Shown: positions 1-64,000 of the stretch, one piece after another
How the letters are laid out: each line of letters starts with the position of its first letter
How positions within the stretch are numbered: the first letter of the stretch is position 1
IMG/VR virus record: IMGVR_UViG_3300020446_001812
Coordinates: 1-64,000 of that record
Length of the DNA: 64,000 nucleotides
Origin: a virus
Strand: one strand, 5' to 3'
Notes under the pieces: generated by a model
The model's database searches: none
Told to the model about the DNA's origin: nothing
Seen by the model: only the letters and a program-made list of their open reading frames with translations
Program-made: the position numbers and the translations under genes

Positions 1-67
1 TCAACGTGTACGAGTGCTCCTATACGGATGCTCTTTCTCAGCGGTATTACAAACTGGCCCGCTAACC
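1..67 (-). other. GC-rich non-coding segment with hairpins; possible 5' part of a structured ncRNA (truncated by window edge)
   Basis: 34/67 G+C (51%) versus about 30% background. On the minus strand TAGCGG (64-59) pairs with CCGCTG (44-39), and there is a second imperfect stem GAGcaTCC-gtata-GGAgcaCTC. Starts directly after the GIY-YIG stop codon. Confidence 0.3.
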
Positions 68-499
68 TTATGTGTTGCTTAATTTGCCTAAGTGTTCTTT
101 TAGAACTTTGGAACCGCCGACCCTTACATTAATAATTCCGTTATAATACTCATCTGTCTCTAGTACTCTACGGTCAAACTGTTCCTTTGCCTCTAGATAA
201 CTCATAATGCCTCTGCTTGGACACATATATAATATTTCTCTAGTGAAGTTTTCTGGGCCTAATTCTTTTACATCTTCAAGTAAATGATCTGAAGATCCCC
301 AATAGTCTCTCCAATCACTTTCTTTGCTTCCACGTCTTTTGTTTTTCTTGCCTTTAAGTGGTGGCTTTGTGGTTTTAAACTTAGCTAATTTTTTGCCTAC
401 GTACTTTTTGTTATTTGTCAAATTAGTAATAAGATAAACAAATCCTTCTATGTCATTAGGAATTTCTTCAACTTTGTTACCTTTGTACGTCCATTGCAT
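68..499 (-). CDS. GIY-YIG (Seg-like) endonuclease
   Basis: GFVYLITNLTNNKKYVGKK GIY-YIG motif, YWGSS, conserved E (YLEAKEQ) and terminal YYNG. Start placed at ATG 499 (MQWTY), 5 nt after a TAAGTA box; the track start is 505. Confidence 0.8.
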   Translation of the reverse strand: MQWTYKGNKVEEIPNDIEGFVYLITNLTNNKKYVGKKLAKFKTTKPPLKGKKNKRRGSKESDWRDYWGSSDHLLEDVKELGPENFTREILYMCPSRGIMSYLEAKEQFDRRVLETDEYYNGIINVRVGGSKVLKEHLGKLSNT

Positions 500-504
500 G
501 AACA

Positions 505-510
505 TACTTA
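505..510 (-). promoter_or_regulatory. late-promoter-like box TAAGTA, leaderless arrangement
   Basis: Minus strand GG-TAAGTA-TGTTC-ATG in the short intergenic gap. Variant of the TAAATA box seen before structural genes. Confidence 0.45.
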
Positions 511-517
511 CCGTTGC

Positions 518-721
518 CTATTCTTTATTTGCCTCAATTTTGGTTTGGAACTTATCATGTATTTCGTTAGCTCGTAATTTGCACAATCTACGTATTTCCC
601 GTAGCCATTTTCTACTAGCACGATGTGTTCTATAACTTACACGCTGTTCAAAATTCTCGTTTGCCTTAAAATATTCTAAGTAAGCCTTTACAAGTTGGTC
701 ATGCACATCATCTTCAATCAT
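518..721 (-). CDS. small basic helical protein, possibly Hc1 (histone H1-like) family DNA-binding protein
   Basis: 67 aa. FE..S.R...SRKWLREIRRLCKLRANEI resembles the phage/bacterial Hc1-like N-terminal motif. Overlaps the hemC stop (coupled). Confidence 0.5.
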   Translation of the reverse strand: MIEDDVHDQLVKAYLEYFKANENFEQRVSYRTHRASRKWLREIRRLCKLRANEIHDKFQTKIEANKE

Positions 722-1457
722 AATACATCGCCTTTAGTGTAATAGGATTAGTTCCTGTTGCATGCCCTGCAATTTTTGTATGACAATCTCCACCTATTCC
801 TTTTAAGAATGCTCGTTCTACTTGTCCTTGTGCATATGTTTTTTTATGATTTGCCTTTTTTACTATATCTATTGTATCTTTATCATTTGCTCTTGTCTGT
901 AAAGCAATAATACCTTGTCCTACAGCTGGAATAATTGGTACTTTGATTGTAGTCCTCGTAATACCTAGTGCTTTTAATCCAGCTTCAGCAAGTACTATAG
1001 CATCATATTCGCCGTTGTCAAGTTTTTTTAGACGAGTATCTATATTTCCTCTGATAGGTTTTATGTTTATGTCTAAATTTTTATACAAATCTTTAAGTTG
1101 TGCAGTTCGGCGTGGACTACTAGTGCCTATAGTGCAACCGTACCCAACACTGCCTACAAGAACATCATGTGGACTGTTACGTTTTAGCATTGCTGAAATA
1201 ACTAAGTCAGGATTTTCTTCACCAGGCATATCTTTTAGGCTATGCACAGCCACATCTATTAATCCTTCAGAGAGTGCATATTCTAAGGCACTACAAAAGA
1301 CTCCTTTGCCTCCTATTTCATATATAGGAGTATCTGGATTTAGATCACCATCAGTTTGTATTATTTCAATTTCAGTTTCACAAGAAAGCTGTTTACATGC
1401 TTCGTTTGCATATGCTAAAGCTAGTTTACTTCCTCGTGTTCCAATTTTTAAGTTCAT
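714..1457 (-). CDS. hemC: porphobilinogen deaminase (hydroxymethylbilane synthase), C-terminally shortened
   Basis: IGTRGSKLAL, GGKGVF, DVAVHSLKDMP (catalytic Asp), IGTSSPRR, IRGNIDTRL.KLD.GEYDAIVLAEAGL, PAVGQG, and ERAFL..IGGDC with the cofactor-binding Cys. Confidence 0.95.
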   Translation of the reverse strand: MNLKIGTRGSKLALAYANEACKQLSCETEIEIIQTDGDLNPDTPIYEIGGKGVFCSALEYALSEGLIDVAVHSLKDMPGEENPDLVISAMLKRNSPHDVLVGSVGYGCTIGTSSPRRTAQLKDLYKNLDINIKPIRGNIDTRLKKLDNGEYDAIVLAEAGLKALGITRTTIKVPIIPAVGQGIIALQTRANDKDTIDIVKKANHKKTYAQGQVERAFLKGIGGDCHTKIAGHATGTNPITLKAMYYD

Positions 1458-3226
1458 TCTATGTAATCAATATCATTTTCGTATGATGTAAAGCCATTTT
1501 CTTTTACGACTCTCATCACATAATTGACCCTTCCTACTAGTTCGTCTTTATGAGATATAAGATAAACATTTTTATCGCCTTCTCTACCCATTTTCTTAAG
1601 TACAGCCAACGAGCCTTCGACACCAGCAGTATCCATTCCACTATCAATAAGCTCGTCTATGAACAATAAGTTAATTTTTTGATAAAGACTTTCCCAAACA
1701 TCACGGAATGCAAAGCTCATACCAAGTATAAGTCTGTTTCTTTCACCTCTACTCAAGTTATCAAAGTCCAAATCTTGTCCTAGCTGTGTTATTTCAACTG
1801 ATAAGTCGTTTTGAAACACAACACTATGCGGTAATCCAAGTTTATCCAAATAATATGTTAGCCTATTGTTCAAATACATTAGATTCTGATCAATTATCTT
1901 CTTACGTATAAAAGAATCTTTGTTTGTAAGTAGTTTGAATAAGAAATCTTGATGTTCTTTGAATGTTGTAAGTTCATTTACAGGAGTCCAATCAATTTCT
2001 TGTACTGCTGTTGCATTTAGATCATCAATTTGTTTCTGATACGGATCTATTTCTTCTTGTTTTGCATTTAAAGATTGCTTAAGACTGTCTACATTTTGTC
2101 TATGCTCATATGCTTCTTTAGCAGTTTCATAGAATGTAGTAGGTTTTCCATTTATATCACCTATTTCTTGTAAGTCATAGAATATTCCTTGCAACTTATC
2201 ACTTATTTCATCTAAGTATGACTGTGCATCTTCTAATTCTTTTTGTTTTGTTAATTTAAGTTCTTCTAATTTATTGTCGTGTAATGCTTGTCCACAGGTA
2301 TAACACACTGCATCATCTAATCCTGCGATGTCTTTTGTAACTTTTAATAAAGACTTATTGGCACGTTGTAGTGCAGGCTCAAGAGTGCTTTGTTCTTTTT
2401 TAAGAGCCATAATAGCATTGTTATGTTCATTCCAATTTTGTAGTTTTTCGTGTGAATCTAGCTCAGCATCAATGTCTAAATGCTCTAATTCGTCAATAGC
2501 TTTTATTAATTTCTCACTATCTTGTTGTTTTTTAGCTAGCCAAGCACGTTGCGTACTACGTAATCCTTCAATTGTTGTTTCTATCTTACTATTTGCTGTT
2601 TGTATTGCGTTAATTTTAGCAGTTTCTTCAGTAATTGCTTCTCTTGTTATTCTTGTTTGTTCTTTTAGTGCTTCTGCCTTTTCAGATAGTATTGTTATAC
2701 CTAGCAACTGTTCTATTATCGCACGTTGATCATTTTGTCTCATGCTTAAAAACGGGTCTGTATAGGTATTTAGAGCAACAATGTGCTTAAACATATCGTG
2801 ACTCATATCTAATAAGTCATTTATTGCTTCTTGAGTCTTTCTGCTGTCTCCTTGAGACTCATCTGTCATTTCTTGTTCATGTTCATTTATAAAAAACTTT
2901 AAAACATTAGGTGATCTACCACGTTCAATTCGGTAATCAACACCATTTTTTTCAAAATGTAGTGTAACCAACATGCCTTTACTGTTGGTTTTGTTTATTA
3001 GATTATTTCTTTTAATATTTGTAAGTGCTTGTCCATATAAAGCGTAAGAAAGGGCATTAATAATTGTTGTTTTACCAGTGCCATTACGTGATCCGCTATC
3101 ATCTCCGCCTTGATCTAAGTTTTCGCCAAGCACAAGCGTCAGTTGTTCGCGATTAAAATTTACAGCCTGAGTTTGATTACCCACACTCATAAAGTTCTTT
3201 ACTGTTAAGTCTTTAATTTGTATCAT
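1454..3226 (-). CDS. gp46: recombination endonuclease subunit, SbcC/Rad50-like ATPase (T4 gp46 family)
   Basis: Walker A NGTGKTT, coiled coil with CYTC zinc hook, signature LSRGE, Walker B LFIDE, H-loop ISH. Adjacent to the gp47-like gene. Confidence 0.93.
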   Translation of the reverse strand: MIQIKDLTVKNFMSVGNQTQAVNFNREQLTLVLGENLDQGGDDSGSRNGTGKTTIINALSYALYGQALTNIKRNNLINKTNSKGMLVTLHFEKNGVDYRIERGRSPNVLKFFINEHEQEMTDESQGDSRKTQEAINDLLDMSHDMFKHIVALNTYTDPFLSMRQNDQRAIIEQLLGITILSEKAEALKEQTRITREAITEETAKINAIQTANSKIETTIEGLRSTQRAWLAKKQQDSEKLIKAIDELEHLDIDAELDSHEKLQNWNEHNNAIMALKKEQSTLEPALQRANKSLLKVTKDIAGLDDAVCYTCGQALHDNKLEELKLTKQKELEDAQSYLDEISDKLQGIFYDLQEIGDINGKPTTFYETAKEAYEHRQNVDSLKQSLNAKQEEIDPYQKQIDDLNATAVQEIDWTPVNELTTFKEHQDFLFKLLTNKDSFIRKKIIDQNLMYLNNRLTYYLDKLGLPHSVVFQNDLSVEITQLGQDLDFDNLSRGERNRLILGMSFAFRDVWESLYQKINLLFIDELIDSGMDTAGVEGSLAVLKKMGREGDKNVYLISHKDELVGRVNYVMRVVKENGFTSYENDIDYIE

Positions 3227-4233
3227 AGTTCGTTATAAATGTCCAATAGCATCTTCTTATTGAAGTTGTCTGAGTCTATTGCAGATATTTCACCTGCTAC
3301 TATTTGATCAACACTTTCAAATTGTTGTATATCAAGTTCTGTGTTGATCTCTTCTAATTGTTTTTGTGGTATAAGACTTATTTCTCTACAACCATAATTG
3401 TTTATAAATGTTTCTTTTACAAAACTTGCTTCTTCGTAACTTATAGGCAAGTCTAAATTTACACGCAAATACATATTTGGCTTAATTAATGTAGATTGTT
3501 CATCTATTAGTTGTGATAATTTTACAGTTCTGTATTTAGGACAGTCAGGCCAATTAATATATGATGGTTCTTCGTTGTTTTCTCTGTCAAGTATCATCAT
3601 ACCACGTGCATCATCCCACGCATCTGCATAGTTGTGTGGAAATGCATTACCAATATAGTGTATTTTGCCTTGCTTTTGACGTTTGTGAAAGTGTCCTGAG
3701 AACACATATTCCTGATTCTTGAAGTGTTCAGCTTTAAGTTCACCGTGATCAGGCATCTGTACCATAGCATTCATATAGAAGCTAGGCAATTCGAAGTGTC
3801 CAAATAGATATTTTGCTTTAATTTTGCTAATTTTTTTCCATTCATCACCTACTAACCAAGGAACAAGTGCTACGTCTTCTTCTTCATATATTGAATCAAT
3901 AAAAGTTATGCCCGGAATATGTTTTGCAAACGCAGTAGAATTAACATCTCTCTTATCTTTGTAGTAAAGATCATGATTCCCATCAAAAAAGTAAAATTTT
4001 TCAAATGATTGACCTAATTTTTCCATGCAACGGATAGTACTATCCATTGTTGTAAGGTTTAGACTGTTTCTGTTATGATGCCAGTCGCCACAAAATATGC
4101 CAGTTTCGCAATTATTTTGTTTTGCTTGATCGATATACCAATCGATAAAGTTTTCGCAGTCTTGATTGTGTATTTTACTATTGCCTTTAAGGCCAAAGTG
4201 TATGTCTGTAAATACAGCGGCTTTCTTAAACAA
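3223..4233 (-). CDS. gp47: recombination endonuclease subunit, SbcD/Mre11-like metallophosphoesterase (T4 gp47 family)
   Basis: DIH, GDWHH, GNHD, GHF and GHFH phosphoesterase motifs. TTG start with GGAGAG RBS at 4241-4246. Confidence 0.93.
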   Translation of the reverse strand: MFKKAAVFTDIHFGLKGNSKIHNQDCENFIDWYIDQAKQNNCETGIFCGDWHHNRNSLNLTTMDSTIRCMEKLGQSFEKFYFFDGNHDLYYKDKRDVNSTAFAKHIPGITFIDSIYEEEDVALVPWLVGDEWKKISKIKAKYLFGHFELPSFYMNAMVQMPDHGELKAEHFKNQEYVFSGHFHKRQKQGKIHYIGNAFPHNYADAWDDARGMMILDRENNEEPSYINWPDCPKYRTVKLSQLIDEQSTLIKPNMYLRVNLDLPISYEEASFVKETFINNYGCREISLIPQKQLEEINTELDIQQFESVDQIVAGEISAIDSDNFNKKMLLDIYNEL

Positions 4234-4264
4234 ATTTTATCTCTCCATATACCTATTCTCGTTA

Positions 4265-4293
4265 ACTATAAAGTCAAATCAATGCTTTGTCAA
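4265..4293 (-). promoter_or_regulatory. sigma70-type promoter for gp47-gp46-hemC
   Basis: Minus strand TTGACA (4293-4288), 17 nt, TATAGT (4270-4265), in the intergenic gap. Confidence 0.75.
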
Positions 4294-4296
4294 CGA

Positions 4297-5130
4297 TTAA
4301 TTTTGGGTTTTTTGACTATCTAGCTCTCTTTTCATGGCATTATCCCATTCACCAGCCGCTTGTCTTGTATAACTAGGATTCATATCGTTCATTTCTAAAA
4401 TATCGTCTCTTATATTTTGATTTCTTTTTTCTATGTTAATTACACGTACAAAACTGTTTGTAACTGCCGCTGTATAGTATGCAAATGGGTTTTGCGACTT
4501 AGATTCGTCAAATTGTAAGCCAATTTGTGCTAATTGGAGTATTGCTTGCCCACGCATTTCGTCATTATAAGTATATCCGCGAACATTACCTCGTGTAGCG
4601 TACCTATCACATAGCTTCATCCACATCATTGCCAATTTATTTGTAGCTTTTCCATGATCTAAATTAAAAAACCCGTTGTCCATACCACCTTCCCAGTGAC
4701 TTTTACCAACACAAATTAATTCGTCGTTATCGTTGAACTTGTAATGTTGAAATGGTGGAAAGTTTAGTTTTACTTTTCTATCAGCTTCTGTTTTTGGTGT
4801 CTTTTTTCGCCCAGGCTCATCAGGAATGTGTTCAAATGACATAATTCTGAAAATTAACTCCGTTTTTTCGATCTTTCTGTAATCAATTTCGCACTGAGCA
4901 AGTTTTATTTTTTCGCCCCTTGCTTTTCTTGCATCGAAATCCGCATGTTGCAATCTTTTTGCTTTATTTCGTTTTGCTTCTGCTATTGTTCTAACATTTA
5001 TTTTTTCTAAACTAGGTAAAATTATGTCAAATTGATGATATTCAGGATCTACGTAGCTACAAAATGTACTTTTCGACTTATGTATTTCCTTTAAAATATC
5101 TTTGTTGTTAAGATAATTTATTCTTTTCAT
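4297..5130 (-). CDS. gp55: late-transcription sigma factor (T4 gp55 family)
   Basis: YLNNKDILKEI N-terminus; RGNVRGYTYNDEM and FDESKSQNPFAYYTAAVTNSFVRVINIEK match gp55 conserved blocks. T4-like gp55-gp47-gp46 order. Confidence 0.85.
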   Translation of the reverse strand: MKRINYLNNKDILKEIHKSKSTFCSYVDPEYHQFDIILPSLEKINVRTIAEAKRNKAKRLQHADFDARKARGEKIKLAQCEIDYRKIEKTELIFRIMSFEHIPDEPGRKKTPKTEADRKVKLNFPPFQHYKFNDNDELICVGKSHWEGGMDNGFFNLDHGKATNKLAMMWMKLCDRYATRGNVRGYTYNDEMRGQAILQLAQIGLQFDESKSQNPFAYYTAAVTNSFVRVINIEKRNQNIRDDILEMNDMNPSYTRQAAGEWDNAMKRELDSQKTQN

Positions 5131-5152
5131 TTTTTCTCCAAATTGTTATTAC

Positions 5153-5181
5153 ATTATAATATACGCACATTAAAAAGTCAA
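5153..5181 (-). promoter_or_regulatory. sigma70-type promoter for the gp55-like gene
   Basis: Minus strand TTGACT (5181-5176), 17 nt, TATAAT (5158-5153). GGAGA RBS at 5139-5135. Confidence 0.8.
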
Positions 5182-5188
5182 CTAAATA
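5159..5188 (+). promoter_or_regulatory. late promoter ATATACGCA-N15-TAAATA
   Basis: TAAATA at 5183-5188 upstream of the AGGAGA RBS and ATG 5211. The same 9-mer at the same spacing recurs at 11522-11551. Confidence 0.65.
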
Positions 5189-5210
5189 ATACATATAGGA
5201 GACAAATATT

Positions 5211-6092
5211 ATGCCAGAACCAGATTTAGATGCCTTTGGTGGACCAGGTCCAGCTATTACAACAAATTCTGCAAAATCACAATCTAGAAATTCTAAATCT
5301 CCAGTACAATCTTTACAAGATTTAGGAGGTAGTTCTATTAGCTTTGGAAAAAGCGTAATACAAAATGGATTTAAAAACACAGTAGAAGATGTATTTGCAA
5401 ACGGAGCATCTGGACTAATGAGTTTGTTGCGTGGCAAGGGTATTCCTATCGACGGTTTAGCTGGAGGTTTGTTTTCTAGTAATACAGCAAGCTGGGCAAG
5501 AAACGATGACGAAGACTGGAGAGTAAAACTCAGTATTCCTAATGGTTTATCATTAGAAGGAAATTTACAGTCTAAGTTAGTCGAAACAAACGGAATGATT
5601 TTTCCATATACTCCAACAGTTATATTTTCCCATAGTGCTGCTTATTCGCAGATCAAACCTACACATAGTAATTATCCTTTTCCTATCTATCAGAGCAGTC
5701 AACCTGACAATTTACAAATTACTGGAGAATTTTACATAGAAGGTGCAGATGAAGGATTATACTGGGTTGCATGTGTACACTATTTACGAACTATTACAAA
5801 AATGGCATACGGAAAAACTTCTAATGCCGGAACTCCACCACCTATTGTTTTGTTAAATGGGTACGGAGATTATGTATTTAAGAATGTTCCTGTTGTTATT
5901 ATTAATTTCTCTGTAGATTTACCAACTGATGTAGACTATATCCATGTGCCTGAAGCTAATACGTATGCTCCTACAAGAAGCACTATTACAATACAAGCAA
6001 TCCCAACATACAGCAGAAGAGAAGTACACAATTTTAGCCTTGATACATTTGTTAAAGGGGGTTATGCTAAAGGTAGAGGAGGCTTTATTTAA
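5211..6092 (+). CDS. baseplate tail-tube initiator / tube-like protein (gp48/gp54-like)
   Basis: FPYTP, HSNY, ITGEF, YLRTITK, PPPIVLLNGYG..FKNVPVVI..FSVDLP pattern typical of contractile-tail tube initiators. Precedes the LysM gp53-like gene. Confidence 0.65.
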   Translation: MPEPDLDAFGGPGPAITTNSAKSQSRNSKSPVQSLQDLGGSSISFGKSVIQNGFKNTVEDVFANGASGLMSLLRGKGIPIDGLAGGLFSSNTASWARNDDEDWRVKLSIPNGLSLEGNLQSKLVETNGMIFPYTPTVIFSHSAAYSQIKPTHSNYPFPIYQSSQPDNLQITGEFYIEGADEGLYWVACVHYLRTITKMAYGKTSNAGTPPPIVLLNGYGDYVFKNVPVVIINFSVDLPTDVDYIHVPEANTYAPTRSTITIQAIPTYSRREVHNFSLDTFVKGGYAKGRGGFI

Positions 6093-6388
6093 TGTATTCT
6101 GAAAGTAGTCCTTACTTTAAGACACAAATAGTATCTGGTGAATATTTGGATATTTTACAAATACGTCCTGTACCAGCAGAACCAGATGATGTATTATACA
6201 CAGTAGAAGTACAATACACACATCGTCCAGATTTGTTAGCATTTGATATGTATGGAGACAAAGATTTATGGTGGGTTTTTGCACAAAGAAATCTAGAAAA
6301 ATTAAAAGATCCTATTTTTGATTTTGAAGCAGGTACAGAAATATTTGTCCCTAAAGGACCAACACTTAAAAGATTACTAGGATTGTAG
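6092..6388 (+). CDS. gp53: baseplate wedge protein with LysM-like fold (T4 gp53-like)
   Basis: HRPDLLAFDMYGDKDLWWVFAQRN..KDPIFDF.AG..I.VP is the gp53/tail-X signature. Confidence 0.8.
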   Translation: MYSESSPYFKTQIVSGEYLDILQIRPVPAEPDDVLYTVEVQYTHRPDLLAFDMYGDKDLWWVFAQRNLEKLKDPIFDFEAGTEIFVPKGPTLKRLLGL

Positions 6389-6389
6389 T

Positions 6390-9065
6390 ATGGATCCACA
6401 AAATTTAATTTCAAGACTGAAAGCAAAAGGTCAAGACTTAGCAGATAAAGCAGAAAATGCCGCAAGTACTGTTGCTAATAATTTTAATCAATCTGGCAAT
6501 ATTTCAGTAGGCGGAGTTGCTAGTGCAGTAGAAGGTGCGTTATCTGACATTACTGGTTCTACAGTTGATATGACAAAAACTGTTAACGGAATCACAGGTC
6601 CTGCTCTAGGACAACTTGATCTTGCATATGGTGGACTTTCAAATGTTTTACAACAAAATATGATGAGTAATCCTATTATGCAAGGAATATCTGGATTTTC
6701 TTCTGGGTTAGCAGGATTGACTGGCATGTTTGGTTTAGGAAAGCAACCAAATATACTTGAAGGTTTTGCAAGTTACAATTATGTTTTTACTTTAGGATGC
6801 TTGACTGACTTTGAATTAAATTTTCCTGATCTAACATATAGATATAGAGATCCATTAATTACTATATTAAAAAGTGGCGGAGGCGACTTAAAAGGTAGTA
6901 GAACTGTTTATGAAAGAAATGGAAAAACGGAGTATTTCATAGATGACGTAGAAATTGAAACTATAGTAGCAGGAAATCCGGGGACTAGATCAACTAATGC
7001 AACAAGTATAAAGTTCCAAATTACAGAACCATATAGTATGGGACTATTTTTACAAGCCTTACAAATTGCCGCATTAAGTGCTGGACATAAAAATTACATA
7101 GAAGCTCCGTATGTTTTATCAGTTGAATTCAAGGGATACGATCAAGCAGGTAGGAGGTACACTGCAAGGCAAGGTAGAAGAATATTTCCATTAAAATTTG
7201 TTAACGTTGAATTTGAAGTTACTGAAGGAGGAAGTATGTATGCTGTACAAGCAATTCCTTTTCATGAAGAAGCACTTAAAGATCAAATGCAAACAACAAG
7301 AACAGATATTACATTTCATGGCAGGACAGTATCTGAAATGTTGCAATGGGGATTTCAAAGTTTAACAAATAATATGAATGAAAAATTGCTTGAGGGAGAA
7401 AAAGTAGGAAATGCAACTAAAGCAGATCAGTATATTATTTTGTTCCCGACAGAAAATAGTAGTGCAAAAGAATCTGCCGCTTTTAGTAAAGTACAATCGT
7501 CAGGAGGAGATAGTGCCACTACTGCTGGTAATAATGGATCACAAGAAGGGCAAGAACAAAGAGAACTAACTGAGGAACAATTACAAAGATTATATGAATC
7601 TGCAACTGGTGTGCTAAACGGCAAAATGACAATGAAGGAATTTGAAAGTAAATTAGCAGAAGAAAAAGGTATAATTTTAAAACGTTCAAGTTTAGGAGAA
7701 ACAATTAGAGAATACGCCGATAAAGAAGAAAATATAAATTCAATTGGTATGAGCAAAATTGTTAAAAGCAGATTAGATACTGGCAAAAAACCATTTGGTA
7801 AGAAGAAAGATTGCGAAGATGAAAATGTAAAAGGTAAAATTGATAGATGTAAAGTTGTACCGTCTGATGATGCTAGAATTATGTCAGTAAGCTCTGGTAA
7901 AAAATTACAAGATATAATTGAAGAAGTAATATTATTAAGTGAATACGGAAGAGGAATAACAGAGCGTAAACCAGATACTAACGGAATGTTAGATTGGTTT
8001 AGAATAGAAACAAATGTTTATCAAGTTACAAGTCATGAAAATGTTGACCAGACAGGTAAACCTCCTAGAATTTTTGTTTTTAGAGTTGTGCCATATAAAG
8101 TACATCATAGTAAATTTAGAAGTCCTACTGAAAAGAGTAAAGGTATACAAAATATAAAAAATATTGCGGCCAAAGAATACAATTACATTTATACAGGACA
8201 AAACAAAGATATTATAAATTTTGACATTAATTTTAACCATGCATTTTTTACAAGTATTGCAGGAGATTTTGGACAAAAAACTGCGGATAGTTTAACATCA
8301 GAAAGTGGTGCAAAAGCGGCAGGAAATAAGGTAGCTTCTCCAGGTGCAACTACAGGTGATACTAACAGTACAGAAAATTCAAAAACAAATGCATCAATTA
8401 ACACAGGCAATCCTACTGACGGTGGCGGCCCTATGGTACATCCAGAAAGTATTGTTGCAAGAAATTTTAATGAAGCATTAATGAACAGTCCTGTAGATTT
8501 AGTTATGCTAGATTTAGAAATTTGGGGAGATCCATATTATATTGGAGATAGCGGTATGGGCAATTATAGTGCCGCACCTGGTCCAAGTTTTAACATTACT
8601 AGTGACGGGTCTATGGATTATCAAAATGGTGAAGTAGATATAGAAATAAATTTTAGAACACCGATCGATTATGCTGGGAATTATATGGAATTTCCAGGAG
8701 GAGGGTATGGCCCTGTTGGAGCATTCAGCGGATTATATCAAGTTTTATTCTGTAATAATAAATTTAGTAAAGGACAATTTACACAAACACTTCAAACAAT
8801 ACGTAGACCAAAACAAGAAAGTGATACTAAACAAGTAGCCGCAGATGCAACAGGAGCTGTAACTACAAAAGAGGAAAACAAACAGATTTCAACTACTGAA
8901 TCTAAAACAGAAGGTGGTAAAGATAGCCAGAATGGTCCGCCACCTGGACATCCTGAATACAATCAAGGAGCTAATACATCTCCTTCTAAACAACCAAGTT
9001 CAGGATTTATAAAAGGAACTAATGCACGTAGAATGCCCGATGGTAGAATAGTTGGTGGATTGTAA
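6390..9065 (+). CDS. baseplate hub protein (gp27/VgrG-hub-like)
   Basis: 891 aa between gp53 and the spike gene. FQITEPYSMG, LEIWGDPYY and FSGLYQV....NKFSKGQFTQTL hub-type C-terminus. Confidence 0.6.
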   Translation: MDPQNLISRLKAKGQDLADKAENAASTVANNFNQSGNISVGGVASAVEGALSDITGSTVDMTKTVNGITGPALGQLDLAYGGLSNVLQQNMMSNPIMQGISGFSSGLAGLTGMFGLGKQPNILEGFASYNYVFTLGCLTDFELNFPDLTYRYRDPLITILKSGGGDLKGSRTVYERNGKTEYFIDDVEIETIVAGNPGTRSTNATSIKFQITEPYSMGLFLQALQIAALSAGHKNYIEAPYVLSVEFKGYDQAGRRYTARQGRRIFPLKFVNVEFEVTEGGSMYAVQAIPFHEEALKDQMQTTRTDITFHGRTVSEMLQWGFQSLTNNMNEKLLEGEKVGNATKADQYIILFPTENSSAKESAAFSKVQSSGGDSATTAGNNGSQEGQEQRELTEEQLQRLYESATGVLNGKMTMKEFESKLAEEKGIILKRSSLGETIREYADKEENINSIGMSKIVKSRLDTGKKPFGKKKDCEDENVKGKIDRCKVVPSDDARIMSVSSGKKLQDIIEEVILLSEYGRGITERKPDTNGMLDWFRIETNVYQVTSHENVDQTGKPPRIFVFRVVPYKVHHSKFRSPTEKSKGIQNIKNIAAKEYNYIYTGQNKDIINFDINFNHAFFTSIAGDFGQKTADSLTSESGAKAAGNKVASPGATTGDTNSTENSKTNASINTGNPTDGGGPMVHPESIVARNFNEALMNSPVDLVMLDLEIWGDPYYIGDSGMGNYSAAPGPSFNITSDGSMDYQNGEVDIEINFRTPIDYAGNYMEFPGGGYGPVGAFSGLYQVLFCNNKFSKGQFTQTLQTIRRPKQESDTKQVAADATGAVTTKEENKQISTTESKTEGGKDSQNGPPPGHPEYNQGANTSPSKQPSSGFIKGTNARRMPDGRIVGGL

Positions 9066-11056
9066 TGTCAGAAGAAATACGTAGTCCCGCCCCCAAAAAT
9101 GAAGTTGTAAAAAAATTAGAAGGACCAGGTCCTTTTTTAGCTGTTGTACGCAATCATTTAGATCCTGAGTATATGGGAACATTAGAAGTAGAACTACTTC
9201 GCCATGCATCAGAAGGTGGAACACCAGATGCTACTGGACAGGTTGTTGTTGTAAGTTATCTCAGCCCTTTTTACGGAATTACACCTTATAGAGGTGTAAG
9301 TGAAAATGAAGGATTTGATTATACACAAAAAAGTTATGGATTTTGGGCTGTACCTCCTGATGTAGGTACAAAAGTCCTAGTAATTTTTGCAGAAGGTAAC
9401 AGAGGTAAAGGTTATTGGATAGGATGTGTTCAAGACGAGAACATGAATTTTATGGTTCCTGGTATAGCAAGTACAACTTATAATGACGAAGACACTACTA
9501 AAGCAAAACCTGTTGGTGAATATAATAAAAAAACTGAAGAAGCAAAAAGTAGAGATAGCACACAATTTATAAAACCTTGTGCAATGGATTTATGTAAAGT
9601 GCTAGAAAATGCAGGATTAGATAATGATCCTACAAGAGGAACTACAACTAGTAGTGCAAGGCGAGATTTGCCTAGTATGGTTTTTGGTTGGAGTTCCCCT
9701 GGTCCATTAGATAGACGAGACGGCAAACCTACAGTTAAATCTGGAGAAAAGTTAAGTCAAATAGATACACCAGTAAGTAGGCTTACAGGATCAAGCATTG
9801 TTATGGATGATGGAGACCCTACATTATTTAGGAAAGGACCTGCTAGAGGAGAAAATTCTGTACCTAGCGAATATACTACTTTAGATAAAGGCGGAGATCC
9901 TACTATTCCGCACAATGAACTTTTAAGAATAAGGACTAGAACAGGACATCAAATCTTATTACATAATTCTGAAGATTTAGTATACATAGCACACGGTAGC
10001 GGAGATAGTTGGATTGAAATGACAGCTAACGGAAAAATTGATATCTATTCAAAAGATAGTGTTAGTATCCATAGTGAAAACGATTTTAATTTTAAAGCTG
10101 ATAGAGATATTAATATAGAAGCTGGAAACAATGTTAACATAAAAGCTGGAAACCAAATGGTTACAGAAACAGTTGCAAATTATGAAGTAAAAGTTGGAGC
10201 AGATGGAAAAATTACATGTGCAGGAACAAGTAATATTAAATCTAAACATCATTACGAGACAGCTGACCGAATTGATATGAATGGTCCACCAGCTTCAGAG
10301 GCTTCTTCGGCTGCTATACCTACTAGAGTTCCAAAAAAAGGATCCTGGACAGGACAAGAAAATAAAAATCCTTTAGAACACACACCTGAAAAGACTGATA
10401 GTGACCCAGAAAAGATCAAAGCTGGAACAGCTAATAATACTAGTGATGATAAAAATAAAGAAAAAAATCCTGAAGATACTTTTAAAAAGTGTGCAACAGA
10501 ACCAGAGCCTGAAGAAGAAAGCACTGTAGATGATGATCCTGTATCGGACAGCACAGAAGTAACAAAATCGGAAAATGCAACTTTAGTCAATCAGAACGGA
10601 GTGCCTCAAACAACTACAACAAATACTGAAACTACTGAAGGCGGTACTACAACACAAACAAGTTCTACATCTACAACAACTGAAACAATTACATCAGGAG
10701 GAAAAGCTGTGCTAGTAGGGGAAGATGGACAAGTTATTCCTGAAGCAACACCTCCTAAACAGATAGCTGTAGCAAGAAATGCCGATGGAAAAATTATATC
10801 AAGAACAGTAGAAATAGAAGGCGTAGATGAAGATGGATTTGCATATACTGAGACAAAACGTATTGCTGTCGATCCTAGCACAGGTAAAGATATTGATGGA
10901 CCAGTCAAGGTATCACAATATGCTTCAAGTAACGCAAACAAAAATAAAGTAGAATACGAAGGCGGCGCAAAGCCAAGCAATACTGTTGAGTCATCTTCTT
11001 TTGAAGATGACGAAGATCCTTACGCTGATCTTACAGATGAGTACCTAAATAGCTAA
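9065..11056 (+). CDS. gp5: baseplate central spike (gp5/VgrG-like), no lysozyme domain, with acidic C-terminal extension
   Basis: OB-fold DP..MG.L.V and PPDVGTKVLVIF..G....YWIG; RTRTGHQILL; beta-helix repeats SIHSENDFNFKADRDINIEAGNNVNIKAG; RIDMNG. Confidence 0.8.
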   Translation: MSEEIRSPAPKNEVVKKLEGPGPFLAVVRNHLDPEYMGTLEVELLRHASEGGTPDATGQVVVVSYLSPFYGITPYRGVSENEGFDYTQKSYGFWAVPPDVGTKVLVIFAEGNRGKGYWIGCVQDENMNFMVPGIASTTYNDEDTTKAKPVGEYNKKTEEAKSRDSTQFIKPCAMDLCKVLENAGLDNDPTRGTTTSSARRDLPSMVFGWSSPGPLDRRDGKPTVKSGEKLSQIDTPVSRLTGSSIVMDDGDPTLFRKGPARGENSVPSEYTTLDKGGDPTIPHNELLRIRTRTGHQILLHNSEDLVYIAHGSGDSWIEMTANGKIDIYSKDSVSIHSENDFNFKADRDINIEAGNNVNIKAGNQMVTETVANYEVKVGADGKITCAGTSNIKSKHHYETADRIDMNGPPASEASSAAIPTRVPKKGSWTGQENKNPLEHTPEKTDSDPEKIKAGTANNTSDDKNKEKNPEDTFKKCATEPEPEEESTVDDDPVSDSTEVTKSENATLVNQNGVPQTTTTNTETTEGGTTTQTSSTSTTTETITSGGKAVLVGEDGQVIPEATPPKQIAVARNADGKIISRTVEIEGVDEDGFAYTETKRIAVDPSTGKDIDGPVKVSQYASSNANKNKVEYEGGAKPSNTVESSSFEDDEDPYADLTDEYLNS

Positions 11057-11058
11057 GG

Positions 11059-11064
11059 TAAATA
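11059..11064 (+). promoter_or_regulatory. late-promoter box TAAATA
   Basis: In the 12-nt gap, 4 nt before ATG 11069. A second TAAATA lies at 11046-11051. Confidence 0.45.
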
Positions 11065-11068
11065 CGTT

Positions 11069-11518
11069 ATGAGCACAGAAGAGAAAAAACTTTATCAAGA
11101 AATTACAGTAAAAGGAAATTCTAGACCTGATTATGGTATAGGATCTAAAACTTACAAAGGTTTTTCAACAGTCAATCCAGATCAAAACGGTTTTAATCTA
11201 TATGATTTCGAAATTATCAAGCAGGATATAATTAATCATTTTCATATTAGACAAGGAGAAAATTTAAGTAATCCTAATTTTGGTACAATTATATGGGATG
11301 TCCTATATGAACCTCTTACAGAAAGAATGAAACAAATAATTGTAGAAAATGTAACTGAAATTGTAAATTATGATCCAAGAGTAAATGCTGTTAATGTTAC
11401 TGTAGATCAATACGAGAGTGGCTTACAAATAGAAGCAGAACTTGTTTTTCTTCCTTATAATATTGTAGAACAAATGCGTTTTACATTTGACCAAAATAAC
11501 GGATTTTTGACAACATAA
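11069..11518 (+). CDS. gp25: baseplate wedge / sheath initiator (T4 gp25-like)
   Basis: IKQDIINHF.IRQGE...NPNFGTIIWDVLYEP and YDPRV, the GPW/gp25 signature. Confidence 0.88.
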   Translation: MSTEEKKLYQEITVKGNSRPDYGIGSKTYKGFSTVNPDQNGFNLYDFEIIKQDIINHFHIRQGENLSNPNFGTIIWDVLYEPLTERMKQIIVENVTEIVNYDPRVNAVNVTVDQYESGLQIEAELVFLPYNIVEQMRFTFDQNNGFLTT

Positions 11519-11521
11519 ATT

Positions 11522-11551
11522 ATATACGCAGTTTACTAAAACTAATAAATA
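11522..11551 (+). promoter_or_regulatory. late promoter ATATACGCA-N15-TAAATA
   Basis: Intergenic; TAAATA 11546-11551, AAGGA RBS, ATG 11576. Same architecture as 5159-5188. Confidence 0.65.
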
Positions 11552-11575
11552 CTGCTAATAAACAAGGAAAGCAAG

Positions 11576-14500
11576 ATGTCCTCAACAGATAGACAAAATA
11601 GACTACTAGTAGCAGAAGATTGGAAACGCATCTATCAAAGTTATAGAAACGCTGATTTCAAATCTTACGATTTTGATAACTTGCGTAGGACAATGATTAA
11701 TTACCTACGACAAAATTATCCGGAAGATTTCAACGATTACATTGAATCATCAGAATATCTTGCTCTAATAGATCTTATTGCATTTTTAGGTCAAAATTTT
11801 GCTTTCCGTTCAGACTTAAATGCAAGAGAAAATTTTCTTGAACTAGCTGAACGCAGAGAATCTGTATTACGTTTAGCTCGAACATTATCATATAATCCTA
11901 AAAGAAATCAAGCAGCCAATGGATTATTAAAAATTGAAAGTGTACAAACATCAGAATCTGTCAGAGATAGCAATAATATCAATTTAGAAAATCAAACAAT
12001 AGTTTGGAATGATCCTAGTAATTCAAACTGGCAAGAACAATTTACAAAAGTGTTAAATGCCGCATTGCCTATCAACGGAACTGTAGGACGCCCAGTTAAA
12101 AAAGAAACAGTCAATTCTATCCCAACAGAACAATATAGATTAAACAGTACTAATAGTACAGTCCCTGTGTTTGGATTTAATAAAACAATTAGTGGAGTTA
12201 CTTCTAGATTTGAAATAGTCAGTACAGATATATTGAATGGTACAATAATAGAAGAATCTCCTTACCCTGGAAATAATTTTGCGTTTCTTTATAGAGATGA
12301 CGGTAAAGGACCAAGCAGTAGCAACACAGGATATTTTTGCCATTTCAGACAAGGTACATTAGACAATGGTGCATTTAATGTAGGTGCCCCTAGCACTAAT
12401 CAAGTTGTAGCAATAGATGCTCCAAATGTAAATAATTCAGATGTATGGTTGTATAGCGTTGATGAATTTGGATTAGAACAAGAACTTTGGACAAAAGTTG
12501 ATGCTGTTGAAGGAAATAATGTTGTCTACAATAGTTTAAGTAAAAGTATTAGAAATATTTATAGCGTACTTACTAGAGCAAATGATAGAATTAGTTTAAT
12601 TTTTGCTGACGGAACTTTTGGTAATTTACCTCAAGGTAATTTTAAAATTTATTATCGCACAAGCAAAAACGAAAGATTAATTATAGACCCAAGTGACATG
12701 CGTGGAGTAAGTATCAATATTCCATATATAAGCAAATCAGGAAAAAATGAACAATTATCTTTAGTGTTCCAATTAAAATACACAGTAGATAATGCAAGTA
12801 TTAGTGAAACAAGTGCAAGTATAAAAAGAAATGCACCTGCAAATTATTATACACAAAATAGAATGATTACAGCAGAAGACTATCAGATAGCACCTCTTAC
12901 AAGTAGTCAGGAGATTATTAAAGTCAAAAGTGTAAACAGAGTTTCAAGCGGTATTAGTAGATATTTAGACTTAGTAGACGCTACAGGTAGATATAGTAAG
13001 ACAAACTTATTTGCAACAGACGGTATTTTAACAAGAGAATATTTAGATACAAAAGAAGGTTTTGATTTTGTTACAAAAACCGATATAGAAGGTGTTATTG
13101 CAAATATAATTGAACCAATATTAAACAATAGAAAAGTAAAAAATTATTATCTTACTAAATTTCCTAAAACTTTAGTAGGAGATTTAAATTTAATCTGGAG
13201 AAGTGTTACAAAAGATACTAATTTAAATACAGGATATTTTACAAACACAGTTGGTATAAGACAGCAACTAGGATCATTTACTGCAAGTGTGCTTAAATTA
13301 ATTAAGCCGGGAACATTATTAAAGTTCCAACCACCTGCCGGTAAACATTTTATGAAAAATAATGAGCATGGATTAATGCCTGGTCCTGCTGATCATCCTA
13401 ATGCTGTTGAATACAAATGGGTAAAAGTAAACAGTGTTTTAGGAGACGGGACAACAAATTCAGCAGATGGACAAGGTGCTGTATCTATAAATGACATTAT
13501 TCCTGAGGGTGCTGAATTAGTTCAAATTATTCCAAGAATTGCAAGCAAAATACAAACACCTGTACAAACGCAATTAGTAAATCAAATATTTGCATACAAA
13601 ACATTTGGCTTGAGATTTGATACAAATGCAGGAGAATGGCGCCTAATAACAAGCACCAATTTAGATAGTGCAAGTGAATTTAGTATTGGTAAAACAGGTG
13701 ATAATACTAATCAACAATTAGATGCAAGTTGGTTATTGTTATTTGAAACAAATGGTGAAACATACACTGTAACTTATAGAGGTGGAAGATATCTCTTTGA
13801 AAGTGATGAAGAAATAAGATTCTACTTTGATAACAGTGATAAAGTTTACAATAATAGAACAGGTAAAATAATTAAGGATAAGATTTCTGTATTGAATATA
13901 AATCAAAAAGATCCATCTGCTGATCCTTTACCTTTTACTGTTGATTACGATTGGGAAATAGTAGAAGATTATAGAGATACTGAAGGATATGTCAATAGTA
14001 AAAAAGTTCAAGTTAGTTTCTTTGATGAAGATGATGACGGTGTTGTAGATGACCCAGATTTATTTGATGTCATAGTAAAAGAAAATGTAAATCCTTTGAA
14101 AAAATATATATTTACTGAGAAGATTACTAGCATTGACGGTGTTGAAGAATATTTCTATAAATCAAATTCAATATTAAATATAATTGTATTAGAAGATAAA
14201 GGATCATTAGGATCTACATCTAGCTACGATGATGGACAAGTATTTTATTATGTAAAAGAAGATTTATTTGAAACATTAGATAAAACTACAGGAAACTTAA
14301 TTGTAACACAAAATTATAGAGCACAAATTGGCAGAGATAATTTAAAATTTCATTATGTACATGCGGCAGATGAAAGTACAAGAATTGATCCTAGTGTTAG
14401 TAATATTGTAGATACTTATTTGTTAACAAGATCTTATGATAATAATTTTAGACAATACTTAGATGAAACAATAAATCAAAAACCATTACCACCAAGTAGT

Positions 14501-15211
14501 GATGAATTATTTTTAAGCTATAGTTCTAACCTAAATAATATTAAGTCATTAAGTGACGAAATAATTTATCATCCAGTTAAGTACAAAATATTATTTGGTA
14601 CAAAAGCGGATGCAGAATTGCAAGCAGATTTTAAAATAGTAAAAAATCCTGACATAGTAATTAACGACAATGAAGTAAAATCAAGAGTCATTAGTGCAAT
14701 TAATGAATTTTTTGCTTTAGATAATTGGGATTTTGGCGAGTCATTTTATTTTACCGAATTAAGTGCTTATGTCATGCAACAACTTTCGCCTACTATAGTA
14801 ACATTTGTAATTGTTCCAAAACAGGAAAATCAAAGTTTTGGTAGCTTGTTTGAAATTAAATCAGAATCAGATGAGATATTTATTTCTGGTGCTACTGTAA
14901 GTGATGTAACAATTATAGATAACATTACTGCATCTAGACTAAAAGCATCTGGTGCAATTACTACAAATGCAACAACAATTAATACTGGAATACAAAGTTC
15001 AACAGTTAGTACTTCGGGTACCTCATCTGTAGGAACAACTGTAAACACCTATAGCACTACTAGCAGTTCAAGTTCTAGCAGTTCAAGTTCTAGCAGTTCA
15101 GGAAGCAGTGGTTCAGGTGGCAGTGGATCATCAGGCGGTGGCGGATCATCAGGTGGTGGCGGATCATCAGGCGGTGGCGGATCATCAGGCGGTGGAGGAT
15201 ATGGCTACTAA
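11576..15211 (+). CDS. gp6: baseplate wedge subunit (T4 gp6-like), enlarged, with Ser/Gly-rich tail
   Basis: DFDNLR..MINYL, DF.DY.ESS, AERRESVLRLARTLSYNPKR, FADGTFG.LP and QNRMITAEDY gp6/baseplate-J blocks. Follows gp25. Confidence 0.85.
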   Translation: MSSTDRQNRLLVAEDWKRIYQSYRNADFKSYDFDNLRRTMINYLRQNYPEDFNDYIESSEYLALIDLIAFLGQNFAFRSDLNARENFLELAERRESVLRLARTLSYNPKRNQAANGLLKIESVQTSESVRDSNNINLENQTIVWNDPSNSNWQEQFTKVLNAALPINGTVGRPVKKETVNSIPTEQYRLNSTNSTVPVFGFNKTISGVTSRFEIVSTDILNGTIIEESPYPGNNFAFLYRDDGKGPSSSNTGYFCHFRQGTLDNGAFNVGAPSTNQVVAIDAPNVNNSDVWLYSVDEFGLEQELWTKVDAVEGNNVVYNSLSKSIRNIYSVLTRANDRISLIFADGTFGNLPQGNFKIYYRTSKNERLIIDPSDMRGVSINIPYISKSGKNEQLSLVFQLKYTVDNASISETSASIKRNAPANYYTQNRMITAEDYQIAPLTSSQEIIKVKSVNRVSSGISRYLDLVDATGRYSKTNLFATDGILTREYLDTKEGFDFVTKTDIEGVIANIIEPILNNRKVKNYYLTKFPKTLVGDLNLIWRSVTKDTNLNTGYFTNTVGIRQQLGSFTASVLKLIKPGTLLKFQPPAGKHFMKNNEHGLMPGPADHPNAVEYKWVKVNSVLGDGTTNSADGQGAVSINDIIPEGAELVQIIPRIASKIQTPVQTQLVNQIFAYKTFGLRFDTNAGEWRLITSTNLDSASEFSIGKTGDNTNQQLDASWLLLFETNGETYTVTYRGGRYLFESDEEIRFYFDNSDKVYNNRTGKIIKDKISVLNINQKDPSADPLPFTVDYDWEIVEDYRDTEGYVNSKKVQVSFFDEDDDGVVDDPDLFDVIVKENVNPLKKYIFTEKITSIDGVEEYFYKSNSILNIIVLEDKGSLGSTSSYDDGQVFYYVKEDLFETLDKTTGNLIVTQNYRAQIGRDNLKFHYVHAADESTRIDPSVSNIVDTYLLTRSYDNNFRQYLDETINQKPLPPSSDELFLSYSSNLNNIKSLSDEIIYHPVKYKILFGTKADAELQADFKIVKNPDIVINDNEVKSRVISAINEFFALDNWDFGESFYFTELSAYVMQQLSPTIVTFVIVPKQENQSFGSLFEIKSESDEIFISGATVSDVTIIDNITASRLKASGAITTNATTINTGIQSSTVSTSGTSSVGTTVNTYSTTSSSSSSSSSSSSSGSSGSGGSGSSGGGGSSGGGGSSGGGGSSGGGGYGY
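15060..15100 (+). repeat. 15-bp tandem repeat (about 2.7 copies) encoding poly-Ser
   Basis: (C)TAGCAGTTCAAGTTC repeated. Confidence 0.85.
15125..15196 (+). repeat. 18-bp tandem repeat x4 encoding GSSGGG
   Basis: GGATCATCAGGYGGTGGM at 15125, 15143, 15161 and 15179. Confidence 0.92.
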
Positions 15212-18200
15212 TGGCTTATAATAATGATCAAAGTGAACAACCATTACCGGGCGGCACAAATGGCAGAAAACGTGAAAGTGCAAATCATTTACCTAGGTAT
15301 TTTAGAACACAATCAAATAAAAAGTTCTTACAAAGTACTTTAGACCAATTAATTCAGCCAGGTGTAGTAGAAAAACTTAATGGGTATATTGGTAGAGAAT
15401 CAGCCAAGGCGTTTTCTGTAACAGATAATTATGTATCAGACGTATCAGACGATAGAAAAAATTATCAATTAGAACCTGCATCTGTAGTAAAGGATAATTT
15501 AGGAAACGTAACTTTTTATAAAGATTATAATGATTATATAAACCAAATTAAAACTTTAAATTCTAACAACAACGATCATAGTATTTTAAATCAACAAGAA
15601 TTTTATGCATGGGATCCTCATGTAGATTGGGATAAATTAACTAACTTTAGAGAATACTACTGGTTGCCTAATGGACCACAAAGTTTTGGTGTTCCAGGTA
15701 ATACAATTGATGTTGAAAGTACTTATACTGTTCGTGTTGCTGACAACGTAGATAATAATGCATATCTTTTCACACCAGACGGATTGACACAAAACCCAAC
15801 TATAACATTATATAGGGGAATAACTTATAAGTTTGATATTGATACACCAAATTTGCCATTTACAATTAAAACTAAAAAAACATTAGCTGAAGGATTTGAC
15901 TTAGACAGTTCAAGTATACTTGTGTTACAAGGAGTTAGTGTACAAGGTTTAGAAAAAGGGGTTAGTACATTACAACTAGGTACAGATACTCCTGATGTTT
16001 TGTATTATATGGCATCTAATGATTTACAAGCAAGTGGTACTATAATTGTAAAGGATATTACAGAAGCAACTTTTATAGATGTAGAAAAAGAAATTATTGG
16101 AAAAAGAACTTATAAAGCTAGTAGCGGCGTTGATCTATCAAATGGAATGAAAGTATATTTTACTGGACAAGTAGTGCCAGAAAAATATGCTGAAGGTTCT
16201 TTTTACATAGAGGGTGTAGGTGAAGCTATAAAATTAATTCCAGAAAATAATTTAAATATTCCTACAGAATTTACAGACGACATAGAAATTCCATTCGACC
16301 AAAATGGATTTGATAGATTGCCTTATGGTAAAGCAATTGGTTTTCCTAAAGAAAAAGATTATATTGTAATTAATAGATCATCTCAAGATGGTAACTTATG
16401 GACAAGATATAATAGATGGTTTCATAAAAGTATAATTGAAATAAGTGCAAAACAAAATGATGAACCTGTTGAAATTGATCAAGCACAAAGGGCAAAACGT
16501 CCAATTATTGAATTTGAATCTAACTTAAAATTAAACAATTTTGGAACATTGAACAAACAAGATGTAGACTTGATAGATGATTTTACCACTGATGTTTTTA
16601 GCACAATTGAGGGAAGCATTGGCTACAATATTGACGGGGTAGATATTGTAAAAGGCATGCGTATATTATTTACAGCTGATCCAGATATGCTTGTAAGTGG
16701 TAGAATATTTGAAGTAGATATTATTAAGTTTGCAAATAATCAATCTACAAACAATCAGATTACATTAAAGGAAGTGTCCGACGGTATTCCGCAAGAAAAC
16801 GAAACAGTTTTAGCATTAGGCGGTACAAAATACAAAGGCAAAATTTTATATTATGCAAATAAAAAATGGAATGTATCGCAAGAAAAAACTAATCGTAACC
16901 AACCGCCAGTATTTGATATTTTTGATGACACTGGTAATAGTTACGCAGATACAACAGTGTATGATGCATCTACATTTACAGGTACAAAAATCTTCAGTTA
17001 TAAACAAGGAATGGGTAAAAACGACACAGAGCTTGGTATACCTATAAGTTATAGAAGTATCAGTAATGTTGGTGACATAGTATTTAATTTTGATTTACTA
17101 CAAGATAGTTTTACATATAGTGTTGATAATGATATTTTTACAAAAAATACTGATATAGGTTTTTTAAGAAAATATAATGGCTTAACAGATTTTACTTCTG
17201 TTAGCGGTTGGAAAAAAGTTGACACATTAAGCGAACAGGTTGTAATTAGGCAGTATATATTTGACAACTCTATAACTTCATTTGCAATTGACGTATATGA
17301 GCAAAGTGGTTTGTTAGATGATCTTTGGATTAGAGTTTATTTGAATAACAAATTGCAATTTATTAATAAAGATTATACTATAGAAAATGACGTGAATAAC
17401 AATGCTACTGTTGTTTTTAACAATGACCTAAATATAAATGATGTAGTTTTAATAAAAACAAAATCATCTGCTATAAAAAATCAAAATGGATATTATGAAT
17501 TTCCAGCGTCACTAGAAAGAAATCCAAAAAATGATGACTTACAAACATTTACACTTGGCGAAGTAAATGATCATGTAAGTTCTATTGTAGAAAATTTAGA
17601 TGATTTTGAAGGAGTTTATCCAGGAGTTGGAAACTTAAGAGATATATGTAATCTTGCAAGTAAAGGCAGAAGATTTTTACAACATAGTGCTCCAATGAAT
17701 CTTACTTTATATCATATTACAGATAAAGATTCTAATATTATTAGAAGTATTGATTTTGCAAAGAATGAATATAGTAAATTCAAAAGGTTATTTTTACAAA
17801 CAGCTGAAGAATCAAACTTCCAAGGCACTGTAAAAGATCATGTAGATAAAATCATGACGGATTTAAATCTTGCAAAAAATAAAAATAATCCTTTTTATTT
17901 TAGTGATATGGTTCCATTAGGAGCAGCTAAAAAACTTGAGTATACTATTTTAGATCCTGATGAACAGTTCTTTGCTTTATCAGAAATATTTGACTTATAT
18001 ATTCCTTCGAAAAAAAGTGTGCAAATTTATTTAAACGGAGTGCAACTTTGTCATGGAAGAGATTATACATTTAATGAAGAAGGTTTTGCTGTAATTACAT
18101 GTAATAAACAGCAAGATGATATTATAGAAATATACGAATATGAAACTACAAACGGTAGCTATATTCCACCAACTCCTACTAAATTAGGATTGTATCCTGG

Positions 18201-21200
18201 TTATGTTCCTGAAATATACATAGACAACACATATCAATCTCCAAAAAATGTTATACAAGGACATGATGGAAGTAGAATTATTGCATTTAATGACTATAGA
18301 GATAATTTACTTTTAGAACTAGAAAAAAGAATATACAATAATTTAAAAGTAAAATATGATGCAAATTTATTTGATATTCATGATTTAATACCTGGAGAGT
18401 ATAGAGCCACAGGAATAAGTCATGAACAGATAAACAAATCAATGTTAAGCAGTTTTATTAGTTGGAGTAAATTTATAGACCAAGATTATACTCTACATAA
18501 TTTTTTCGAAAGAACAAATAGATTTACATTTAATTACAGAAACGCTGATTCTCCATCTGGCAAAAATTTACCAGGATTTTGGAGACAAATTTATATAAGA
18601 GCATTTGACACAGATAGACCTCATACCCATCCTTGGGAAATGCTAGGCCTAACTGTAAAACCATCTTGGTGGGACACACAGTATGGACCTGCACCATATA
18701 CAAAAGATAATTTGTTAATGTGGACTGATATACAAGATGGAGTTATTAGAGATCCAAATAAAAAATATAAAATTGTTGTCAAATATAAAAGACCAGATTT
18801 GTTAAATCACATTCCGGTTGATAGCGAAGGAAATTTACTTCCTCCTTTAGATATAGGTTGGGTATCTAATTATCAACCAGATACTATTGATTTTAGTTTT
18901 GTTTTTGGAGACGGTGCACCAGCAGAAACTGCTTGGAGAAATAGTAGCGATTACAGATTTAGTATAATTAAAGCATTTGTTTTGAATAAACCTAGTGTTG
19001 CATTTTCAACTGGATTTGATAGAATTAATCAAGTAAGAAATAGTGCAGGTGAAATTGTTTATAAATCGACAAGCAAAAGAATTAATTTAAAGGATATTAT
19101 TTTTCCAAACACACCTGGCGAGGACACTCAAAATTATACAAGTGGTTTAATAAATTATGTTTCTAATTACATGGCAAACGATGTTTTAAAATCCTACAGT
19201 GATTATAAAAACAATTTAAAAAATATTAATAATCAACTTGGTTTTAAACTAGCAGGGTTTACGGATAAAGCAAAATTTAGATTAATATTGGATAGTAGAA
19301 CGCCAACAAATGAAGGAAATGTATTTGTACCTGACGAAAACTACAAAATATTTTTAAATACTAGCTCTCCTGTAAAAAAGGTTGATTATAGCGGAGTTAT
19401 AATAGAAAGACGTTCAGATGGTTATGTAGTCAAAGGATACAGTCCTGATAGCACTACTTTTAAATATTTTCAACCAGTTCAAAAACAGAACGATCCTAGT
19501 ATCAACATAGGCGGAATAAGTGAAAGTTATGTTACATGGGCCGATGATAAAACATATGTTCCTGGACAGAATGTCGAATACCAAGGTTCGTTTTACAGAA
19601 CAAAAACACAACACATAAGCACTGAAACTTTCGACGTAGAAAAATTTGCAAAATTACCGTCTTTACCTTTGATAGGCGGCAGGCAAGCGTTTGTTAGAAA
19701 GTCCTTCGATGTTATTACAGAAAAAGAAATAAATTACGGACATCTATTTACTGATATACAGGCAGTAGTAGACTTTTTGTTAGGCTATGGCGAATACTTA
19801 AAAAGTCAAGGTTTTGTTTTTGAATTTTTTGAAGGAGCCGAAAAAACTGTTTTAGATTGGCGGCACAGTGTAAATGAATTCTTATTTTGGACAACACAAA
19901 AATGGGCTGAAGGAAGTGTTATAACATTAAGTCCTGCGGCGGCAGAAATAAAATTAACTACTAATTATTCTATGGTAGATAACATTTTCGATGGATTTTA
20001 TGGATATAATCTATTTAAGTCTGATGGAACAAAGTTAGTTGAAGAGTTTGCAAATTTAGGCAGATCGCCTAATGAATTTATTTTACGTCCAAAAAATACT
20101 GCTGATGGTATATTTTATGTAAGTTTACCACTTGTACAAAAAGAACATGTTGTTCTAATAGATAACACAAGTGTATTTAATGACGTTGTCTTTGATCAAC
20201 AGCCCGGATATAGACAAGAAAGAATCAAAGTATTAGGATATAGAACAACTAACTGGGATGGTAGTTTAAATATTCCTGGGTTTGTATATGATGATGCAGA
20301 AATCTTTGATTGGGAATCTTGGACAGATTACGATATAGGGACAGTTGTAAAGCATAAAGAATTTTATTATAGTGCTCCTGCTAAAATTTCAGGACAAGAA
20401 AATTTTGATTCTAAACAATGGAATATTTTAAGCAACAAGCCTAAAGGCGGGTTGTATGCTAATTTTGAATATAGAACAAATCAGTTTGCAGATTTTTATG
20501 ATCTTGACTCTGATAACTTTGATGTAGAACAACAAAAGTCAGCACAGCATTTAATTGGATATCAAAAACGACAATACTTGGAAAATATTGTAAATGACGA
20601 TGTTTCTCAATATAAATTTTATCAAGGATTTATACAGGATAAAGGATCCAAAAATGCGTTAACCAAATTGTTTGATGCATTGGCTAGTGATGACAAAGAT
20701 AGTTTAGATTTTTACGAAGAGTGGGCAATCAAAGATGGGCAGTATGGTGCATCAGAAGGCTTTGATGATGTAATTTTTAGATTAGATGAATCTAAATTTA
20801 GATTAGTGCCGCAACCAATTGAATTAGTTAATACAATTACAGGCGATGAAACAGATCTAATATATAGAATACGTCCTTATGAAGTATATCAAAAATCTAA
20901 GAATTATGATCATAAACCTTTCCCCTCAAAATATGTTTTTGACACATATACAAGAAATGCAGGTTATGTAAATCAGCAAGATGTAAGAGGCATTGTTACA
21001 AATTATTCTAATATTGTAGATTTCAATTTTGCAAGTATTAAACAAAATGATTACATATGGGTAGGCAATGAAGACCGTAACTGGAATGTTTACCAGCACG
21101 TAGATACTAAATTTGTTGTAGAGAAAATAAACAAAGGCACTGATACTGTAAAAATTGTTTTAACAAAAAATGCAGATGGATTTGAAGTAGGTCAAATAAT

Positions 21201-24200
21201 AGGCGTACACGATGTTTATCATATAGATAGTTCTAAAGAAGATTTTGAAGGATTTTTTGAAATAACAGAAGTGACTAACAATGAAGTTACTGTCAAGGTT
21301 ACTACACCGTTAGTAGATGATATTGAAAATGTAATTGGAAATATTACAAAATTTAAAAAGGTGAGAGCAACAAACATTGCAGAAGCAAACTTAATTGCAC
21401 AAACTGGCATAAATGAAAATGACTTACTTTGGATAGATACAATTACAACAGAAAATGAGTGGAGTGTTTATAAAAATACAAATCGTTTTTCAGAACAAAG
21501 TAGGATTCAAAATAATCAAAGCGGAAATAATCATGATTACGGAAGAAATCTTGCAGTTGATGATAGAAACACAACATTACTTGTAGGCGCACCAAATTAT
21601 GAAGATGGAAAAGTTTATGTATATCACAGACCTACCAATGGACTGACCTATACTCTCACCCAAATATTAGAGCCTAACAAATTTGGTGATGATTTTGAAA
21701 AATTTGGCGAAAGTGTTGCAATAACTCCTGATGCAAAATTTATTGCAGTAGGTTCACCAAATGCAAGTAATGTAAAAACAAAATATGCAGGAGCATTTGT
21801 TGCATCACAAGATTATTCAAAAAATAGTGTTGTGCTTAAAGATGAAGGATTATGGAAAGCACTAGTTGATATAGAAGGCGAAGAAGCTAATATACAATTT
21901 AACAGTTTTTATAGTGTAGCTCAAGCCATAAATGCTTTAGGTTTACAAAATGATCCAAATAACAACATTACTGTTTTATTAACAGGAAATTATTCTGTAG
22001 ATCCTACCACAAATAATTATGCCTTTACAAGTTCAGTAGATCATATGTTAGTAAGGGCGCCTAAAAATTTATATGACGGTAGCGGAATCCATGATACATT
22101 TAAATTGACATGGAACAGTATAACATATGCAAATCAAGATACTACACCTTTGACATCAAAAGCACCGTTCAACGGGTCGCATGGTGTAATTACTGATGCA
22201 TTTCTTAGTAGTGAACACACAATACAAAAGAAGATTGATACTATTTTGTTTGTGGATACTGCAACAAATTTAGTAGAACTTGGAGACTTAGTTCAAACTG
22301 CTGTAGCTTCTGGATATGTAGATTATGTATACCAAGAATCGGGTGACTTAGTAATATACTTACGAGATGTAAACGGATCATTCAATAGTGAAGATAGTTT
22401 GTTTAGAGATGACGGTGATTTCATAGGACAATATGTAAAACAAGGACCAGTAGATCCAGTAGATACAAGTGATGTCTGGGGTGGTTATTGGTACATTGAT
22501 ACACCTACTTACCAACCTACAGCAAGTACAACTAATATAGATAAAGCCGCAGGCTTAATATATTATGATGTAATTACAGATAGTACAGATACTGGTAGAT
22601 ATTATTATAATAGTTTAGATTATGCAACAAATGCAATTAGTAGTCAAAATGTCTATAACGCATATATGCGTACTTTGACGTATAGGGGATTGCCAGGAGC
22701 AGGTGGAAGCAATAATATATTTCCAAGCGATCTTTACATAATGAGAGCTCCAAAGGATTTAACAGATGTAGTTAGTCCGGGTGATCCTGTAACTGTTTAT
22801 GTAAATCAATTACCTCAATATAATTCAGGCGACTTTAAAGATTTAACAACGATAGGATTATCAACTGCTGTAACAAATACCACAAGAAGCATTTATGATA
22901 TATGGGACGGATATATTAATTTTGATTTTACAAAATTTGATGTAAACGGAAATCCTTTCGAACCTAGAGTAGGTGATGTTGTAGAAGACCTTAGCACAGG
23001 CGCAACTGCAACAGTAGCTTTCTATCAGAGAGATAGTTTAAATGTTACTATATTTGTAAAAAATGTTTCAGGAACATTTTCAGTTGGTGACGACTATGGA
23101 CAAAATGCAGAAATAAAATTTATTGGTACACCTTCTGATCCGGATGTTACATACCAAGTTGATCGTACTATGGGCGAAATACAATTTGTTGGTTTAGGTT
23201 TCACAGCCGCAGGAATAGGAAAAATGCTTGTATTCCAAGCACCTCAAAATATTCCGTTATCAAGTGAAGATACATTAAATGATATAGAATATTGGATGTA
23301 TAGTACAGGTACAGTGTCTGGTATACCAAGACCTGCAAATCCACCTTCATCTATTAATAATGAATGGCAACAAGTATACAAGATTCCTGCAGAATCTACA
23401 GGTACAGGAAGCGGATTTACAAATGAAGGTGTATATACAATTTATAGTCAAGCCGCTCCAGGTAGGTACGATCCTATTGAAACTTATACAGTGCCAGAAA
23501 AACAAAATAATTGGAAATTAGGAAGTCAGTTACATTTTACTTTACATAATAATTTGTATAGATTAATGGTTCATGCAGAAGGAGAACAAACACAAGCTAA
23601 ACCAGGAAGAATATATTTTATTAAAAACGGAGTAGAAAATAATAATACATACACTTGGGAATATGCAAAAAACAAAAAATTTAAAGGTACATTCAATGAA
23701 TCAATAAATTACTTTGTAAATGATATTGTATACAGAGAAAATCCTGCCGCACTAGGCACAGGTATACTGTATAAAGCAAAAACTAACCTTGCACCCGGAG
23801 TTTTTGATCCTATTGATTGGACAAGCACGGATGATTTAATTGATTATGTAGGTTACATTCCAAACAGTACAGGTAATAGCGTAGTAAATGACAGCACAGA
23901 TGGTAGCACAGTATTAGACCAAACACTGTTATCAAAATTTGGAGAAAACTTTGATGTAAGCAAAAATGGAGAAGTAATAGTTGTATCTGCAATTTATGAT
24001 AATTCTAAACCTAATCAAATTGTTGTGTATAGAAACAAACAAGGATTCTATTATAGAGATCAAGAAATACAAGCTCCCGACAAAACAAGTGCTTACGGAC
24101 ATAGTTTAGCTATATCAAATGACGGAATGTTTATTGCTGTATCAGCACCTTACAACGATGATTATCGTTTAGACCAAGGCAAAGTATATGTATACAAACA

Positions 24201-27200
24201 AGTAAGCGGAAACTTTGTTTTAAATCAAGAATTACAAAGTCCAAATAATGAAAGGGCTGAAAGATTTGGTTGGAGATTACAATTTGACGGTAATAAATTA
24301 CATGTCACATCTCGCAATGCTGATTCTACAGAAAATACAACCTATGATGAAAAATCTACTGTGTTTGATGGAGCATTTACACGCTTTGTCGAAACAAGAA
24401 CAGATACAGGCGTAATTTTTGTATATGAAAAAACACCGCAAGGAATGTTGTATGCACAAGATATACAAATTACAGATCAAGATGTCAATACATTTGGACG
24501 AAACATTTTAGCAAAAAATAATCATTTATATGTAGGACTTCCAAACAAAACTGTAGCAGGAAAAGAAGGCCAAGTTATAGATTTTAGAATAGAAGAAGGT
24601 GTACAAATGTACACTACATATAGAAGTTCGCAACCAACTGTTGATGTAGACAAAATTAAAAAAATCTTTTTATATAATATTGAAGATGGAGAACTGTTAA
24701 CCTATTTAGATTATATTGATCCTATACAAGGAAAAGTTGCAGGACCTGCTGAACAAGAACTTACATATAAAACGTACTATGACCCTGCTGTATATTCTGC
24801 AAGTAAAGATAGTAGAGCAATTAGAGATGCCACAGCATCATGGGGAGCTGAAAGAGTTGGTGAAGTTTGGTGGAATCTAACAAACGCAAAATTTTTAAAT
24901 CCTTATCAAGGATCTATAGAGTATTCAACACAAAACTGGAATAAATTGTTCGAAGGAAACAGTGTAAATGTATATGAATGGGTAGAATCAGATGTAGTGC
25001 CTAGCCAATGGGATTCACAAGCAGATACAGAAAAAGGTTTCGAAAAAGGATATAGTGGAACTAGCTTGTATGGAGATAATGCGTTTTCTACAAAAAGAGT
25101 TTACGACAACGTTGCAAAAGCGTTTAAAACAAAATACTATTTTTGGGTAACAAATAAAACTATAGTACCCGATGTGGAATTTAGGCATATTAGTTTGAAA
25201 GATATTACTGAATTCATTACAGATCCTACTGCTAAAGGACACAAATATGTGGCATTGATAAGTCCAACAAAATTTGTATTACATAATTGTGATACACTTA
25301 TCAAAGGGACCGAAATAGGATTAAATGTACAATTTTGGACAATACAAAACCAAACTCAAAATATACATAATCAATATCAGATTGTCAGTGAAGGTTTAGA
25401 AACAAGCCAACCTAATCCAGATATTGTTAAAAAATGGTATGACAGCTTAATAGGATACGATAAGCAAGGTAGAATTGTTCCTGATCCTACATTAAGCGAC
25501 AAAGAAAAATATGGAACATTATATAGGCCAAGACAAGGATGGTTCAAAAATAAAAGTGAAGCATTAAAGCAATTTATTGAAAGGACAAACAGAGTCTTAA
25601 AAGATAATATTATAGTAGGAGATAAAAATCTTACAAATATATCTCAAGCAGAACCTAGACTTACCACTGCAAGCAATTTATATGATGTAGAAATAGATAC
25701 CTTCAGCGATATTTTTAGTGTAGGTGTTAATAATGTTGTTTCAGCAAAATTAAGTGTTGTAGTACGAAACGGAAGTATAATACAAGTCAATATAGATGAA
25801 GCAGGCAAAGGCTACAGATATCCTCCTACTGTTACAGTAAGTGGTGCAGGAATAAATGCAGAGTTAGAAACATCAATAGATGGATTAGGAAGAATAAACG
25901 ATGTTACAATTTTAAATCCTGGAAAAAACTACAATGATAACACCACTGTAAATGTAAGAAACTTCAGTGTTTTTGTAAAAGCAGATGAAACACTTGCAGG
26001 CAAATGGAGTTTATATGAAAGAATAACAGAATCAAGTTCTTGGAATAGATTAAGAAGCCAATCATATAACACAAATTTATATTGGGAATATATAGACTGG
26101 TATGCAAGTGGGTATAATGAAAGCACAGAAATAGATTATCTAATTGATTATAGCTATCAATTAACAAGCCTTGATAACCCTATTGGCACTATTGTAAAAA
26201 TTGCAAATATAGGCACAGGCGGTTGGCTGTTGTTAGAAAAAGAGTTTGATTTTGATACAGATGATTATACAAGAAATTATAAAACTATTGGCAGACAAAA
26301 CGGGACAATAAAATTTAAAAACACATTGTATGATGTCATTGCCGCAAATACAGGTTTTGATACTATCAGCTTTGATACAAAAATATTTGATAGTGAACCA
26401 ACAACTGAAACTAGAATTATTTTAGAATCAATAAGAGATGACTTATTAATTGATGAGCTTTTAGTTGAATTTAACAAACTTTTCTTTGCAGGTTTAAGAT
26501 ATGTTTTTGCAGAACAAACATATGTTGATTGGGCTTTTAAAACAAGTTTTATGAAAGCAAAACATAATGTTGGCAGTTTAAGAGAAGATGTAACATTCAA
26601 TAATGACAATTTACCTAGTTATGAATCATATGTAAAAGAAGTAAAACCATTTACCACAAAAATTAGAGAATATCTAAGTGCTTATGAAAAACTTGAAAAT
26701 ACACAAACTGTAACAACTGACTTTGACTTAGCTCCTAGTTACAATGTACAAGAAGGAAGGATTTTACCTTCAGATGTAAAAGTTGTAAACGATGTATTAG
26801 TTGGAACTGATACAAGTTTAGAAACATATCCAAATAAAAACTGGTTAGATAATAGTAGTTACGGTATCTTATCTGTAGAACCTGTAGAACAAGGACAAGG
26901 TTACACTAATCCGCCTGTGTTAGAATTAGTAGGAGGCGGAGGATCTGGTGCAATTCTAAAATCATATTTAGGCTCAAAAGGTAACGTTACTAAAGTAGAC
27001 GTAATTGTTCCAGGTTCTAATTATTATTCTGCACCAACTGTTACAATTAAAGGCAATTTGGTTGAAGGTGGGAAAGATGCAACATTCAGTGTGAGATTAG
27101 CACCTAATCCTGTCAGAGGAATAACAACAAAGGTTAAGTTTGATAGAACAGCTGGCATTTATGTTTATACAAAAACTGACCAAACTCAAACATTTACAGC

Positions 27201-30093
27201 ATCAGGTTCACAATTTGCATTTCAATTAAATTGGCCTATGGACTTAAAAGTAGAAGATGTAAGTATTACAAAAAATAACACAGAACTTTTAAGTAATGAA
27301 TATACCTATACGAATATAAAAGATGAAAACGCAAGTTATGAAAGATATTTTGGACAAATAAATTTACTTACTAAGCCGTCTGCAGGAGATATAATTGTTG
27401 TAAATTACAAATTGTCACCTAATTTATATCATGCTTCAGATAGAATTAATAAATTATACAATCCGCAAGAAGGCCAATTAGGAAAAGAATTAGGTCAATT
27501 AATGACAGGTATAGACTACGGAGGCGTAGAAGTAAAAAGTTTTGGATTTGCCCAAGGACAAGGATGGGATTCAGATGCTTGGTTTGAATCAACATGGGAT
27601 ACGTATGATAATACATTTGAAGATGAGATTTTTGAATTTGACGGAAGTACCACTGTAATTACTTTAAACAATCCATTAGAAGACGGAGTTGAATATCACG
27701 TATATAAAAACAATGTTAGGCTTGATGATCCTAATTTTGATGGCAGTACATTAATTACAAATACAAACGCTATTATGAAAAGTTTGATAGGTGACGGCGT
27801 TACGCAGACAATGTATTTGGATGATTTCAAAACACAAGAATATCAAGAAGAAGGAAATAACACAGGAGCCGTTATTAATGTTGTTGATGGCGATACATTA
27901 ATTATAAGAAAATCAACAAGTGACGGCACATTTTTACCCAACGAGCAGACATACGATAGTATCATCCAAGGTGGCAATTTAAATTATTCAACAGCAACAG
28001 GACTTAACAGTGCTGACATAACTATAGACGGAGACGGATTCGTTACACCAACTACAAGCACTGGACCAGAAGAACAAGTTCCAGGACAATTATTAGATAC
28101 AGTTGATATAAAAGTTTTTGAAAGGCCAACAGGCGGATCAAGTCCTACAACATCTATGAATTATGTTGGTGACGGCACTACTGTAACATATGATATTGGA
28201 GCAGCACCAATATCTGAAGATTCGTTATTTGTAAAAATTGGTCCGAATATTGTAAAGAATTTTACTGTTGATTACAAAACAAACACAATAAAATTTGCCA
28301 CAGCACCAACTTTAGGACAAAGAATAAACATTCTTACTTTAGGAGTCAGCGGAACAAAAGTGATAGATATTGATACTATCACAACAGACGGTAGCACTGC
28401 TAGTTTTATTACAAACGTCAGGTACAAAAATGATTTACAGTACATTATTACGTTAAATGGAAAGGCAATTGATAATGTTGTAAATGAAAGTGTTGAATCT
28501 GACGGAATTGCAGGAAACGCATTAATTAAATTTGCTGAACCTCCAGAAGCAGGACAAGAAATAAGATATGTATTTTTTGAAGGAGATGCAAATACAAAAA
28601 ATTACAGCGAAGTAATTATACAAAATATCACAGCTGATGGTAGCAGTGTTGCTTATGACTTAACAACTGTGCCGTCTGTGCAAGAGCCAGCAAGTTATAA
28701 AACTATTGTAAAAGTAGGTAATAGTATATTAGAAGCAGGTTATACAAAAAGGTATATCACAACAAAAACAACCTTAGAATATAAATTAGAAGATTTTCAG
28801 TTTCCTCCAGGATCAATAAACAAAAAAGAAGTCAAACTATTCCTTAATAATATAGAATTGCCTGAAGAAAAATGGAATTTAGTCATAGGAAACGGTTCTG
28901 TAATTAGATTACGTACTGATGTACAACAACAAGACGGGGATAAATTAGATGTATTTGTGTTAACAAGTGGTGAATATAGATTTGGTTATATTGATAATGT
29001 TTCTAAGTTATGGGTATCTACTCCAGGTATAATACATTTTGATACAACATATGCTGAAGATACAAAAATTACAGTATATCAATTTACAAACCATGATTCT
29101 CAGGATATACAAAGAATAGAATATGATGTAGTTGACAGAATAAATCTTACACCTGGCACAGAAGTATATCAAAAATACTTGCATTTGCAGGGTGGATTAA
29201 TTCAACTCAATCAAGAAGCTATAGATGCCCAATATATTTGGGTTTCAATAAACAATGAATTGTTAATACCAAGTGTGCATTACTTTGTAACAGACAATAA
29301 AATGTATGTAAAAATTATTAAGAAAATAGAAGAAAATGATACAGTGCAAGTTGTGCATTTCGCAGCACCTAAGACACAAAATAAATTTGGTTGGTCACAA
29401 TTTAAAGATATGTTGAATAGAACACACTATAAAAGATTAACAGATAAAGAAAATATTAGTCTAGCAGTAGATCTTTATGAATACGATCAAAGCATAACAG
29501 TAGTAAACGGAGAAAATCTACCAGCTCCTATTGCTGGATCCCGAATACCGGCAGTATTGTTCATTGATAGTGAAAGAATAGAATATTTTGTGAGAAATGG
29601 CAACGTAATATCTCAATTTAGAAGAGGAACCTTAGGAACAGGTGTAAAACATATGTATTCTGAAGGAACAAAAGTTTTAAATTCAGGTGCAGAAAATACG
29701 ATGCCGTATAAAGACGAAACAATTACAACAATTTTTACAGCTGATGGTACAAGTCAAACATATACGTTAGATTTTACACCGTCGAATGTAAATGAGTTCG
29801 AAGTATTTGTGGCAGGAAAACGCTTACGTAAAAATAATATAGATAGTTACAAGTTTGACGACACAAATGGACCTATTTCTCAGGATAGTCCTGAGGGAGA
29901 TGAAACATTATCAGCTGAATTCAGTATAAACGGCAATCAATTAACACTTTTGAATGTGCCATTACAGAATACAAAGATAATTGTTATACGAAAACAAGGT
30001 AAAATATGGAAGGAAACAGGAACTGCCATGGCAGATAGTGATTCTGATATTGCTAAATTCTTACGTGCCGCAACAGTTGACTTACCGCGATAA
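15211..30093 (+). CDS. giant (4960 aa) virion structural protein, baseplate wedge gp7-position / adhesin-like
   Basis: Uninterrupted 14.9-kb ORF coupled (TAATG) to gp6. Contains LP.YF N-terminus, FG-GAP-like propeller blades (LLVGAP..GKVYVY, IAVSAP..GKVYVY), aromatic CBM5/12-like modules (W....YVPGQNVEYQGSFY), G.GY..PP.V....G repeats and C-terminal DG...Y/F.L repeats. Confidence 0.75.
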   Translation: MAYNNDQSEQPLPGGTNGRKRESANHLPRYFRTQSNKKFLQSTLDQLIQPGVVEKLNGYIGRESAKAFSVTDNYVSDVSDDRKNYQLEPASVVKDNLGNVTFYKDYNDYINQIKTLNSNNNDHSILNQQEFYAWDPHVDWDKLTNFREYYWLPNGPQSFGVPGNTIDVESTYTVRVADNVDNNAYLFTPDGLTQNPTITLYRGITYKFDIDTPNLPFTIKTKKTLAEGFDLDSSSILVLQGVSVQGLEKGVSTLQLGTDTPDVLYYMASNDLQASGTIIVKDITEATFIDVEKEIIGKRTYKASSGVDLSNGMKVYFTGQVVPEKYAEGSFYIEGVGEAIKLIPENNLNIPTEFTDDIEIPFDQNGFDRLPYGKAIGFPKEKDYIVINRSSQDGNLWTRYNRWFHKSIIEISAKQNDEPVEIDQAQRAKRPIIEFESNLKLNNFGTLNKQDVDLIDDFTTDVFSTIEGSIGYNIDGVDIVKGMRILFTADPDMLVSGRIFEVDIIKFANNQSTNNQITLKEVSDGIPQENETVLALGGTKYKGKILYYANKKWNVSQEKTNRNQPPVFDIFDDTGNSYADTTVYDASTFTGTKIFSYKQGMGKNDTELGIPISYRSISNVGDIVFNFDLLQDSFTYSVDNDIFTKNTDIGFLRKYNGLTDFTSVSGWKKVDTLSEQVVIRQYIFDNSITSFAIDVYEQSGLLDDLWIRVYLNNKLQFINKDYTIENDVNNNATVVFNNDLNINDVVLIKTKSSAIKNQNGYYEFPASLERNPKNDDLQTFTLGEVNDHVSSIVENLDDFEGVYPGVGNLRDICNLASKGRRFLQHSAPMNLTLYHITDKDSNIIRSIDFAKNEYSKFKRLFLQTAEESNFQGTVKDHVDKIMTDLNLAKNKNNPFYFSDMVPLGAAKKLEYTILDPDEQFFALSEIFDLYIPSKKSVQIYLNGVQLCHGRDYTFNEEGFAVITCNKQQDDIIEIYEYETTNGSYIPPTPTKLGLYPGYVPEIYIDNTYQSPKNVIQGHDGSRIIAFNDYRDNLLLELEKRIYNNLKVKYDANLFDIHDLIPGEYRATGISHEQINKSMLSSFISWSKFIDQDYTLHNFFERTNRFTFNYRNADSPSGKNLPGFWRQIYIRAFDTDRPHTHPWEMLGLTVKPSWWDTQYGPAPYTKDNLLMWTDIQDGVIRDPNKKYKIVVKYKRPDLLNHIPVDSEGNLLPPLDIGWVSNYQPDTIDFSFVFGDGAPAETAWRNSSDYRFSIIKAFVLNKPSVAFSTGFDRINQVRNSAGEIVYKSTSKRINLKDIIFPNTPGEDTQNYTSGLINYVSNYMANDVLKSYSDYKNNLKNINNQLGFKLAGFTDKAKFRLILDSRTPTNEGNVFVPDENYKIFLNTSSPVKKVDYSGVIIERRSDGYVVKGYSPDSTTFKYFQPVQKQNDPSINIGGISESYVTWADDKTYVPGQNVEYQGSFYRTKTQHISTETFDVEKFAKLPSLPLIGGRQAFVRKSFDVITEKEINYGHLFTDIQAVVDFLLGYGEYLKSQGFVFEFFEGAEKTVLDWRHSVNEFLFWTTQKWAEGSVITLSPAAAEIKLTTNYSMVDNIFDGFYGYNLFKSDGTKLVEEFANLGRSPNEFILRPKNTADGIFYVSLPLVQKEHVVLIDNTSVFNDVVFDQQPGYRQERIKVLGYRTTNWDGSLNIPGFVYDDAEIFDWESWTDYDIGTVVKHKEFYYSAPAKISGQENFDSKQWNILSNKPKGGLYANFEYRTNQFADFYDLDSDNFDVEQQKSAQHLIGYQKRQYLENIVNDDVSQYKFYQGFIQDKGSKNALTKLFDALASDDKDSLDFYEEWAIKDGQYGASEGFDDVIFRLDESKFRLVPQPIELVNTITGDETDLIYRIRPYEVYQKSKNYDHKPFPSKYVFDTYTRNAGYVNQQDVRGIVTNYSNIVDFNFASIKQNDYIWVGNEDRNWNVYQHVDTKFVVEKINKGTDTVKIVLTKNADGFEVGQIIGVHDVYHIDSSKEDFEGFFEITEVTNNEVTVKVTTPLVDDIENVIGNITKFKKVRATNIAEANLIAQTGINENDLLWIDTITTENEWSVYKNTNRFSEQSRIQNNQSGNNHDYGRNLAVDDRNTTLLVGAPNYEDGKVYVYHRPTNGLTYTLTQILEPNKFGDDFEKFGESVAITPDAKFIAVGSPNASNVKTKYAGAFVASQDYSKNSVVLKDEGLWKALVDIEGEEANIQFNSFYSVAQAINALGLQNDPNNNITVLLTGNYSVDPTTNNYAFTSSVDHMLVRAPKNLYDGSGIHDTFKLTWNSITYANQDTTPLTSKAPFNGSHGVITDAFLSSEHTIQKKIDTILFVDTATNLVELGDLVQTAVASGYVDYVYQESGDLVIYLRDVNGSFNSEDSLFRDDGDFIGQYVKQGPVDPVDTSDVWGGYWYIDTPTYQPTASTTNIDKAAGLIYYDVITDSTDTGRYYYNSLDYATNAISSQNVYNAYMRTLTYRGLPGAGGSNNIFPSDLYIMRAPKDLTDVVSPGDPVTVYVNQLPQYNSGDFKDLTTIGLSTAVTNTTRSIYDIWDGYINFDFTKFDVNGNPFEPRVGDVVEDLSTGATATVAFYQRDSLNVTIFVKNVSGTFSVGDDYGQNAEIKFIGTPSDPDVTYQVDRTMGEIQFVGLGFTAAGIGKMLVFQAPQNIPLSSEDTLNDIEYWMYSTGTVSGIPRPANPPSSINNEWQQVYKIPAESTGTGSGFTNEGVYTIYSQAAPGRYDPIETYTVPEKQNNWKLGSQLHFTLHNNLYRLMVHAEGEQTQAKPGRIYFIKNGVENNNTYTWEYAKNKKFKGTFNESINYFVNDIVYRENPAALGTGILYKAKTNLAPGVFDPIDWTSTDDLIDYVGYIPNSTGNSVVNDSTDGSTVLDQTLLSKFGENFDVSKNGEVIVVSAIYDNSKPNQIVVYRNKQGFYYRDQEIQAPDKTSAYGHSLAISNDGMFIAVSAPYNDDYRLDQGKVYVYKQVSGNFVLNQELQSPNNERAERFGWRLQFDGNKLHVTSRNADSTENTTYDEKSTVFDGAFTRFVETRTDTGVIFVYEKTPQGMLYAQDIQITDQDVNTFGRNILAKNNHLYVGLPNKTVAGKEGQVIDFRIEEGVQMYTTYRSSQPTVDVDKIKKIFLYNIEDGELLTYLDYIDPIQGKVAGPAEQELTYKTYYDPAVYSASKDSRAIRDATASWGAERVGEVWWNLTNAKFLNPYQGSIEYSTQNWNKLFEGNSVNVYEWVESDVVPSQWDSQADTEKGFEKGYSGTSLYGDNAFSTKRVYDNVAKAFKTKYYFWVTNKTIVPDVEFRHISLKDITEFITDPTAKGHKYVALISPTKFVLHNCDTLIKGTEIGLNVQFWTIQNQTQNIHNQYQIVSEGLETSQPNPDIVKKWYDSLIGYDKQGRIVPDPTLSDKEKYGTLYRPRQGWFKNKSEALKQFIERTNRVLKDNIIVGDKNLTNISQAEPRLTTASNLYDVEIDTFSDIFSVGVNNVVSAKLSVVVRNGSIIQVNIDEAGKGYRYPPTVTVSGAGINAELETSIDGLGRINDVTILNPGKNYNDNTTVNVRNFSVFVKADETLAGKWSLYERITESSSWNRLRSQSYNTNLYWEYIDWYASGYNESTEIDYLIDYSYQLTSLDNPIGTIVKIANIGTGGWLLLEKEFDFDTDDYTRNYKTIGRQNGTIKFKNTLYDVIAANTGFDTISFDTKIFDSEPTTETRIILESIRDDLLIDELLVEFNKLFFAGLRYVFAEQTYVDWAFKTSFMKAKHNVGSLREDVTFNNDNLPSYESYVKEVKPFTTKIREYLSAYEKLENTQTVTTDFDLAPSYNVQEGRILPSDVKVVNDVLVGTDTSLETYPNKNWLDNSSYGILSVEPVEQGQGYTNPPVLELVGGGGSGAILKSYLGSKGNVTKVDVIVPGSNYYSAPTVTIKGNLVEGGKDATFSVRLAPNPVRGITTKVKFDRTAGIYVYTKTDQTQTFTASGSQFAFQLNWPMDLKVEDVSITKNNTELLSNEYTYTNIKDENASYERYFGQINLLTKPSAGDIIVVNYKLSPNLYHASDRINKLYNPQEGQLGKELGQLMTGIDYGGVEVKSFGFAQGQGWDSDAWFESTWDTYDNTFEDEIFEFDGSTTVITLNNPLEDGVEYHVYKNNVRLDDPNFDGSTLITNTNAIMKSLIGDGVTQTMYLDDFKTQEYQEEGNNTGAVINVVDGDTLIIRKSTSDGTFLPNEQTYDSIIQGGNLNYSTATGLNSADITIDGDGFVTPTTSTGPEEQVPGQLLDTVDIKVFERPTGGSSPTTSMNYVGDGTTVTYDIGAAPISEDSLFVKIGPNIVKNFTVDYKTNTIKFATAPTLGQRINILTLGVSGTKVIDIDTITTDGSTASFITNVRYKNDLQYIITLNGKAIDNVVNESVESDGIAGNALIKFAEPPEAGQEIRYVFFEGDANTKNYSEVIIQNITADGSSVAYDLTTVPSVQEPASYKTIVKVGNSILEAGYTKRYITTKTTLEYKLEDFQFPPGSINKKEVKLFLNNIELPEEKWNLVIGNGSVIRLRTDVQQQDGDKLDVFVLTSGEYRFGYIDNVSKLWVSTPGIIHFDTTYAEDTKITVYQFTNHDSQDIQRIEYDVVDRINLTPGTEVYQKYLHLQGGLIQLNQEAIDAQYIWVSINNELLIPSVHYFVTDNKMYVKIIKKIEENDTVQVVHFAAPKTQNKFGWSQFKDMLNRTHYKRLTDKENISLAVDLYEYDQSITVVNGENLPAPIAGSRIPAVLFIDSERIEYFVRNGNVISQFRRGTLGTGVKHMYSEGTKVLNSGAENTMPYKDETITTIFTADGTSQTYTLDFTPSNVNEFEVFVAGKRLRKNNIDSYKFDDTNGPISQDSPEGDETLSAEFSINGNQLTLLNVPLQNTKIIVIRKQGKIWKETGTAMADSDSDIAKFLRAATVDLPR

Positions 30094-30096
30094 ATA
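30091..30096 (+). promoter_or_regulatory. late-promoter box (GA)TAAATA
   Basis: Overlaps the stop of the giant gene, 22 nt before ATG 30119. Confidence 0.55.
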
Positions 30097-30118
30097 CAAC
30101 AGCAGGATGGTATAAACT

Positions 30119-30733
30119 ATGACAGATAAAATAAACGAACAAAGCGGTGTACTCTTACAAGGACACATTAAGATTCATAATCCAGAATCTGGCGAAGTTT
30201 TAGTTGACAAACGCAATGCTATTCATTACGAAAATATGAGTATAAGCCTTGCAGAAAGTCTTGGAAACGGTGGAACAGGATGGATATACGAAATGGGATT
30301 TGGCAACGGAGGAACAAGCGTTGATCCAACAGGAATCATTACATATCTTACTCCTAACTCTACTGGAACAAACGCTAGTTTGTATAACGAAACATTCACA
30401 AAAATTGTAGATGATAGAAGTGTTAACAATTTAGATCCTGCTAGAAATAAAATTGAAACAAGACACGTAAGCGGCACTAATTATACTGACGTATTGGTTA
30501 CTTGTCTTTTAGATTATGGTGAACCTACTGGACAAGATGCATTTGATACTGCGGCTGATACAAATAGTTTATATGTTTTTGATGAATTAGGCCTAAAAGC
30601 ATATAGCTCTTCAGGCACAGGAAGATTACTTACACATGTTATATTCCATCCAGTGCAAAAATCTTTGAATAGATTAATTCAAATAGATTATACGGTACGA
30701 GTTCAAAGTTTAACAGGATTTAATGAAGGATAA
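30119..30733 (+). CDS. baseplate/tail-associated structural protein
   Basis: 204 aa, G.IKI...N.I, MGFGNGG, FDELGL, LLTHVIF.PVQKS.NR...I.Y. Located between the wedge and fibre genes; function inferred from context. Confidence 0.55.
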   Translation: MTDKINEQSGVLLQGHIKIHNPESGEVLVDKRNAIHYENMSISLAESLGNGGTGWIYEMGFGNGGTSVDPTGIITYLTPNSTGTNASLYNETFTKIVDDRSVNNLDPARNKIETRHVSGTNYTDVLVTCLLDYGEPTGQDAFDTAADTNSLYVFDELGLKAYSSSGTGRLLTHVIFHPVQKSLNRLIQIDYTVRVQSLTGFNEG

Positions 30734-30737
30734 TTAA

Positions 30738-33110
30738 ATGGCATATTCAATAAATTTTACAAATAATGCTGAAAATGATCCTATAGTAATCGAAGACGGC
30801 ACAATAAATCAAACAACAAGTTTAAAATTTCCTGGAAGAGGCGCAACCGGATACGGTGCTGTTATTGCTGAAGACTTATTACACTTATTAGAAAATTTTG
30901 CTAAAAACACTGAACCAAGTAATGCTATTACTGGTCAACTTTGGTTTGATAGTTTAAACAAACAATTACAAATTTATGATGGTACAACTTGGATACCAGC
31001 GGGGGGATTAAAAAGAAGCGATGCTCAACCAGATCCAACTATTGCAAATAGAGGAGACCTTTGGGTTGATATTGAATCTCAGCAATTATATTTGTTTTCC
31101 GGATCAACTTGGGTATTAGTCGGTCCACAATTTAGTCAAGGTCTTACTACTGGAGCTCAACCAGCTACTATAATAGGACAAGATAATATAGAGTATACAG
31201 TAATTGAAATACAAGTTGCCGCAAAAGTAGTAGGTATTATTGCATTTGATACTTTTACTCCAAAAGCAACTGTAATTGGATTTACTACAATTAAACCTGG
31301 TATTAATCTTGCAAACAGAGATACTGACGGAGACGGTATAAATGACGTAAAATTTTATGGTATTGCAGAGAGAGCAGAAAATTTAATTGTAAGCGACTTG
31401 CCTATTCCTGCTGCAAATTTTTTACGCGGAGATACAGAATCAACAACAACTTTTCCGTTGAATATTCAAAATAACACAGGATTAGCATATGGCATAAACG
31501 GTGAAATGAATATAGGTATTGAAGGTAGTGCAGGAGTGATACAGCACAACATTGAAGGATCTAATATTGATATGCGTGTTAGGAACAGTGGTGCAAGCAA
31601 CACTGTTTTAAGGGTTGATAGTAGTTTAAGAGTTGGAGTCAATAACGAAGCACCTAACGAAGCATTAGATGTAACTGGAAATGTCCTAATAAGCGGAACA
31701 TTGAAGACAAACGATGTAACAGAAAGTACTTCTATTAGTAACGGAAGTATTGTAGCCAAAGGCGGTATTGGTGTTGCAAAAACAATAAATGTTGGTGAAA
31801 ATATAAGAGTACAAAAAGGCATTACTTTAGGAAACAACGACCTTACAGTTGATACTACTGAAAGTGATTTAATTATGCCTGACTTGAATAATACAAGGAA
31901 TATAGGTAGTAGTACAAACAAATGGCGTGAAATACATGCAACTACTTTTATTGGAGCAGTTGAAGGTCCAGTAAACGGAAGTGTATCAGGAAATGCTGGT
32001 AGTGCAGATAAAATTTCAACTCCTACAACATTTAGAATATCAGGTGATGTAGAAACTGTAGAACAAGTTTTTGATGGACAAGAAGGCGGTAATTTAAAAA
32101 ACTTTGATGTAAGAATTAAAAATACAATTATATCTGGAAAAACGCAAGTTACTGATAGCTTGTCAAATGATGAATTTATTATTGACAGAATAAGCGGAAA
32201 TAATACAGGATTAAGAAGAGTATCTCGACAAACATTATTTTCTAATATAGCTGGACTTTCACCTATAGGGAGTATAATGCCTTATGCAGGCGTAGCCGAA
32301 CCTACTGGTTGGAAATTTTGTAATGGACAAGAATTAAGCACAGGTGTTTTTAGTAGTTTGTTTGAACTAATTGGATATAATTACAAAGCAAAAGATTTAG
32401 TAACAGCAGGCACATTTGCAACTCCTGATTTACGCGGTAGATTTCCTTTAGGTATGCTTACAATGGGCGGCACGGAACCTCCAGTAAAAGAACCAGATCT
32501 TGCAATAGTTGCAGGTAATCAAGTATCACCAGTTACAACAGTTTCAGATCAATTCAGCATTAATGGTGTAACAGTTACTTTGACAGGCACAAATTTAGCA
32601 AGTGCAATTTTAGATATTACAAATGCGGCAATACCAGGAGTTAGTGCGGCAAACAATGGTAACAATCAATTACAAATTACAGGTACAGATGTAGACATTG
32701 TTTTAGCAAACGTCACTAATACACCATTGGCAGATTTAGGTTTTATAGCGGCAACCACATTAAAAATTAAAAGTCCTGATCCTAGGGTTCGAAGTGCTAA
32801 TTCAACAGTGTTAGGAGCAGTTGATGGATCAGACGATGTTACAATTAATATTGACAACCTGCCTGAACACCAACATGATTTACGAGCAGAAGCTGGACGA
32901 CAGTATTTGGCTATTAGTGCTGTTGATGGTAGAGCAGGAGATAAACCAGGAGACGCATCATTAAGTAAGATTCAAACTGGTCCAGATGAGTTGACACAAA
33001 CAATTAGTAATAGTGGAGGTGTATTGAATAACACAACAGGTGAAGAAATGAATGTTATGAATCCTTATCAAACAATTAATTATATTATATATACAGGAGT
33101 TGTAGCATGA
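30738..33110 (+). CDS. tail fibre with phage tail-collar domain (short-fibre gp12-like C-terminus)
   Basis: Shared N-terminal LLENFA..P....GQLWFD module; collar motif PIGSIMPYAG..PTGWKFCNGQ..LF.LIG..Y..PDLRGRFPLG; tip LPEHQH and NPYQTINYII. Confidence 0.85.
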   Translation: MAYSINFTNNAENDPIVIEDGTINQTTSLKFPGRGATGYGAVIAEDLLHLLENFAKNTEPSNAITGQLWFDSLNKQLQIYDGTTWIPAGGLKRSDAQPDPTIANRGDLWVDIESQQLYLFSGSTWVLVGPQFSQGLTTGAQPATIIGQDNIEYTVIEIQVAAKVVGIIAFDTFTPKATVIGFTTIKPGINLANRDTDGDGINDVKFYGIAERAENLIVSDLPIPAANFLRGDTESTTTFPLNIQNNTGLAYGINGEMNIGIEGSAGVIQHNIEGSNIDMRVRNSGASNTVLRVDSSLRVGVNNEAPNEALDVTGNVLISGTLKTNDVTESTSISNGSIVAKGGIGVAKTINVGENIRVQKGITLGNNDLTVDTTESDLIMPDLNNTRNIGSSTNKWREIHATTFIGAVEGPVNGSVSGNAGSADKISTPTTFRISGDVETVEQVFDGQEGGNLKNFDVRIKNTIISGKTQVTDSLSNDEFIIDRISGNNTGLRRVSRQTLFSNIAGLSPIGSIMPYAGVAEPTGWKFCNGQELSTGVFSSLFELIGYNYKAKDLVTAGTFATPDLRGRFPLGMLTMGGTEPPVKEPDLAIVAGNQVSPVTTVSDQFSINGVTVTLTGTNLASAILDITNAAIPGVSAANNGNNQLQITGTDVDIVLANVTNTPLADLGFIAATTLKIKSPDPRVRSANSTVLGAVDGSDDVTINIDNLPEHQHDLRAEAGRQYLAISAVDGRAGDKPGDASLSKIQTGPDELTQTISNSGGVLNNTTGEEMNVMNPYQTINYIIYTGVVA

Positions 33111-35029
33111 GTTATAAACTAAACAAAACTGACGGATCTTTACTTGTAGAACTTCAAGACGGTGCAATAGATACAACAAGCTCTGATTTAACTTTAGTTG
33201 GTAGAAATTATAAAGGTTTTGGGGAATTCCTTAACGAAAATTACATAAAATTATTAGAAAATTTTGCATCTACAAGTGCTCCTAATAATCCTATATCAGG
33301 ACAACTTTGGTTTGATACATCAGACGCTCGTCTAAAAATTTATGACGGTACTACTTTTAGGGTAGCAGGCGGTCCTACTATAAGTGCTACACAACCTAAT
33401 ATGATTGCAGGCGACTTATGGATTAATAATGAAGAAAATAAATTATACTTTTTTGATGGCACTGAGATTGTAGCTGTAGGACCTAATTACAGTGCATCGC
33501 AAGGCAAAACATTATTAGAAGCTATTACAATGATTGATACTAGTGGACAAACCAGAGCTATTTTAGCTCAATATGTCCAAGGTAATTTAGTAGGAATACA
33601 TAGTAAAGCTGAATTTACACCGAGAACAGAAGATGTTCTTTTACCTTATCCAGCTGGTAGAGTTATTAAGGTTGGATTTAATCCGTTATACAAAGTAGAT
33701 GATGGTGATAATATTGCATATAGATGGCATGGCATTGCAGAGACAGCAGAAAATTTAGTTGACGGATCAGGCCAGAGTTTTGGTTCTATAGATTTTGTAA
33801 GAACAAATGAAAGAGATAGCCAAAACGTTATTGTAGACCAAACAATGGACGGAGGTTTATTTGTAAAAGGTGAAACTGGATTAAAAGTTGGTTTTGGTGA
33901 TACACAATATGGCGTATTAAAGGTTTTAGAAACAGATACCAAAACTGTTTTGGATATAGTAGAACAAAACAAAGATTTTGCTATTAGAAGAAAAGTAGGA
34001 AATGACTTTATAGATGCATTAACATTAGATACAAGCACAGGAAGATTTGGTTTATTTAACAACGCACCGACAGTAGAACTTGATGTAACAGGAAACGGAA
34101 AAATTTCAGGTGATTTAACTGTTACAGGAAACTTAAATATTACTGGAACTACATTTGCTGTTGATACTGTAAACATGCGTATCAAAGATCCACAAATAAA
34201 TTTAGGTGTGTCAGAAGATTCTACTGAACTAACAGATCCTCAAGTTGATGGCGGAGGATTTGTAATTAATAGTTTAAATGGTAGTAAAGATTTTGTGTGG
34301 CGTAACGCAACAGGAAACTTTACAAGTAATCAAAATATAGATCTTGAATTAGGAAAATCTTTTAGAATTAACAATAATAATGTATTAACTGCTAATACGT
34401 TAGGTAGCGGTGTTATCAATAGTTCTTTAACAAGTGTTGGTACTTTAACTTCATTAAATGTAAACGGAAATGCAGAAGTTGGCAGTTTAAGTTCTTACGG
34501 TCCTTTAAGTATTAGTTCCACTAGTGATATAACAATTAACAATCAAAAAATTACTGGAGTTTCCACACCTACAGGCAGTACAGATGTTGCTACTAAAGGT
34601 TATGTAGATAGTCAAATTGAACAGGATACATTGCCAATAGGTTTAGATATAACTGGTTTTACAAATCCAAACCCTCCAGGAACAGTAGCAGGACCAACGA
34701 CAGACGTAAGAAGTGTTTTGCAAAGCATTTATCCTGCGTCAAGTTCAAGTAATGGTAAAGTTGCAAAAATACACTGCACATCTTATGCAAATTCAGTAGT
34801 ATCAGGTATACAAGTTACAGTTGGTACTTCACCTGACGCAACAAAAGTTTTACAAAAATCAAGTATTGCAGTAGATGCAGCTGGTACACAAAACCAGACT
34901 GTAATACAAGATTTAGCGGCAACAAACACTGCATCAGGTACAGTGGCTTTATCACCTGATAGATACACAATGACATTTACAATTACAGGGGGCGTGTGGA
35001 CACACAACAGCACAGTAGCATATCCGTAA
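33107..35029 (+). CDS. tail fibre protein (paralog 2)
   Basis: Same N-terminal module (LLENFAS..P..PISGQLWFD, GDLW); Thr/Ser/Gly-rich beta repeats; DVATKGYVD fibre motif. Confidence 0.8.
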   Translation: MSYKLNKTDGSLLVELQDGAIDTTSSDLTLVGRNYKGFGEFLNENYIKLLENFASTSAPNNPISGQLWFDTSDARLKIYDGTTFRVAGGPTISATQPNMIAGDLWINNEENKLYFFDGTEIVAVGPNYSASQGKTLLEAITMIDTSGQTRAILAQYVQGNLVGIHSKAEFTPRTEDVLLPYPAGRVIKVGFNPLYKVDDGDNIAYRWHGIAETAENLVDGSGQSFGSIDFVRTNERDSQNVIVDQTMDGGLFVKGETGLKVGFGDTQYGVLKVLETDTKTVLDIVEQNKDFAIRRKVGNDFIDALTLDTSTGRFGLFNNAPTVELDVTGNGKISGDLTVTGNLNITGTTFAVDTVNMRIKDPQINLGVSEDSTELTDPQVDGGGFVINSLNGSKDFVWRNATGNFTSNQNIDLELGKSFRINNNNVLTANTLGSGVINSSLTSVGTLTSLNVNGNAEVGSLSSYGPLSISSTSDITINNQKITGVSTPTGSTDVATKGYVDSQIEQDTLPIGLDITGFTNPNPPGTVAGPTTDVRSVLQSIYPASSSSNGKVAKIHCTSYANSVVSGIQVTVGTSPDATKVLQKSSIAVDAAGTQNQTVIQDLAATNTASGTVALSPDRYTMTFTITGGVWTHNSTVAYP

Positions 35030-35037
35030 GGATAAGA

Positions 35038-35043
35038 TAAATA
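35038..35043 (+). promoter_or_regulatory. late-promoter box (GA)TAAATA
   Basis: Intergenic, upstream of the AAGGGG RBS and ATG 35065. Confidence 0.6.
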
Positions 35044-35064
35044 CTTGCAACAAGGGGTTATATA

Positions 35065-36594
35065 ATGGCGTATACAATAAACAAATATGATACTACCCAG
35101 CTTACAGTAGTGCAGGACGGTACTATTGACCAGACTACAGATATAAAATTAGTTGGTAAAAATTATGCAGGGTATGGTGAAATACAAAATGAAAATTTTG
35201 TTTTCCTTTTAGAAAATTTTGCAGGAGCAAATCAACCACCCAGGGCTATTAAGGGTCAAATTTGGTTTGATAGTGCAAACAGTAAATTAAAATTTTATGA
35301 TGGAGCAAAGTGGCGTACTACAGGTGGTGCAGAAATAAGTGCAACAGCACCTGCAGGTTTGTCGCAAGGTGATTTTTGGTGGGATACAACTAACCAACAA
35401 TTATACGCTTACAACGGCACAGATTTTGTATTAGTAGGACCCCAAGATGCAGGATCTGGTATCACTCAAATGCAAAGTAGAACAGTACGTGATACTGGAG
35501 ATATTAGCAGAAGTATAATTGCAGCCACTGTAAATGATGAAGTTATTTTTATTATTAGCCCAATTGAGTTTACAATAAACAGCACAGATGCAGAAAACGC
35601 CATATCTGGATTTGATGTTGTTAGACAGGGTGTAACATTAAAAAATACACAGAATGCTACCGCAGGAGTAACAAGCACTGATCATCAATTCCACGGAACA
35701 GCATCTAACTCTTTAAAATTAAATGGAATAGATGCAAGTAATTATGTTACAGCAAGCACTGGAGTGCCAACAGTATTTACGGAAATTACAAATTTCCAAA
35801 CAGATGCAGGTATTGCTATAGGTGCAGGACTTGATTTAAAAATATTCATTGAAAATGATAATGAAGGTGTTATACAAAATTCACAAGGTGACGAAATTAA
35901 ATTTCGTGTTAAAGAAAGCGGCGGCGCTAGTGTAAACGTTGTTGACATACGTCCAGGAGCAGTGTTACCAGGAATACAAAGCACTGGACCTACAGTATAT
36001 AAGCAAGTAGATTTAGGATCTACAACAGCAAAATTCCAAAACATATATGTAAACGATACTCCAGGATCAGCTGGAAAAATTTATGGGATATCAGAAAAAG
36101 CAGAATCTTTAATTGTAGGCGGAACAGCTAGAGTAGGAACAGTTGACAGTGACGGTGTTGGAACAGGAAATAGTATTGCTGTGAGAGATGCCGCAGGTAA
36201 TCTTAATGCTGAATTATTTCAAGGAATAGCAACAAGTGCAAGATATGCTGACTTAGCTGAAAAATATACTACAGATAAAGAATATCCAATTGGAACTGCA
36301 ATGTGTGTAGGAGGCGAAGCTGAAGCAACTGCTTGTAAATCAAGCGGAATGTGTATCGGTGTTATATCTGAAAAACCTGCATATTTAATGAATTCAGATT
36401 CAGAAGGACAGGCTATCGGACTAAAAGGTCGTGTTCCTGTGAGAGTCAAAGGAATAATTAAAAAGGGTGATGCTGTGTATGCGTGGGAAGATGGTATATG
36501 TTCTACTGTAGCTACCTCGGCACTAGTTGGTATTGCACTTGAATCAAATGATACAGAAGACGAAAATTTAATAGAGTGTGTATTGAAAGTATAA
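35065..36594 (+). CDS. tail fibre protein (paralog 3) with C-terminal peptidase-G2/chaperone-like domain
   Basis: Same N-terminal module; C-terminal YADLAEKY...GVISEKPAYLMN...GRVPVRV.G...KGD. Confidence 0.8.
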   Translation: MAYTINKYDTTQLTVVQDGTIDQTTDIKLVGKNYAGYGEIQNENFVFLLENFAGANQPPRAIKGQIWFDSANSKLKFYDGAKWRTTGGAEISATAPAGLSQGDFWWDTTNQQLYAYNGTDFVLVGPQDAGSGITQMQSRTVRDTGDISRSIIAATVNDEVIFIISPIEFTINSTDAENAISGFDVVRQGVTLKNTQNATAGVTSTDHQFHGTASNSLKLNGIDASNYVTASTGVPTVFTEITNFQTDAGIAIGAGLDLKIFIENDNEGVIQNSQGDEIKFRVKESGGASVNVVDIRPGAVLPGIQSTGPTVYKQVDLGSTTAKFQNIYVNDTPGSAGKIYGISEKAESLIVGGTARVGTVDSDGVGTGNSIAVRDAAGNLNAELFQGIATSARYADLAEKYTTDKEYPIGTAMCVGGEAEATACKSSGMCIGVISEKPAYLMNSDSEGQAIGLKGRVPVRVKGIIKKGDAVYAWEDGICSTVATSALVGIALESNDTEDENLIECVLKV

Positions 36595-36597
36595 ATA
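36590..36597 (+). promoter_or_regulatory. T4-consensus late promoter TATAAATA
   Basis: Exact T4 late consensus overlapping the upstream stop; AAGGA RBS and ATG 36620 follow. Confidence 0.7.
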
Positions 36598-36619
36598 TAC
36601 GTAGTTTAAAGGAATTATT

Positions 36620-37534
36620 ATGGCAGTAACAGTAGGACAAACCATAGGTGAAACAGAATACACAACTTTAAGAAGTGGTATTCAAACAATTATGGGAACT
36701 CCAGCAGGAACTGGAGATGCGTCAACAGGGTACAACCAAACAATTGATGCTCCTAGTGTTAGTGTTGGTACAACAATCACTGCAACACAGTGGAATAACT
36801 TAAGAAGCGATATTAGAAAAGCATCTGCACACCAAGCAGGTGGTTCTAACGCTGTAGCATTACCAACAGTTGATGTTGATACAGGTATTACTGCAAGTAT
36901 ACACAATGACTTTGAAAATGCATTAACAACAGTAACAGCAAATAGATTTGTTTTAGCAACTGACCAGAGTACATTGAATACTGCGGCAAATCCTACTATT
37001 AGTAATTGGAACGGAATACAAACGCATGATTTAGAATTAACATGGGCAAGTCAAAATGATATGAAAGCATTTTGGAACGCAGGTGGTTCAGTAAAAGTTG
37101 CAAGTACTTTGTCCTATACAGGTAGCGAAGCAAAAACACTAGATTGGAAATCAATGTTAAACGATTCGCCACATGTAACTATCAACTACACACAGGCATT
37201 TGCAGACGGTGGAGGATCGACTGGTACAATTACTGACATAGGTTTTTATGATTTAAATACTAACGGAAACGAAGTACAAATATTTCAAAGACCGGGTATT
37301 ACACCATACAGTGAAAATGATTATCAAATATTCATTAGATATATAACTAACGGCGTTAGAGTACGTGTTGTATTTAGAGATGATGATGTAGGAGATCAAA
37401 CTGGATCAGGCGCACCGCAAGATGAGAATGTAAAGGGTACTCTAACTAGTGCTATCTATTACAGAAGAGCTACAGGGTCTAATGTTGAAGTAACTGCGCC
37501 TAGTGTAGCTAACGGTTCTGGCAATACATTCTAA
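36620..37534 (+). CDS. virion structural protein (Thr/Gly-rich, tail-associated)
   Basis: Late promoter, fibre-like composition, ITATQWNNLR.DI...HQ and FWNAGG motifs. Last gene of the structural block. Confidence 0.55.
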   Translation: MAVTVGQTIGETEYTTLRSGIQTIMGTPAGTGDASTGYNQTIDAPSVSVGTTITATQWNNLRSDIRKASAHQAGGSNAVALPTVDVDTGITASIHNDFENALTTVTANRFVLATDQSTLNTAANPTISNWNGIQTHDLELTWASQNDMKAFWNAGGSVKVASTLSYTGSEAKTLDWKSMLNDSPHVTINYTQAFADGGGSTGTITDIGFYDLNTNGNEVQIFQRPGITPYSENDYQIFIRYITNGVRVRVVFRDDDVGDQTGSGAPQDENVKGTLTSAIYYRRATGSNVEVTAPSVANGSGNTF

Positions 37535-37541
37535 ATTTCAC

Positions 37542-37570
37542 TTGACTATGAGGGCATTTTAGTGTATACT
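37542..37570 (+). promoter_or_regulatory. sigma70-type promoter opening the enzyme island
   Basis: TTGACT (37542-37547), 17 nt, TATACT (37565-37570); AAGGAG RBS at 37585-37590. Confidence 0.8.
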
Positions 37571-37595
37571 TTTGGTATATGCAAAAGGAGCTTTT

Positions 37596-37943
37596 ATGGA
37601 CGAGAGATTAGAAAAAGCAATAAATTTTTCAAACTTTTTAGATACACAAAACAATCAAAAAAATATTTTTTACAAACAGTATCAAGAAAATTTAATACAT
37701 TATGCATTTGGACATAAATTTGTTGCAACTCCGCAACTTATAAATTTTCTATACACATTTGTAAAAGAACAAGAAAAAACTTGTATACTGATTGATGAAA
37801 ACAATACCCCTGTAGAAATACCTGATGTAAAAAGTTTTGCAAAAGAATTGTTAGGTGTTTACATCTTTGCCTCAAGAAAGTATGCAAAAGATTATAATGA
37901 TATAAAAACACACAGATCAGTTGAAGGATTAACTGACTTATGA
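37596..37943 (+). CDS. hypothetical protein (115 aa)
   Basis: ATG 37596 follows the AAGGAG RBS (the track start 37572 lies too close to the promoter). ATGA-coupled to the next gene. Confidence 0.7.
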   Translation: MDERLEKAINFSNFLDTQNNQKNIFYKQYQENLIHYAFGHKFVATPQLINFLYTFVKEQEKTCILIDENNTPVEIPDVKSFAKELLGVYIFASRKYAKDYNDIKTHRSVEGLTDL

Positions 37944-38788
37944 CACATGGTGTTTTACTTTTTGCATTTAACAACAGTAATATAGATTATGTAAAGCAAG
38001 CAATATATTGTGCAAAACGTGTTAAAAAGCATTTAGGCTTGCAAGTACAATTAGTTACAGATGCTATTGATTATATAGAACAAACATATCCTTTTTATCA
38101 AAAATATATCGATCACATTACATACCAAGAGACGCCAAAATCTGCAAGGAAAAAATTTTATGACGGCATTTACTCAAACAAAACTTTAGAATGGAAAAAT
38201 AGTGCAAGGGACACAGCATACCATTTAAGTATATTTGATAAAACTTTAGTGATTGATACAGATTTAATTATATGTAACAACAAACTCTTAGAATGCTTTA
38301 CAAGCAATCAACAATTTATGATTGCAAAAAAATATAATCTTGTTAACACAAATAAAGTAGAACCTAGTTTTGATAAAATAAGCGATAAAAGTATTCCTAT
38401 GTTTTGGGCTACAATTTTATATTTTGAAAAATCAAAACAATCAAAATTAATTTTTGATTTAGTTTGTCATATAAAAGAAAATTACAACTATTACAGATTA
38501 GTTTATGATATTGTTGAAAAAAAATTTAGAAATGATTTTGCTTTTAGCATAGCAATACATATTATCAATAATTTTCAAAATAATAAAAGCTGGCCCTTAG
38601 CAATTCCAACAGATATGTGGGTATCGACTGACAAAGATATATTGGTAGATATTCAAAATGATAAAATTAAATTACTAGCACATAAAGAGTATGATTATAT
38701 CGTAGTCAAATTACAAGATGCAACTACACATATTATGAATAAATTTAGTCTTAACAAATATATTGATGAGGAATTTAAAAATGAGTAA
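37940..38788 (+). CDS. GT-A fold glycosyltransferase (GT8-like)
   Basis: GVLLFAFN..DYVKQA, FDKTLVIDTD DxD motif, FWATILYF.K, FRNDFAFSIA. Confidence 0.7.
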   Translation: MTHGVLLFAFNNSNIDYVKQAIYCAKRVKKHLGLQVQLVTDAIDYIEQTYPFYQKYIDHITYQETPKSARKKFYDGIYSNKTLEWKNSARDTAYHLSIFDKTLVIDTDLIICNNKLLECFTSNQQFMIAKKYNLVNTNKVEPSFDKISDKSIPMFWATILYFEKSKQSKLIFDLVCHIKENYNYYRLVYDIVEKKFRNDFAFSIAIHIINNFQNNKSWPLAIPTDMWVSTDKDILVDIQNDKIKLLAHKEYDYIVVKLQDATTHIMNKFSLNKYIDEEFKNE

Positions 38789-39590
38789 CGGAATATGTAT
38801 TGTTGCTCAGAACAATAAGCAAACAGACTATGTGAGACAAACATATGGATTAGCACTAAGCATTTTAGCTAGTAACCCTAACACCAATATAAGCATTATT
38901 ACAAACGACATTGTTCAGCAAAAATACAAAAAAGTATTTGACCATATTATAGAAATACCATGGGATGACTTAGCAAAACAGCAATGGAAAATAGAGAATA
39001 GATGGAAAGTTTATCATTGTACTCCTTATAGAAACACTATGGTTTTTGATGCAGACATGTTAGTACTAGATAAAATCAATTGGGATTATCACGATCATAA
39101 TAATTTAGCATTTACAACAAACGTAAGCACGTATAGACAAGAAACAAGTAACAACAGGTATTATAGAAAAACGTTTGATGCAAATCTGTTACCTAACATT
39201 TATACTGCAATGTATTATTTTAAAAAACATCCAGAGGTAAAAGAATATTTTATACTTTTAGAACTTATTGTAAAAAATTGGCAGTATTTTTACAAAAAAT
39301 ACACTAACGTTAAAATGCAAAATTGGTGTAGCATGGATGTAAGTGCCGCCATTGCACTTAAAATATTAGGTATACAATCCTATTGTACTAATGAACAACT
39401 TACATTTACACATTTAAAACCTCACATGCAAAACTTTACACAAGTGCCTAGTAAAATATTTGACGCATGTAAAATTGATATAGATGATGGCATTTATATA
39501 AATGGATATAAACAAAAAGGTGTGTTACATTATGTAGAAGATGATTTTTTAACAGAAGATGTTTTATCTTGGTTAGAGGAGCAAGTCTAA
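38781..39590 (+). CDS. GT-A fold glycosyltransferase (GT8-like), paralog of preceding gene
   Basis: GICIVAQN..DYV, ENRWK....TPY..TMVFDADM DxD motif, FTHLKP, LHY. ATG 38781 with GAGGA RBS. Confidence 0.72.
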   Translation: MSNGICIVAQNNKQTDYVRQTYGLALSILASNPNTNISIITNDIVQQKYKKVFDHIIEIPWDDLAKQQWKIENRWKVYHCTPYRNTMVFDADMLVLDKINWDYHDHNNLAFTTNVSTYRQETSNNRYYRKTFDANLLPNIYTAMYYFKKHPEVKEYFILLELIVKNWQYFYKKYTNVKMQNWCSMDVSAAIALKILGIQSYCTNEQLTFTHLKPHMQNFTQVPSKIFDACKIDIDDGIYINGYKQKGVLHYVEDDFLTEDVLSWLEEQV

Positions 39591-40117
39591 TGTTTTATAT
39601 GCATTACGGAGAAGATGGAAATATTTTGTCAGTTGGTAATTCTATTGATAGTAATTTAAAATATATAGAAATAGACGAACAAATGTTTTTAGACTTCAAC
39701 GAAGGACGAAAACAAACTTTTGAATATAAGGTAATTGAAGATGTAAAACTAAACGGAAAAATGCATGTAGTGCCTGTAAACATAGACTTTATAGATCAGT
39801 TACAACATAAAAAAGGAGTGATTAAAGTAAGTAATAATGAAGATAATTGTATAAAAATTATGCAACATAAAGATAAATGGGAAATTATTAATTGCTTAAA
39901 TAATGAAACATCCTCTATTTTATCAGAAAATGATTACTATAGGGAATATTATATTACAAAAAATACAAACAAATACATCTTACTTGATAAGTTTGAAATA
40001 AATTTAAGAGATTTAGTATTTGAAAACATTTTTATAGAAGGGCACAGTGCGGAAAAGGAAGTTAGTATTATATGTTTTGAAAGTTATTTTAAACATATCC
40101 ATACCATATCAGTATAA
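39590..40117 (+). CDS. hypothetical protein (175 aa)
   Basis: TAATG-coupled start at 39590 with GAGGAG RBS. No motif recognised. Confidence 0.65.
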   Translation: MFYMHYGEDGNILSVGNSIDSNLKYIEIDEQMFLDFNEGRKQTFEYKVIEDVKLNGKMHVVPVNIDFIDQLQHKKGVIKVSNNEDNCIKIMQHKDKWEIINCLNNETSSILSENDYYREYYITKNTNKYILLDKFEINLRDLVFENIFIEGHSAEKEVSIICFESYFKHIHTISV

Positions 40118-40818
40118 TGGATTTTACAAATTTTAAAAATTTAATTACATTTGGTTGTAGTCACACTTGGGGTGCGTGTATGCCTGATATATTTGACCCT
40201 AAGGATAAGCACGGTCAGCAAAGACACGACGGAAAAATATATCCAAGCAAATACGCTTGGGGCAATATCGTTGCTTCATTATTTGGTTTAACGCACAATA
40301 ACCAAGCGATGGCAGGAGCATCAAATAGATACATTTTATACAAAATTTTGAACCATGATTATGATAAAGATGTAGTATGTATACTTTGGTCGCATACACA
40401 CAGGCATACTGTTTTTAAAAGTGAAAAAAGATATGAAAATTGGGGGCCTTTTTCTGTAGACACTAGCAAAGCGGCAAAGATGTGGTATCAGCATTGTTAT
40501 CAAAGTTATGATAGTATTTTAGATACTGCACAGTGTATTAATCATGCAATGCTGTATTTGAATTCAAAGAATATTCCTAATTATCATATTTTGCAAACTA
40601 AACAAGGAAAAGATCTTTTTAAAGGATTTCCCAAAGAACCAATAAGATATATTTTAGATTCAAAAATACAAAATGTATTTTTTGATGAGTTTAGAAGGAT
40701 ACCACCTCTTGCACTTGATAATAAACATGCCGGTGAAAAAGCACATAGGAAATTTGGAAAAGCAGTTGCAAGATCTATCTTAAATAATAAACAAATTACA
40801 ATAGGAGAACTACTATGA
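40117..40818 (+). CDS. SGNH/GDSL-type hydrolase or acyltransferase-like protein
   Basis: Block I FGCSHTWG, block II NQAMAGASN, C-terminal DNKH (DxxH). Confidence 0.7.
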   Translation: MDFTNFKNLITFGCSHTWGACMPDIFDPKDKHGQQRHDGKIYPSKYAWGNIVASLFGLTHNNQAMAGASNRYILYKILNHDYDKDVVCILWSHTHRHTVFKSEKRYENWGPFSVDTSKAAKMWYQHCYQSYDSILDTAQCINHAMLYLNSKNIPNYHILQTKQGKDLFKGFPKEPIRYILDSKIQNVFFDEFRRIPPLALDNKHAGEKAHRKFGKAVARSILNNKQITIGELL

Positions 40819-41732
40819 AGGTTATAGATTATGATATAATATATCTATCATATGATGAACCCAATGCAGAAAAAAATTATGCTGACCTGTTAACGAAAGC
40901 ACCTTGGGCAAAACGTGTGCATGGAATCGAAGGATCAGATGCGGCACACAAGGCCTGTGCAGAATTATCTGAAACTGATAGGTTTATAACTGTTGACGGT
41001 GATAATATTATTAGAGCAGATTTCTTACAACAAGAATTAAATATTTCTAATGATGTTAAATTATCAGAAAGTGTAATTAGTTGGTGCGGAAAAAATTCTA
41101 TAAATGGATTAATGTATGGTAATGGTGGGTTAAAGTGTTGGCCTAAAGAATATGTATTAAATATGCGTACACATGAAAACGCAGATCCAAATAATGAAGC
41201 AGCTCAGGTTGATTTTTGTTGGGATTTGAAATACATTCAACAAAACAGTTGTTATTCAGATGTATATAACAATGCAACACCTCAACAGGCTTGGAGAGCT
41301 GGATTTAGAGAAGGTGTCAAGATGGCTCTTGATAGAGGAGTAAAACCTAGTGTTGAGGACTTTTTAAAAGGACATTGGAAAAACTTACATAGACTATGGA
41401 TATGGTTAATGGTAGGGTCTGATGTTGATAACGGATTATGGGCAATATATGGTGCCCGAGAAGGATTGGTTAAAACTATGTTAACGGATTGGGACTTTGT
41501 TAACGTTAGAGATTTTAAATATTTAAATAATTTATGGAAAGAAAAAGAAAAAGTAGATTCGCAAACTATGTTATTAGAAGCAATAGAAATATTAGGAGCA
41601 TCATTAATTGATAGTTTAGATATACCTATAGGACAAATGCCATTTGATGAACAGCAAAGTAAGTTTTTCAAGACTGTTTATCAAAATCCTAGTAGGAATC
41701 CAAAACAACAATTTGTAATAGACCCGGAATGA
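40815..41732 (+). CDS. GT-A fold glycosyltransferase-like protein
   Basis: YLSYDEPNA, RVHGIEG..AAH, FITVDGDN DxD motif, YGNGGLK, AWRAGFREG.K. Confidence 0.65.
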   Translation: MKVIDYDIIYLSYDEPNAEKNYADLLTKAPWAKRVHGIEGSDAAHKACAELSETDRFITVDGDNIIRADFLQQELNISNDVKLSESVISWCGKNSINGLMYGNGGLKCWPKEYVLNMRTHENADPNNEAAQVDFCWDLKYIQQNSCYSDVYNNATPQQAWRAGFREGVKMALDRGVKPSVEDFLKGHWKNLHRLWIWLMVGSDVDNGLWAIYGAREGLVKTMLTDWDFVNVRDFKYLNNLWKEKEKVDSQTMLLEAIEILGASLIDSLDIPIGQMPFDEQQSKFFKTVYQNPSRNPKQQFVIDPE

Positions 41733-43063
41733 TCGATAATTTTCAACAGGTTAAAACAGAACTAGATAATGTAGGTTGCGGATTTTGCCTTGCTAAATGG
41801 ACGCAAGTTACAATTCATTTATCTTCCGGCATCACTCATAGTTGTCATCACGTAGGTGCTCATAAAATACCCCTTGATGAACTTAAACTAAATCCTAATG
41901 CATTACATAATACAAAAGAAAAGAAATTGCGTAGGAAAGAAATGCTTAACGGCGAACGTCCTAAAGAATGTGATTACTGTTGGAGAATTGAAGACAACAC
42001 TACAGAATATAGTGACAGAGTTCTAAAAAGTTCAAGGTCTTGGAGTCAAATAGATAAAGATAAAATATTACAAAATAATTGGGATGAAGATATATATCCT
42101 AGATATGTAGAAATAAGTTTTTCAAATGTTTGCAATTTTAAATGTGCATACTGTGGACCTCCTTTCAGTAGTAAATGGACAGAAGAAGTAAAATCATTAG
42201 GACCTTATAAATTAAAACAAAAACATTATAATGGAATTAAAAGCACAGAAGTTCCTTATACTAATAAAGAAGAGAATCCGTATATTGATGCATTTTGGAA
42301 ATGGTTTCCAGAATCAGTAAAACACATGAAAGTGTTTAGAATTACAGGAGGAGAGCCACTTTTATCTAAACATACATTACCTGTAATACAATATTTAATA
42401 GATAACCCACATCCAGATTTAGAATTTGCAATTAACACAAATGCATGTCCTCCGGATATTCTATGGAATATTTTTGTAGATAAAATTGTTGAATTAGAGA
42501 ATAATAAATCTGTTAAAAATTTTACTTTATATACAAGTGCTGAAAGTTACGGCAGTCAAGCAGAATATGTTAGAGATGGAATGGATTTTGATTTGTTTGA
42601 AAAAAATTTAACACATTTTATACAAAAAACAAAAAGGTCGAGAGTAACAATAATGAGTGCATTTAATATATTAAGTTTGCCTACATTGAAACCTTTTATA
42701 AGATGGTCAAATAAATTAAAAAGACTTTCGAGAGGCAGAGTGTTTTTAGATTTTGCATATGTAAGGCATCCAGAATTCTTAGATGTTAAAATTGCAGATA
42801 AAGATTTAATAGATCAGTATATTAAACCTGCTGTAGATTATATGATTGAAAAGGATGTATATACGGATTATGAAATATTTAAACTAGAAAGAATATATAA
42901 AGATTGTATTTCTAAATTAGAAAAAGAGTTTGATTTCAAATTAGAAAAATATCAATTTTACCAATTTGTAAATGAATACGACAAGAGACGTAATAAAAGT
43001 TTTTTGTTAACATTTCCAGAACTAAAAAACTTTTATAAAAAATGCGAGGCCTATTATGTATGA
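41729..43063 (+). CDS. radical SAM protein with N-terminal twitch-like Fe-S domain
   Basis: CNFKCAYC motif, ITGGEP; N-terminal CLAKW...SCHH...CDYC. Confidence 0.9.
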   Translation: MIDNFQQVKTELDNVGCGFCLAKWTQVTIHLSSGITHSCHHVGAHKIPLDELKLNPNALHNTKEKKLRRKEMLNGERPKECDYCWRIEDNTTEYSDRVLKSSRSWSQIDKDKILQNNWDEDIYPRYVEISFSNVCNFKCAYCGPPFSSKWTEEVKSLGPYKLKQKHYNGIKSTEVPYTNKEENPYIDAFWKWFPESVKHMKVFRITGGEPLLSKHTLPVIQYLIDNPHPDLEFAINTNACPPDILWNIFVDKIVELENNKSVKNFTLYTSAESYGSQAEYVRDGMDFDLFEKNLTHFIQKTKRSRVTIMSAFNILSLPTLKPFIRWSNKLKRLSRGRVFLDFAYVRHPEFLDVKIADKDLIDQYIKPAVDYMIEKDVYTDYEIFKLERIYKDCISKLEKEFDFKLEKYQFYQFVNEYDKRRNKSFLLTFPELKNFYKKCEAYYV

Positions 43064-43739
43064 TATAGCATTTATAAGTTATAATGAAAAGCAAGCTGAT
43101 AAAAATTGGGAAATATTATCTAGTAAATTCAAATATGCCAAAAGAACGCACGGAGTAAAAGGTATACATCAAGCACATATAGAAGCGGCTAAAAAAGCAT
43201 TTACTCCAATGGTTTGGTTTGTAGATGCAGATGCTGAAATAAAAGAAGATTTTGATTTCAGCTATATTCCGCCAAGAAAAGATAGAGATGCTGTGCATGT
43301 ATGGAGAAGTCAAAATCCTATAAATGATTTAGAATATGGATACGGAGGCGTAAAACTTTTTCCAAGAATAGCTACTATAAATGTAGACGTTAATAAACCA
43401 GACATGACAACAAGTATTAGTAAAAAGTTTATACCTATGCATACTATAAGTAATACAACGATGTTTAATGTAGATGAATTTAGTACATGGAGAAGTGCAT
43501 TTCGAGAATGTGCAAAATTAGCAAGTAAAACAATTGATAGACAAAACGAGGAGGAAACAAATGCAAGACTTAAAACTTGGACAACCGTGGGACACACTAG
43601 AAAGTTTGGTGAATATGCGATTCGAGGTGCTTACGATGGTATGGAGTTTGGCCTTTCTAGGGGGGCTGATCTTCGGTTAATAAACAATTACGAATGGTTA
43701 AAGGAGCAGTTTGATGCAAACACAAGAATTATTAGATAA
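43056..43739 (+). CDS. GT-A fold glycosyltransferase-like protein (paralog of 40815)
   Basis: FISYNE, THGVKGIHQAH, WFVDAD, YGYGGVKL, WRSAFRE..K. Confidence 0.65.
   Translation: MYDIAFISYNEKQADKNWEILSSKFKYAKRTHGVKGIHQAHIEAAKKAFTPMVWFVDADAEIKEDFDFSYIPPRKDRDAVHVWRSQNPINDLEYGYGGVKLFPRIATINVDVNKPDMTTSISKKFIPMHTISNTTMFNVDEFSTWRSAFRECAKLASKTIDRQNEEETNARLKTWTTVGHTRKFGEYAIRGAYDGMEFGLSRGADLRLINNYEWLKEQFDANTRIIR
43561..43680 (+). CDS. nested +1-frame small membrane protein (39 aa)
   Basis: GAGGAGG RBS (43548-43554), 6 nt, then ATG. MQDLKLGQPWDTLESLVNMRFEVLTMVWSLAFLGGLIFG*, with a hydrophobic C-terminal helix. Host-frame codons are atypically G/C-ending across this span. Confidence 0.55.
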   Translation: MQDLKLGQPWDTLESLVNMRFEVLTMVWSLAFLGGLIFG

Positions 43740-44670
43740 ATTTGAAATACTTTATCCAAATGTTGCTGATTTGCGTAGGGCTTACACTGATAAAGATTTA
43801 AGTAGTATTTTTAGATTACTAGATGCAAACGATGATTTACGCAAAGCAGTAATGGAAGAAAACTTACATAGTATATTTAGAATCATAAAAAATTATGATG
43901 TAGAAGAATTACGAAAAGCAGTCACAGAAAAAAATTTACACAGTATTTTCAGACTTGTAGATGACGAAGATTTACGTAAGTTTTTACTAGAGGATAATAT
44001 ATACAAATTATGGCCTTTACTACGTAGATTTACAAATACACAATTTGTAGATGCATTTAAAAGTTTTTTTATTAATAATATTGAAATTGACAATGATTGT
44101 TTTAGCAGAGGACAATTATTAAGTAAACAATGGTTAATTAAGGAATTGTTAAAAATTAATAAAAATTTAGGAACAGTGTATCTTTGTGCAGGATGGTATG
44201 CTACACTTGCAACAATGTTATTTGAAAGTAATATAAAGTTAGATAAAATTAGATCTTTTGATATAGATGAAACTTGTGTGCCTATAGCAAAAATATTTAA
44301 CAAGCCTTGGTTAAAAGAAAACTGGAAATTCCAAGCATCAACTATAGATATAAATGATATAGATTATAGAGAACACACGTATCAAGTAACAAGAGCAGAT
44401 GGTACTTCCTGCTCTGTTACTGATCAATGCGATACTGTTATAAACACAAGTTGTGAACATATTGGAAATTTTTCTAAATGGTATAACAATATTCCTGCAA
44501 ATACAATACTTGTGCTTCAAAGCAATAATTTTAATGAAGTGGAGGAACATACAAATTGTGTCAATAATATAGAAGAATTTGACAACATGACACCTATGCA
44601 AGAAACTTACTATAAAGGTGCACTTGAACTAGACAAATATACGAGGTACATGAAAATTGGATATAAATAA
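43714..44670 (+). CDS. class I SAM-dependent methyltransferase-like protein with N-terminal helical repeats
   Basis: VYLCAGWYATLA (motif I variant), RSFDID, DTVINTSCEH. AAGGAG RBS before ATG 43714. Confidence 0.65.
   Translation: MQTQELLDKFEILYPNVADLRRAYTDKDLSSIFRLLDANDDLRKAVMEENLHSIFRIIKNYDVEELRKAVTEKNLHSIFRLVDDEDLRKFLLEDNIYKLWPLLRRFTNTQFVDAFKSFFINNIEIDNDCFSRGQLLSKQWLIKELLKINKNLGTVYLCAGWYATLATMLFESNIKLDKIRSFDIDETCVPIAKIFNKPWLKENWKFQASTIDINDIDYREHTYQVTRADGTSCSVTDQCDTVINTSCEHIGNFSKWYNNIPANTILVLQSNNFNEVEEHTNCVNNIEEFDNMTPMQETYYKGALELDKYTRYMKIGYK
43768..44013 (+). repeat. four degenerate 63-72 bp coding repeats (D/E-LRKA...NL.SIFR)
   Basis: Units start at 43768, 43834, 43906 and 43969: DLRRAYTDKDLSSIFRLL / DLRKAVMEENLHSIFRII / ELRKAVTEKNLHSIFRLV / DLRKFLLEDNIYKLW. 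Confidence 0.8.
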
Positions 44671-44893
44671 TTTTAGTCTAAGAAAATTGCAGACAGAAAG
44701 TTCCCGTGCTTTAAGTGCTATGCAAGCTACTAATAATAATATTCATCAATTCAATAAACAAGCTCATCATAATAGCCAAAATTGGTACAAAGCAGTAATT
44801 GAATGGTATATAAAAGAATATGGCGACATACCAAGTAAAGTAGGTCCGGGTAAAGATGTAAAATTAGTCTTAGGAGAAAACGTTGATACATGA
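44657..44893 (+). CDS. hypothetical small protein (78 aa)
   Basis: TTG start with GAGGT RBS; fills the gap and overlaps both neighbours. Confidence 0.65.
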   Translation: MDINNFSLRKLQTESSRALSAMQATNNNIHQFNKQAHHNSQNWYKAVIEWYIKEYGDIPSKVGPGKDVKLVLGENVDT

Positions 44894-45830
44894 TATAAAT
44901 TTACTAATTCAAGAAAAAACCAATATTATAGAATCTTGTGTCAAATATCAAAAGAGGAAATATCCTAATAGAACAAGAGATTATGACAAGTGTAGAAGAG
45001 ATTTAAATTACATACTAGATGCAATGCTTTTTGATGTAGAGAATAACACAACACACAATACAATTTATATAGGAAACAAGTTTTGGATTAGAAACGAACG
45101 GCAGATATCAGTATACCAGGTAGAACTGGACGTTTACAATAAAATGTTTTCAATTATAGAAAATAATGAAAATTTTTCTGATGAAACAGTAAAACGTATG
45201 AAAGATTTGACAGCAATACTTTCAAATATAATTAAACAAGGACCTATGGAAGAACCAAATAGTTGGCATCATAGTGCATCGTTAAGGCTTAACACATATA
45301 ATTGGCAACTTAAAGTTCCTAAGGTCGAAGAAATTAATGGCATTTTAGATGACCTTCATAACTATTCACCTAGTAAACAAAAAATGGTAAGATACCATAT
45401 AGATGTATACAGGAATGATAATGATGAAAATAAGAAAAAAATTTATCGAGCTCATGCCGCGACTACAGAAAAAAAAGCTAGACACAATCCGCAAGTATTA
45501 GCTCCTTGGTTGTTGTTTTTTCGACCAAGAGATGAAGCAACTTTAAAGGACGATTTTAGACTTGCAGATTTTTATATGGATTTAGGTATAGCCACTAGTA
45601 ATATTATTTACAGTGCCGCAAGTAGAGGGTTGGATACAGGAATATCTAAATGTATAAATTATGATGATTTGATTAAAGAGGTAATTGGATATGTTCCAGA
45701 ATTAGTCATTGGTATTGGATATAGAAACAATGATAGACGATATATGTGTTTACATTATAATAAAATAATTGAGATCCCAGATTATGATGTTCCTAAACCA
45801 GAAATGGATGAATATATAACATATGTATAA
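44883..45830 (+). CDS. fusion: N-terminal KCxRDxxY helical domain plus C-terminal nitroreductase-like domain
   Basis: KCRRDLNYILDAMLFD at the N-terminus; SPSKQ, NPQVLAP, DLGIATSNIIYSAASRGLDTG..C and IGIGY nitroreductase pattern. TTG start with AGGAG RBS. Confidence 0.65.
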   Translation: MIHDINLLIQEKTNIIESCVKYQKRKYPNRTRDYDKCRRDLNYILDAMLFDVENNTTHNTIYIGNKFWIRNERQISVYQVELDVYNKMFSIIENNENFSDETVKRMKDLTAILSNIIKQGPMEEPNSWHHSASLRLNTYNWQLKVPKVEEINGILDDLHNYSPSKQKMVRYHIDVYRNDNDENKKKIYRAHAATTEKKARHNPQVLAPWLLFFRPRDEATLKDDFRLADFYMDLGIATSNIIYSAASRGLDTGISKCINYDDLIKEVIGYVPELVIGIGYRNNDRRYMCLHYNKIIEIPDYDVPKPEMDEYITYV

Positions 45831-46890
45831 TTACGAAGATATTAAAACAATTCATCTAGAGGTTACACAAAATTGCCAAGCCGCATGTCCTATGTGTGAT
45901 AGAAATATGAATGGTAAAGGAATAAATCCTCATATTAATCTTGATGAGCTTTCTTATCAAGATTGTACAAATATATTTCCTGCATCTTTCATCAAACAAT
46001 TACATACTATGTACATGTGTGGCAATTTAGGTGATCCTATTGTTGCTAGAGACACATTAGAAATATTTGAATATTTCCGTTGGGCTAATCCTAACATGTG
46101 GTTAAGTATGAATACAAATGGCGGAGCAAAAAATGAAATCTGGTGGCGTAAACTTGCAAAAGTTTTTAACAATAAAGGTGCAGTAATCTTTAGTGTAGAC
46201 GGATTAGAAGATACTAATCACATATATAGACAAAATGTAGTTTGGAAAAATGTAGAACGTAATATGCGGGCATTCATCGATGCAGGTGGCAGAGCAAGAT
46301 GGGATTTTTTAATTTTTGAACATAACCAACATCAAGTAGAAGAAGCAGAAGCTCTTGCAAATGAGTGGGGTTGTGAAAAATTTATGAAAAAGAAAACTGG
46401 TAGGTTCATAACACAAGATTCAAAAAAGAAAGAGTCACACCAAGCAGTAAGTAAAAAAGGAAAAACAACTAAAGAACTTAAAAAGCCTGATAGCAAATAT
46501 CAAAATAAAGCATTAAAACAGCAAGATGCTGTAATTCAAAAATATAATACAATGGATACCTATTATGATAATGCCTTTATTGATTGTAAAGTAAAAAAAG
46601 ATAATAGTATTTTTATTACAGCAGAAGGTTTAGCACTACCTTGTTGCTGGACAGCAGGACGAATGTACAAATGGTGGCATAAAGATCCTAAAGTAGAACA
46701 AATATGGGACTTTATACCAGATAAATCTGCTTTAGATGCACGTAAAGGTTTAGACAAAGTTTTTGATACGGGCATATTTACAAATATACAGAATAGTTGG
46801 TCCAAACCAAGTTGCAAAGAAGGAAAATTAAAAGTGTGTGCAATGAAGTGTGGCACTGAATTTGATCCGTTTGGAGAGCAATTTAAATGA
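45823..46890 (+). CDS. radical SAM protein with C-terminal SPASM/twitch-like domain
   Basis: CQAACPMC, CGNLGDP, TNGG, FSVDG; C-terminal DCK...LPCC...CAMKC. Confidence 0.9.
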   Translation: MYNYEDIKTIHLEVTQNCQAACPMCDRNMNGKGINPHINLDELSYQDCTNIFPASFIKQLHTMYMCGNLGDPIVARDTLEIFEYFRWANPNMWLSMNTNGGAKNEIWWRKLAKVFNNKGAVIFSVDGLEDTNHIYRQNVVWKNVERNMRAFIDAGGRARWDFLIFEHNQHQVEEAEALANEWGCEKFMKKKTGRFITQDSKKKESHQAVSKKGKTTKELKKPDSKYQNKALKQQDAVIQKYNTMDTYYDNAFIDCKVKKDNSIFITAEGLALPCCWTAGRMYKWWHKDPKVEQIWDFIPDKSALDARKGLDKVFDTGIFTNIQNSWSKPSCKEGKLKVCAMKCGTEFDPFGEQFK

Positions 46891-47390
46891 TATTTAATTT
46901 CGCTACAATTGATGCTAATTTTGATGTGATAAAACAGAGTAGTCAATGGTATAACCTTGTCAATGAATTTAAAAAAGCAAAAAAGATTGGCTATATAGGA
47001 CATGGCGGTAATCTTGCAATCGCTGATCATGCATCAATAGACGCCGCAAGATTGACTGATAAACAAACCTTTAGTTTAGGTTCAGCAATATGGTGTACAT
47101 CTTTAATTAATGATCATAAAGAAAAATGGATTAGCAAATGGATAGGCATGACAGACGCAGATTTAGTTATACTTTTCACTGCAAGTGCGACAGATAAAGC
47201 ATTTGACATAGCTGTAAACCACTGCATTCAAAAAAACATAAACTATTGTGTGATATCTGGAGTAGACAAATATCCAAAACAAATACATCTAAATTTACTA
47301 ACCTATCATGAATATGAAGTAGCGGCGTTAGCGTTATCATACGAACTTTTAAATGCAGGAGGTTACCATTGTCCGGAAATAAAACAGTAG
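46887..47390 (+). CDS. SIS-domain sugar-phosphate isomerase (GmhA-like)
   Basis: IGYIGHGGNLAIADHASID resembles GmhA GNGGS.A.A.H...; TSLIND; DLVILFTAS. Confidence 0.6.
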   Translation: MIFNFATIDANFDVIKQSSQWYNLVNEFKKAKKIGYIGHGGNLAIADHASIDAARLTDKQTFSLGSAIWCTSLINDHKEKWISKWIGMTDADLVILFTASATDKAFDIAVNHCIQKNINYCVISGVDKYPKQIHLNLLTYHEYEVAALALSYELLNAGGYHCPEIKQ

Positions 47391-48091
47391 CATTACAGAC
47401 TGCAAGAGCAGGATCAAAAAGTATTCCAAAAAAGAATTTATTAGAAGTAGACATGCATCCATTGTTTGCCCATTCTATAATGGCAGCTACAGATTGTGAT
47501 TTAATAGACAGTGTTTGGTGTAGTACTGATGACGATACTATAAAAAGTTTAAGCACCTTTTATGAATTCAATATCATAGATAGACCTTTGGAGTTATCTG
47601 GTGATGATGACAGTCATCTAGACGTTATTAGACACGGCGTTACACATATAGAAGATAACATAGGCACTTGCGATATAGTAGTTTTACTTTTAGGTAATGT
47701 TGTTGGAATTGATAGTAAAAGTTTGACTGAAGCAATCAAAATGCTAGATGGATTCGATAGCGTTGTTAGTGTAAGTAAATTTAACATGTTTAATCCGTTT
47801 AGGGCGATGCAAATAAAAAACGGAGAACTTAACACATTTATTTCACAAGATCAAATACAAAGTTCTAAGCAGGCAAATGATAAAAATAGTGCTGGTGATA
47901 TTTACTATTGTAACGGAAATTTTTGGATTATGAAACGTGATATAATATTTAAAGATGACAATAAACTTCCATTTCAATGGTTAGGTAACAAGATTCGTCC
48001 TTATGTACAAGATACATTTTTAGAGTTAGATGCACCTTGGCAAAAGGATTATGTAATACAAAGCATTAGAAATGACAAAGGTTTGAAATGA
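47369..48091 (+). CDS. acylneuraminate/KDO-type cytidylyltransferase (NeuA-like)
   Basis: ARAGSKSIPKKNL, STDD, DRP.ELS.D, DSVVSV, NGNFW, ELD. TTG start with AGGAGG RBS. Confidence 0.85.
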   Translation: MSGNKTVALQTARAGSKSIPKKNLLEVDMHPLFAHSIMAATDCDLIDSVWCSTDDDTIKSLSTFYEFNIIDRPLELSGDDDSHLDVIRHGVTHIEDNIGTCDIVVLLLGNVVGIDSKSLTEAIKMLDGFDSVVSVSKFNMFNPFRAMQIKNGELNTFISQDQIQSSKQANDKNSAGDIYYCNGNFWIMKRDIIFKDDNKLPFQWLGNKIRPYVQDTFLELDAPWQKDYVIQSIRNDKGLK

Positions 48092-49008
48092 ATTTTTGGG
48101 AACAAACAAAAAATATAAGGCCAGAAGAGTTTACAGATAGTAAATTATATGGTAGACGTTTTTGGAAAAACTTTCTAAAGACGCATGATTACTTTTTTGT
48201 AGAATTTCCGTTATCTATGAAAAATTATTTTTTACCTATGGGGTATTTTTTGTATACATCAAAATCAAAGAAAGATTATTTAAAATTTGTATATAAAAAG
48301 AAGACGTATGAAGAATACGTAAATTCTTGTAAATTAATACATGATACATTATGTAATTTTAATTATGAGATATTTAAAATACGCAAAGACGATCTATTTC
48401 GTGTAAAGGAATTCCCTCAATTTTGTATATTAATTAGAGAACTATACCAAAACGGATCTTACAATTATCCTTGCTGGAGATTATCAGACGGACTTGTATG
48501 TTCGCATCCTGGCCAACATTTAAATTTTTGTAAAATATTTTTAGGTATGCCTGTTAAAGGCTGGATATCTTTTCCTAAACAACGCACACAACAAAGTTTG
48601 CAATATTTACATGGCATGAACATAATTAAAAAGATTAATAATAATGATGATATAATAGATATACTAGGAACAAATATTATTTCAGCTTGTATACAAAAAT
48701 ATGATGATCAACAAGTTCCAAGCCTTTATCCTAGTATACCAAGACCAATTTGGTCTGATTATGACGGAAACGGAAACACAGCTTGGCCTTGGAACGATGT
48801 ATGGAATTTCAACGAACACCTGCGTAAATCTAGTTTTTTAAAAATTATAGATAAGATAATACAAAATCCAGACAGTGTTAATAAATTTGTTGAGGTTAAA
48901 GTAGATTTTCCTAGCAATGAAATTTTAATTAATAACTTTTTTGCTTTTTTGCTTACTGAACAACAAGAAGATAATAAATTTAAATTGAAAGTTGCCAGAC
49001 GTACTTAA
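48088..49008 (+). CDS. hypothetical protein (306 aa)
   Basis: ATGA-coupled long ORF, very AT-rich. HPGQH motif, no family recognised. Confidence 0.65.
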   Translation: MNFWEQTKNIRPEEFTDSKLYGRRFWKNFLKTHDYFFVEFPLSMKNYFLPMGYFLYTSKSKKDYLKFVYKKKTYEEYVNSCKLIHDTLCNFNYEIFKIRKDDLFRVKEFPQFCILIRELYQNGSYNYPCWRLSDGLVCSHPGQHLNFCKIFLGMPVKGWISFPKQRTQQSLQYLHGMNIIKKINNNDDIIDILGTNIISACIQKYDDQQVPSLYPSIPRPIWSDYDGNGNTAWPWNDVWNFNEHLRKSSFLKIIDKIIQNPDSVNKFVEVKVDFPSNEILINNFFAFLLTEQQEDNKFKLKVARRT

Positions 49009-49021
49009 CATTGGCTTTTTT
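48994..49021 (+). terminator. possible weak intrinsic terminator
   Basis: GCCAG...TTGGC 5-bp stem (one G-U) with a 12-nt loop followed by T6, just before the next promoter box. Confidence 0.25.
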
Positions 49022-49026
49022 GCTGA

Positions 49027-49032
49027 TAAGTA
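49027..49032 (+). promoter_or_regulatory. late-promoter-like box (GA)TAAGTA
   Basis: Intergenic, 8 nt before ATG 49041, no RBS between. Confidence 0.45.
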
Positions 49033-49040
49033 TGTATATA

Positions 49041-50453
49041 ATGAAAAAAGAATTACCATCAAAAACCTTTTGTTTACTTCCTTGGGTGCATCTTAGCACA
49101 AGACCAGATGGAAGTATGCGTGTATGTTGTACAGCAAATGCAAGTTCTGTAGGGCCGACTAATGACAAAGAACATGGTGGTCAAGTTGGTATTTTAAAGA
49201 CAGAAGACGGAAAGCCTAATAATCTCAATGTTAGCGATTTTGAAACTGCCTGGAACAGTACCTACATGAAAAACGTAAGAATGCAAATGCTTAACGGTGA
49301 ACAACCTCCTAGTTGTATAAAATGTTACAAGGAAGAGGCTGCAGGTCATAATTCGAAACGTATGTGGGAAACTGAATACTGGAGACAAAGAGTTGATCTT
49401 GACCAAATAATTGCAAACACAGCAGAAGATGGCAGTGTGCCTCCTAATCTTGCATACATTGATTTAAGATTCGGTACTAAATGTCAACTAGCGTGTGTAA
49501 TGTGTTCGCCGCATGATAGTTCAGGTTGGATAAAAGATTGGAAAGCTGTATTTCCTGCTGTAGAAAATGCAAGTTTAAAAGAAACTATGCAGTGGAAAGA
49601 CAAAGGTAGTTACAATGGAAGCAGTTACAATTGGCACAAACAAAATCCTACATTTTGGAAACAGTTTTATGAACAAATGCCAAGTATGCAACAAATTTAT
49701 TTTGCAGGTGGTGAAAGTTTAATAATTGAAGAACATTATGAAATATTAGAACATGCTATCAAAATGGGTTATGCAAAAGATCTTGAACTTAGATATAACA
49801 GTAATGGAGTAGAATGGCGTGATGATCTATTTGATCTGTGGAAGCAATTCAAACTAGTACGTTTCCATTATTCTATTGATAGTATAGAAAAAATGAATGA
49901 TTATATAAGATATCCAAGTGATTGGACTAGACAAAGTCAAGTCTTTCATATACTAGATAATTATACATCTAATAATGTAGAAGTAACTGTGGCTTGTGCT
50001 GTACAAGCATTAAACATTTATTACATACCTGATTTAATAAAATGGAAATTAAATCAAGGTTTTAAAAAAATTAACATGTGGCCGTTTGGGGCAGGAGGCG
50101 TAAATTATCACTTTGTGTATCATCCGCCGCATTTAAATGTAAAGGTTTTACCTAAATGGTTTAAAGAAGAATGTCGTAAAAAGTATGAAGAATTTTATCC
50201 TTGGTGGGAGGCTAATTGGGAAAAAGGAGTACCTAGTTGGCACAAAGGAAAAGTTGATTATAATAAATGGCGGAGTGCTAGTTATGGTATAAGTAGGCTG
50301 GAAGGTATGTTAAAATTTATGGAAAGCGAAGATTGGAGCATACGTTTGCCTGAAATGAAAGAGTTTTTAGATTTGTGTGACAAACAAAGGGGCGTCACAT
50401 TTTCTGAAACTTTTCCAGAAATGAAGGATATATTTAATGTTTGCAAAAATTAA
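49041..50453 (+). CDS. radical SAM protein with N-terminal twitch domain
   Basis: FCLLPW..VCC...CIKC, then CQLACVMC and FAGGE. Start at MKKELPSK. Confidence 0.9.
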   Translation: MKKELPSKTFCLLPWVHLSTRPDGSMRVCCTANASSVGPTNDKEHGGQVGILKTEDGKPNNLNVSDFETAWNSTYMKNVRMQMLNGEQPPSCIKCYKEEAAGHNSKRMWETEYWRQRVDLDQIIANTAEDGSVPPNLAYIDLRFGTKCQLACVMCSPHDSSGWIKDWKAVFPAVENASLKETMQWKDKGSYNGSSYNWHKQNPTFWKQFYEQMPSMQQIYFAGGESLIIEEHYEILEHAIKMGYAKDLELRYNSNGVEWRDDLFDLWKQFKLVRFHYSIDSIEKMNDYIRYPSDWTRQSQVFHILDNYTSNNVEVTVACAVQALNIYYIPDLIKWKLNQGFKKINMWPFGAGGVNYHFVYHPPHLNVKVLPKWFKEECRKKYEEFYPWWEANWEKGVPSWHKGKVDYNKWRSASYGISRLEGMLKFMESEDWSIRLPEMKEFLDLCDKQRGVTFSETFPEMKDIFNVCKN

Positions 50454-51306
50454 TAGAATAAATGATGTTGAACCATATAAAGTGTTAGAGTATGAAAATT
50501 ACATGCCAAATCTTAAAGATCAAAATGTAATTCGAAATATAGCAGAAAATTTTCAAAAAGCAATAGCACATGATATAATGTTTGACGAAGATGATTTACA
50601 ATGGCTATATGGCTTTGCATATAGTAGATGTCATACAGTGAGGCATAATGATAACGGAACAGTTTTCATAAGCGGAAATTTACAAACTATATACAAGAAG
50701 TTCAAAGATAAAATTGACAATATTATACCTGGTGCTGAAAACTCACCAGTCGTAGGTGGAAACTTTTTTATTACTCCTAGTCAATACGGTTTACATAATG
50801 ATAGTACAAGAGAAAAAGATTGGCAAGATACTTTAAAAAATACTCCTTTAGATAGTGATCGGAGACGTTTTGTTCCTTGGAGAAATGTAATTATTCCTAT
50901 ATATACATGTCTGCCAGGAGTTGAAAGCCATGGCGTATTTTTTGATCAGCGTCACATAGATTTTGCCCATGTTTATCATCATGGTAGAAAACCAGATCAA
51001 AAAGTTGCTACTACATATCCATTAGTTGATGATCATAAGGATATTGATTTTCATTTATTAGATGGAACAAAGCAAGATAGAGAAAAAAATTTATTACCAT
51101 ATAATGAAAATCACTTCGATCGTTACTTATATTATACGCCTAAAAGGAGACTTACTGGGCTAACACCAGAACTAACATGCAAATGGGAAGTAGGTAAACC
51201 TATAGTGTTTGATGCTGTTCAACTACATGCAACAAATAAAGGATTAAAGGATAGACAATGGAATACAAAAATGGGACTGTTGTTGACTTTCCTTAGAGAA
51301 ATGTAA
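50437..51306 (+). CDS. 2OG-Fe(II) oxygenase-like (DSBH) protein
   Basis: HxD (GLHND), distal FDAVQLH, followed by K.GL strand. Confidence 0.6.
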   Translation: MFAKINRINDVEPYKVLEYENYMPNLKDQNVIRNIAENFQKAIAHDIMFDEDDLQWLYGFAYSRCHTVRHNDNGTVFISGNLQTIYKKFKDKIDNIIPGAENSPVVGGNFFITPSQYGLHNDSTREKDWQDTLKNTPLDSDRRRFVPWRNVIIPIYTCLPGVESHGVFFDQRHIDFAHVYHHGRKPDQKVATTYPLVDDHKDIDFHLLDGTKQDREKNLLPYNENHFDRYLYYTPKRRLTGLTPELTCKWEVGKPIVFDAVQLHATNKGLKDRQWNTKMGLLLTFLREM

Positions 51307-51974
51307 TGAAAAAACTTGCGGTATTTGGTTGTAGTTGGTCATATGGTGTTCCTGGTGTAGGTGAAAAACGTAATAGATTATATGACTGCTGGCCTATAAG
51401 ATTTGCCTTGCAAAATAAGGATTATGAGGTGTATAACTTTGCTAGAGGTGGTACGTGTGTAAATTGGAGTATTGCAAGATTATTACAATTTTTACAAACA
51501 CCTTTATCAAAAGATTGTAAAATTGTTTTTCAAGTTACACAACCATATAGATTTACTTCTAATGTAGATGTTTGTACACAAGGTAATTACAATTTTTTAC
51601 AATACGAAAATTATTTTGTAGATAGAGGTACAGATCCTATTACGCATATGCCTGGAAATATAGCACTTAGAAAATCCGTAGAAGCAAAACTTTATAGAAG
51701 TATGATAAAACATTATCCTGATACATATAGTTTTATTGAGCATGAAGCACAAATTGCTTACCTAAAAAATATTTGTGATTTTGTTTATAGGCATAATTCT
51801 ATAAATTATAAAATTTTACCAAATTTGCAAAACGAGCATACAAAAATATTTAATGTAAGAGAAAAACTTACTAAGGTAAAATGGAAAGAATATGTTGCTG
51901 ATGCTGGTGATCATTTTGGTCCTGATGGATTAGAATGGATAGCAAACATAGTCAAGGAAAAACTTAATGACTAA
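51306..51974 (+). CDS. SGNH/GDSL-type hydrolase or acyltransferase-like protein
   Basis: AVFGCSWSYG, NFARGG, C-terminal DAGDHF. Confidence 0.7.
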   Translation: MKKLAVFGCSWSYGVPGVGEKRNRLYDCWPIRFALQNKDYEVYNFARGGTCVNWSIARLLQFLQTPLSKDCKIVFQVTQPYRFTSNVDVCTQGNYNFLQYENYFVDRGTDPITHMPGNIALRKSVEAKLYRSMIKHYPDTYSFIEHEAQIAYLKNICDFVYRHNSINYKILPNLQNEHTKIFNVREKLTKVKWKEYVADAGDHFGPDGLEWIANIVKEKLND

Positions 51975-53148
51975 TACACTTTGTCCTGCACCGTGGGAAC
52001 ACCATTGTGTTAACACTAATGGTCGTAATAGGCTATGTTGTAATGCTGTGACAAGTGCATCTAAGTTTTTAGATGGGTTCGAAGAATATTGGAATGGAGA
52101 AGAATTACAAAAAGTCAGACAACAAATGATTGCTGGAGAGCGTCCAGACGCTTGTATAAGTTGTTGGAACAAAGAAGATGCAGGCATAAAAAGTTTACGT
52201 CAAGGAATGATAGAAGGTTTAAAAAATAGAGAAGGAGAATGGGAAAAATTTACAAATGATTTAAATTATGTTCATAAATATCCATTATCTTTGGATTTGA
52301 AGTTAGGAAACTATTGTAATTTATCGTGTCGAATGTGTAGTAGTTATAGTAGCAGTACATATGCATTAGAATTTAAAAAAATCCTTAAGGAAACAGGAAT
52401 AGACCTTGGTATAAATGATTATGAAAAGTATAATGTACAATCTAAATGGTATAACGAACCTAAATTTGTAGATACAATTAAAAAAATGATAAATGATGGA
52501 TTACGACATCTAAAATTTACAGGAGGCGAACCATTAATGGTACCATCTGTAAAAAAATTATTAAATTATTGTATTGAACAGAATAAAGCAAAAAATATAG
52601 AACTTGTACTGATAACTAATGGCACACTACTAAATCAAGAGTGGATAGATATTTTTGCACATTTCAAAAATATTTCAATAATTTTTAGTATTGACGGCAC
52701 TGAGGATACATTTGAATTTATAAGACATCCTGCCAAATGGATGGTTATAAAAGAAAAATTAAATTTATTAGATAAGATACAAGATGATAAATTTTTTATA
52801 TGTATTTCCTTCACATATCAAATATATAATATACTTCAAATTAGAAATATGATAGAATTAATTAGAGAGCATAAAATTAGCATAAGTCCTACAATTTTAG
52901 ATACACCTAATTATTTAGATGTAAGTTATGCACCTGATGCTTTGAAGAATGTTGCTATCACAATGATTGATAATATTAATCCATTAAATAATACGGAAAA
53001 GATATTTCTACGGGACTGCAAAAATGCATTAGGTAGAAATATTTTTGATAAAGATAAAAGTAAAAAAATGATAGAGGTTACATTGTTGAAAGACAAGTAC
53101 AAAAATCAAAACTTTAGTGACACAGAGATAAGCAAATATTATGATTAA
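51967..53148 (+). CDS. radical SAM protein with N-terminal twitch domain
   Basis: CPAPW..LCC...CISC; CNLSCRMC; FTGGEP; ITNGT; FSIDG. Confidence 0.9.
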   Translation: MTNTLCPAPWEHHCVNTNGRNRLCCNAVTSASKFLDGFEEYWNGEELQKVRQQMIAGERPDACISCWNKEDAGIKSLRQGMIEGLKNREGEWEKFTNDLNYVHKYPLSLDLKLGNYCNLSCRMCSSYSSSTYALEFKKILKETGIDLGINDYEKYNVQSKWYNEPKFVDTIKKMINDGLRHLKFTGGEPLMVPSVKKLLNYCIEQNKAKNIELVLITNGTLLNQEWIDIFAHFKNISIIFSIDGTEDTFEFIRHPAKWMVIKEKLNLLDKIQDDKFFICISFTYQIYNILQIRNMIELIREHKISISPTILDTPNYLDVSYAPDALKNVAITMIDNINPLNNTEKIFLRDCKNALGRNIFDKDKSKKMIEVTLLKDKYKNQNFSDTEISKYYD

Positions 53149-54292
53149 ATGTTGGGCAACAGAAAATAGTGTGCAAATTGATCCACAAGGTTTTGTCAGG
53201 CCTTGCTGTAAGTTTGAAGGAAATTTTGGCAAATTTGAAAACTACGATAGCATAGATGCTATACTGAATGGTAAAGATTATACTTTACTTCGTAAACGGC
53301 ATTCATTAGGAAATATGACAAAAGCATGCTGGAGATGTAAAGAAGCAGAAGATAGGGGTTATAGGAGTAGACGCCAGGCATATGAAACTAGATATAGCGA
53401 AAATGATTTTCAATTAGACATAAGTCCTGGATTATATTGTAACCTGAAATGTAGAATGTGTGGCCCTATTAACAGCACAGGTTGGTTTAGTGATAACGAT
53501 AAGTTATATGATTTAGGCATTCATGGCATGCATAGTAGTAAATATAACGTTTATAACATGCCTCAGTATGATGTAGATAAGATAGTAAAGTTTATTGAAT
53601 CCAACACAAAAAATATTGATATAGAGTTGAAAGGTGGAGAGCCTTTAATGTTGCCAGCAACAAAACATTTACTCCAGACATTATCAAAATGGGGAGATAG
53701 AATCCAAATTAATATGATTACAAATGGAACATATACTCCCGATTGGCTGCCGAACATATTGGAAAAATTTAGAATGGTAACTATAGGTATTAGTGCTGAC
53801 GGTGTAGGCGAAGTTTATAATTATATAAGAGGTGATGAAGTAAAAAATACGTGGAAAGTATTTCAAAAAAATATATCTTGGTATAAAAAATTAAAATGTA
53901 AGATAAGATTTAATTTTACTTTGCAGAATACAAATATCCATCATTTATATAAATTTGCAAATGAAGTAGGAGCAGAGAATGTACATGTTATAAATTTAGT
54001 AAATCCTAAATTTAATTCAATTAAAATTATTCCTAAACAAGCACGTGCCTATATATTAGATCAAGTAGAACCTTGGATAGATATCTTAGGTAAACATCAC
54101 CTTTATTATCAAAAAAAAGATGCACTTATTATTAAAAAAGAATTACTTAGAGACGAAGAAGTAGATTTAAAATTATATAATGAATATATTACTTACAACG
54201 CCCATTTAGATAAATTGAGATCACAAAATTTATTAGAAGTTGTTCCGCATTTAATTACAACAGAAGGTAGAAAATTGTATGAGTCAATCTAA
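53141..54292 (+). CDS. radical SAM protein with N-terminal twitch domain
   Basis: KC...PCC...CWRC; CNLKCRMC; KGGEP; ITNGT; ISADG. Confidence 0.9.
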   Translation: MIKCWATENSVQIDPQGFVRPCCKFEGNFGKFENYDSIDAILNGKDYTLLRKRHSLGNMTKACWRCKEAEDRGYRSRRQAYETRYSENDFQLDISPGLYCNLKCRMCGPINSTGWFSDNDKLYDLGIHGMHSSKYNVYNMPQYDVDKIVKFIESNTKNIDIELKGGEPLMLPATKHLLQTLSKWGDRIQINMITNGTYTPDWLPNILEKFRMVTIGISADGVGEVYNYIRGDEVKNTWKVFQKNISWYKKLKCKIRFNFTLQNTNIHHLYKFANEVGAENVHVINLVNPKFNSIKIIPKQARAYILDQVEPWIDILGKHHLYYQKKDALIIKKELLRDEEVDLKLYNEYITYNAHLDKLRSQNLLEVVPHLITTEGRKLYESI

Positions 54293-55436
54293 AACTTTTT
54301 GTATATTACCATGGATGCATCTTGCTACAAATGCAAGCGGAAATCTGCGTGTTTGTTGTAATAGCACACCTGGCGAAAATTTTATTATGAACAACGATAA
54401 ACCTTTCAAGATTCAAAAAGATGATTTAGAAGTTGCTTGGAATAGTCCTACATATAAAAAAATTAGATCTGAGTTGTTAAATGATATACGACCTAAAATG
54501 TGTACAAGATGTTTTAGGGAAGAAGATTCAGGTATTAAAAGTGCTAGACAAGGATGGAATGAAAAATGGAAAGAGGATATTGAATATATTATTAATGCAC
54601 CTTTTAATATTAAGTATGTAGACATACGCTTAGGAAATTTGTGTAATTTGAAATGTAGAATGTGTAATCCTTACGCAAGTAATCAATGGGTAAAAGAATG
54701 GAACTTAATAGAAGACGCTTTAAGTCCGTCGGAATATAATAGATTAAAAAGTATGGACTGGCCTGAGAACAAAAAAACATGGCAAAATTTGTTTAGTCTT
54801 GCAAATACAGTAGAAGAAATATATTTGACAGGCGGCGAGCCTACTATAATAAAAGAGCAACATAAATTATTAGATTACTTAATAAAAAATGGACAAAGTA
54901 AAAATATTAAATTAAAATATAACACAAATCTTACTAATGTTCCTAAACACTTGCTAGATAAATGGTTGAAGTTTAAAAGAGTGCAATTAAATTGCAGTAT
55001 AGATGCCACAGGTGAACTAGATAGATATATTAGATATCCTAGTAATTGGAATAAAATTGTTGAAAATTTTGAAACAGTAAGGAAGTTACCTAATGTTGGA
55101 ATAGAAATACATTGTACAGTACAGATGTACAACATACTTAGACTGCAAAATTTAATTGAATGGGCAACTCCATATAATCATAAAATTTATTTCAACATAT
55201 TAAATCATCCTGAGTATTTGAATATTAGATGCTTACCTCAGGATTTAAAGGCACAAGTTCAAAGTACATTAAATAATTATATAGAATTACCTAAAGTAAA
55301 AGGAATAATAAATTATATGTTTGCAGAAGATTGGAGCAATAAATTACCAAAATTTAAGCAATATACTGAGGAGTTAGATAAAAGCAGGAACGAAGATGTA
55401 TATAAATTACTTCCAGAATTAAAGGAGATATTATGA
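54279..55436 (+). CDS. radical SAM protein with N-terminal twitch domain
   Basis: FCILPW..VCC...CTRC; CNLKCRMC; LTGGEP. Confidence 0.9.
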   Translation: MSQSKTFCILPWMHLATNASGNLRVCCNSTPGENFIMNNDKPFKIQKDDLEVAWNSPTYKKIRSELLNDIRPKMCTRCFREEDSGIKSARQGWNEKWKEDIEYIINAPFNIKYVDIRLGNLCNLKCRMCNPYASNQWVKEWNLIEDALSPSEYNRLKSMDWPENKKTWQNLFSLANTVEEIYLTGGEPTIIKEQHKLLDYLIKNGQSKNIKLKYNTNLTNVPKHLLDKWLKFKRVQLNCSIDATGELDRYIRYPSNWNKIVENFETVRKLPNVGIEIHCTVQMYNILRLQNLIEWATPYNHKIYFNILNHPEYLNIRCLPQDLKAQVQSTLNNYIELPKVKGIINYMFAEDWSNKLPKFKQYTEELDKSRNEDVYKLLPELKEIL

Positions 55437-56164
55437 CAGATAAAAAAGTACCATTAGCCCAAAGACATGCACAAGCAAATTATTGGTTTAATTTCAAAAG
55501 AGATCCTTCATCTGTTGAACCTAGTGCAGAAGATATTAAATGTGAATTACAACTACAAGCATTAAGTGATTTTGAGAGATTAAAATTTGATATAGATTAT
55601 GACCAGTTTAGAAAACAAATGAAACCCTATGAGGATTCGTGGGTACCTTATTTACAGCGTGAAGGTTTGAGTAATCCAAGACAAGGATTATGCTTATTTG
55701 GATTACCTGGTGATTCTTGTAGTGATAGTTTAAGTTTGCCTGAGGCTAGAATAAGAACAGGAAATAAACAATTACATGAATTAGACTTTAATACACCCAC
55801 GCAACTATATAAAGATTTGACTTGCTTACACGAGTTAGTAGGATATTGGAATCCAATAGGTCGAAGTATGCTTGTAAAAACTAACGAAGGTGGATATTTC
55901 CCTCCACATAAAGATCATCCTTTACTTAACAGAACATGTTTTAGAGTAATTGCATTTATTGGACATCACGTTGATCACGAAGCATATGAATGGGAAATGA
56001 ATGGCAGGGTTTGGAGAATCAAACAGAATGCATCTTATTATGTAGATACAAGGAAAACACACAGGACACATAGTTGGCAAAATGATAGTATACATTTAAT
56101 TATGAATGTGCCTAAAACATGGGAAAACGTAATGAAATTAATGGCAGTGACCAAAAATTTCTAG
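55433..56164 (+). CDS. 2OG-Fe(II) oxygenase, Asp/Asn beta-hydroxylase-like
   Basis: GGYFPPHKD (HxD), YYVDTRKTH distal His, IHLIMN strand. Confidence 0.7.
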   Translation: MTDKKVPLAQRHAQANYWFNFKRDPSSVEPSAEDIKCELQLQALSDFERLKFDIDYDQFRKQMKPYEDSWVPYLQREGLSNPRQGLCLFGLPGDSCSDSLSLPEARIRTGNKQLHELDFNTPTQLYKDLTCLHELVGYWNPIGRSMLVKTNEGGYFPPHKDHPLLNRTCFRVIAFIGHHVDHEAYEWEMNGRVWRIKQNASYYVDTRKTHRTHSWQNDSIHLIMNVPKTWENVMKLMAVTKNF

Positions 56165-56166
56165 CG

Positions 56167-56195
56167 TTGACAAAAAAAGTGTTGTGTGTTATAAT
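56167..56195 (+). promoter_or_regulatory. perfect-consensus sigma70 promoter, leaderless transcript
   Basis: TTGACA (56167-56172), 17 nt, TATAAT (56190-56195); ATG only 5 nt downstream. Confidence 0.85.
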
Positions 56196-56200
56196 TATAT

Positions 56201-57328
56201 ATGAATGAAGATTTAAAATGGAGTAACTATGACTTTACCAAAATCCCGTTTGAGGACATTGTTAGTGTCGGCCAGCGGACACTCTTATATAGAGACCTGT
56301 TTACTGTTAGCTGGCTCCTCGGAAGATTCTGTAACTACAGATGTAGCTACTGCTGGCCCTACGCAAGAAGCGACAGAAAAGATCATAGACCAACAGAACT
56401 CTGTCTTAAAACAATAGATAGTATAAAGGAGCAAGCACGTGGAAATGGCTTTAATAGTTTTCATTTTTCTCTTAGCGGCGGCGAGCCTACCTTTCACCCT
56501 GGATACTTGGACATACTCAACTATCTCGCTGATGATGTTAGCAACACTAATTACACTAGTGTTCATATGACTTCTAATTGTTCAAGACCTATGAAATGGT
56601 TTGAACAATATGTAGAAGTTGCTAAACCTTTTCACAGGGCTAGTATTACAGCAAGTCTGCATACAGAGCATGTAAATACAAAAGATAAGATGCAAGACTT
56701 TGCAGACAAACTTATTTTTTGTCAAGAGCATGATATACAAATTACAATTAATCAAGTTATGGTTCCGGAATGGTTTGAAAGAGATTGGGAAAACGCCCTT
56801 TTCTTTCACGAACAAGGAATCAACGTTACTCTTAAGCCGCAATCAGATCCTACTGCAAGTCGTGTTGTCGATGGTTATAAAAAAGAAGATTTAGAAAAAT
56901 TATGGAATGGCATGCCTCAACGTGCATATACTGAAAGTAAACGTAAATGGGCAGAAAGACCTAAAGCAAAATGGTTAAGTTGGAAAGATTTCAACACTGA
57001 AGAATCTGTACCGCCACATTTTCAAGTTGAATTTGAAGATAGCAAAGGCAAAAAATGGTATATGGATCAGGCAGAAAGATTTAATGCTTTTAATTTTAAC
57101 AAGTTCAAGGGCTGGAGATGTAATGCAGGATTCAGCGGAATAATTATAAGAGAACCTGACGGTAGTATTAAAAGAAGCTATTCTTGTCATGATGATCCTT
57201 TAGGAAACATTGAAACAGGATTTAAACTTTTTAATGCGCCTCAAACCTGCATAACAGATAGTTGTGTTAGTTCGGCTGACAGTAAAATACCAAAAAGGAA
57301 AACTAATGCGTCAACAACAGCAGATTAA
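56201..57328 (+). CDS. radical SAM protein with C-terminal Cys-rich (SPASM-like) domain
   Basis: CNYRCSYC, LSGGEP, TSN; C-terminal CNAG...SC...C...C...AD. Confidence 0.9.
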   Translation: MNEDLKWSNYDFTKIPFEDIVSVGQRTLLYRDLFTVSWLLGRFCNYRCSYCWPYARSDRKDHRPTELCLKTIDSIKEQARGNGFNSFHFSLSGGEPTFHPGYLDILNYLADDVSNTNYTSVHMTSNCSRPMKWFEQYVEVAKPFHRASITASLHTEHVNTKDKMQDFADKLIFCQEHDIQITINQVMVPEWFERDWENALFFHEQGINVTLKPQSDPTASRVVDGYKKEDLEKLWNGMPQRAYTESKRKWAERPKAKWLSWKDFNTEESVPPHFQVEFEDSKGKKWYMDQAERFNAFNFNKFKGWRCNAGFSGIIIREPDGSIKRSYSCHDDPLGNIETGFKLFNAPQTCITDSCVSSADSKIPKRKTNASTTAD

Positions 57329-58001
57329 CAAAATAAAACAAACTCATAGTGACCCTACACAGTTTGTAAATATTCTTTCTGAAGATAAGATAAATTTTTT
57401 AATTGAACATTATGAACAATCGGATAAAAAAATAGAAAAAAATACAGGACCGATTATGCTTACTGTAAACGAAGGTGATGGCATAATAGATGATATATTA
57501 AAATTACTTAGACAAATGTATGGAAATTTTAATGTGCGTTCTGCCCATTTTTTTGATGTGAAAGATCCGCATATCATACATGTAGATGATGGCAAGGAGT
57601 TACCAGATAGTTTTAAAGCATTTACAATTCCTTTACGAGTAATTGGCAATGATGCAAGTAAGGCTAAATTAATTATGTTTGACCAATATTACTATGGCGG
57701 TGCAGCCAAGTTTATGAAAAATGGTCCTGCAGTCAAAAAAACTTTTTATAATACGCATTTGTACATTTATGACGATGTGCAAGGGTTGAATGACAAAGGT
57801 ATTCCCGAAGAATATAAAGGCATGTTAAGTCATCTCAAAGAATCTTGGTATGATGGCTTGAGTATTAAAAGTTATTTTCCATGGACTATCGGATCTATAA
57901 TTTGTTTTGATAGTTTAAGATTACATTGTGCAAGTAATTTTAAGACAGAAAATATAGAAAGGAAACTAGGCCTAAGTATTTTTACCACTCAGCCTAATTA
58001 A
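57306..58001 (+). CDS. 2OG-Fe(II) oxygenase-like (DSBH) protein, paralog of 50437
   Basis: IHVD, FTIPL, FDQ, W.IG..I.FDSLRLH, KLGL. ATG 57306 with AAGGA RBS. Confidence 0.6.
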   Translation: MRQQQQINKIKQTHSDPTQFVNILSEDKINFLIEHYEQSDKKIEKNTGPIMLTVNEGDGIIDDILKLLRQMYGNFNVRSAHFFDVKDPHIIHVDDGKELPDSFKAFTIPLRVIGNDASKAKLIMFDQYYYGGAAKFMKNGPAVKKTFYNTHLYIYDDVQGLNDKGIPEEYKGMLSHLKESWYDGLSIKSYFPWTIGSIICFDSLRLHCASNFKTENIERKLGLSIFTTQPN

Positions 58002-58003
58002 TT

Positions 58004-58471
58004 ATGGAATTAGTAATTAGTGAATTACATTTGAAAAAGCCACCTTGGACTTTGAGAAATAAATTAATTGCAGAACATTTAGAACCAAATAAATCTGTAA
58101 TTGATATAGGAGGTGGAGCCGGAGATATTTTGAAATATTACAAGCCTAGTAAATATTGTAATATTGATGGGATGCCAGTTGATAATGTTGATATTATTTT
58201 AGATTTAGATTCAGATTATCATTTGGAATTAGAGGAAGGTTGGGATTATTCTATCAACAGTGGCATCTTAGAATGGGTAAAAAGGGTAGACTATTTCTTA
58301 GACAAACAAAAAAATTTAGCAAACAATTATATTTTTACATGGCATCACGATCCATTATGGGGAAGGATGAGTTTTAGTCGAATAGAAAGTATAATTAATG
58401 AAAATTATATTATAAATGATACCATACCTTGGGGCGGTAAGCAAAAAATATATAAATGTAAAGCAAAATGA
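58004..58471 (+). CDS. class I SAM-dependent methyltransferase
   Basis: SVIDIGGGAG motif I, NID, DLD, DYSINSGILEW. Confidence 0.75.
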   Translation: MELVISELHLKKPPWTLRNKLIAEHLEPNKSVIDIGGGAGDILKYYKPSKYCNIDGMPVDNVDIILDLDSDYHLELEEGWDYSINSGILEWVKRVDYFLDKQKNLANNYIFTWHHDPLWGRMSFSRIESIINENYIINDTIPWGGKQKIYKCKAK

Positions 58472-59490
58472 AGAAATGTGTCTATCCTAATAATATTTTA
58501 ATTGTAGGTAACGATGGTTACACTGATTCCTGTCCATTAGAAACTGCTAATTTACGTTTAGAAAATATTAATCAAGGAATACAAAAATCCTGGCAAAGTC
58601 CAAAGTATGCTGATTTTAGAAATAATTTAGAAGAGTATCTTAATAATAAAGATAAAATATGTTGGCAGTGCAACATGCTAGAAAAAAATGGTGGTATTAG
58701 TTTAAGAACAGAAACACCATTAATCACAGATTCTCCAGAACTGAAGGCTATCCAGTTTAAGTTAAGTAATCGTTGTCAACTTGTTTGTGCTCATTGCGGA
58801 CCTAATTTAAGTAGTAGTTGGGGTAAATTTGTTGGCCAAAAAAATTATATTAAGCAGTTTGAAATCAAGGATCATGTATTAGATGAACTTAAAACATTAG
58901 TCCCACAAATGAACTTTATAAGATTTACAGGTGGAGAACCATGGATGGATCCAATGCATTGGAAAATACTTAAATCCTTAAAAGGTATAGATAAAAAAGA
59001 CTGTGAATTACATTATATAACCAACGGACTATCAACTATAAGACCTGAACTATGGGAGGGTTGGAAGAAAATACAAATTATGTTAAGCGTTGATGGGTTT
59101 GGTGAAAGCTATGAATGGTTCAGAAGACAGGCATTGTGGAAAGATCTTTTACAAGCATATGAAAATTTATCTAAGCATCCAAATGTTAAATTAAAAATTA
59201 ATTTTTCACTTACACCATGGACAGTAGATAGTCTAGCATCTGCGAAAGAATATTTTCAAAATCCATTTTTAGTTGTTCCGATTATGTCACCTTGGCATTG
59301 TAGTTTAGGAAGTTTGACCGAAGACGAATATAATAATTTGGGCTTGACAAAGTACGTAGAATATAGTAAAATAATAGGAAGTAATCCAAAAGGTGCAAAA
59401 TATTTAAAGACCTGGGCGTTAAGTTGGGACAATAGATGGAATACACCAGGATTAGCAGAAAAGGTACATCCATGGTTGAACAAAATATAA
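58468..59490 (+). CDS. radical SAM protein with N-terminal twitch-like domain
   Basis: KCVYP..SCP...CWQC; CQLVCAHC; FTGGEP; ITNG; LSVDG. Confidence 0.9.
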   Translation: MKKCVYPNNILIVGNDGYTDSCPLETANLRLENINQGIQKSWQSPKYADFRNNLEEYLNNKDKICWQCNMLEKNGGISLRTETPLITDSPELKAIQFKLSNRCQLVCAHCGPNLSSSWGKFVGQKNYIKQFEIKDHVLDELKTLVPQMNFIRFTGGEPWMDPMHWKILKSLKGIDKKDCELHYITNGLSTIRPELWEGWKKIQIMLSVDGFGESYEWFRRQALWKDLLQAYENLSKHPNVKLKINFSLTPWTVDSLASAKEYFQNPFLVVPIMSPWHCSLGSLTEDEYNNLGLTKYVEYSKIIGSNPKGAKYLKTWALSWDNRWNTPGLAEKVHPWLNKI

Positions 59491-60092
59491 CAACAGCTAT
59501 AGTAAACAAAAAAACACAATCTAAAGAAATTCTTGATTTTTGCGGATATGCAAGTACATTTACTAATGATCCTGCACATGTAAATATGTACCATAAAAAT
59601 TGGGCAGACAGACCAGAAACGTTGCCATACTTAATTTATATAAGTGAACGATTTAGAAATAATAACGGCGACTTTTATGTTTTAAAAATTAATAATGTAA
59701 TTAAGGCAATATCGGGCGTACAAATTAGTCCATTTGATACTAATGTAGCAATGGCAGGCATAAGGAGTTGGATAGATCCTAGTCTACGAGCTAAAATGTA
59801 TATAGGACACCACCTTTTACCTTTACATTTATCTTGGGCAAAAGAAAAGGATTTAAAAACTATTTTGTTATCTTTTAATAGTTATAACAAACGGTTGATG
59901 AATTATTTTAAAAGATCAGGTATGGGAGTGCCTAAACAGCGTAATGAAACAAGATTATTTAATAACGGTGTACATGAAGTTCCGTTTAGTGTAGATATAC
60001 AATATACAGAGCAATGGGTGTTGTACCACAAAATAGACGAGTCTTACGAACCTGATTGGAAAAAAATAATGTGGAATAAAAATAGTCGATAA
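59472..60092 (+). CDS. GNAT-fold N-acyltransferase-like protein
   Basis: IKAISG, RSWIDPSLR...IG..LL...L.WAKE...K.I.LSFN.YN resembles GNAT motifs A/B. ATG 59472 with AAGGT RBS. Confidence 0.55.
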   Translation: MVEQNITTAIVNKKTQSKEILDFCGYASTFTNDPAHVNMYHKNWADRPETLPYLIYISERFRNNNGDFYVLKINNVIKAISGVQISPFDTNVAMAGIRSWIDPSLRAKMYIGHHLLPLHLSWAKEKDLKTILLSFNSYNKRLMNYFKRSGMGVPKQRNETRLFNNGVHEVPFSVDIQYTEQWVLYHKIDESYEPDWKKIMWNKNSR

Positions 60093-60095
60093 ATA
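60090..60095 (+). promoter_or_regulatory. late-promoter box (GA)TAAATA, leaderless
   Basis: Overlaps the upstream stop, 5 nt before ATG 60101, no RBS. Confidence 0.55.
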
Positions 60096-60100
60096 GCTAT

Positions 60101-60859
60101 ATGCAAGATATTATAAAATCAAACACCAACACTTTATCTTATATACAATACATTGCATTGTTCATTGTTGTTGTAGGGTTTGTCTATGTGGATTTTACCT
60201 GGCAATTCATTGCATTATCGATATTAAGTTTTTATATATTTTCTATACTTGGTTTGAGTTTGACGTTGCATAGATATTATAGTCATAAGAATTTTGAATT
60301 CAAGAACAATATTTTGCGTAAATTATTTACATATATTGCTATATTAGCAGGTAGGGGTAGTCCGTTAGGATGGGTCTACATACATAGAATACATCATAGG
60401 CATGCTGATACAGAATCAGACCCGCATGGACCTAAGACTACTGGTTTAAGATTTTTTGGATTCAAACCTAAAGATACAGAAAATAAAATGAAGGTTTTTT
60501 TAGTAAAAGATTTACTTAATAAAGAACAATTATTTTATCATAATTATTATTTGTTGTTTATTTTAGGATTTATGGCTATTCTTGGTATAATAAATTTTGA
60601 TTTTTTATATTTTGGTTACGCTATTCCGTTACTTGGTATACAATTTAGTCAAAACTTTTTTAACTTTTTTGCACACAAATTAGGGTATAGAAATCATAAT
60701 ACTAAAGATGATAGTACTAATAATATTTTACTATGGCCTCTTATTTGGGGAGATGCATGGCACAATAATCATCACAACAATTTAGCTAAATTTACTACAA
60801 AAGAAAAATGGTGGGAATTAGATCCTGTTGTGAGTATAGCAGGAGTAATTAAAAAATGA
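60101..60859 (+). CDS. membrane fatty-acid (acyl-CoA, delta-9-like) desaturase
   Basis: His boxes HRYYSH, HRIHH, HNNHH; DT..DPH; transmembrane segments; WWELD. Confidence 0.92.
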   Translation: MQDIIKSNTNTLSYIQYIALFIVVVGFVYVDFTWQFIALSILSFYIFSILGLSLTLHRYYSHKNFEFKNNILRKLFTYIAILAGRGSPLGWVYIHRIHHRHADTESDPHGPKTTGLRFFGFKPKDTENKMKVFLVKDLLNKEQLFYHNYYLLFILGFMAILGIINFDFLYFGYAIPLLGIQFSQNFFNFFAHKLGYRNHNTKDDSTNNILLWPLIWGDAWHNNHHNNLAKFTTKEKWWELDPVVSIAGVIKK

Positions 60860-61626
60860 ATTATTTAAAAAGTAATACAATAGTTGCACAAATAGTTCTT
60901 GCTATATCATTAGCTGGAACAATTTTTGGTTATTACAGTTACGGCATTACATTAGGAACCGTATTACTGCCTATATTAGGATACTTTTTATATGTAGGTT
61001 TAGGAATAAGTGTTACCTTTCACAGACAACTTACGCATAGATCATACAAAACACATCCTTGGATTATAAAATTAGGAACAATTCTTGGAACATTAAGCAA
61101 CACAGGAAGTAGCATTGTGTGGGTAGCAATACATATGAATCATCATAGACACGCAGATACTGAAAAAGACCCTCATAGTCCAAGACATCAAGGATTAAAA
61201 ACTTTTGCATTAGAGTATGATTTAGACACAAGCCGAGTGAAATGGAAAATGAAACATCTAATAGGAGATCCATTTCATATGTTTCTACACAAATATTATT
61301 TTGCAGTAATTGCTCTATGGAGTTTAATTCTATATATTATTGGCGGATTTTATCTAATGGTATTTCTACATTGGTTTCCAATGATAATAAGCGGAGCAAT
61401 GAGTAATATTGTAAACTATATAGGGCATAAACCTAATTGGTGGGGTGGCTATCGTAGATATAATACACGAGATGATAGTATAAACAACTGGCTATGGGCG
61501 ATTCCAAGCTGGGGAGAAACATTACACAACAATCATCATAAAAGACCTTATTCATACAGCCATGGTGAAAAGTGGTGGGAAATTGATATTGGGGCATATA
61601 TTGTTAAGCTAATAAAGGCTAGATAA
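60856..61626 (+). CDS. membrane fatty-acid (acyl-CoA, delta-9-like) desaturase, paralog
   Basis: HRQLTH, HMNHH, GETLHNNHH; DTEKDPHSP; WWEID. Confidence 0.92.
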   Translation: MNYLKSNTIVAQIVLAISLAGTIFGYYSYGITLGTVLLPILGYFLYVGLGISVTFHRQLTHRSYKTHPWIIKLGTILGTLSNTGSSIVWVAIHMNHHRHADTEKDPHSPRHQGLKTFALEYDLDTSRVKWKMKHLIGDPFHMFLHKYYFAVIALWSLILYIIGGFYLMVFLHWFPMIISGAMSNIVNYIGHKPNWWGGYRRYNTRDDSINNWLWAIPSWGETLHNNHHKRPYSYSHGEKWWEIDIGAYIVKLIKAR

Positions 61627-61629
61627 TAT

Positions 61630-63252
61630 ATGACGCAAGTTATTATTTTTACTGGGACATCCCGAACTGATCCCAAAAATAAAATTTATTCTCAACAAGA
61701 CATGACAGCAAGTATCTTGATGCGACCATTAGGTGCGTATCAGATTGCTTCTATATTAAGAGCAAATGGATATACAGTACAGGTTATAGATCGCTTCCAT
61801 TGGTTAATTAGAGAAAAAGGTCGTGAATTTTACCGGGAAGTTATCCGGCCTCATATAGGAGCTGATACATTATGGATAGGATGGAGCAATACCTTTTGGG
61901 AAGGTGAACCAAGAGCTGGGCCTGAAGATTTAAAAAACATAGGATATTTGGCAGAGGCAGCACGTTCTGTAGGCATGCGAGAAGAAGGGTTGCAGGCAAT
62001 GCAAAACTATAGGCAGGAGATAAATCCAAATATTAAATTTGTAGTTGGTGGCGCAAAAACTTGGAGATGGAGTCAACAGGATTTTAAGTTTTTTGATTAT
62101 TATGTAGAAGGCTATGCTGATGTAATGGCTTTAGAATTGACCAATTGGTTAGCTGGCAAAGGAGATAAGCCTGCTTGTAGACCTAACGATGACGGTTCTG
62201 AAATACTAGATTACGATAAACGTGGTGATAAATTTGACTTTGTAAATCATGTTCATAGATGGCATCCTACAGATTATTTAAATCAAGGAACTTCTTTACC
62301 TATAGAAATTGCAAGAGGTTGTATATTTAGATGTGCTTATTGTAGCTTTCCGTTAAACAATAAAAAGAAATTAGATTTTATTAGAGAACCAGAGCAACTG
62401 AAAGAAGAATTTGTAAGAAACTACGAAGAGTATGGAGTGACAAAATATTACTATGGAGATGATACTCATAATGATAGTGTAGAAAAACTAGAATTTTTGT
62501 ATGATAAAGTATACTCTCAGCTACCTTTCAAAATAGAATTCGCAACATATCTAAGATTAGATTTGCTTGCCGCACATCCACAAACTATACCATTGCTGTT
62601 AGAAAGTGGATTAGTAGGAACATTTTTTGGTATAGAAAGTTTCAACAAAGATGCTAATAAAACCGTAGGCAAAGGAGCTACAGAGGAAAAAATTTATGAA
62701 AATTTATACAAATGTAAAGATGTTTGGAAAGATAAGGTCCACATTCACGCTGGTCTAATAACAGGTTTGCCTAATGATAGCGAAGATACTATACTAGATT
62801 GGGGAATGAGAGCTACTAGTAAAGAATCACCTATTGACTATGCTATGATTACTGAATTACATTTATTTCCTAAATGGGGTAAAGACACTCATTGGCTTAA
62901 TAAAATGGAATTAAATCCTGCTTTTTATGGTTATGAGTTTGAAGAAGATGGCATTCAATATACAAATAATGTAGGATTAACAAAAAGCAGAGCGGCTCAA
63001 CTAGCAGTTCATTTATTAAAAAATATGGATGAGCAAAAAAAGGGCAAAGATTGGTCTATGAATAAGAGTCAAATGCAAGGATGGTATAGTTTTGCACATG
63101 CCGCAAATTGTGGTATGACCACCCATGAATACTTAAATAAGGGTCGATTAGATATTTTAAACCGTAGAGAAAGTATTTTAAATAATTATTATGCAAAATT
63201 AAAAAACGGTGCTAAAATAGAACAAAACAGAAAGGATAGTTATGATGGCTGA
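61630..63252 (+). CDS. cobalamin(B12)-binding radical SAM protein
   Basis: RPLGAYQIASILR..GY.VQVID and VVGG B12-domain pattern; EIARGCIFRCAYC; DD; GIES; GLP.D. Confidence 0.88.
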   Translation: MTQVIIFTGTSRTDPKNKIYSQQDMTASILMRPLGAYQIASILRANGYTVQVIDRFHWLIREKGREFYREVIRPHIGADTLWIGWSNTFWEGEPRAGPEDLKNIGYLAEAARSVGMREEGLQAMQNYRQEINPNIKFVVGGAKTWRWSQQDFKFFDYYVEGYADVMALELTNWLAGKGDKPACRPNDDGSEILDYDKRGDKFDFVNHVHRWHPTDYLNQGTSLPIEIARGCIFRCAYCSFPLNNKKKLDFIREPEQLKEEFVRNYEEYGVTKYYYGDDTHNDSVEKLEFLYDKVYSQLPFKIEFATYLRLDLLAAHPQTIPLLLESGLVGTFFGIESFNKDANKTVGKGATEEKIYENLYKCKDVWKDKVHIHAGLITGLPNDSEDTILDWGMRATSKESPIDYAMITELHLFPKWGKDTHWLNKMELNPAFYGYEFEEDGIQYTNNVGLTKSRAAQLAVHLLKNMDEQKKGKDWSMNKSQMQGWYSFAHAANCGMTTHEYLNKGRLDILNRRESILNNYYAKLKNGAKIEQNRKDSYDG

Positions 63253-63610
63253 ACATTGGGGTTACCATGCTTTATTTGATTGTGCTGAATGCAATTTGCC
63301 TAGTGTGACTAGTAAAGATAATGTGCTTAATTTTCTAAAAGAGCTTGTTTTAGAAATAGATATGGTGCCTTTTGGTGATCCATTCATTGAACACTTTGCT
63401 ACACACGATCCGCAAAAAGCAGGTATTAGTTTTTTTCAAATGATTGAAACAAGTAACATAAGCGGACATCTTTGTGATATAAATGGTGATGCATATATAG
63501 ATGTTTTTTCATGCAAAGAATATGATGTAGAGAAAGCACAGGCAGTAGTACAAAAATATTTTTCACCTAAGAAAATTAGATTAAATTATATCACTAGATC
63601 TGCAAGTTAA
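63242..63610 (+). CDS. speD: S-adenosylmethionine decarboxylase proenzyme
   Basis: WGYHALFD, GISFFQMIETSNISGH (pyruvoyl-forming Ser), YIDVFSCK. Start at 63242 or 63245. Confidence 0.85.
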   Translation: MMAEHWGYHALFDCAECNLPSVTSKDNVLNFLKELVLEIDMVPFGDPFIEHFATHDPQKAGISFFQMIETSNISGHLCDINGDAYIDVFSCKEYDVEKAQAVVQKYFSPKKIRLNYITRSAS

Positions 63611-63619
63611 GGATATGTG

Positions 63620-64000
63620 ATGATTCTTTTGTTCACAGATGTTAGTCATACTCCTGGTATAGGCAAATATGCTGGAACATATAAAGTTGCGACAGAATTA
63701 CGCAAAAATAAGTTTGATACCCAAGTTATTGATTGTTTTAAATACTTGGGTATTAAAAGGTTGAAAAAGATTCTTGATAAGTTCTTAACAAATAAAATTA
63801 TTTTGATTGGTATTAGTAATACCTTAATGTATAATCAAAAATTTATGTGGGGCATCACTGACAAAGAATTCGAGGAATTTGTAACTTATGCAAAAAAAAT
63901 AAATCCTAACATAAAATTTATGGTAGGAGGAGCAGGCGTTACACAATATTCTAATTGGCCATATATAGATTATTCTATAATAGGTAAAGGCGACTCAGCC
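63620..64000 (+). CDS. partial B12-binding radical SAM-like protein (runs off window; not in ORF track)
   Basis: Open to the window end: MILLFTD...AGTYKVATELRK..FDTQVID...IGISNT...INPNIKFMVGGA...DYSIIGKGD, colinear with the N-terminal B12 domain of 61630. The CxxxCxxC motif would lie beyond the window. Confidence 0.75.
   Translation, partial: MILLFTDVSHTPGIGKYAGTYKVATELRKNKFDTQVIDCFKYLGIKRLKKILDKFLTNKIILIGISNTLMYNQKFMWGITDKEFEEFVTYAKKINPNIKFMVGGAGVTQYSNWPYIDYSIIGKGDSA

Follow-up and report, generated by a model that had tools for sequence, protein, structure and literature searches.

In an uncultured marine jumbo myophage (genome about 350 kb), a block of enzyme genes that runs on without a break from the tail-fibre genes forms a putative single accessory operon in three layers. 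Layer 1 (36.6-44.7 kb) is a lineage-conserved post-fibre cassette comprising p304, g01, a GT8-like pair, g04, a GT2-like pair around an N-twitch radical SAM enzyme, and a methyltransferase-like protein. Between 44.7 and ~59.5 kb, and again at 69.7-72 kb, layer 2 is an expandable set of N-twitch radical SAM enzymes, each conserved in its own right, with two other radical SAM enzymes, 2OG-Fe(II) oxygenases, and a flavoenzyme, and layer 3 consists of sporadic add-ons, including CMP-sugar activation, desaturases, a fatty-acid hydroxylase, B12 radical SAM enzymes, SpeD, and PP-loop enzymes. Gene content, synteny, solubility, distribution and, as predicted models, the folds of g02 and g17 are established here; from these we infer, with somewhat less than even confidence, that the island places a cytoplasmic, radically tailored glycan on a virion protein, the glycan, its acceptor, and all of the reactions being part of that proposal.

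Extent and neighborhood of the enzyme block

The window is the whole stretch of DNA analyzed (64,000 nt, the start of IMG/VR record IMGVR_UViG_3300020446_001812), and it belongs to a 106-kb jumbo-phage contig that is about 30% complete and whose structural proteins are nearest to those of jumbo phages SCTP-2, Atu_ph07, PA5oct, and RsoM2USA. The block does not stop with the window but reaches ~74.2 kb on the contig, giving a length of ~37 kb and ~35 genes, all in one orientation and most overlapping. From 37572 to 64000 it is packed with ~32 plus-strand ORFs, which overlap by 1-65 nt or are separated by gaps of at most 37 nt, with stop/start codon overlaps throughout, and a 37-nt gap joins it to the fibre genes. 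This agrees with an earlier sequence-only reading of about 30 co-oriented, mostly overlapping genes, and so does the absence of recognizable transporters, proteases, and replication genes from the block; no exporter was recognized there either. By prediction, membrane segments are confined to three lipid enzymes (both desaturases and the fatty-acid hydroxylase), and all other block proteins are soluble. On the contig, which covers ~30% of the genome, no initiating transferase, flippase, polymerase, or Bac_transf/Wzx-type gene was found.

The giant protein left of the fibres has a homolog in phage RsoM2USA, ORF361, that was detected in virions by mass spectrometry (PMC8504454). The p204 and tail-fibre genes keep their synteny in 60-67 of the 80 related loci, and p304, which lies 23 nt downstream of a TATAAATA motif and had no match in a PHROG search, is kept in 62 of 65 loci and duplicated in many, with its RsoM2USA homolog (ORF355) fused to a fibre N-terminus. 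The adjacent tail proteins had been described as Ser/Thr-rich; the Ser+Thr content of the fibres is ordinary (16-22%). Thioether chemistry on the fibres is excluded, since they contain almost no Cys. The baseplate wedge protein of the studied phage ends in a poly-Ser/Gly tail; the poly-Ser tail is absent from RsoM2USA and from relative G001.

Table 1. Features of the fibre region and enzyme block, in window coordinates
Feature	Coordinates	Strand	Evidence or remark
Giant 4960-aa virion/baseplate-associated protein	15211..30093	+	tblastn to virion structural proteins of Atu_ph07, PA5oct, Phosso
p204 and three tail-fibre genes (30738, 33107, 35065)	30119..36594	+	PHROGs tail fibre, collar, virion protein families
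p304, Thr-rich (14%) fibre-associated protein	36620..37534	+	directly 5′ of cassette
g01, 123-aa conserved protein, cassette start	37572..37943	+	in 78/80 loci; RsoM2USA ORF354 32% identical
g02 (37940) and g03, paralogous GT8-like GT-A glycosyltransferases	37940..39590	+	g02 predicted fold; g03 HMM
g04 and g05	39569..40818	+	g04 in 23/80 loci; g05 sporadic, 3/80, SGNH-like by motif only
g06, GT2-like, probable GT-A	40815..41732	+	nearest Atlas clusters viral, auto-named 'Glycosyltransferase 2-like'
g07, cassette N-twitch radical SAM	41729..43063	+	NF033640 316 bits, cutoff 170
g08, GT2-like g06 paralog	43056..43739	+	Glycos_transf_2 E 4e-4, below cutoff
g09, repeat N-terminus, methyltransferase-like C-terminal domain	43711..44670	+	motif only
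g10, 78-aa Cys-free protein, phage-only	44657..44893	+	median 73% identity
g11, nitroreductase-family flavoenzyme	44883..45830	+	Pfam PF00881, 27.6 bits, above cutoff
g12, radical SAM without N-twitch, 12 Cys	45823..46890	+	CxxxCxxC at residue 18; Radical_SAM E 6e-6
g13-g15, CMP-sugar (NeuA/KdsB-type) cytidylyltransferase (47369-48091) between two uncharacterized ORFs	46887..49008	+	CTP_transf_3 E 7e-11
g16, N-twitch radical SAM	49011..50453	+	NF033640 419 bits
g17, 2OG-Fe(II) oxygenase, family without Pfam model	50437..51306	+	AF2 pLDDT 91.5
g18, SGNH-like	51306..51974	+	motif only; Pfam/PDB support absent
g19, g20, g21, N-twitch radical SAM paralogs	51967..55436	+	NF033640 308, 212, 410 bits
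g22, Asp/Asn beta-hydroxylase-like 2OG/cupin protein	55433..56164	+	iterated HMM to PF05118
g23, radical SAM without N-twitch, most conserved of island	56201..57328	+	Radical_SAM E 4e-13
g24, g17-like 2OG oxygenase, and g25, small methyltransferase-like	57264..58471	+	
g26, N-twitch radical SAM, and g27, GNAT-like (weak)	58468..60092	+	
g28 and g29, membrane fatty-acid desaturases (60101, 60856)	60101..61626	+	PF00487, 40 and 67 bits
g30, B12-binding radical SAM	61630..63252	+	Radical_SAM E 2e-15
g31, SpeD (S-adenosylmethionine decarboxylase)	63242..63610	+	PF02675 (AdoMet_dc) 62 bits
g32, second B12-binding radical SAM	63617..64000 (full gene 63617-65065)	+	cut by window end
Starts of complete radical SAM genes	41729, 45823, 49011, 51967, 53141, 54279, 56201, 58468, 61630	+	Pfam/NCBIfam

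Conserved cassette

The AF2 model of g02 (pLDDT 94.5) has a GT-A, GT8-like fold with GlyE, glycogenin, LARGE1, and UGGT as top Foldseek matches, and the folds nearest to this predicted model are those of GT8-type enzymes working on protein-linked glycans. The DxD motif (D106-x-D108) of g02 is invariant, the g02 family has 1438 proteins, and g03 is a g02 paralog by HMM. In g06, D61-x-D63 is invariant and identity to RsoM2USA ORF350 is 48%, with no match in Pfam or PDB sequence searches; g08 is 40% identical to ORF348. Automatic Atlas names and a single Pfam match (E 4e-4) among 22 family members weakly suggest that g06 and g08 are GT2-like transferases. Four GT-A glycosyltransferases had been proposed, of which g02 stands by its fold and g03 as a paralog, whereas g06 and g08 stay weak. 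Between these two, g07 is orthologous to ORF349 of RsoM2USA (38% identity, E 1e-99) and groups in one subfamily with a Bdellovibrionota member. Relatives of g09 occur in RsoM2USA (ORF347, 29%) and in a Bdellovibrionales locus (40%), and its profile matched nothing among PDB sequences. Searches of Pfam and PHROG gave no match for g01, and family searches gave no match for g04 or g05.

Radical SAM enzymes, oxygenases, and add-on genes

Pfam and NCBIfam confirmed nine complete radical SAM genes and a partial B12 type in the window, the count given earlier. Five window genes (212-419 bits) exceed the 170-bit cutoff of NF033640 (N_Twi_rSAM, twitch domain-containing radical SAM protein), and g26 falls narrowly under it at 160 bits. 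These proteins carry a Cys-rich twitch/SPASM-like module N-terminal to the CxxxCxxC radical SAM core and comprise 6-7 old paralogs per genome, each with orthologs in other phages and in Bdellovibrionota, the subfamilies being retained one-to-one between phages and bacteria. NF033640 is a catalogued family, for which literature and database searches found no substrate, structure, or paper. Median identity among phage orthologs is 71% for g16 and 73% for g12, compared with 58-59% and 43-45% in Bdellovibrionota; g23 reaches 75-85% in phage loci and 63-67% in Bdellovibrionota, and g21 has 1868 relatives, with Bdellovibrionota orthologs 45-52% identical.

Three 2OG-Fe(II) oxygenases, as proposed earlier, were recovered by different routes. 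The predicted g17 model matches SnoN, P4H, and AlkB (Z 10-11), its HxD...H triad is invariant (H120-x-D122...H264), and it has a Bdellovibrionales ortholog with 42% identity; g22 was reached by iterated HMM through PF05118 proteins of loci L018 (E 3e-29) and L014 (E 3e-12), and g24 by a phmmer match to the g17 ortholog of L018. The NeuA-like enzyme, nitroreductase, two desaturases, and SpeD of the sequence-only reading also held up (CTP_transf_3, PF00881, FA_desaturase, and AdoMet_dc), while other names were lost: tool searches gave no support for a GmhA-like (SIS) enzyme at 46887 or for g33 as an oxygenase, neither SGNH candidate (40117, 51306) went beyond its motif in Pfam or PDB, the GNAT, g27, matched Acetyltransf_1 only weakly (E 0.014), and of two methyltransferases g25 matched Methyltransf_23 below cutoff (E 0.003) and g09 drew no support from any tool.

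Genes of the right half of the island (g13-g15, g25, and g27-g35) are sporadic among relatives, and no relatives of g13-g15 were found in the fetched loci. The desaturases g28 and g29 have three TM-like segments apiece, g30 weakly matches PhpK-type and lipid B12-rSAM families, and the full g32 gene matches B12-binding (E 2e-8) and Radical_SAM (E 1e-16) models.

Distribution

Synteny was compared across 80 fetched IMG/VR loci with a g02 relative (40-69% identity). The order fibre, p304, g01-g03, g06, and N-twitch radical SAM is constant across them, with a tail fibre in 64 of the 65 loci having enough upstream DNA and, among the 60 with enough downstream DNA, a g06/g08 relative in all and an N-twitch radical SAM no more than 5 kb away in 54. 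The layout is identical in three related jumbo-phage contigs, and cultured Ralstonia phage RsoM2USA has an eight-gene version in unchanged order behind its fibre genes. Island length ranges from ~17 kb to 37 kb among relatives between identical boundaries. The proposal that the first genes and the glycosyltransferase pair form a core tied to tail genes is thus borne out, the linkage being conserved in these loci and in RsoM2USA. The cassette occurs in 1 of 50,697 phage records, compared with 107 that share the baseplate wedge, so particles of this type can do without it.

Layer 2 evolves differently, with median identities of 66-81% versus 44-54% for transferases and fibres, a pattern more in keeping with a small, unchanging substrate than with a rapidly evolving fibre. 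The radical SAM/2OG set also lies on Bdellovibrionota chromosomes amid housekeeping genes, with 42-67% identity to the phage proteins, and its genes travel together in phages and Bdellovibrionota. HMM comparison found no relatives of the GT-like genes with the bacterial set, so layer 2 need not target a glycan or a virion. This weakens the earlier claim that the remaining enzymes elaborate the glycan, as does the sporadic occurrence of the desaturase, SpeD, and CMP-sugar genes.

Comparison with known systems

The best structural match of g02, GlyE (Foldseek E 2e-7, TM ~0.4), comes from the serine-rich-repeat adhesin (PsrP) system of Streptococcus pneumoniae and is a cytoplasmic GT8 enzyme that lengthens the glycan of a Ser-rich surface protein. 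Identity to GT8 structural matches including GlyE is only 14-17% at a moderate TM score and, unlike the PsrP system, the island has no GtfA/B-type initiating enzyme and no accessory secretion genes. Mycobacteriophages offer a precedent, as their glycosyltransferases likewise adjoin structural genes and, acting in the cytoplasm, glycosylate the C-terminal regions of virion proteins (Freeman et al. 2023, as summarized in PMC12619734). That system has an actinobacterial host, only one or two transferases, no radical SAM enzymes, and demonstrated glycans, whereas the glycan of the present island is a proposal.

Similar blocks are already in the literature without an assigned function (PMC7029224, PMC2853527, PMC5332604). 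The host recognition cluster of pelagimyophages and cyanomyophages is likewise a large variable island that follows a giant baseplate protein within the structural module, and its function was left open, with GT8 and lipopolysaccharide modification named as a guess (Zaragoza-Solas et al. 2020, PMC7029224); it belongs to T4-like phages of ~150 kb, in contrast to the jumbo-phage affinity found here, and the present island has, beyond variable content, a strictly ordered g01-g09 core. Campylobacter phages CP220 and CPt10, which carry an interchangeable five-gene module (PMC2853527), and T4-like marine genome TARA_ERS488813_N000010 (PMC5332604) have 11-12 radical SAM genes per phage, described, unlike those studied here, with no glycosyltransferase-cassette or fibre linkage. 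The Campylobacter phages were not among g21 tblastn matches at E 1e-5, and homology is therefore distant at most.

Possible functions of the island

Under the virion-glycan reading, soluble transferases would take host nucleotide sugars in the cytoplasm and build a short glycan on an acceptor needing no export, and radical SAM, oxygenase, and methyl enzymes would edit the sugars or their precursors stepwise. The likeliest acceptor would be a protein of the fibre or baseplate while the particle is being assembled. The GT2-like genes around a radical SAM gene in the conserved core suggest one pathway, the confinement of membrane segments to three lipid enzymes and the lack of a Bac_transf/Wzx-type gene on the contig suggest cytoplasmic action, the CMP-sugar cytidylyltransferase suggests sugar activation, and the poly-Ser/Gly tail of the wedge is a possible acceptor. 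Most characterized SPASM/twitch radical SAM enzymes modify peptides or proteins, which counts against glycan editing. Also against the virion-glycan reading are the ordinary Ser+Thr content of the fibres, the loss of the poly-Ser tail in relatives, the weak case for g06 and g08 as transferases, the occurrence and conservation pattern of layer 2, and the rarity of the cassette among phage records that share the wedge. GT8 enzymes also build lipopolysaccharide cores, for which theirs is the classic family, and this counts against a virion glycan and for host envelope remodeling, a less likely but live reading in which soluble GT8-/GT2-like enzymes would modify lipid A-core or another lipid-linked host glycan at the cytoplasmic face and the desaturases and hydroxylase would alter host lipids, the surface change blocking superinfection or stopping progeny from sticking to debris. 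These three membrane enzymes lie within the block, as does a cytidylyltransferase of Kdo or nonulosonate type, and g22 resembles PF05118, which includes the lipid A hydroxylase LpxO; pelagimyophage host recognition cluster glycosyltransferases were interpreted likewise (PMC7029224). However, the partial contig lacks the initiating transferase, flippase, and polymerase, the lipid and CMP-sugar genes lie outside the conserved core, and a host-surface role needs no strict post-fibre position, yet that position is kept across deep divergence. Direct modification of a protein or peptide is a second live rival, about as probable as envelope remodeling: radical SAM, 2OG, methyl, nitroreductase, and PP-loop enzymes would act in RiPP-like fashion on g10 or on a low-complexity tail of a virion protein such as the wedge, with the transferases separate or acting later. 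The enzyme mix resembles polytheonamide-type RiPP pathways (radical SAM and B12 radical SAM enzymes, a 2OG oxygenase, methyltransferases), the best NCBIfam models of g19-g21 after NF033640, far below cutoff, are mostly peptide maturases, and g10 is small, highly conserved, and always between g09 and g12 (six loci), just 5′ of that radical SAM gene. Yet g10 is conserved evenly over its full length, lacks Cys, had no match in family searches, and is missing from Bdellovibrionota loci; neither a leader/core pattern nor a recognition element, protease, or exporter turned up in the island, whose short gaps leave no room for more small ORFs, the fibres offer almost no Cys, and the poly-Ser tail is not conserved.

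There is a small chance that layer 2 makes or tailors a diffusible aminoglycoside-, nucleoside-, or cofactor-like metabolite in the infected cell, as predatory Bdellovibrionota would inside or near prey. The high conservation of layer 2 in phages and bacteria, a NodU/TobZ-type carbamoyltransferase in one Bdellovibrionales locus, and old one-to-one paralog subfamilies, expected of fixed pathway steps, speak for it, and twitch radical SAM enzymes such as BtrN use small sugar-like substrates; against it, no synthase, cyclase, NRPS, or PKS that could form a scaffold was recognized and the phage radical SAM genes are interleaved with transferase-like genes. A slimmer chance falls to a hypervariable dump of unrelated auxiliary genes closing the structural module, with no single pathway, as the sporadic right half and the variable length between constant boundaries might indicate; SpeD, desaturases, and 2OG oxygenases are stand-alone auxiliary genes in marine phages (PMC7029224). 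The core order is nonetheless retained in 54-64 of 60-65 loci and in soil phage RsoM2USA, layer 2 genes co-travel, and stop/start overlaps run along the block. Decoration of phage DNA bases by the transferases and tailoring enzymes is very improbable: virus glycosyltransferases able to glycosylate DNA are reported (Pyle et al. 2024, as cited in PMC12619734), but no thymidylate-synthase-like hydroxymethylase was found on the contig, the block has no DNA-metabolism gene and sits in the structural module, and layer 2 lies amid housekeeping genes in Bdellovibrionota. The eight-gene version in a cultured phage, RsoM2USA, makes the role of the island testable.

Genome context and limits of the island

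The contig to which the window belongs, as its first 64 kb, is 106,431 bp long with a GC content of ~32%, and its CheckV completeness of ~30% indicates a genome near 350 kb. By their wedge and giant proteins, the closest isolates are the jumbo phages Salicola SCTP-2, Agrobacterium Atu_ph07, Sinorhizobium Phosso, and Pseudomonas PA5oct. The plus strand carries, in order, baseplate hub and wedge genes, a giant open reading frame, three tail-fiber genes, p304, and then the island, a run of ~35 co-oriented genes (g01-g35) that starts at 37572 and in which neighbors overlap or lie no more than 37 nt apart. The run continues beyond the window to 67096, pauses for three minus-strand genes, and resumes with a stretch containing an FMN oxidoreductase and another radical SAM enzyme of the N-terminal-twitch (N-twitch) type. 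The island limits of the contig are fiber and p304 on the left and, on the right, a minus-strand block with an HNH endonuclease-like and an ATPase gene and no neck gene. Both limits recur in loci L006 and L007, where they enclose just ~17 kb; the length between these conserved boundaries ranges from ~17 to 37 kb.

Coordinates of features on the contig (L010 is a fetched part of the same contig)
Feature	Position	Strand	Content or basis
SbcC- and SbcD-like nuclease genes	1454-4233	-	divergent, upstream of structural module
gp6-like wedge	11576-15211	+	phrog_10646, E 3e-302
Wedge C-terminus	15074-15208		low-complexity tract
4960-aa ORF	15211-30093	+	open reading frame
p304		+	304-aa Thr-rich protein after the tail-fiber genes; composition
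Copy of TATAAATA	36590-36597		23 nt upstream of p304
g10	44657-44893		78-aa protein
Copy of TATAAATA	44662-44669		junction of conserved cassette and radical SAM layer
Radical SAM genes preceding 2OG-oxygenase-type genes	49011-58001; L010:617-2694, 7664-9664
Three minus-strand genes inside the island	L010:4062-6722 = contig 67062-69722	-	PAPS-reductase/PP-loop-like, DUF2061 membrane protein, 402-aa protein
Resumed stretch of the island	69750-74208
Block at the right limit, with homologs in L006 and L007	75904-79940	-

The divergent arrangement of the two nuclease genes is retained in Ralstonia phage RsoM2USA (ORF370-371). On one related jumbo-phage contig (G003:C1:154079-157570), the wedge match lies inside a 4874-aa open frame with one TAA, which suggests a fusion of the wedge to the giant protein, or readthrough from one into the other. 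Scans for sigma-70 promoters and terminators gave results at chance level. The T4-type late-promoter core TATAAATA is strongly depleted, with 3 copies in the window, where 17 would be expected, and 4 over the full 106 kb, and its use as a marker of promoters or transcription units was dropped because four copies on the contig are too few.

A conserved cassette behind the fiber genes

The first of three layers in the island is a cassette of p304 and g01-g09. Relatives of g02 number 1438 in a protein search and occupy at least 586 IMG/VR loci, of which 80 (g02 identity 40-69%) were fetched and counted wherever the flanking DNA sufficed. The sequence-only reading named the lack of a conserved linkage between the transferase core and tail genes in relatives as one outcome that would refute it, and the synteny check shows the opposite, with a tail fiber upstream of g02 in 64 of 65 loci. 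p304 precedes g02 in 62 of 65, a relative of g06/g08 follows it in all 60 loci, and an N-twitch radical SAM lies within 5 kb in 54 of 60. Three larger relatives, 86-159 kb in length and 18-44% complete, have the wedge gene 42-57 kb upstream of the g21 ortholog on the same strand, as in the window.

The cassette is also present in the cultured Ralstonia phage RsoM2USA (343.8 kb), where ORF355 to ORF347 correspond, in order, to fiber/p304, g01, g02, g03, g04, g06, g07, g08, and g09, all annotated as hypothetical; its g07 ortholog, an N-twitch radical SAM, shares 38% identity (E 1e-99). This eight-gene version makes the function experimentally accessible. Mass spectrometry of RsoM2USA virions, which covered ten bands only, found the neighboring ORF361, 359, and 356 and none of ORF347-354 (PMC8504454). 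Of 50,697 phage records, only that of RsoM2USA has g02 or g06, but the wedge protein occurs in 107, which argues that the cassette is accessory to this particle type.

Glycosyltransferase-like genes, oxygenases, and other enzymes

Most genes outside the families confirmed by Pfam and NCBIfam had no match in Pfam, PHROGs, or PDB sequences, so g02 and g17 were folded. PHROGs held no family for g01-g03, g06, g08-g10, g17, or g22; Pfam searches relaxed to E 5 were uninformative for the genes read as GT8, SGNH, SIS, and 2OG enzymes; and PDB sequence searches returned nothing for g06, g13, or g18, nor with profiles of g09 and g06/g08. The g02 model, built on a 29-sequence alignment, has a pLDDT of 94.5 and a GT-A fold, with GlyE, glycogenin, LARGE1, and UGGT, all GT8-type, as best Foldseek matches (E 2e-7 to 7e-6), and its D106-x-D108 is invariant in all 29 sequences. 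On this fold and DxD motif, g02 and its paralog g03 are predicted to be retaining GT-A, GT8-like enzymes, although they stand outside the curated GT8 sequence model, matching no Pfam family, including Glyco_transf_8, even at E 5; none of 120 listed g02 homologs carries a Pfam domain.

Four GT-A glycosyltransferases had been read from the sequence, and the call holds for this pair, while g06 and g08 are putatively GT2-like by an invariant DxD, automatic Atlas names, and one sub-threshold Pfam match, that of g08 to Glycos_transf_2 (20.7 bits, cutoff 23.3), the sole match among 22 family members. Aligned by hhalign, g06/g08 and g02/g03 have their DxD regions in register, but with a probability of 1.5%.

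All three genes read as 2OG-Fe(II) oxygenases gained support. The g17 model (pLDDT 91.5; Z 10-11 to SnoN, prolyl hydroxylases, and AlkB) predicts a double-stranded beta-helix with an HxD...H iron triad, and H120-x-D122...H264 is invariant; these structural matches are tied and thus uninformative on substrate. Iterated HMM searches lead from g22 to Asp/Asn beta-hydroxylase (PF05118) proteins and from g24 to the g17 family. Pfam and NCBIfam also confirmed a CTP_transf_3 cytidylyltransferase for the NeuA-like call, the nitroreductase, two fatty-acid desaturases, and SpeD, and, in agreement with the earlier reading, found no transporter or protease in the island, nor any DNA-metabolism gene. Support for the GNAT call was weak (Pfam), and the SGNH, GmhA/SIS, and g09 methyltransferase calls found none from any tool.

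The N-twitch radical SAM family

Nine complete radical SAM enzymes and a truncated B12-type one had been recognized, and Pfam and NCBIfam agree. Five are whole-protein members of NF033640 (N_Twi_rSAM), for which the curated cutoff is 170 bits: g07 (316), g16 (419), g19 (308), g20 (212), and g21 (410), while g26 at 160 bits falls 10 bits short. A Pfam SPASM match at residues 4-106, preceding Radical_SAM, places a Cys-rich twitch/SPASM-like module N-terminal to the CxxxCxxC core, and invariant residues are C8, C75, C78, and C122xxxC126xxC129. Relatives of g21 alone number 1868, and members of the family in ocean metagenomes run into the thousands. NF033640 is catalogued, but searches found no paper on it, no characterized member, and no solved structure, and PDB sequence searches with g21 and g23 returned nothing. 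Membership in His-Xaa-Ser (Hxs) systems is not indicated, as HxsB and HxsC models score at most 40 bits on the island radical SAMs against cutoffs of 268-370; no ORF on the contig shows an excess of HxS or CHxS repeats.

Radical SAM genes repeatedly precede a 2OG-oxygenase-type gene (g16-g17, g21-g22, g23-g24), with g32-g33 a possible further pair, and in a Bdellovibrionales locus (L018) the g17 ortholog also adjoins an N-twitch gene, on the opposite strand.

A layer shared with Bdellovibrionota

The second layer, the radical SAM and oxygenase set, extends outside phages. Besides two phage-like contigs placed in bacterial MAGs, a genome scan with g21 orthologs found twelve Bdellovibrionota loci, whose contigs reach 3.04 Mb. 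These loci have 3-9 N-twitch radical SAMs each, along with orthologs of g23 (63-67% identity), g16 (58-59%), g12 (43-45%), g17 (42%), and g09 (40%), and PF05118 proteins. Other neighbors there include DNA polymerase I, EF-G, ATP synthase subunit a, and sigma-70, and since no structural gene of the contig had a match in them, the Bdellovibrionota loci appear to be chromosomal. Relatives of g02, g03, g06, g08, and g10 were likewise absent from these loci; the layer common to phages and Bdellovibrionota is without transferase-like genes. In a tree of 91 N-twitch genes from 22 loci, phage and Bdellovibrionota sequences are intermixed within most paralog subfamilies, which argues that the paralogs are old and distinct and that the set moved as a unit or repeatedly.

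Among phage loci, layer 2 is far more conserved than the GT8-like genes or the fibers, a rough comparison since the medians come from differing locus sets: median identities are 81% for g23, 73% for g12 and g10, 71% for g16, and 66% for g21, against 44-45% for g02 and g03 and 44-54% for fibers. The third layer is sporadic: the fetched loci yielded few relatives, or none, of g13-g15 (the CMP-sugar enzyme among them), g25, g27, the desaturases, SpeD, the B12 radical SAMs, and the genes that follow.

The two MAG-binned contigs (L012 and L013; MAGs of Crocinitomicaceae and of Gammaproteobacteria MED685) have the phage island, at 66-83% identity, and look like phage contigs mis-binned into MAGs. 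The MED685 MAG contains two phage baseplate-wedge genes that differ from each other and lie on separate contigs.

Candidate acceptors and substrates

The tail proteins had been described as Ser/Thr-rich, a description that fails for the fibers, which are not unusually rich in either residue. Collagen-like or mucin-like acceptor tracts were sought in the fibers and none exist, the sole low-complexity tract being the tail of the wedge protein, a Thr/Ser-rich stretch followed by 14 consecutive Ser and then by Ser/Gly repeats that include GGGGSS three times and end in GGGGYGY. This tail may serve as a flexible linker or be modified, and is a possible acceptor in this phage; a general acceptor it is not, because it is absent from RsoM2USA and one relative (G001), and another (G002) has only a short Thr-rich tail.

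The other candidate is g10, a Cys-free protein of 78 amino acids that is 61-76% identical over its full length in six phage loci, where it always lies between g09 and the radical SAM g12. It is a candidate partner, scaffold, or substrate. Judged as a RiPP cluster, the island offers g10 as its only small protein, evenly conserved and without Cys; intergenic gaps leave no room for more small ORFs, and the domain searches recognized neither a protease nor a transporter. An acyl-carrier or PqqD-like identity for g10 was rejected by eye, and small Cys-rich ORFs, all antisense in an AT-rich genome, were taken as noise.

Possible products of the island

Synthesis of the product would be cytoplasmic, and its acceptor would require no export, because the island proteins are soluble, with membrane segments only in the two desaturases and the hydroxylase, and because the 106-kb contig, ~30% of the genome, has no match to PF02397 (initiating phosphoglycosyl transferase), PF01943 (Wzx-type flippase), or PF00303 (ThyA-like hydroxymethylase). 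A tailored glycan on a virion protein is the most economical reading and is favored tentatively, owing to the strict post-fiber position, the interleaving of transferase-like genes with the core radical SAM, and the GT8 fold relatives that extend protein-linked glycans. For the earlier proposal that the transferase core glycosylates the adjacent tail proteins, the conserved post-fiber order speaks in favor and the ordinary Ser/Thr content of the fibers against. Direct modification of proteins or peptides by the radical SAMs is doubtful: most characterized SPASM or twitch enzymes serve peptides, but the only candidate substrates are g10 and the wedge tail, neither of them convincing. Remodeling of host lipopolysaccharide or lipids is unlikely to a similar degree; it would fit GT8 biology and the reading given for a pelagimyophage island (PMC7029224), but neither the lipid genes nor the CMP-sugar genes belong to the core.

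A free small molecule would account for both the high conservation and the Bdellovibrionota distribution, yet is improbable, and an unrelated mosaic of genes is more improbable still for the core. Modification of DNA is very unlikely there, as PF00303 is absent from this genome fragment and the block has no DNA-metabolism gene.

A more speculative proposal concerns the N-twitch set, which might be a previously undescribed multi-step radical pathway, a unit shared by jumbo phages and predatory Bdellovibrionota in which each old paralog installs its own change. Its product would be a new decoration, either an edited glycan without precedent or a modification made directly on protein, on phage fibers or baseplate or on the predator surface, and would affect adsorption or protect against enzymes of host or prey. 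That phages and Bdellovibrionota, both predators of bacteria, share this gene set suggests that it serves the same function in each.

Relation to known systems and significance

The island is a real, conserved system, and phage glycosylation and tailoring islands beside fiber genes are already known; what the window adds is the three-layer dissection with counts, fold evidence for g02 and g17, and the transferase-free Bdellovibrionota layer. The hypervariable "host recognition cluster" described in pelagimyophages in 2020 holds fibers, glycosyltransferases, and radical SAM cassettes (PMC7029224), and the contig, with wedge, 4960-aa protein, fibers, and island in that order, shares with the pelagimyophage/cyanomyophage cluster a variable island that follows a giant baseplate protein within the structural module. 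The carriers of that cluster, however, are T4-like and the island ends at the neck gene gp14, whereas here the closest isolates are jumbo phages, the CheckV-based genome size is ~350 kb, and the right boundary is another. Polysaccharide pathways dependent on Wzx/Wzy or a lipid carrier differ in requiring an initiating transferase and a flippase, neither found on this ~30% of the genome, and mycobacteriophage-type virion glycosylation differs in that glycans have been demonstrated there, whereas here a virion glycan is predicted from the genes. The phage of the moraphage paper (PMC12619734) belongs to a different lineage.

Devoting 10% of a 350-kb genome to ~35 tailoring enzymes implies a large gain for the phage. 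If the product is a virion glycan, virion glycosylation, known from mycobacteriophages and giant viruses, would reach marine jumbo phages, an abundant group, and radical chemistry would join glycan tailoring, with a bearing on host recognition by fibers and on resistance to degradation.

Sets of 11-12 radical SAM genes have been reported in large phages, in CP220/CPt10 in 2010 (PMC2853527) and in a T4-like Tara genome in 2017 (PMC5332604); neither report gives a product, nor does the pelagimyophage study. The cultured, KVP40-like Vibrio phage K566 (OZ196521.1, 161.5-166 kb) carries a row of three to four radical SAM genes distantly of N-twitch type (~25% identity to g21); the genes around them are hypothetical, and one annotated as the lipid A acyltransferase PagP lies ~5 kb away.

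Follow-up and report, generated by a model that had tools for sequence, protein, structure and literature searches.

A putative membrane-anchored microprotein encoded in the +1 frame of a glycosyltransferase-like gene of uncultured marine phages

When an uncultured marine phage carries a short reading frame hidden within a glycosyltransferase-like gene, can that frame be considered a gene in its own right? The question arises from a stretch of DNA of 64,000 nucleotides (referred to here as the window) taken from a 106-kb virus record that is estimated to be some 30% complete and that comes from an uncultured marine phage with a large dsDNA genome. Approximately 97% of the window is coding, with nearly all genes being found on the + strand. 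A first-pass annotation, prepared from the sequence of the window alone, had proposed that one of these genes contains a second gene, encoding a membrane microprotein of 39 residues, nested in its +1 frame. On the basis of the comparison of homologous genes presented here, it is likely that this ORF, found at positions 43561-43680, is indeed a real gene for a membrane-anchored microprotein, with evolutionary signatures pointing to its translation.

The nature of the longer gene (referred to as the host gene) was considered by structural and sequence comparison. When the AF2 model of the host protein (pLDDT 90) was compared with the PDB using Foldseek, the top matches were all to GT-A proteins (5hea, 9omm, 2p72, 7msp, and 9nyf), with probabilities of 0.9-1.0 and TM-scores of just 0.31-0.42. 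The protein also contains a DxD-like motif, D57-A-D59, in which D57 and D59 are invariant across 60 family members. Given these structural matches and the invariant D57 and D59 residues, "glycosyltransferase" is a fair label for the fold. At the sequence level, the Pfam model PF00535 (GT2) scored 20.7 bits (E 4e-4) against the host protein, a value below the gathering cutoff of 23.3, while a search of NCBIfam with the host protein returned no match, as did a search of the PDB with a sequence profile built from the 60 family members. Judged by its predicted structure, the host protein is a distant relative of GT-A enzymes by fold. The family to which it belongs is represented in marine metagenomes produced by many studies and includes 4737 proteins at E<=1e-20. 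Among cultured phages, a blastn search with the host gene gave zero matches, while a tblastn search gave a single match, to Ralstonia phage RsoM2USA (40% identity). Neighboring genes encode radical SAM, nitroreductase-like, and cytidylyltransferase proteins. The host gene is part of an enzyme island that follows tail-fiber genes, with no lysis cassette at the locus.

The features of the host gene and of the nested ORF are as follows:

43056-43739, + strand: host gene, encoding a GT-A-fold glycosyltransferase-like protein of 227 aa; the overlap corresponds to host residues 169-208
43548-43554, + strand: Shine-Dalgarno (SD) sequence GAGGAGG, read in the host frame as the Glu codons GAG GAG G(AA)
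43555-43560, + strand: spacer AAACAA, 6 nt, between the SD sequence and the ATG
43561-43563, + strand: ATG start of the nested ORF, lying across the host codons AAT and GCA (Asn-Ala)
43561-43680, + strand: nested ORF in the +1 frame, 39 sense codons followed by TAA at 43678-43680
43621-43677, + strand: predicted C-terminal transmembrane segment, peptide residues 21-39, with a Kyte-Doolittle 19-residue maximum (KD19) of 1.74
43681-43683, + strand: second in-frame TAA, directly after the first stop
43701-43716, + strand: start region of the downstream gene, with AAGGAG at 43701-43706 and ATG at 43714, opening a 318-aa gene at 43714-44670

The SD sequence, spacer, ATG, 39-codon ORF, and stop were thus all found where the first-pass annotation had placed them, with the offset of 505 relative to the host gene (1 modulo 3) defining the +1 frame. 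In the AF2 model of the host protein, the overlap is occupied by helices spanning residues 165-177 and 185-200. Although the downstream 318-aa gene shares a frame with the nested ORF, three stops lie between the two, such that the downstream gene does not extend upstream into the nested ORF.

Other properties of the nested ORF that had been noted earlier could be quantified within the window. The ribosome-binding site, said to be one of the strongest present, is one of a small group, given that an SD sequence of at least 6 nt at suitable spacing is found before only 11 of the 2389 ATGs in the window. Likewise, the reported switch of the host frame to rare codons was borne out by codon usage across the window (GAG, 12.6%; CTT, 15.7%; GTG, 8.4%; ACC, 4.6%; GCG, 5.3%; CGA, 6.5%; AGG, 11.5%; CGG, 1.6%; and GGG, 4.3%) and by GC3, which reached 0.35 over host codons 165-207, as compared to 0.16 over codons 1-164 and 0.19 for the whole window. 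The hydrophobic tail that had been described was recovered as the Kyte-Doolittle maximum over peptide residues 21-39 listed above. At the same time, seven ORFs of 25-80 aa that begin with ATG and are led by an SD sequence of at least 5 nt are found in the window, with the segment in the nested ORF being the most hydrophobic of these. Judged from the window alone, the nested ORF is within chance expectation. As a single sequence cannot separate cause from coincidence, relatives of the host gene were compared.

The sample comprised 95 distinct homologous genes from IMG/VR and metagenome contigs, encoding proteins sharing 47-95% amino acid identity with that encoded in the window, and a codon alignment was built from their DNA. 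As null model, synonymous codons were shuffled within each gene, a procedure that preserves both the host protein and its codon usage. Because the homologs share ancestry, tests of this sort are not fully independent; resampling was hence also performed in a paired manner, with only those codons that differ within each of 10 sequence pairs being considered, thereby offering a partial correction for shared ancestry. Moreover, as the ORF-bearing group is set by the absence of stops, some contrasts between the groups are partly circular. For this reason, the test of synonymous diversity was repeated without Leu, Ile, Val, and Met codons. The non-circular versions of the tests, namely, open frame in the full set, diversity without these four residues, conditioned hydropathy, and third-position A, still hold. 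An early comparison of 14 loci, in which the ORF looked confined to close relatives and seemed a probable case of chance persistence, was overturned by this wider sampling. Indeed, many homologs at 59-66% host identity contain an ATG-led +1 ORF of 38-45 codons that ends at the same position and encodes a hydrophobic tail.

Across host codons 169-207, the +1 frame was open in 50 of the 95 homologs, as compared to 3.8 expected from the shuffled genes. In terms of stops, 114 were counted in the +1 frame of this region against 232 expected, whereas in the remainder of the gene the ratio of observed to expected stops was close to 1 (0.6-1.4 per 13-codon window). No such depletion was seen in the +2 frame (ratio of 1.16) or in two of the antisense frames, rc1 and rc2 (1.66 and 1.05). 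A ratio of 0.28 was obtained for the antisense frame rc0, where depletion is explained by the avoidance of TTA and CTA. In lineages without the ORF, the +1 stop ratio was 0.95. When the paired resampling was applied, the combined probability of all frames staying open in the 10 pairs was approximately 10^-8.6, while the probability of an open frame in any one sequence under shuffling was 0-0.14 among 27 representatives.

Synonymous variation in the host frame was affected in the same region. Over codons 163-210, host-synonymous diversity fell to 0.70-0.78 of expectation, and did so in ORF lineages only. When Leu, Ile, Val, and Met codons were omitted, a value of 0.77 was obtained in the overlap, as compared to 0.96 or more in all other windows of 43 codons, with the corresponding value in lineages lacking the ORF being 1.03. 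The dual-coding constraint that had been proposed from codon choice in a single sequence is hence seen as reduced host-synonymous variation over the overlap only and in ORF-carrying lineages only. The codons used at individual conserved host residues were as follows:

Leu172: CTT or CTC in 45 of 53 ORF lineages, as compared to TTA in 24 of 42 others
Val178: GTG in 27 ORF lineages, as compared to GTA in 13 others
Ala192: GCT in 49 of 53 ORF lineages, as compared to GCA in 18 and GCT in 13 others
Glu197: GAG in ORF lineages
Gly199: GGC in 28 and GGG in 18 ORF lineages, as compared to GGA in 20 others

The signals that would delimit the nested ORF were next considered. An ATG was found 6-11 codons upstream of the invariant host residue Trp175 in 47 of 49 ORF-bearing homologs, as compared to 18.2 expected, with homologs L039 and L068 being those without an ATG. 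An SD sequence of at least 5 nt preceded the ATG in 27 of the 49, as compared to 2.0 expected, with no example among the other lineages. Different host codons spell this SD sequence in different clades, i.e., GAG-GAG-G, GAA-GGA-G, or AAA-GGA, and a clear SD sequence is missing in about one third of the ORF-bearing homologs. At host codon 165, GAG was used for 23 of the 28 Glu residues found in ORF lineages, against a baseline of 13-16%. The stop position, in turn, sits at a host Leu-Ile-Asn motif, with Ile209 being encoded by the stop-forming codon ATA in 46 of 53 ORF lineages, as compared to 17 of 42 others. Alignment of homologous glycosyltransferase genes had been put forward as the means of checking conservation of the ribosome-binding site, ATG, and +1 ORF; in ORF-bearing lineages, such conservation was far above shuffle expectation. 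The finding that had been named in advance as speaking against a gene, namely, stops in the +1 frame or loss of the ATG in homologs, was encountered in distant homologs, whereas the ORF-bearing lineages conserve these elements.

The predicted products of the ORF range from 38 to 45 aa across the ORF-bearing homologs. In 23 of 23 representative peptides, KD19 was at least 1.63, above the criterion of 1.6 (a measure of hydropathy only), with 0-6 residues being found beyond the hydrophobic segment. Within the family, hydrophobicity is lowest in the window peptide. The hydropathy of the +1 product exceeded that obtained upon shuffling, and when the null was restricted to open frames, it was still higher in 19 of 19 representatives (p<0.05 in 15). 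Codon choice in the host frame pointed in the same direction. Over host codons 187-207, corresponding to the half of the ORF that encodes the transmembrane segment, the third-position A content was 0.05 in ORF lineages, as compared to 0.40 in other lineages, with third-position T rising to 0.55 in the former. The third position of the host codon is the second codon position in the +1 frame. Because A at the second position gives polar residues or stops only, low third-position A is what a transmembrane helix would demand. The earlier reading of the peptide as a C-terminal membrane anchor is in agreement with a tail that is hydrophobic beyond the null and passes the KD19 criterion in every representative, as judged by hydropathy only. 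It was also observed that +1 frames of AT-rich genes tend to be hydrophobic, and that conservation of the peptide is partly forced by conserved host residues (R-L-x-T-W-T-T).

Beyond the hydrophobic tail, the N-terminal 20 or so residues of the peptide are polar and often Lys-rich, while the helix is uniformly hydrophobic and non-amphipathic, with conserved small residues (Gly, Ala, or Ser). Cys is found neither in the window peptide nor in 18 of its 23 relatives, and no lipobox, signal peptide, or periplasmic domain was detected in these sequences. Searches of Pfam and PHROG with the window peptide returned no match. Of the 23 relatives, 19 had no match in PHROG and the other four each gave one weak and uninformative hit (E 0.0012-0.083). 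The best score against the ESM Atlas was 0.78, which is below the useful level and equally uninformative. Five database proteins (P0121-P0125) match the peptide profile; as these appear to represent the nested ORF as predicted by a gene caller, they were excluded from the independent evidence.

In about half of the 95 homologs, selection maintains the open frame, the ATG, usually the SD sequence, the stop, and the hydrophobic nature of the last 19 or so residues. In the mechanism proposed, ribosomes would initiate independently at the internal SD sequence and ATG on the host-gene mRNA so as to generate the short peptide. Its polar N-terminal portion would remain in the cytoplasm, while its C-terminal helix would insert into the inner membrane, corresponding to a tail-anchored topology.

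When the distribution of the ORF was considered in a tree of the host gene, the ORF was found in 14 of 14 rows of one clade, in 29 of 33 rows of another, and in a few other rows. Between 4 and 9 changes of state would be needed to explain this pattern, a count that is uncertain, since the tree is a quick IQ-TREE tree in which deep nodes are poorly resolved. The ORF was absent from homologs at 40-60% identity, from Bdellovibrionia MAG homologs, from several phage clades, and from the paralog of the host gene found in the window. A search for a small stand-alone transmembrane ORF near ORF-less homologs yielded no convincing example. The nested frame is thus narrower in range than the host frame, as overprinting calls for. 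In terms of sequence distribution, the host frame, with relatives in many phages as well as in Bdellovibrionia MAGs, is much the older and more widespread of the two, and the nested gene is lineage-restricted rather than universal in the host family. Given the absence of the ORF from the deeper homologs sampled, the most likely origin is overprinting in one phage branch, followed by loss on a few occasions. Since sister lineages with and without the ORF are available for comparison at each codon, the family provides clean material for the study of gene birth by overprinting.

Explanations that do without a nested gene were weighed against the same evidence. A chance ORF could be expected were a host segment rich in Gly, Ala, Glu, Arg, and Ser to contain few stop-prone codons and were AT-rich third positions to render the +1 product hydrophobic. 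That the nested ORF is one of seven SD-led small ORFs in the window, that its SD sequence is drawn from a conserved host E-E-E motif and its stop from the host L-I-N motif, and that stops appear in more distant homologs are all in line with such an origin. Yet chance does not account for 50 open frames where 3.8 are expected, nor for the outcome of the paired resampling (10^-8.6), and hydropathy, ATG, SD sequence, and synonymous constraint all beat the same null in ORF lineages only, leaving chance extremely improbable. It is also very improbable that the region is constrained for a non-coding reason, be it conserved RNA structure, a promoter within the gene, or a signal acting on translation of the next gene, with the open frame being a by-product. 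Such constraint would fit with the location of this stretch, 35-180 nt ahead of the start of the next gene, and with a peak of nucleotide identity at positions 43476-43595 among close relatives (0.93-0.97) that lies partly upstream of the ORF. The upstream part of this peak, however, corresponds to the most conserved host motif (W-R-S-A-F-R-E-C) together with a recombination breakpoint, and RNAalifold returned -1.14 kcal/mol and 3 pairs, with neither conserved structure nor covariation. The effect is, moreover, frame-specific, with stops being depleted in +1 yet not in +2 or in two antisense frames, and the conserved length and stop of the ORF, as well as the loss of third-position A in only that half encoding the transmembrane segment, are properties of protein-coding sequence.

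Somewhat less improbable, yet still poorly placed to explain the data, is a +1 frameshift or transcriptional slippage near CTT-AAA-A that would generate a minor isoform of the glycosyltransferase bearing the transmembrane tail as its C-terminus. CUU is the slip codon at known +1 sites (prfB and Ty1), Leu172 is nearly always encoded by CTT or CTC in ORF lineages, and in sequences of the window type, CTT is followed by an A-run. In addition, one database protein, P0045, switches from host to +1 reading at exactly this point; given its further tail indels and its origin in a single contig, P0045 probably reflects a sequencing error. The use of CTT is itself accounted for by avoidance of TAA and TGA in the +1 frame. 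Furthermore, the SD sequence lies 17 nt from CTT, as opposed to the spacing of approximately 3 nt at which a +1 shift is stimulated, the codon after CTT is in common use (AAA or GAA) rather than being a stop or hungry codon, and the alignment contains no slippery motif common to the clades. Finally, a frameshift does not predict enrichment of an ATG and an SD sequence at the right spacing. The sequencing runs that matched the locus were marine metagenome DNA, with the metatranscriptome runs listed covering almost none of it. As a separate observation, a joint skipping 172 nt, with short sides (24-29 nt), was seen in marine metagenome reads and probably derives from other organisms.

If the nested ORF is translated as an independent microprotein, as is preferred here, then a role can be offered with low confidence only, namely, that of a membrane adaptor or of a modulator or effector. 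As adaptor, the peptide might recruit the soluble glycosyltransferase, or the glycan-tailoring pathway encoded by the island, to the membrane, a tentative proposal. With little of the peptide lying outside the membrane, binding would have to rely on the short cytosolic part or on contacts between helices. A stricter version, in which the peptide is an obligate membrane-tethering subunit of its own host glycosyltransferase and hence a phage analogue of DPM1/DPM3 created by overprinting and expressed from the same mRNA, seems unlikely. Were it true, one DNA stretch read in two frames would provide both the catalytic and the anchoring subunit of a membrane-associated enzyme for glycan tailoring. 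More generally, a peptide that works with the glycosyltransferase would represent a new way of building a two-subunit enzyme.

About as likely as the adaptor, and similarly tentative, is that the same nested gene, made from spare coding space, encodes a membrane effector that acts independently of the glycosyltransferase; this reading accepts the gene and competes only over its function. Candidate activities are modulation of a host membrane protein, superinfection exclusion, lysis timing, and dissipation of the membrane potential. Both phiX174 E and MS2 L, classic products of nested phage genes, act on the envelope. A further nested product with an envelope role is Rz1 of phage lambda (PMC6139136). 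Overprinted proteins are, moreover, typically accessory and lineage-restricted, with single-transmembrane peptides being the easiest product of a +1 frame (PMC8227390), and the conserved Gly, Ala, and Ser residues of the helix would permit helix-helix packing. Against an effector stand the absence of all of the envelope-directed elements sought above (lipobox, signal peptide, and periplasmic domain), a helix whose uniform, non-amphipathic hydrophobicity argues against a pore, and the location of the gene in an enzyme island rather than a lysis cassette. Nor was the ORF ever found outside this host gene, including as a stand-alone copy near ORF-less homologs.

To our knowledge, large dsDNA phages offer only a few well-supported cases of genes nested on the same strand, an arrangement that gene callers forbid. 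The genome considered here is large, such that strong size pressure is not expected. If the present family is typical, then annotation of phages and metagenomes systematically overlooks nested genes. As the host family is huge and occurs in the marine metagenomes of many studies, this overlooked microprotein would be widespread in marine samples. The combination of stop depletion limited to one frame, loss of third-position A with gain of third-position T over the half encoding the transmembrane segment, and a conserved SD sequence, ATG, and stop could serve in a general screen for other hidden membrane microproteins.

Several known systems offer points of comparison. In phage lambda, the o-spanin Rz1 is encoded in the +1 frame of the gene for the i-spanin Rz (PMC6139136). 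As in Rz/Rz1, a short gene on the same strand, with a start of its own, lies in the +1 frame wholly inside the distal part of a longer gene, encodes an envelope-targeted product (predicted in the present case), and is routinely missed by gene callers. However, whereas Rz1, a lipoprotein with a lipobox Cys, is secreted to the outer membrane, the peptide described here would present a C-terminal transmembrane helix and has neither signal peptide nor lipobox. Similarly, Rz1 binds Rz, the product of its own host gene, and the pair is encoded in a lysis cassette, while here the host gene encodes a GT-A-fold enzyme in an island of tailoring enzymes. An embedded spanin was accordingly rejected, given the missing lipobox, a host protein that is not an i-spanin with an N-terminal TMD and periplasmic coiled coils, and the absence of a lysis cassette.

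The phiX174 E gene, found within D, and MS2 L are overprinted genes for single-gene lysis proteins of 75-91 aa, with E inhibiting MraY. The present peptide would resemble both in being a small membrane protein that arose when an older gene was overprinted in its +1 frame, and MS2 L in combining a polar or basic N-terminal half with a hydrophobic C-terminal one. Yet phiX174 and MS2 have tiny ssDNA and ssRNA genomes under strong size pressure, while here a peptide of 38-45 aa would be encoded by a large dsDNA phage, and, unlike with E and L, no evidence for a role of the nested peptide in lysis was seen.

In terms of adaptors, Prli42 of Listeria is a small membrane protein that holds the stressosome at the membrane, and the nested peptide would share with it a C-terminal anchor preceded by a short cytosolic N-terminus, as predicted by hydropathy. 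DPM3 and DPM2 are small membrane subunits that keep DPM1, a GT2 enzyme without transmembrane segments, at the membrane (PMC7694566). As with DPM3 and DPM1, a very small membrane protein would be paired with a soluble enzyme of the GT-A/GT2 type lacking a transmembrane segment, although such binding is hypothetical here. Unlike the nested peptide, DPM3 contains two transmembrane helices and is encoded by a separate gene, and the two bear no sequence relationship. We know of no adaptor encoded within the reading frame of its own partner.

Finally, bacterial small membrane proteins and type I toxins such as AcrZ, MgrB, TisB, and Hok are encoded by stand-alone genes and have a transmembrane helix that is usually N-terminal or central. 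The nested peptide is like these proteins in size (30-50 aa), in its single predicted transmembrane helix, and in belonging to a class that often goes unannotated. Nothing resembling the antisense RNAs with which type I toxins are paired was seen at the present locus. Considered in light of these systems, and as far as can be told from sequence comparison, the nested gene would seem to belong with those overprinted, nested phage genes that encode small proteins of the envelope.

Over the stretch shared with the nested ORF (host codons 169-207 of the glycosyltransferase-like gene, or host GT), the antisense frame whose codon boundaries coincide with those of the host was considered by counting host TTA, CTA and TCA codons, each of which creates a stop on the opposite strand. 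In those homologs with an open +1 frame, 27 such stops were observed, as compared to the 95 expected, with an antisense stop still being present in approximately half of the sequences. This depletion is explained by the avoidance of TTA and CTA in service of the sense +1 frame.

Examination of the window revealed a paralog of the host GT:

40830-41570, glycosyltransferase paralog lying two genes upstream and sharing 32% identity with the host GT (E 2e-21)

The nested ORF is absent from this paralog, as stops occur throughout its +1 and +2 frames. Nor was the nested ORF found in the multi-domain homologs (L005-L008 and L013), in which the GT-like domain follows between one and four extra copies of itself, all more divergent, in the same ORF (353-634 aa).

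In contigs from two marine runs, position 43537 is joined to 43710, such that 172 nt containing the entire nested ORF are skipped. As the sides flanking this joint span just 24-29 nt, the joint may come from another organism.

In P0045, a 205-aa database gene call, the reading switches from the host frame to the +1 frame past ...NARLK, where an A-run lies 3' of the CTT codon of host Leu172, the candidate slip codon were a +1 frameshift to yield a glycosyltransferase isoform with a transmembrane tail. P0045 has the shape expected of such a product. Its tail contains more indels, and the protein is probably an assembly error.

Downstream of the host GT, a 318-aa gene (43714-44670) showed no match to any family. 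Its N-terminal third contains some three tandem repeats of about 23 aa (motif L-H/S-S-I-F-R) and cannot be aligned between closely related sequences, leaving a gap at 43776-44016.

Finally, comparison of homologous locus L017 with window positions 43176-43680 shows that L017 is a natural recombinant, because identity switches from the window's lineage (0.87-0.89 at the nucleotide level, upstream) to the L002-L004 lineage (0.72, downstream) at approximately 43536-43596, within the most conserved stretch.
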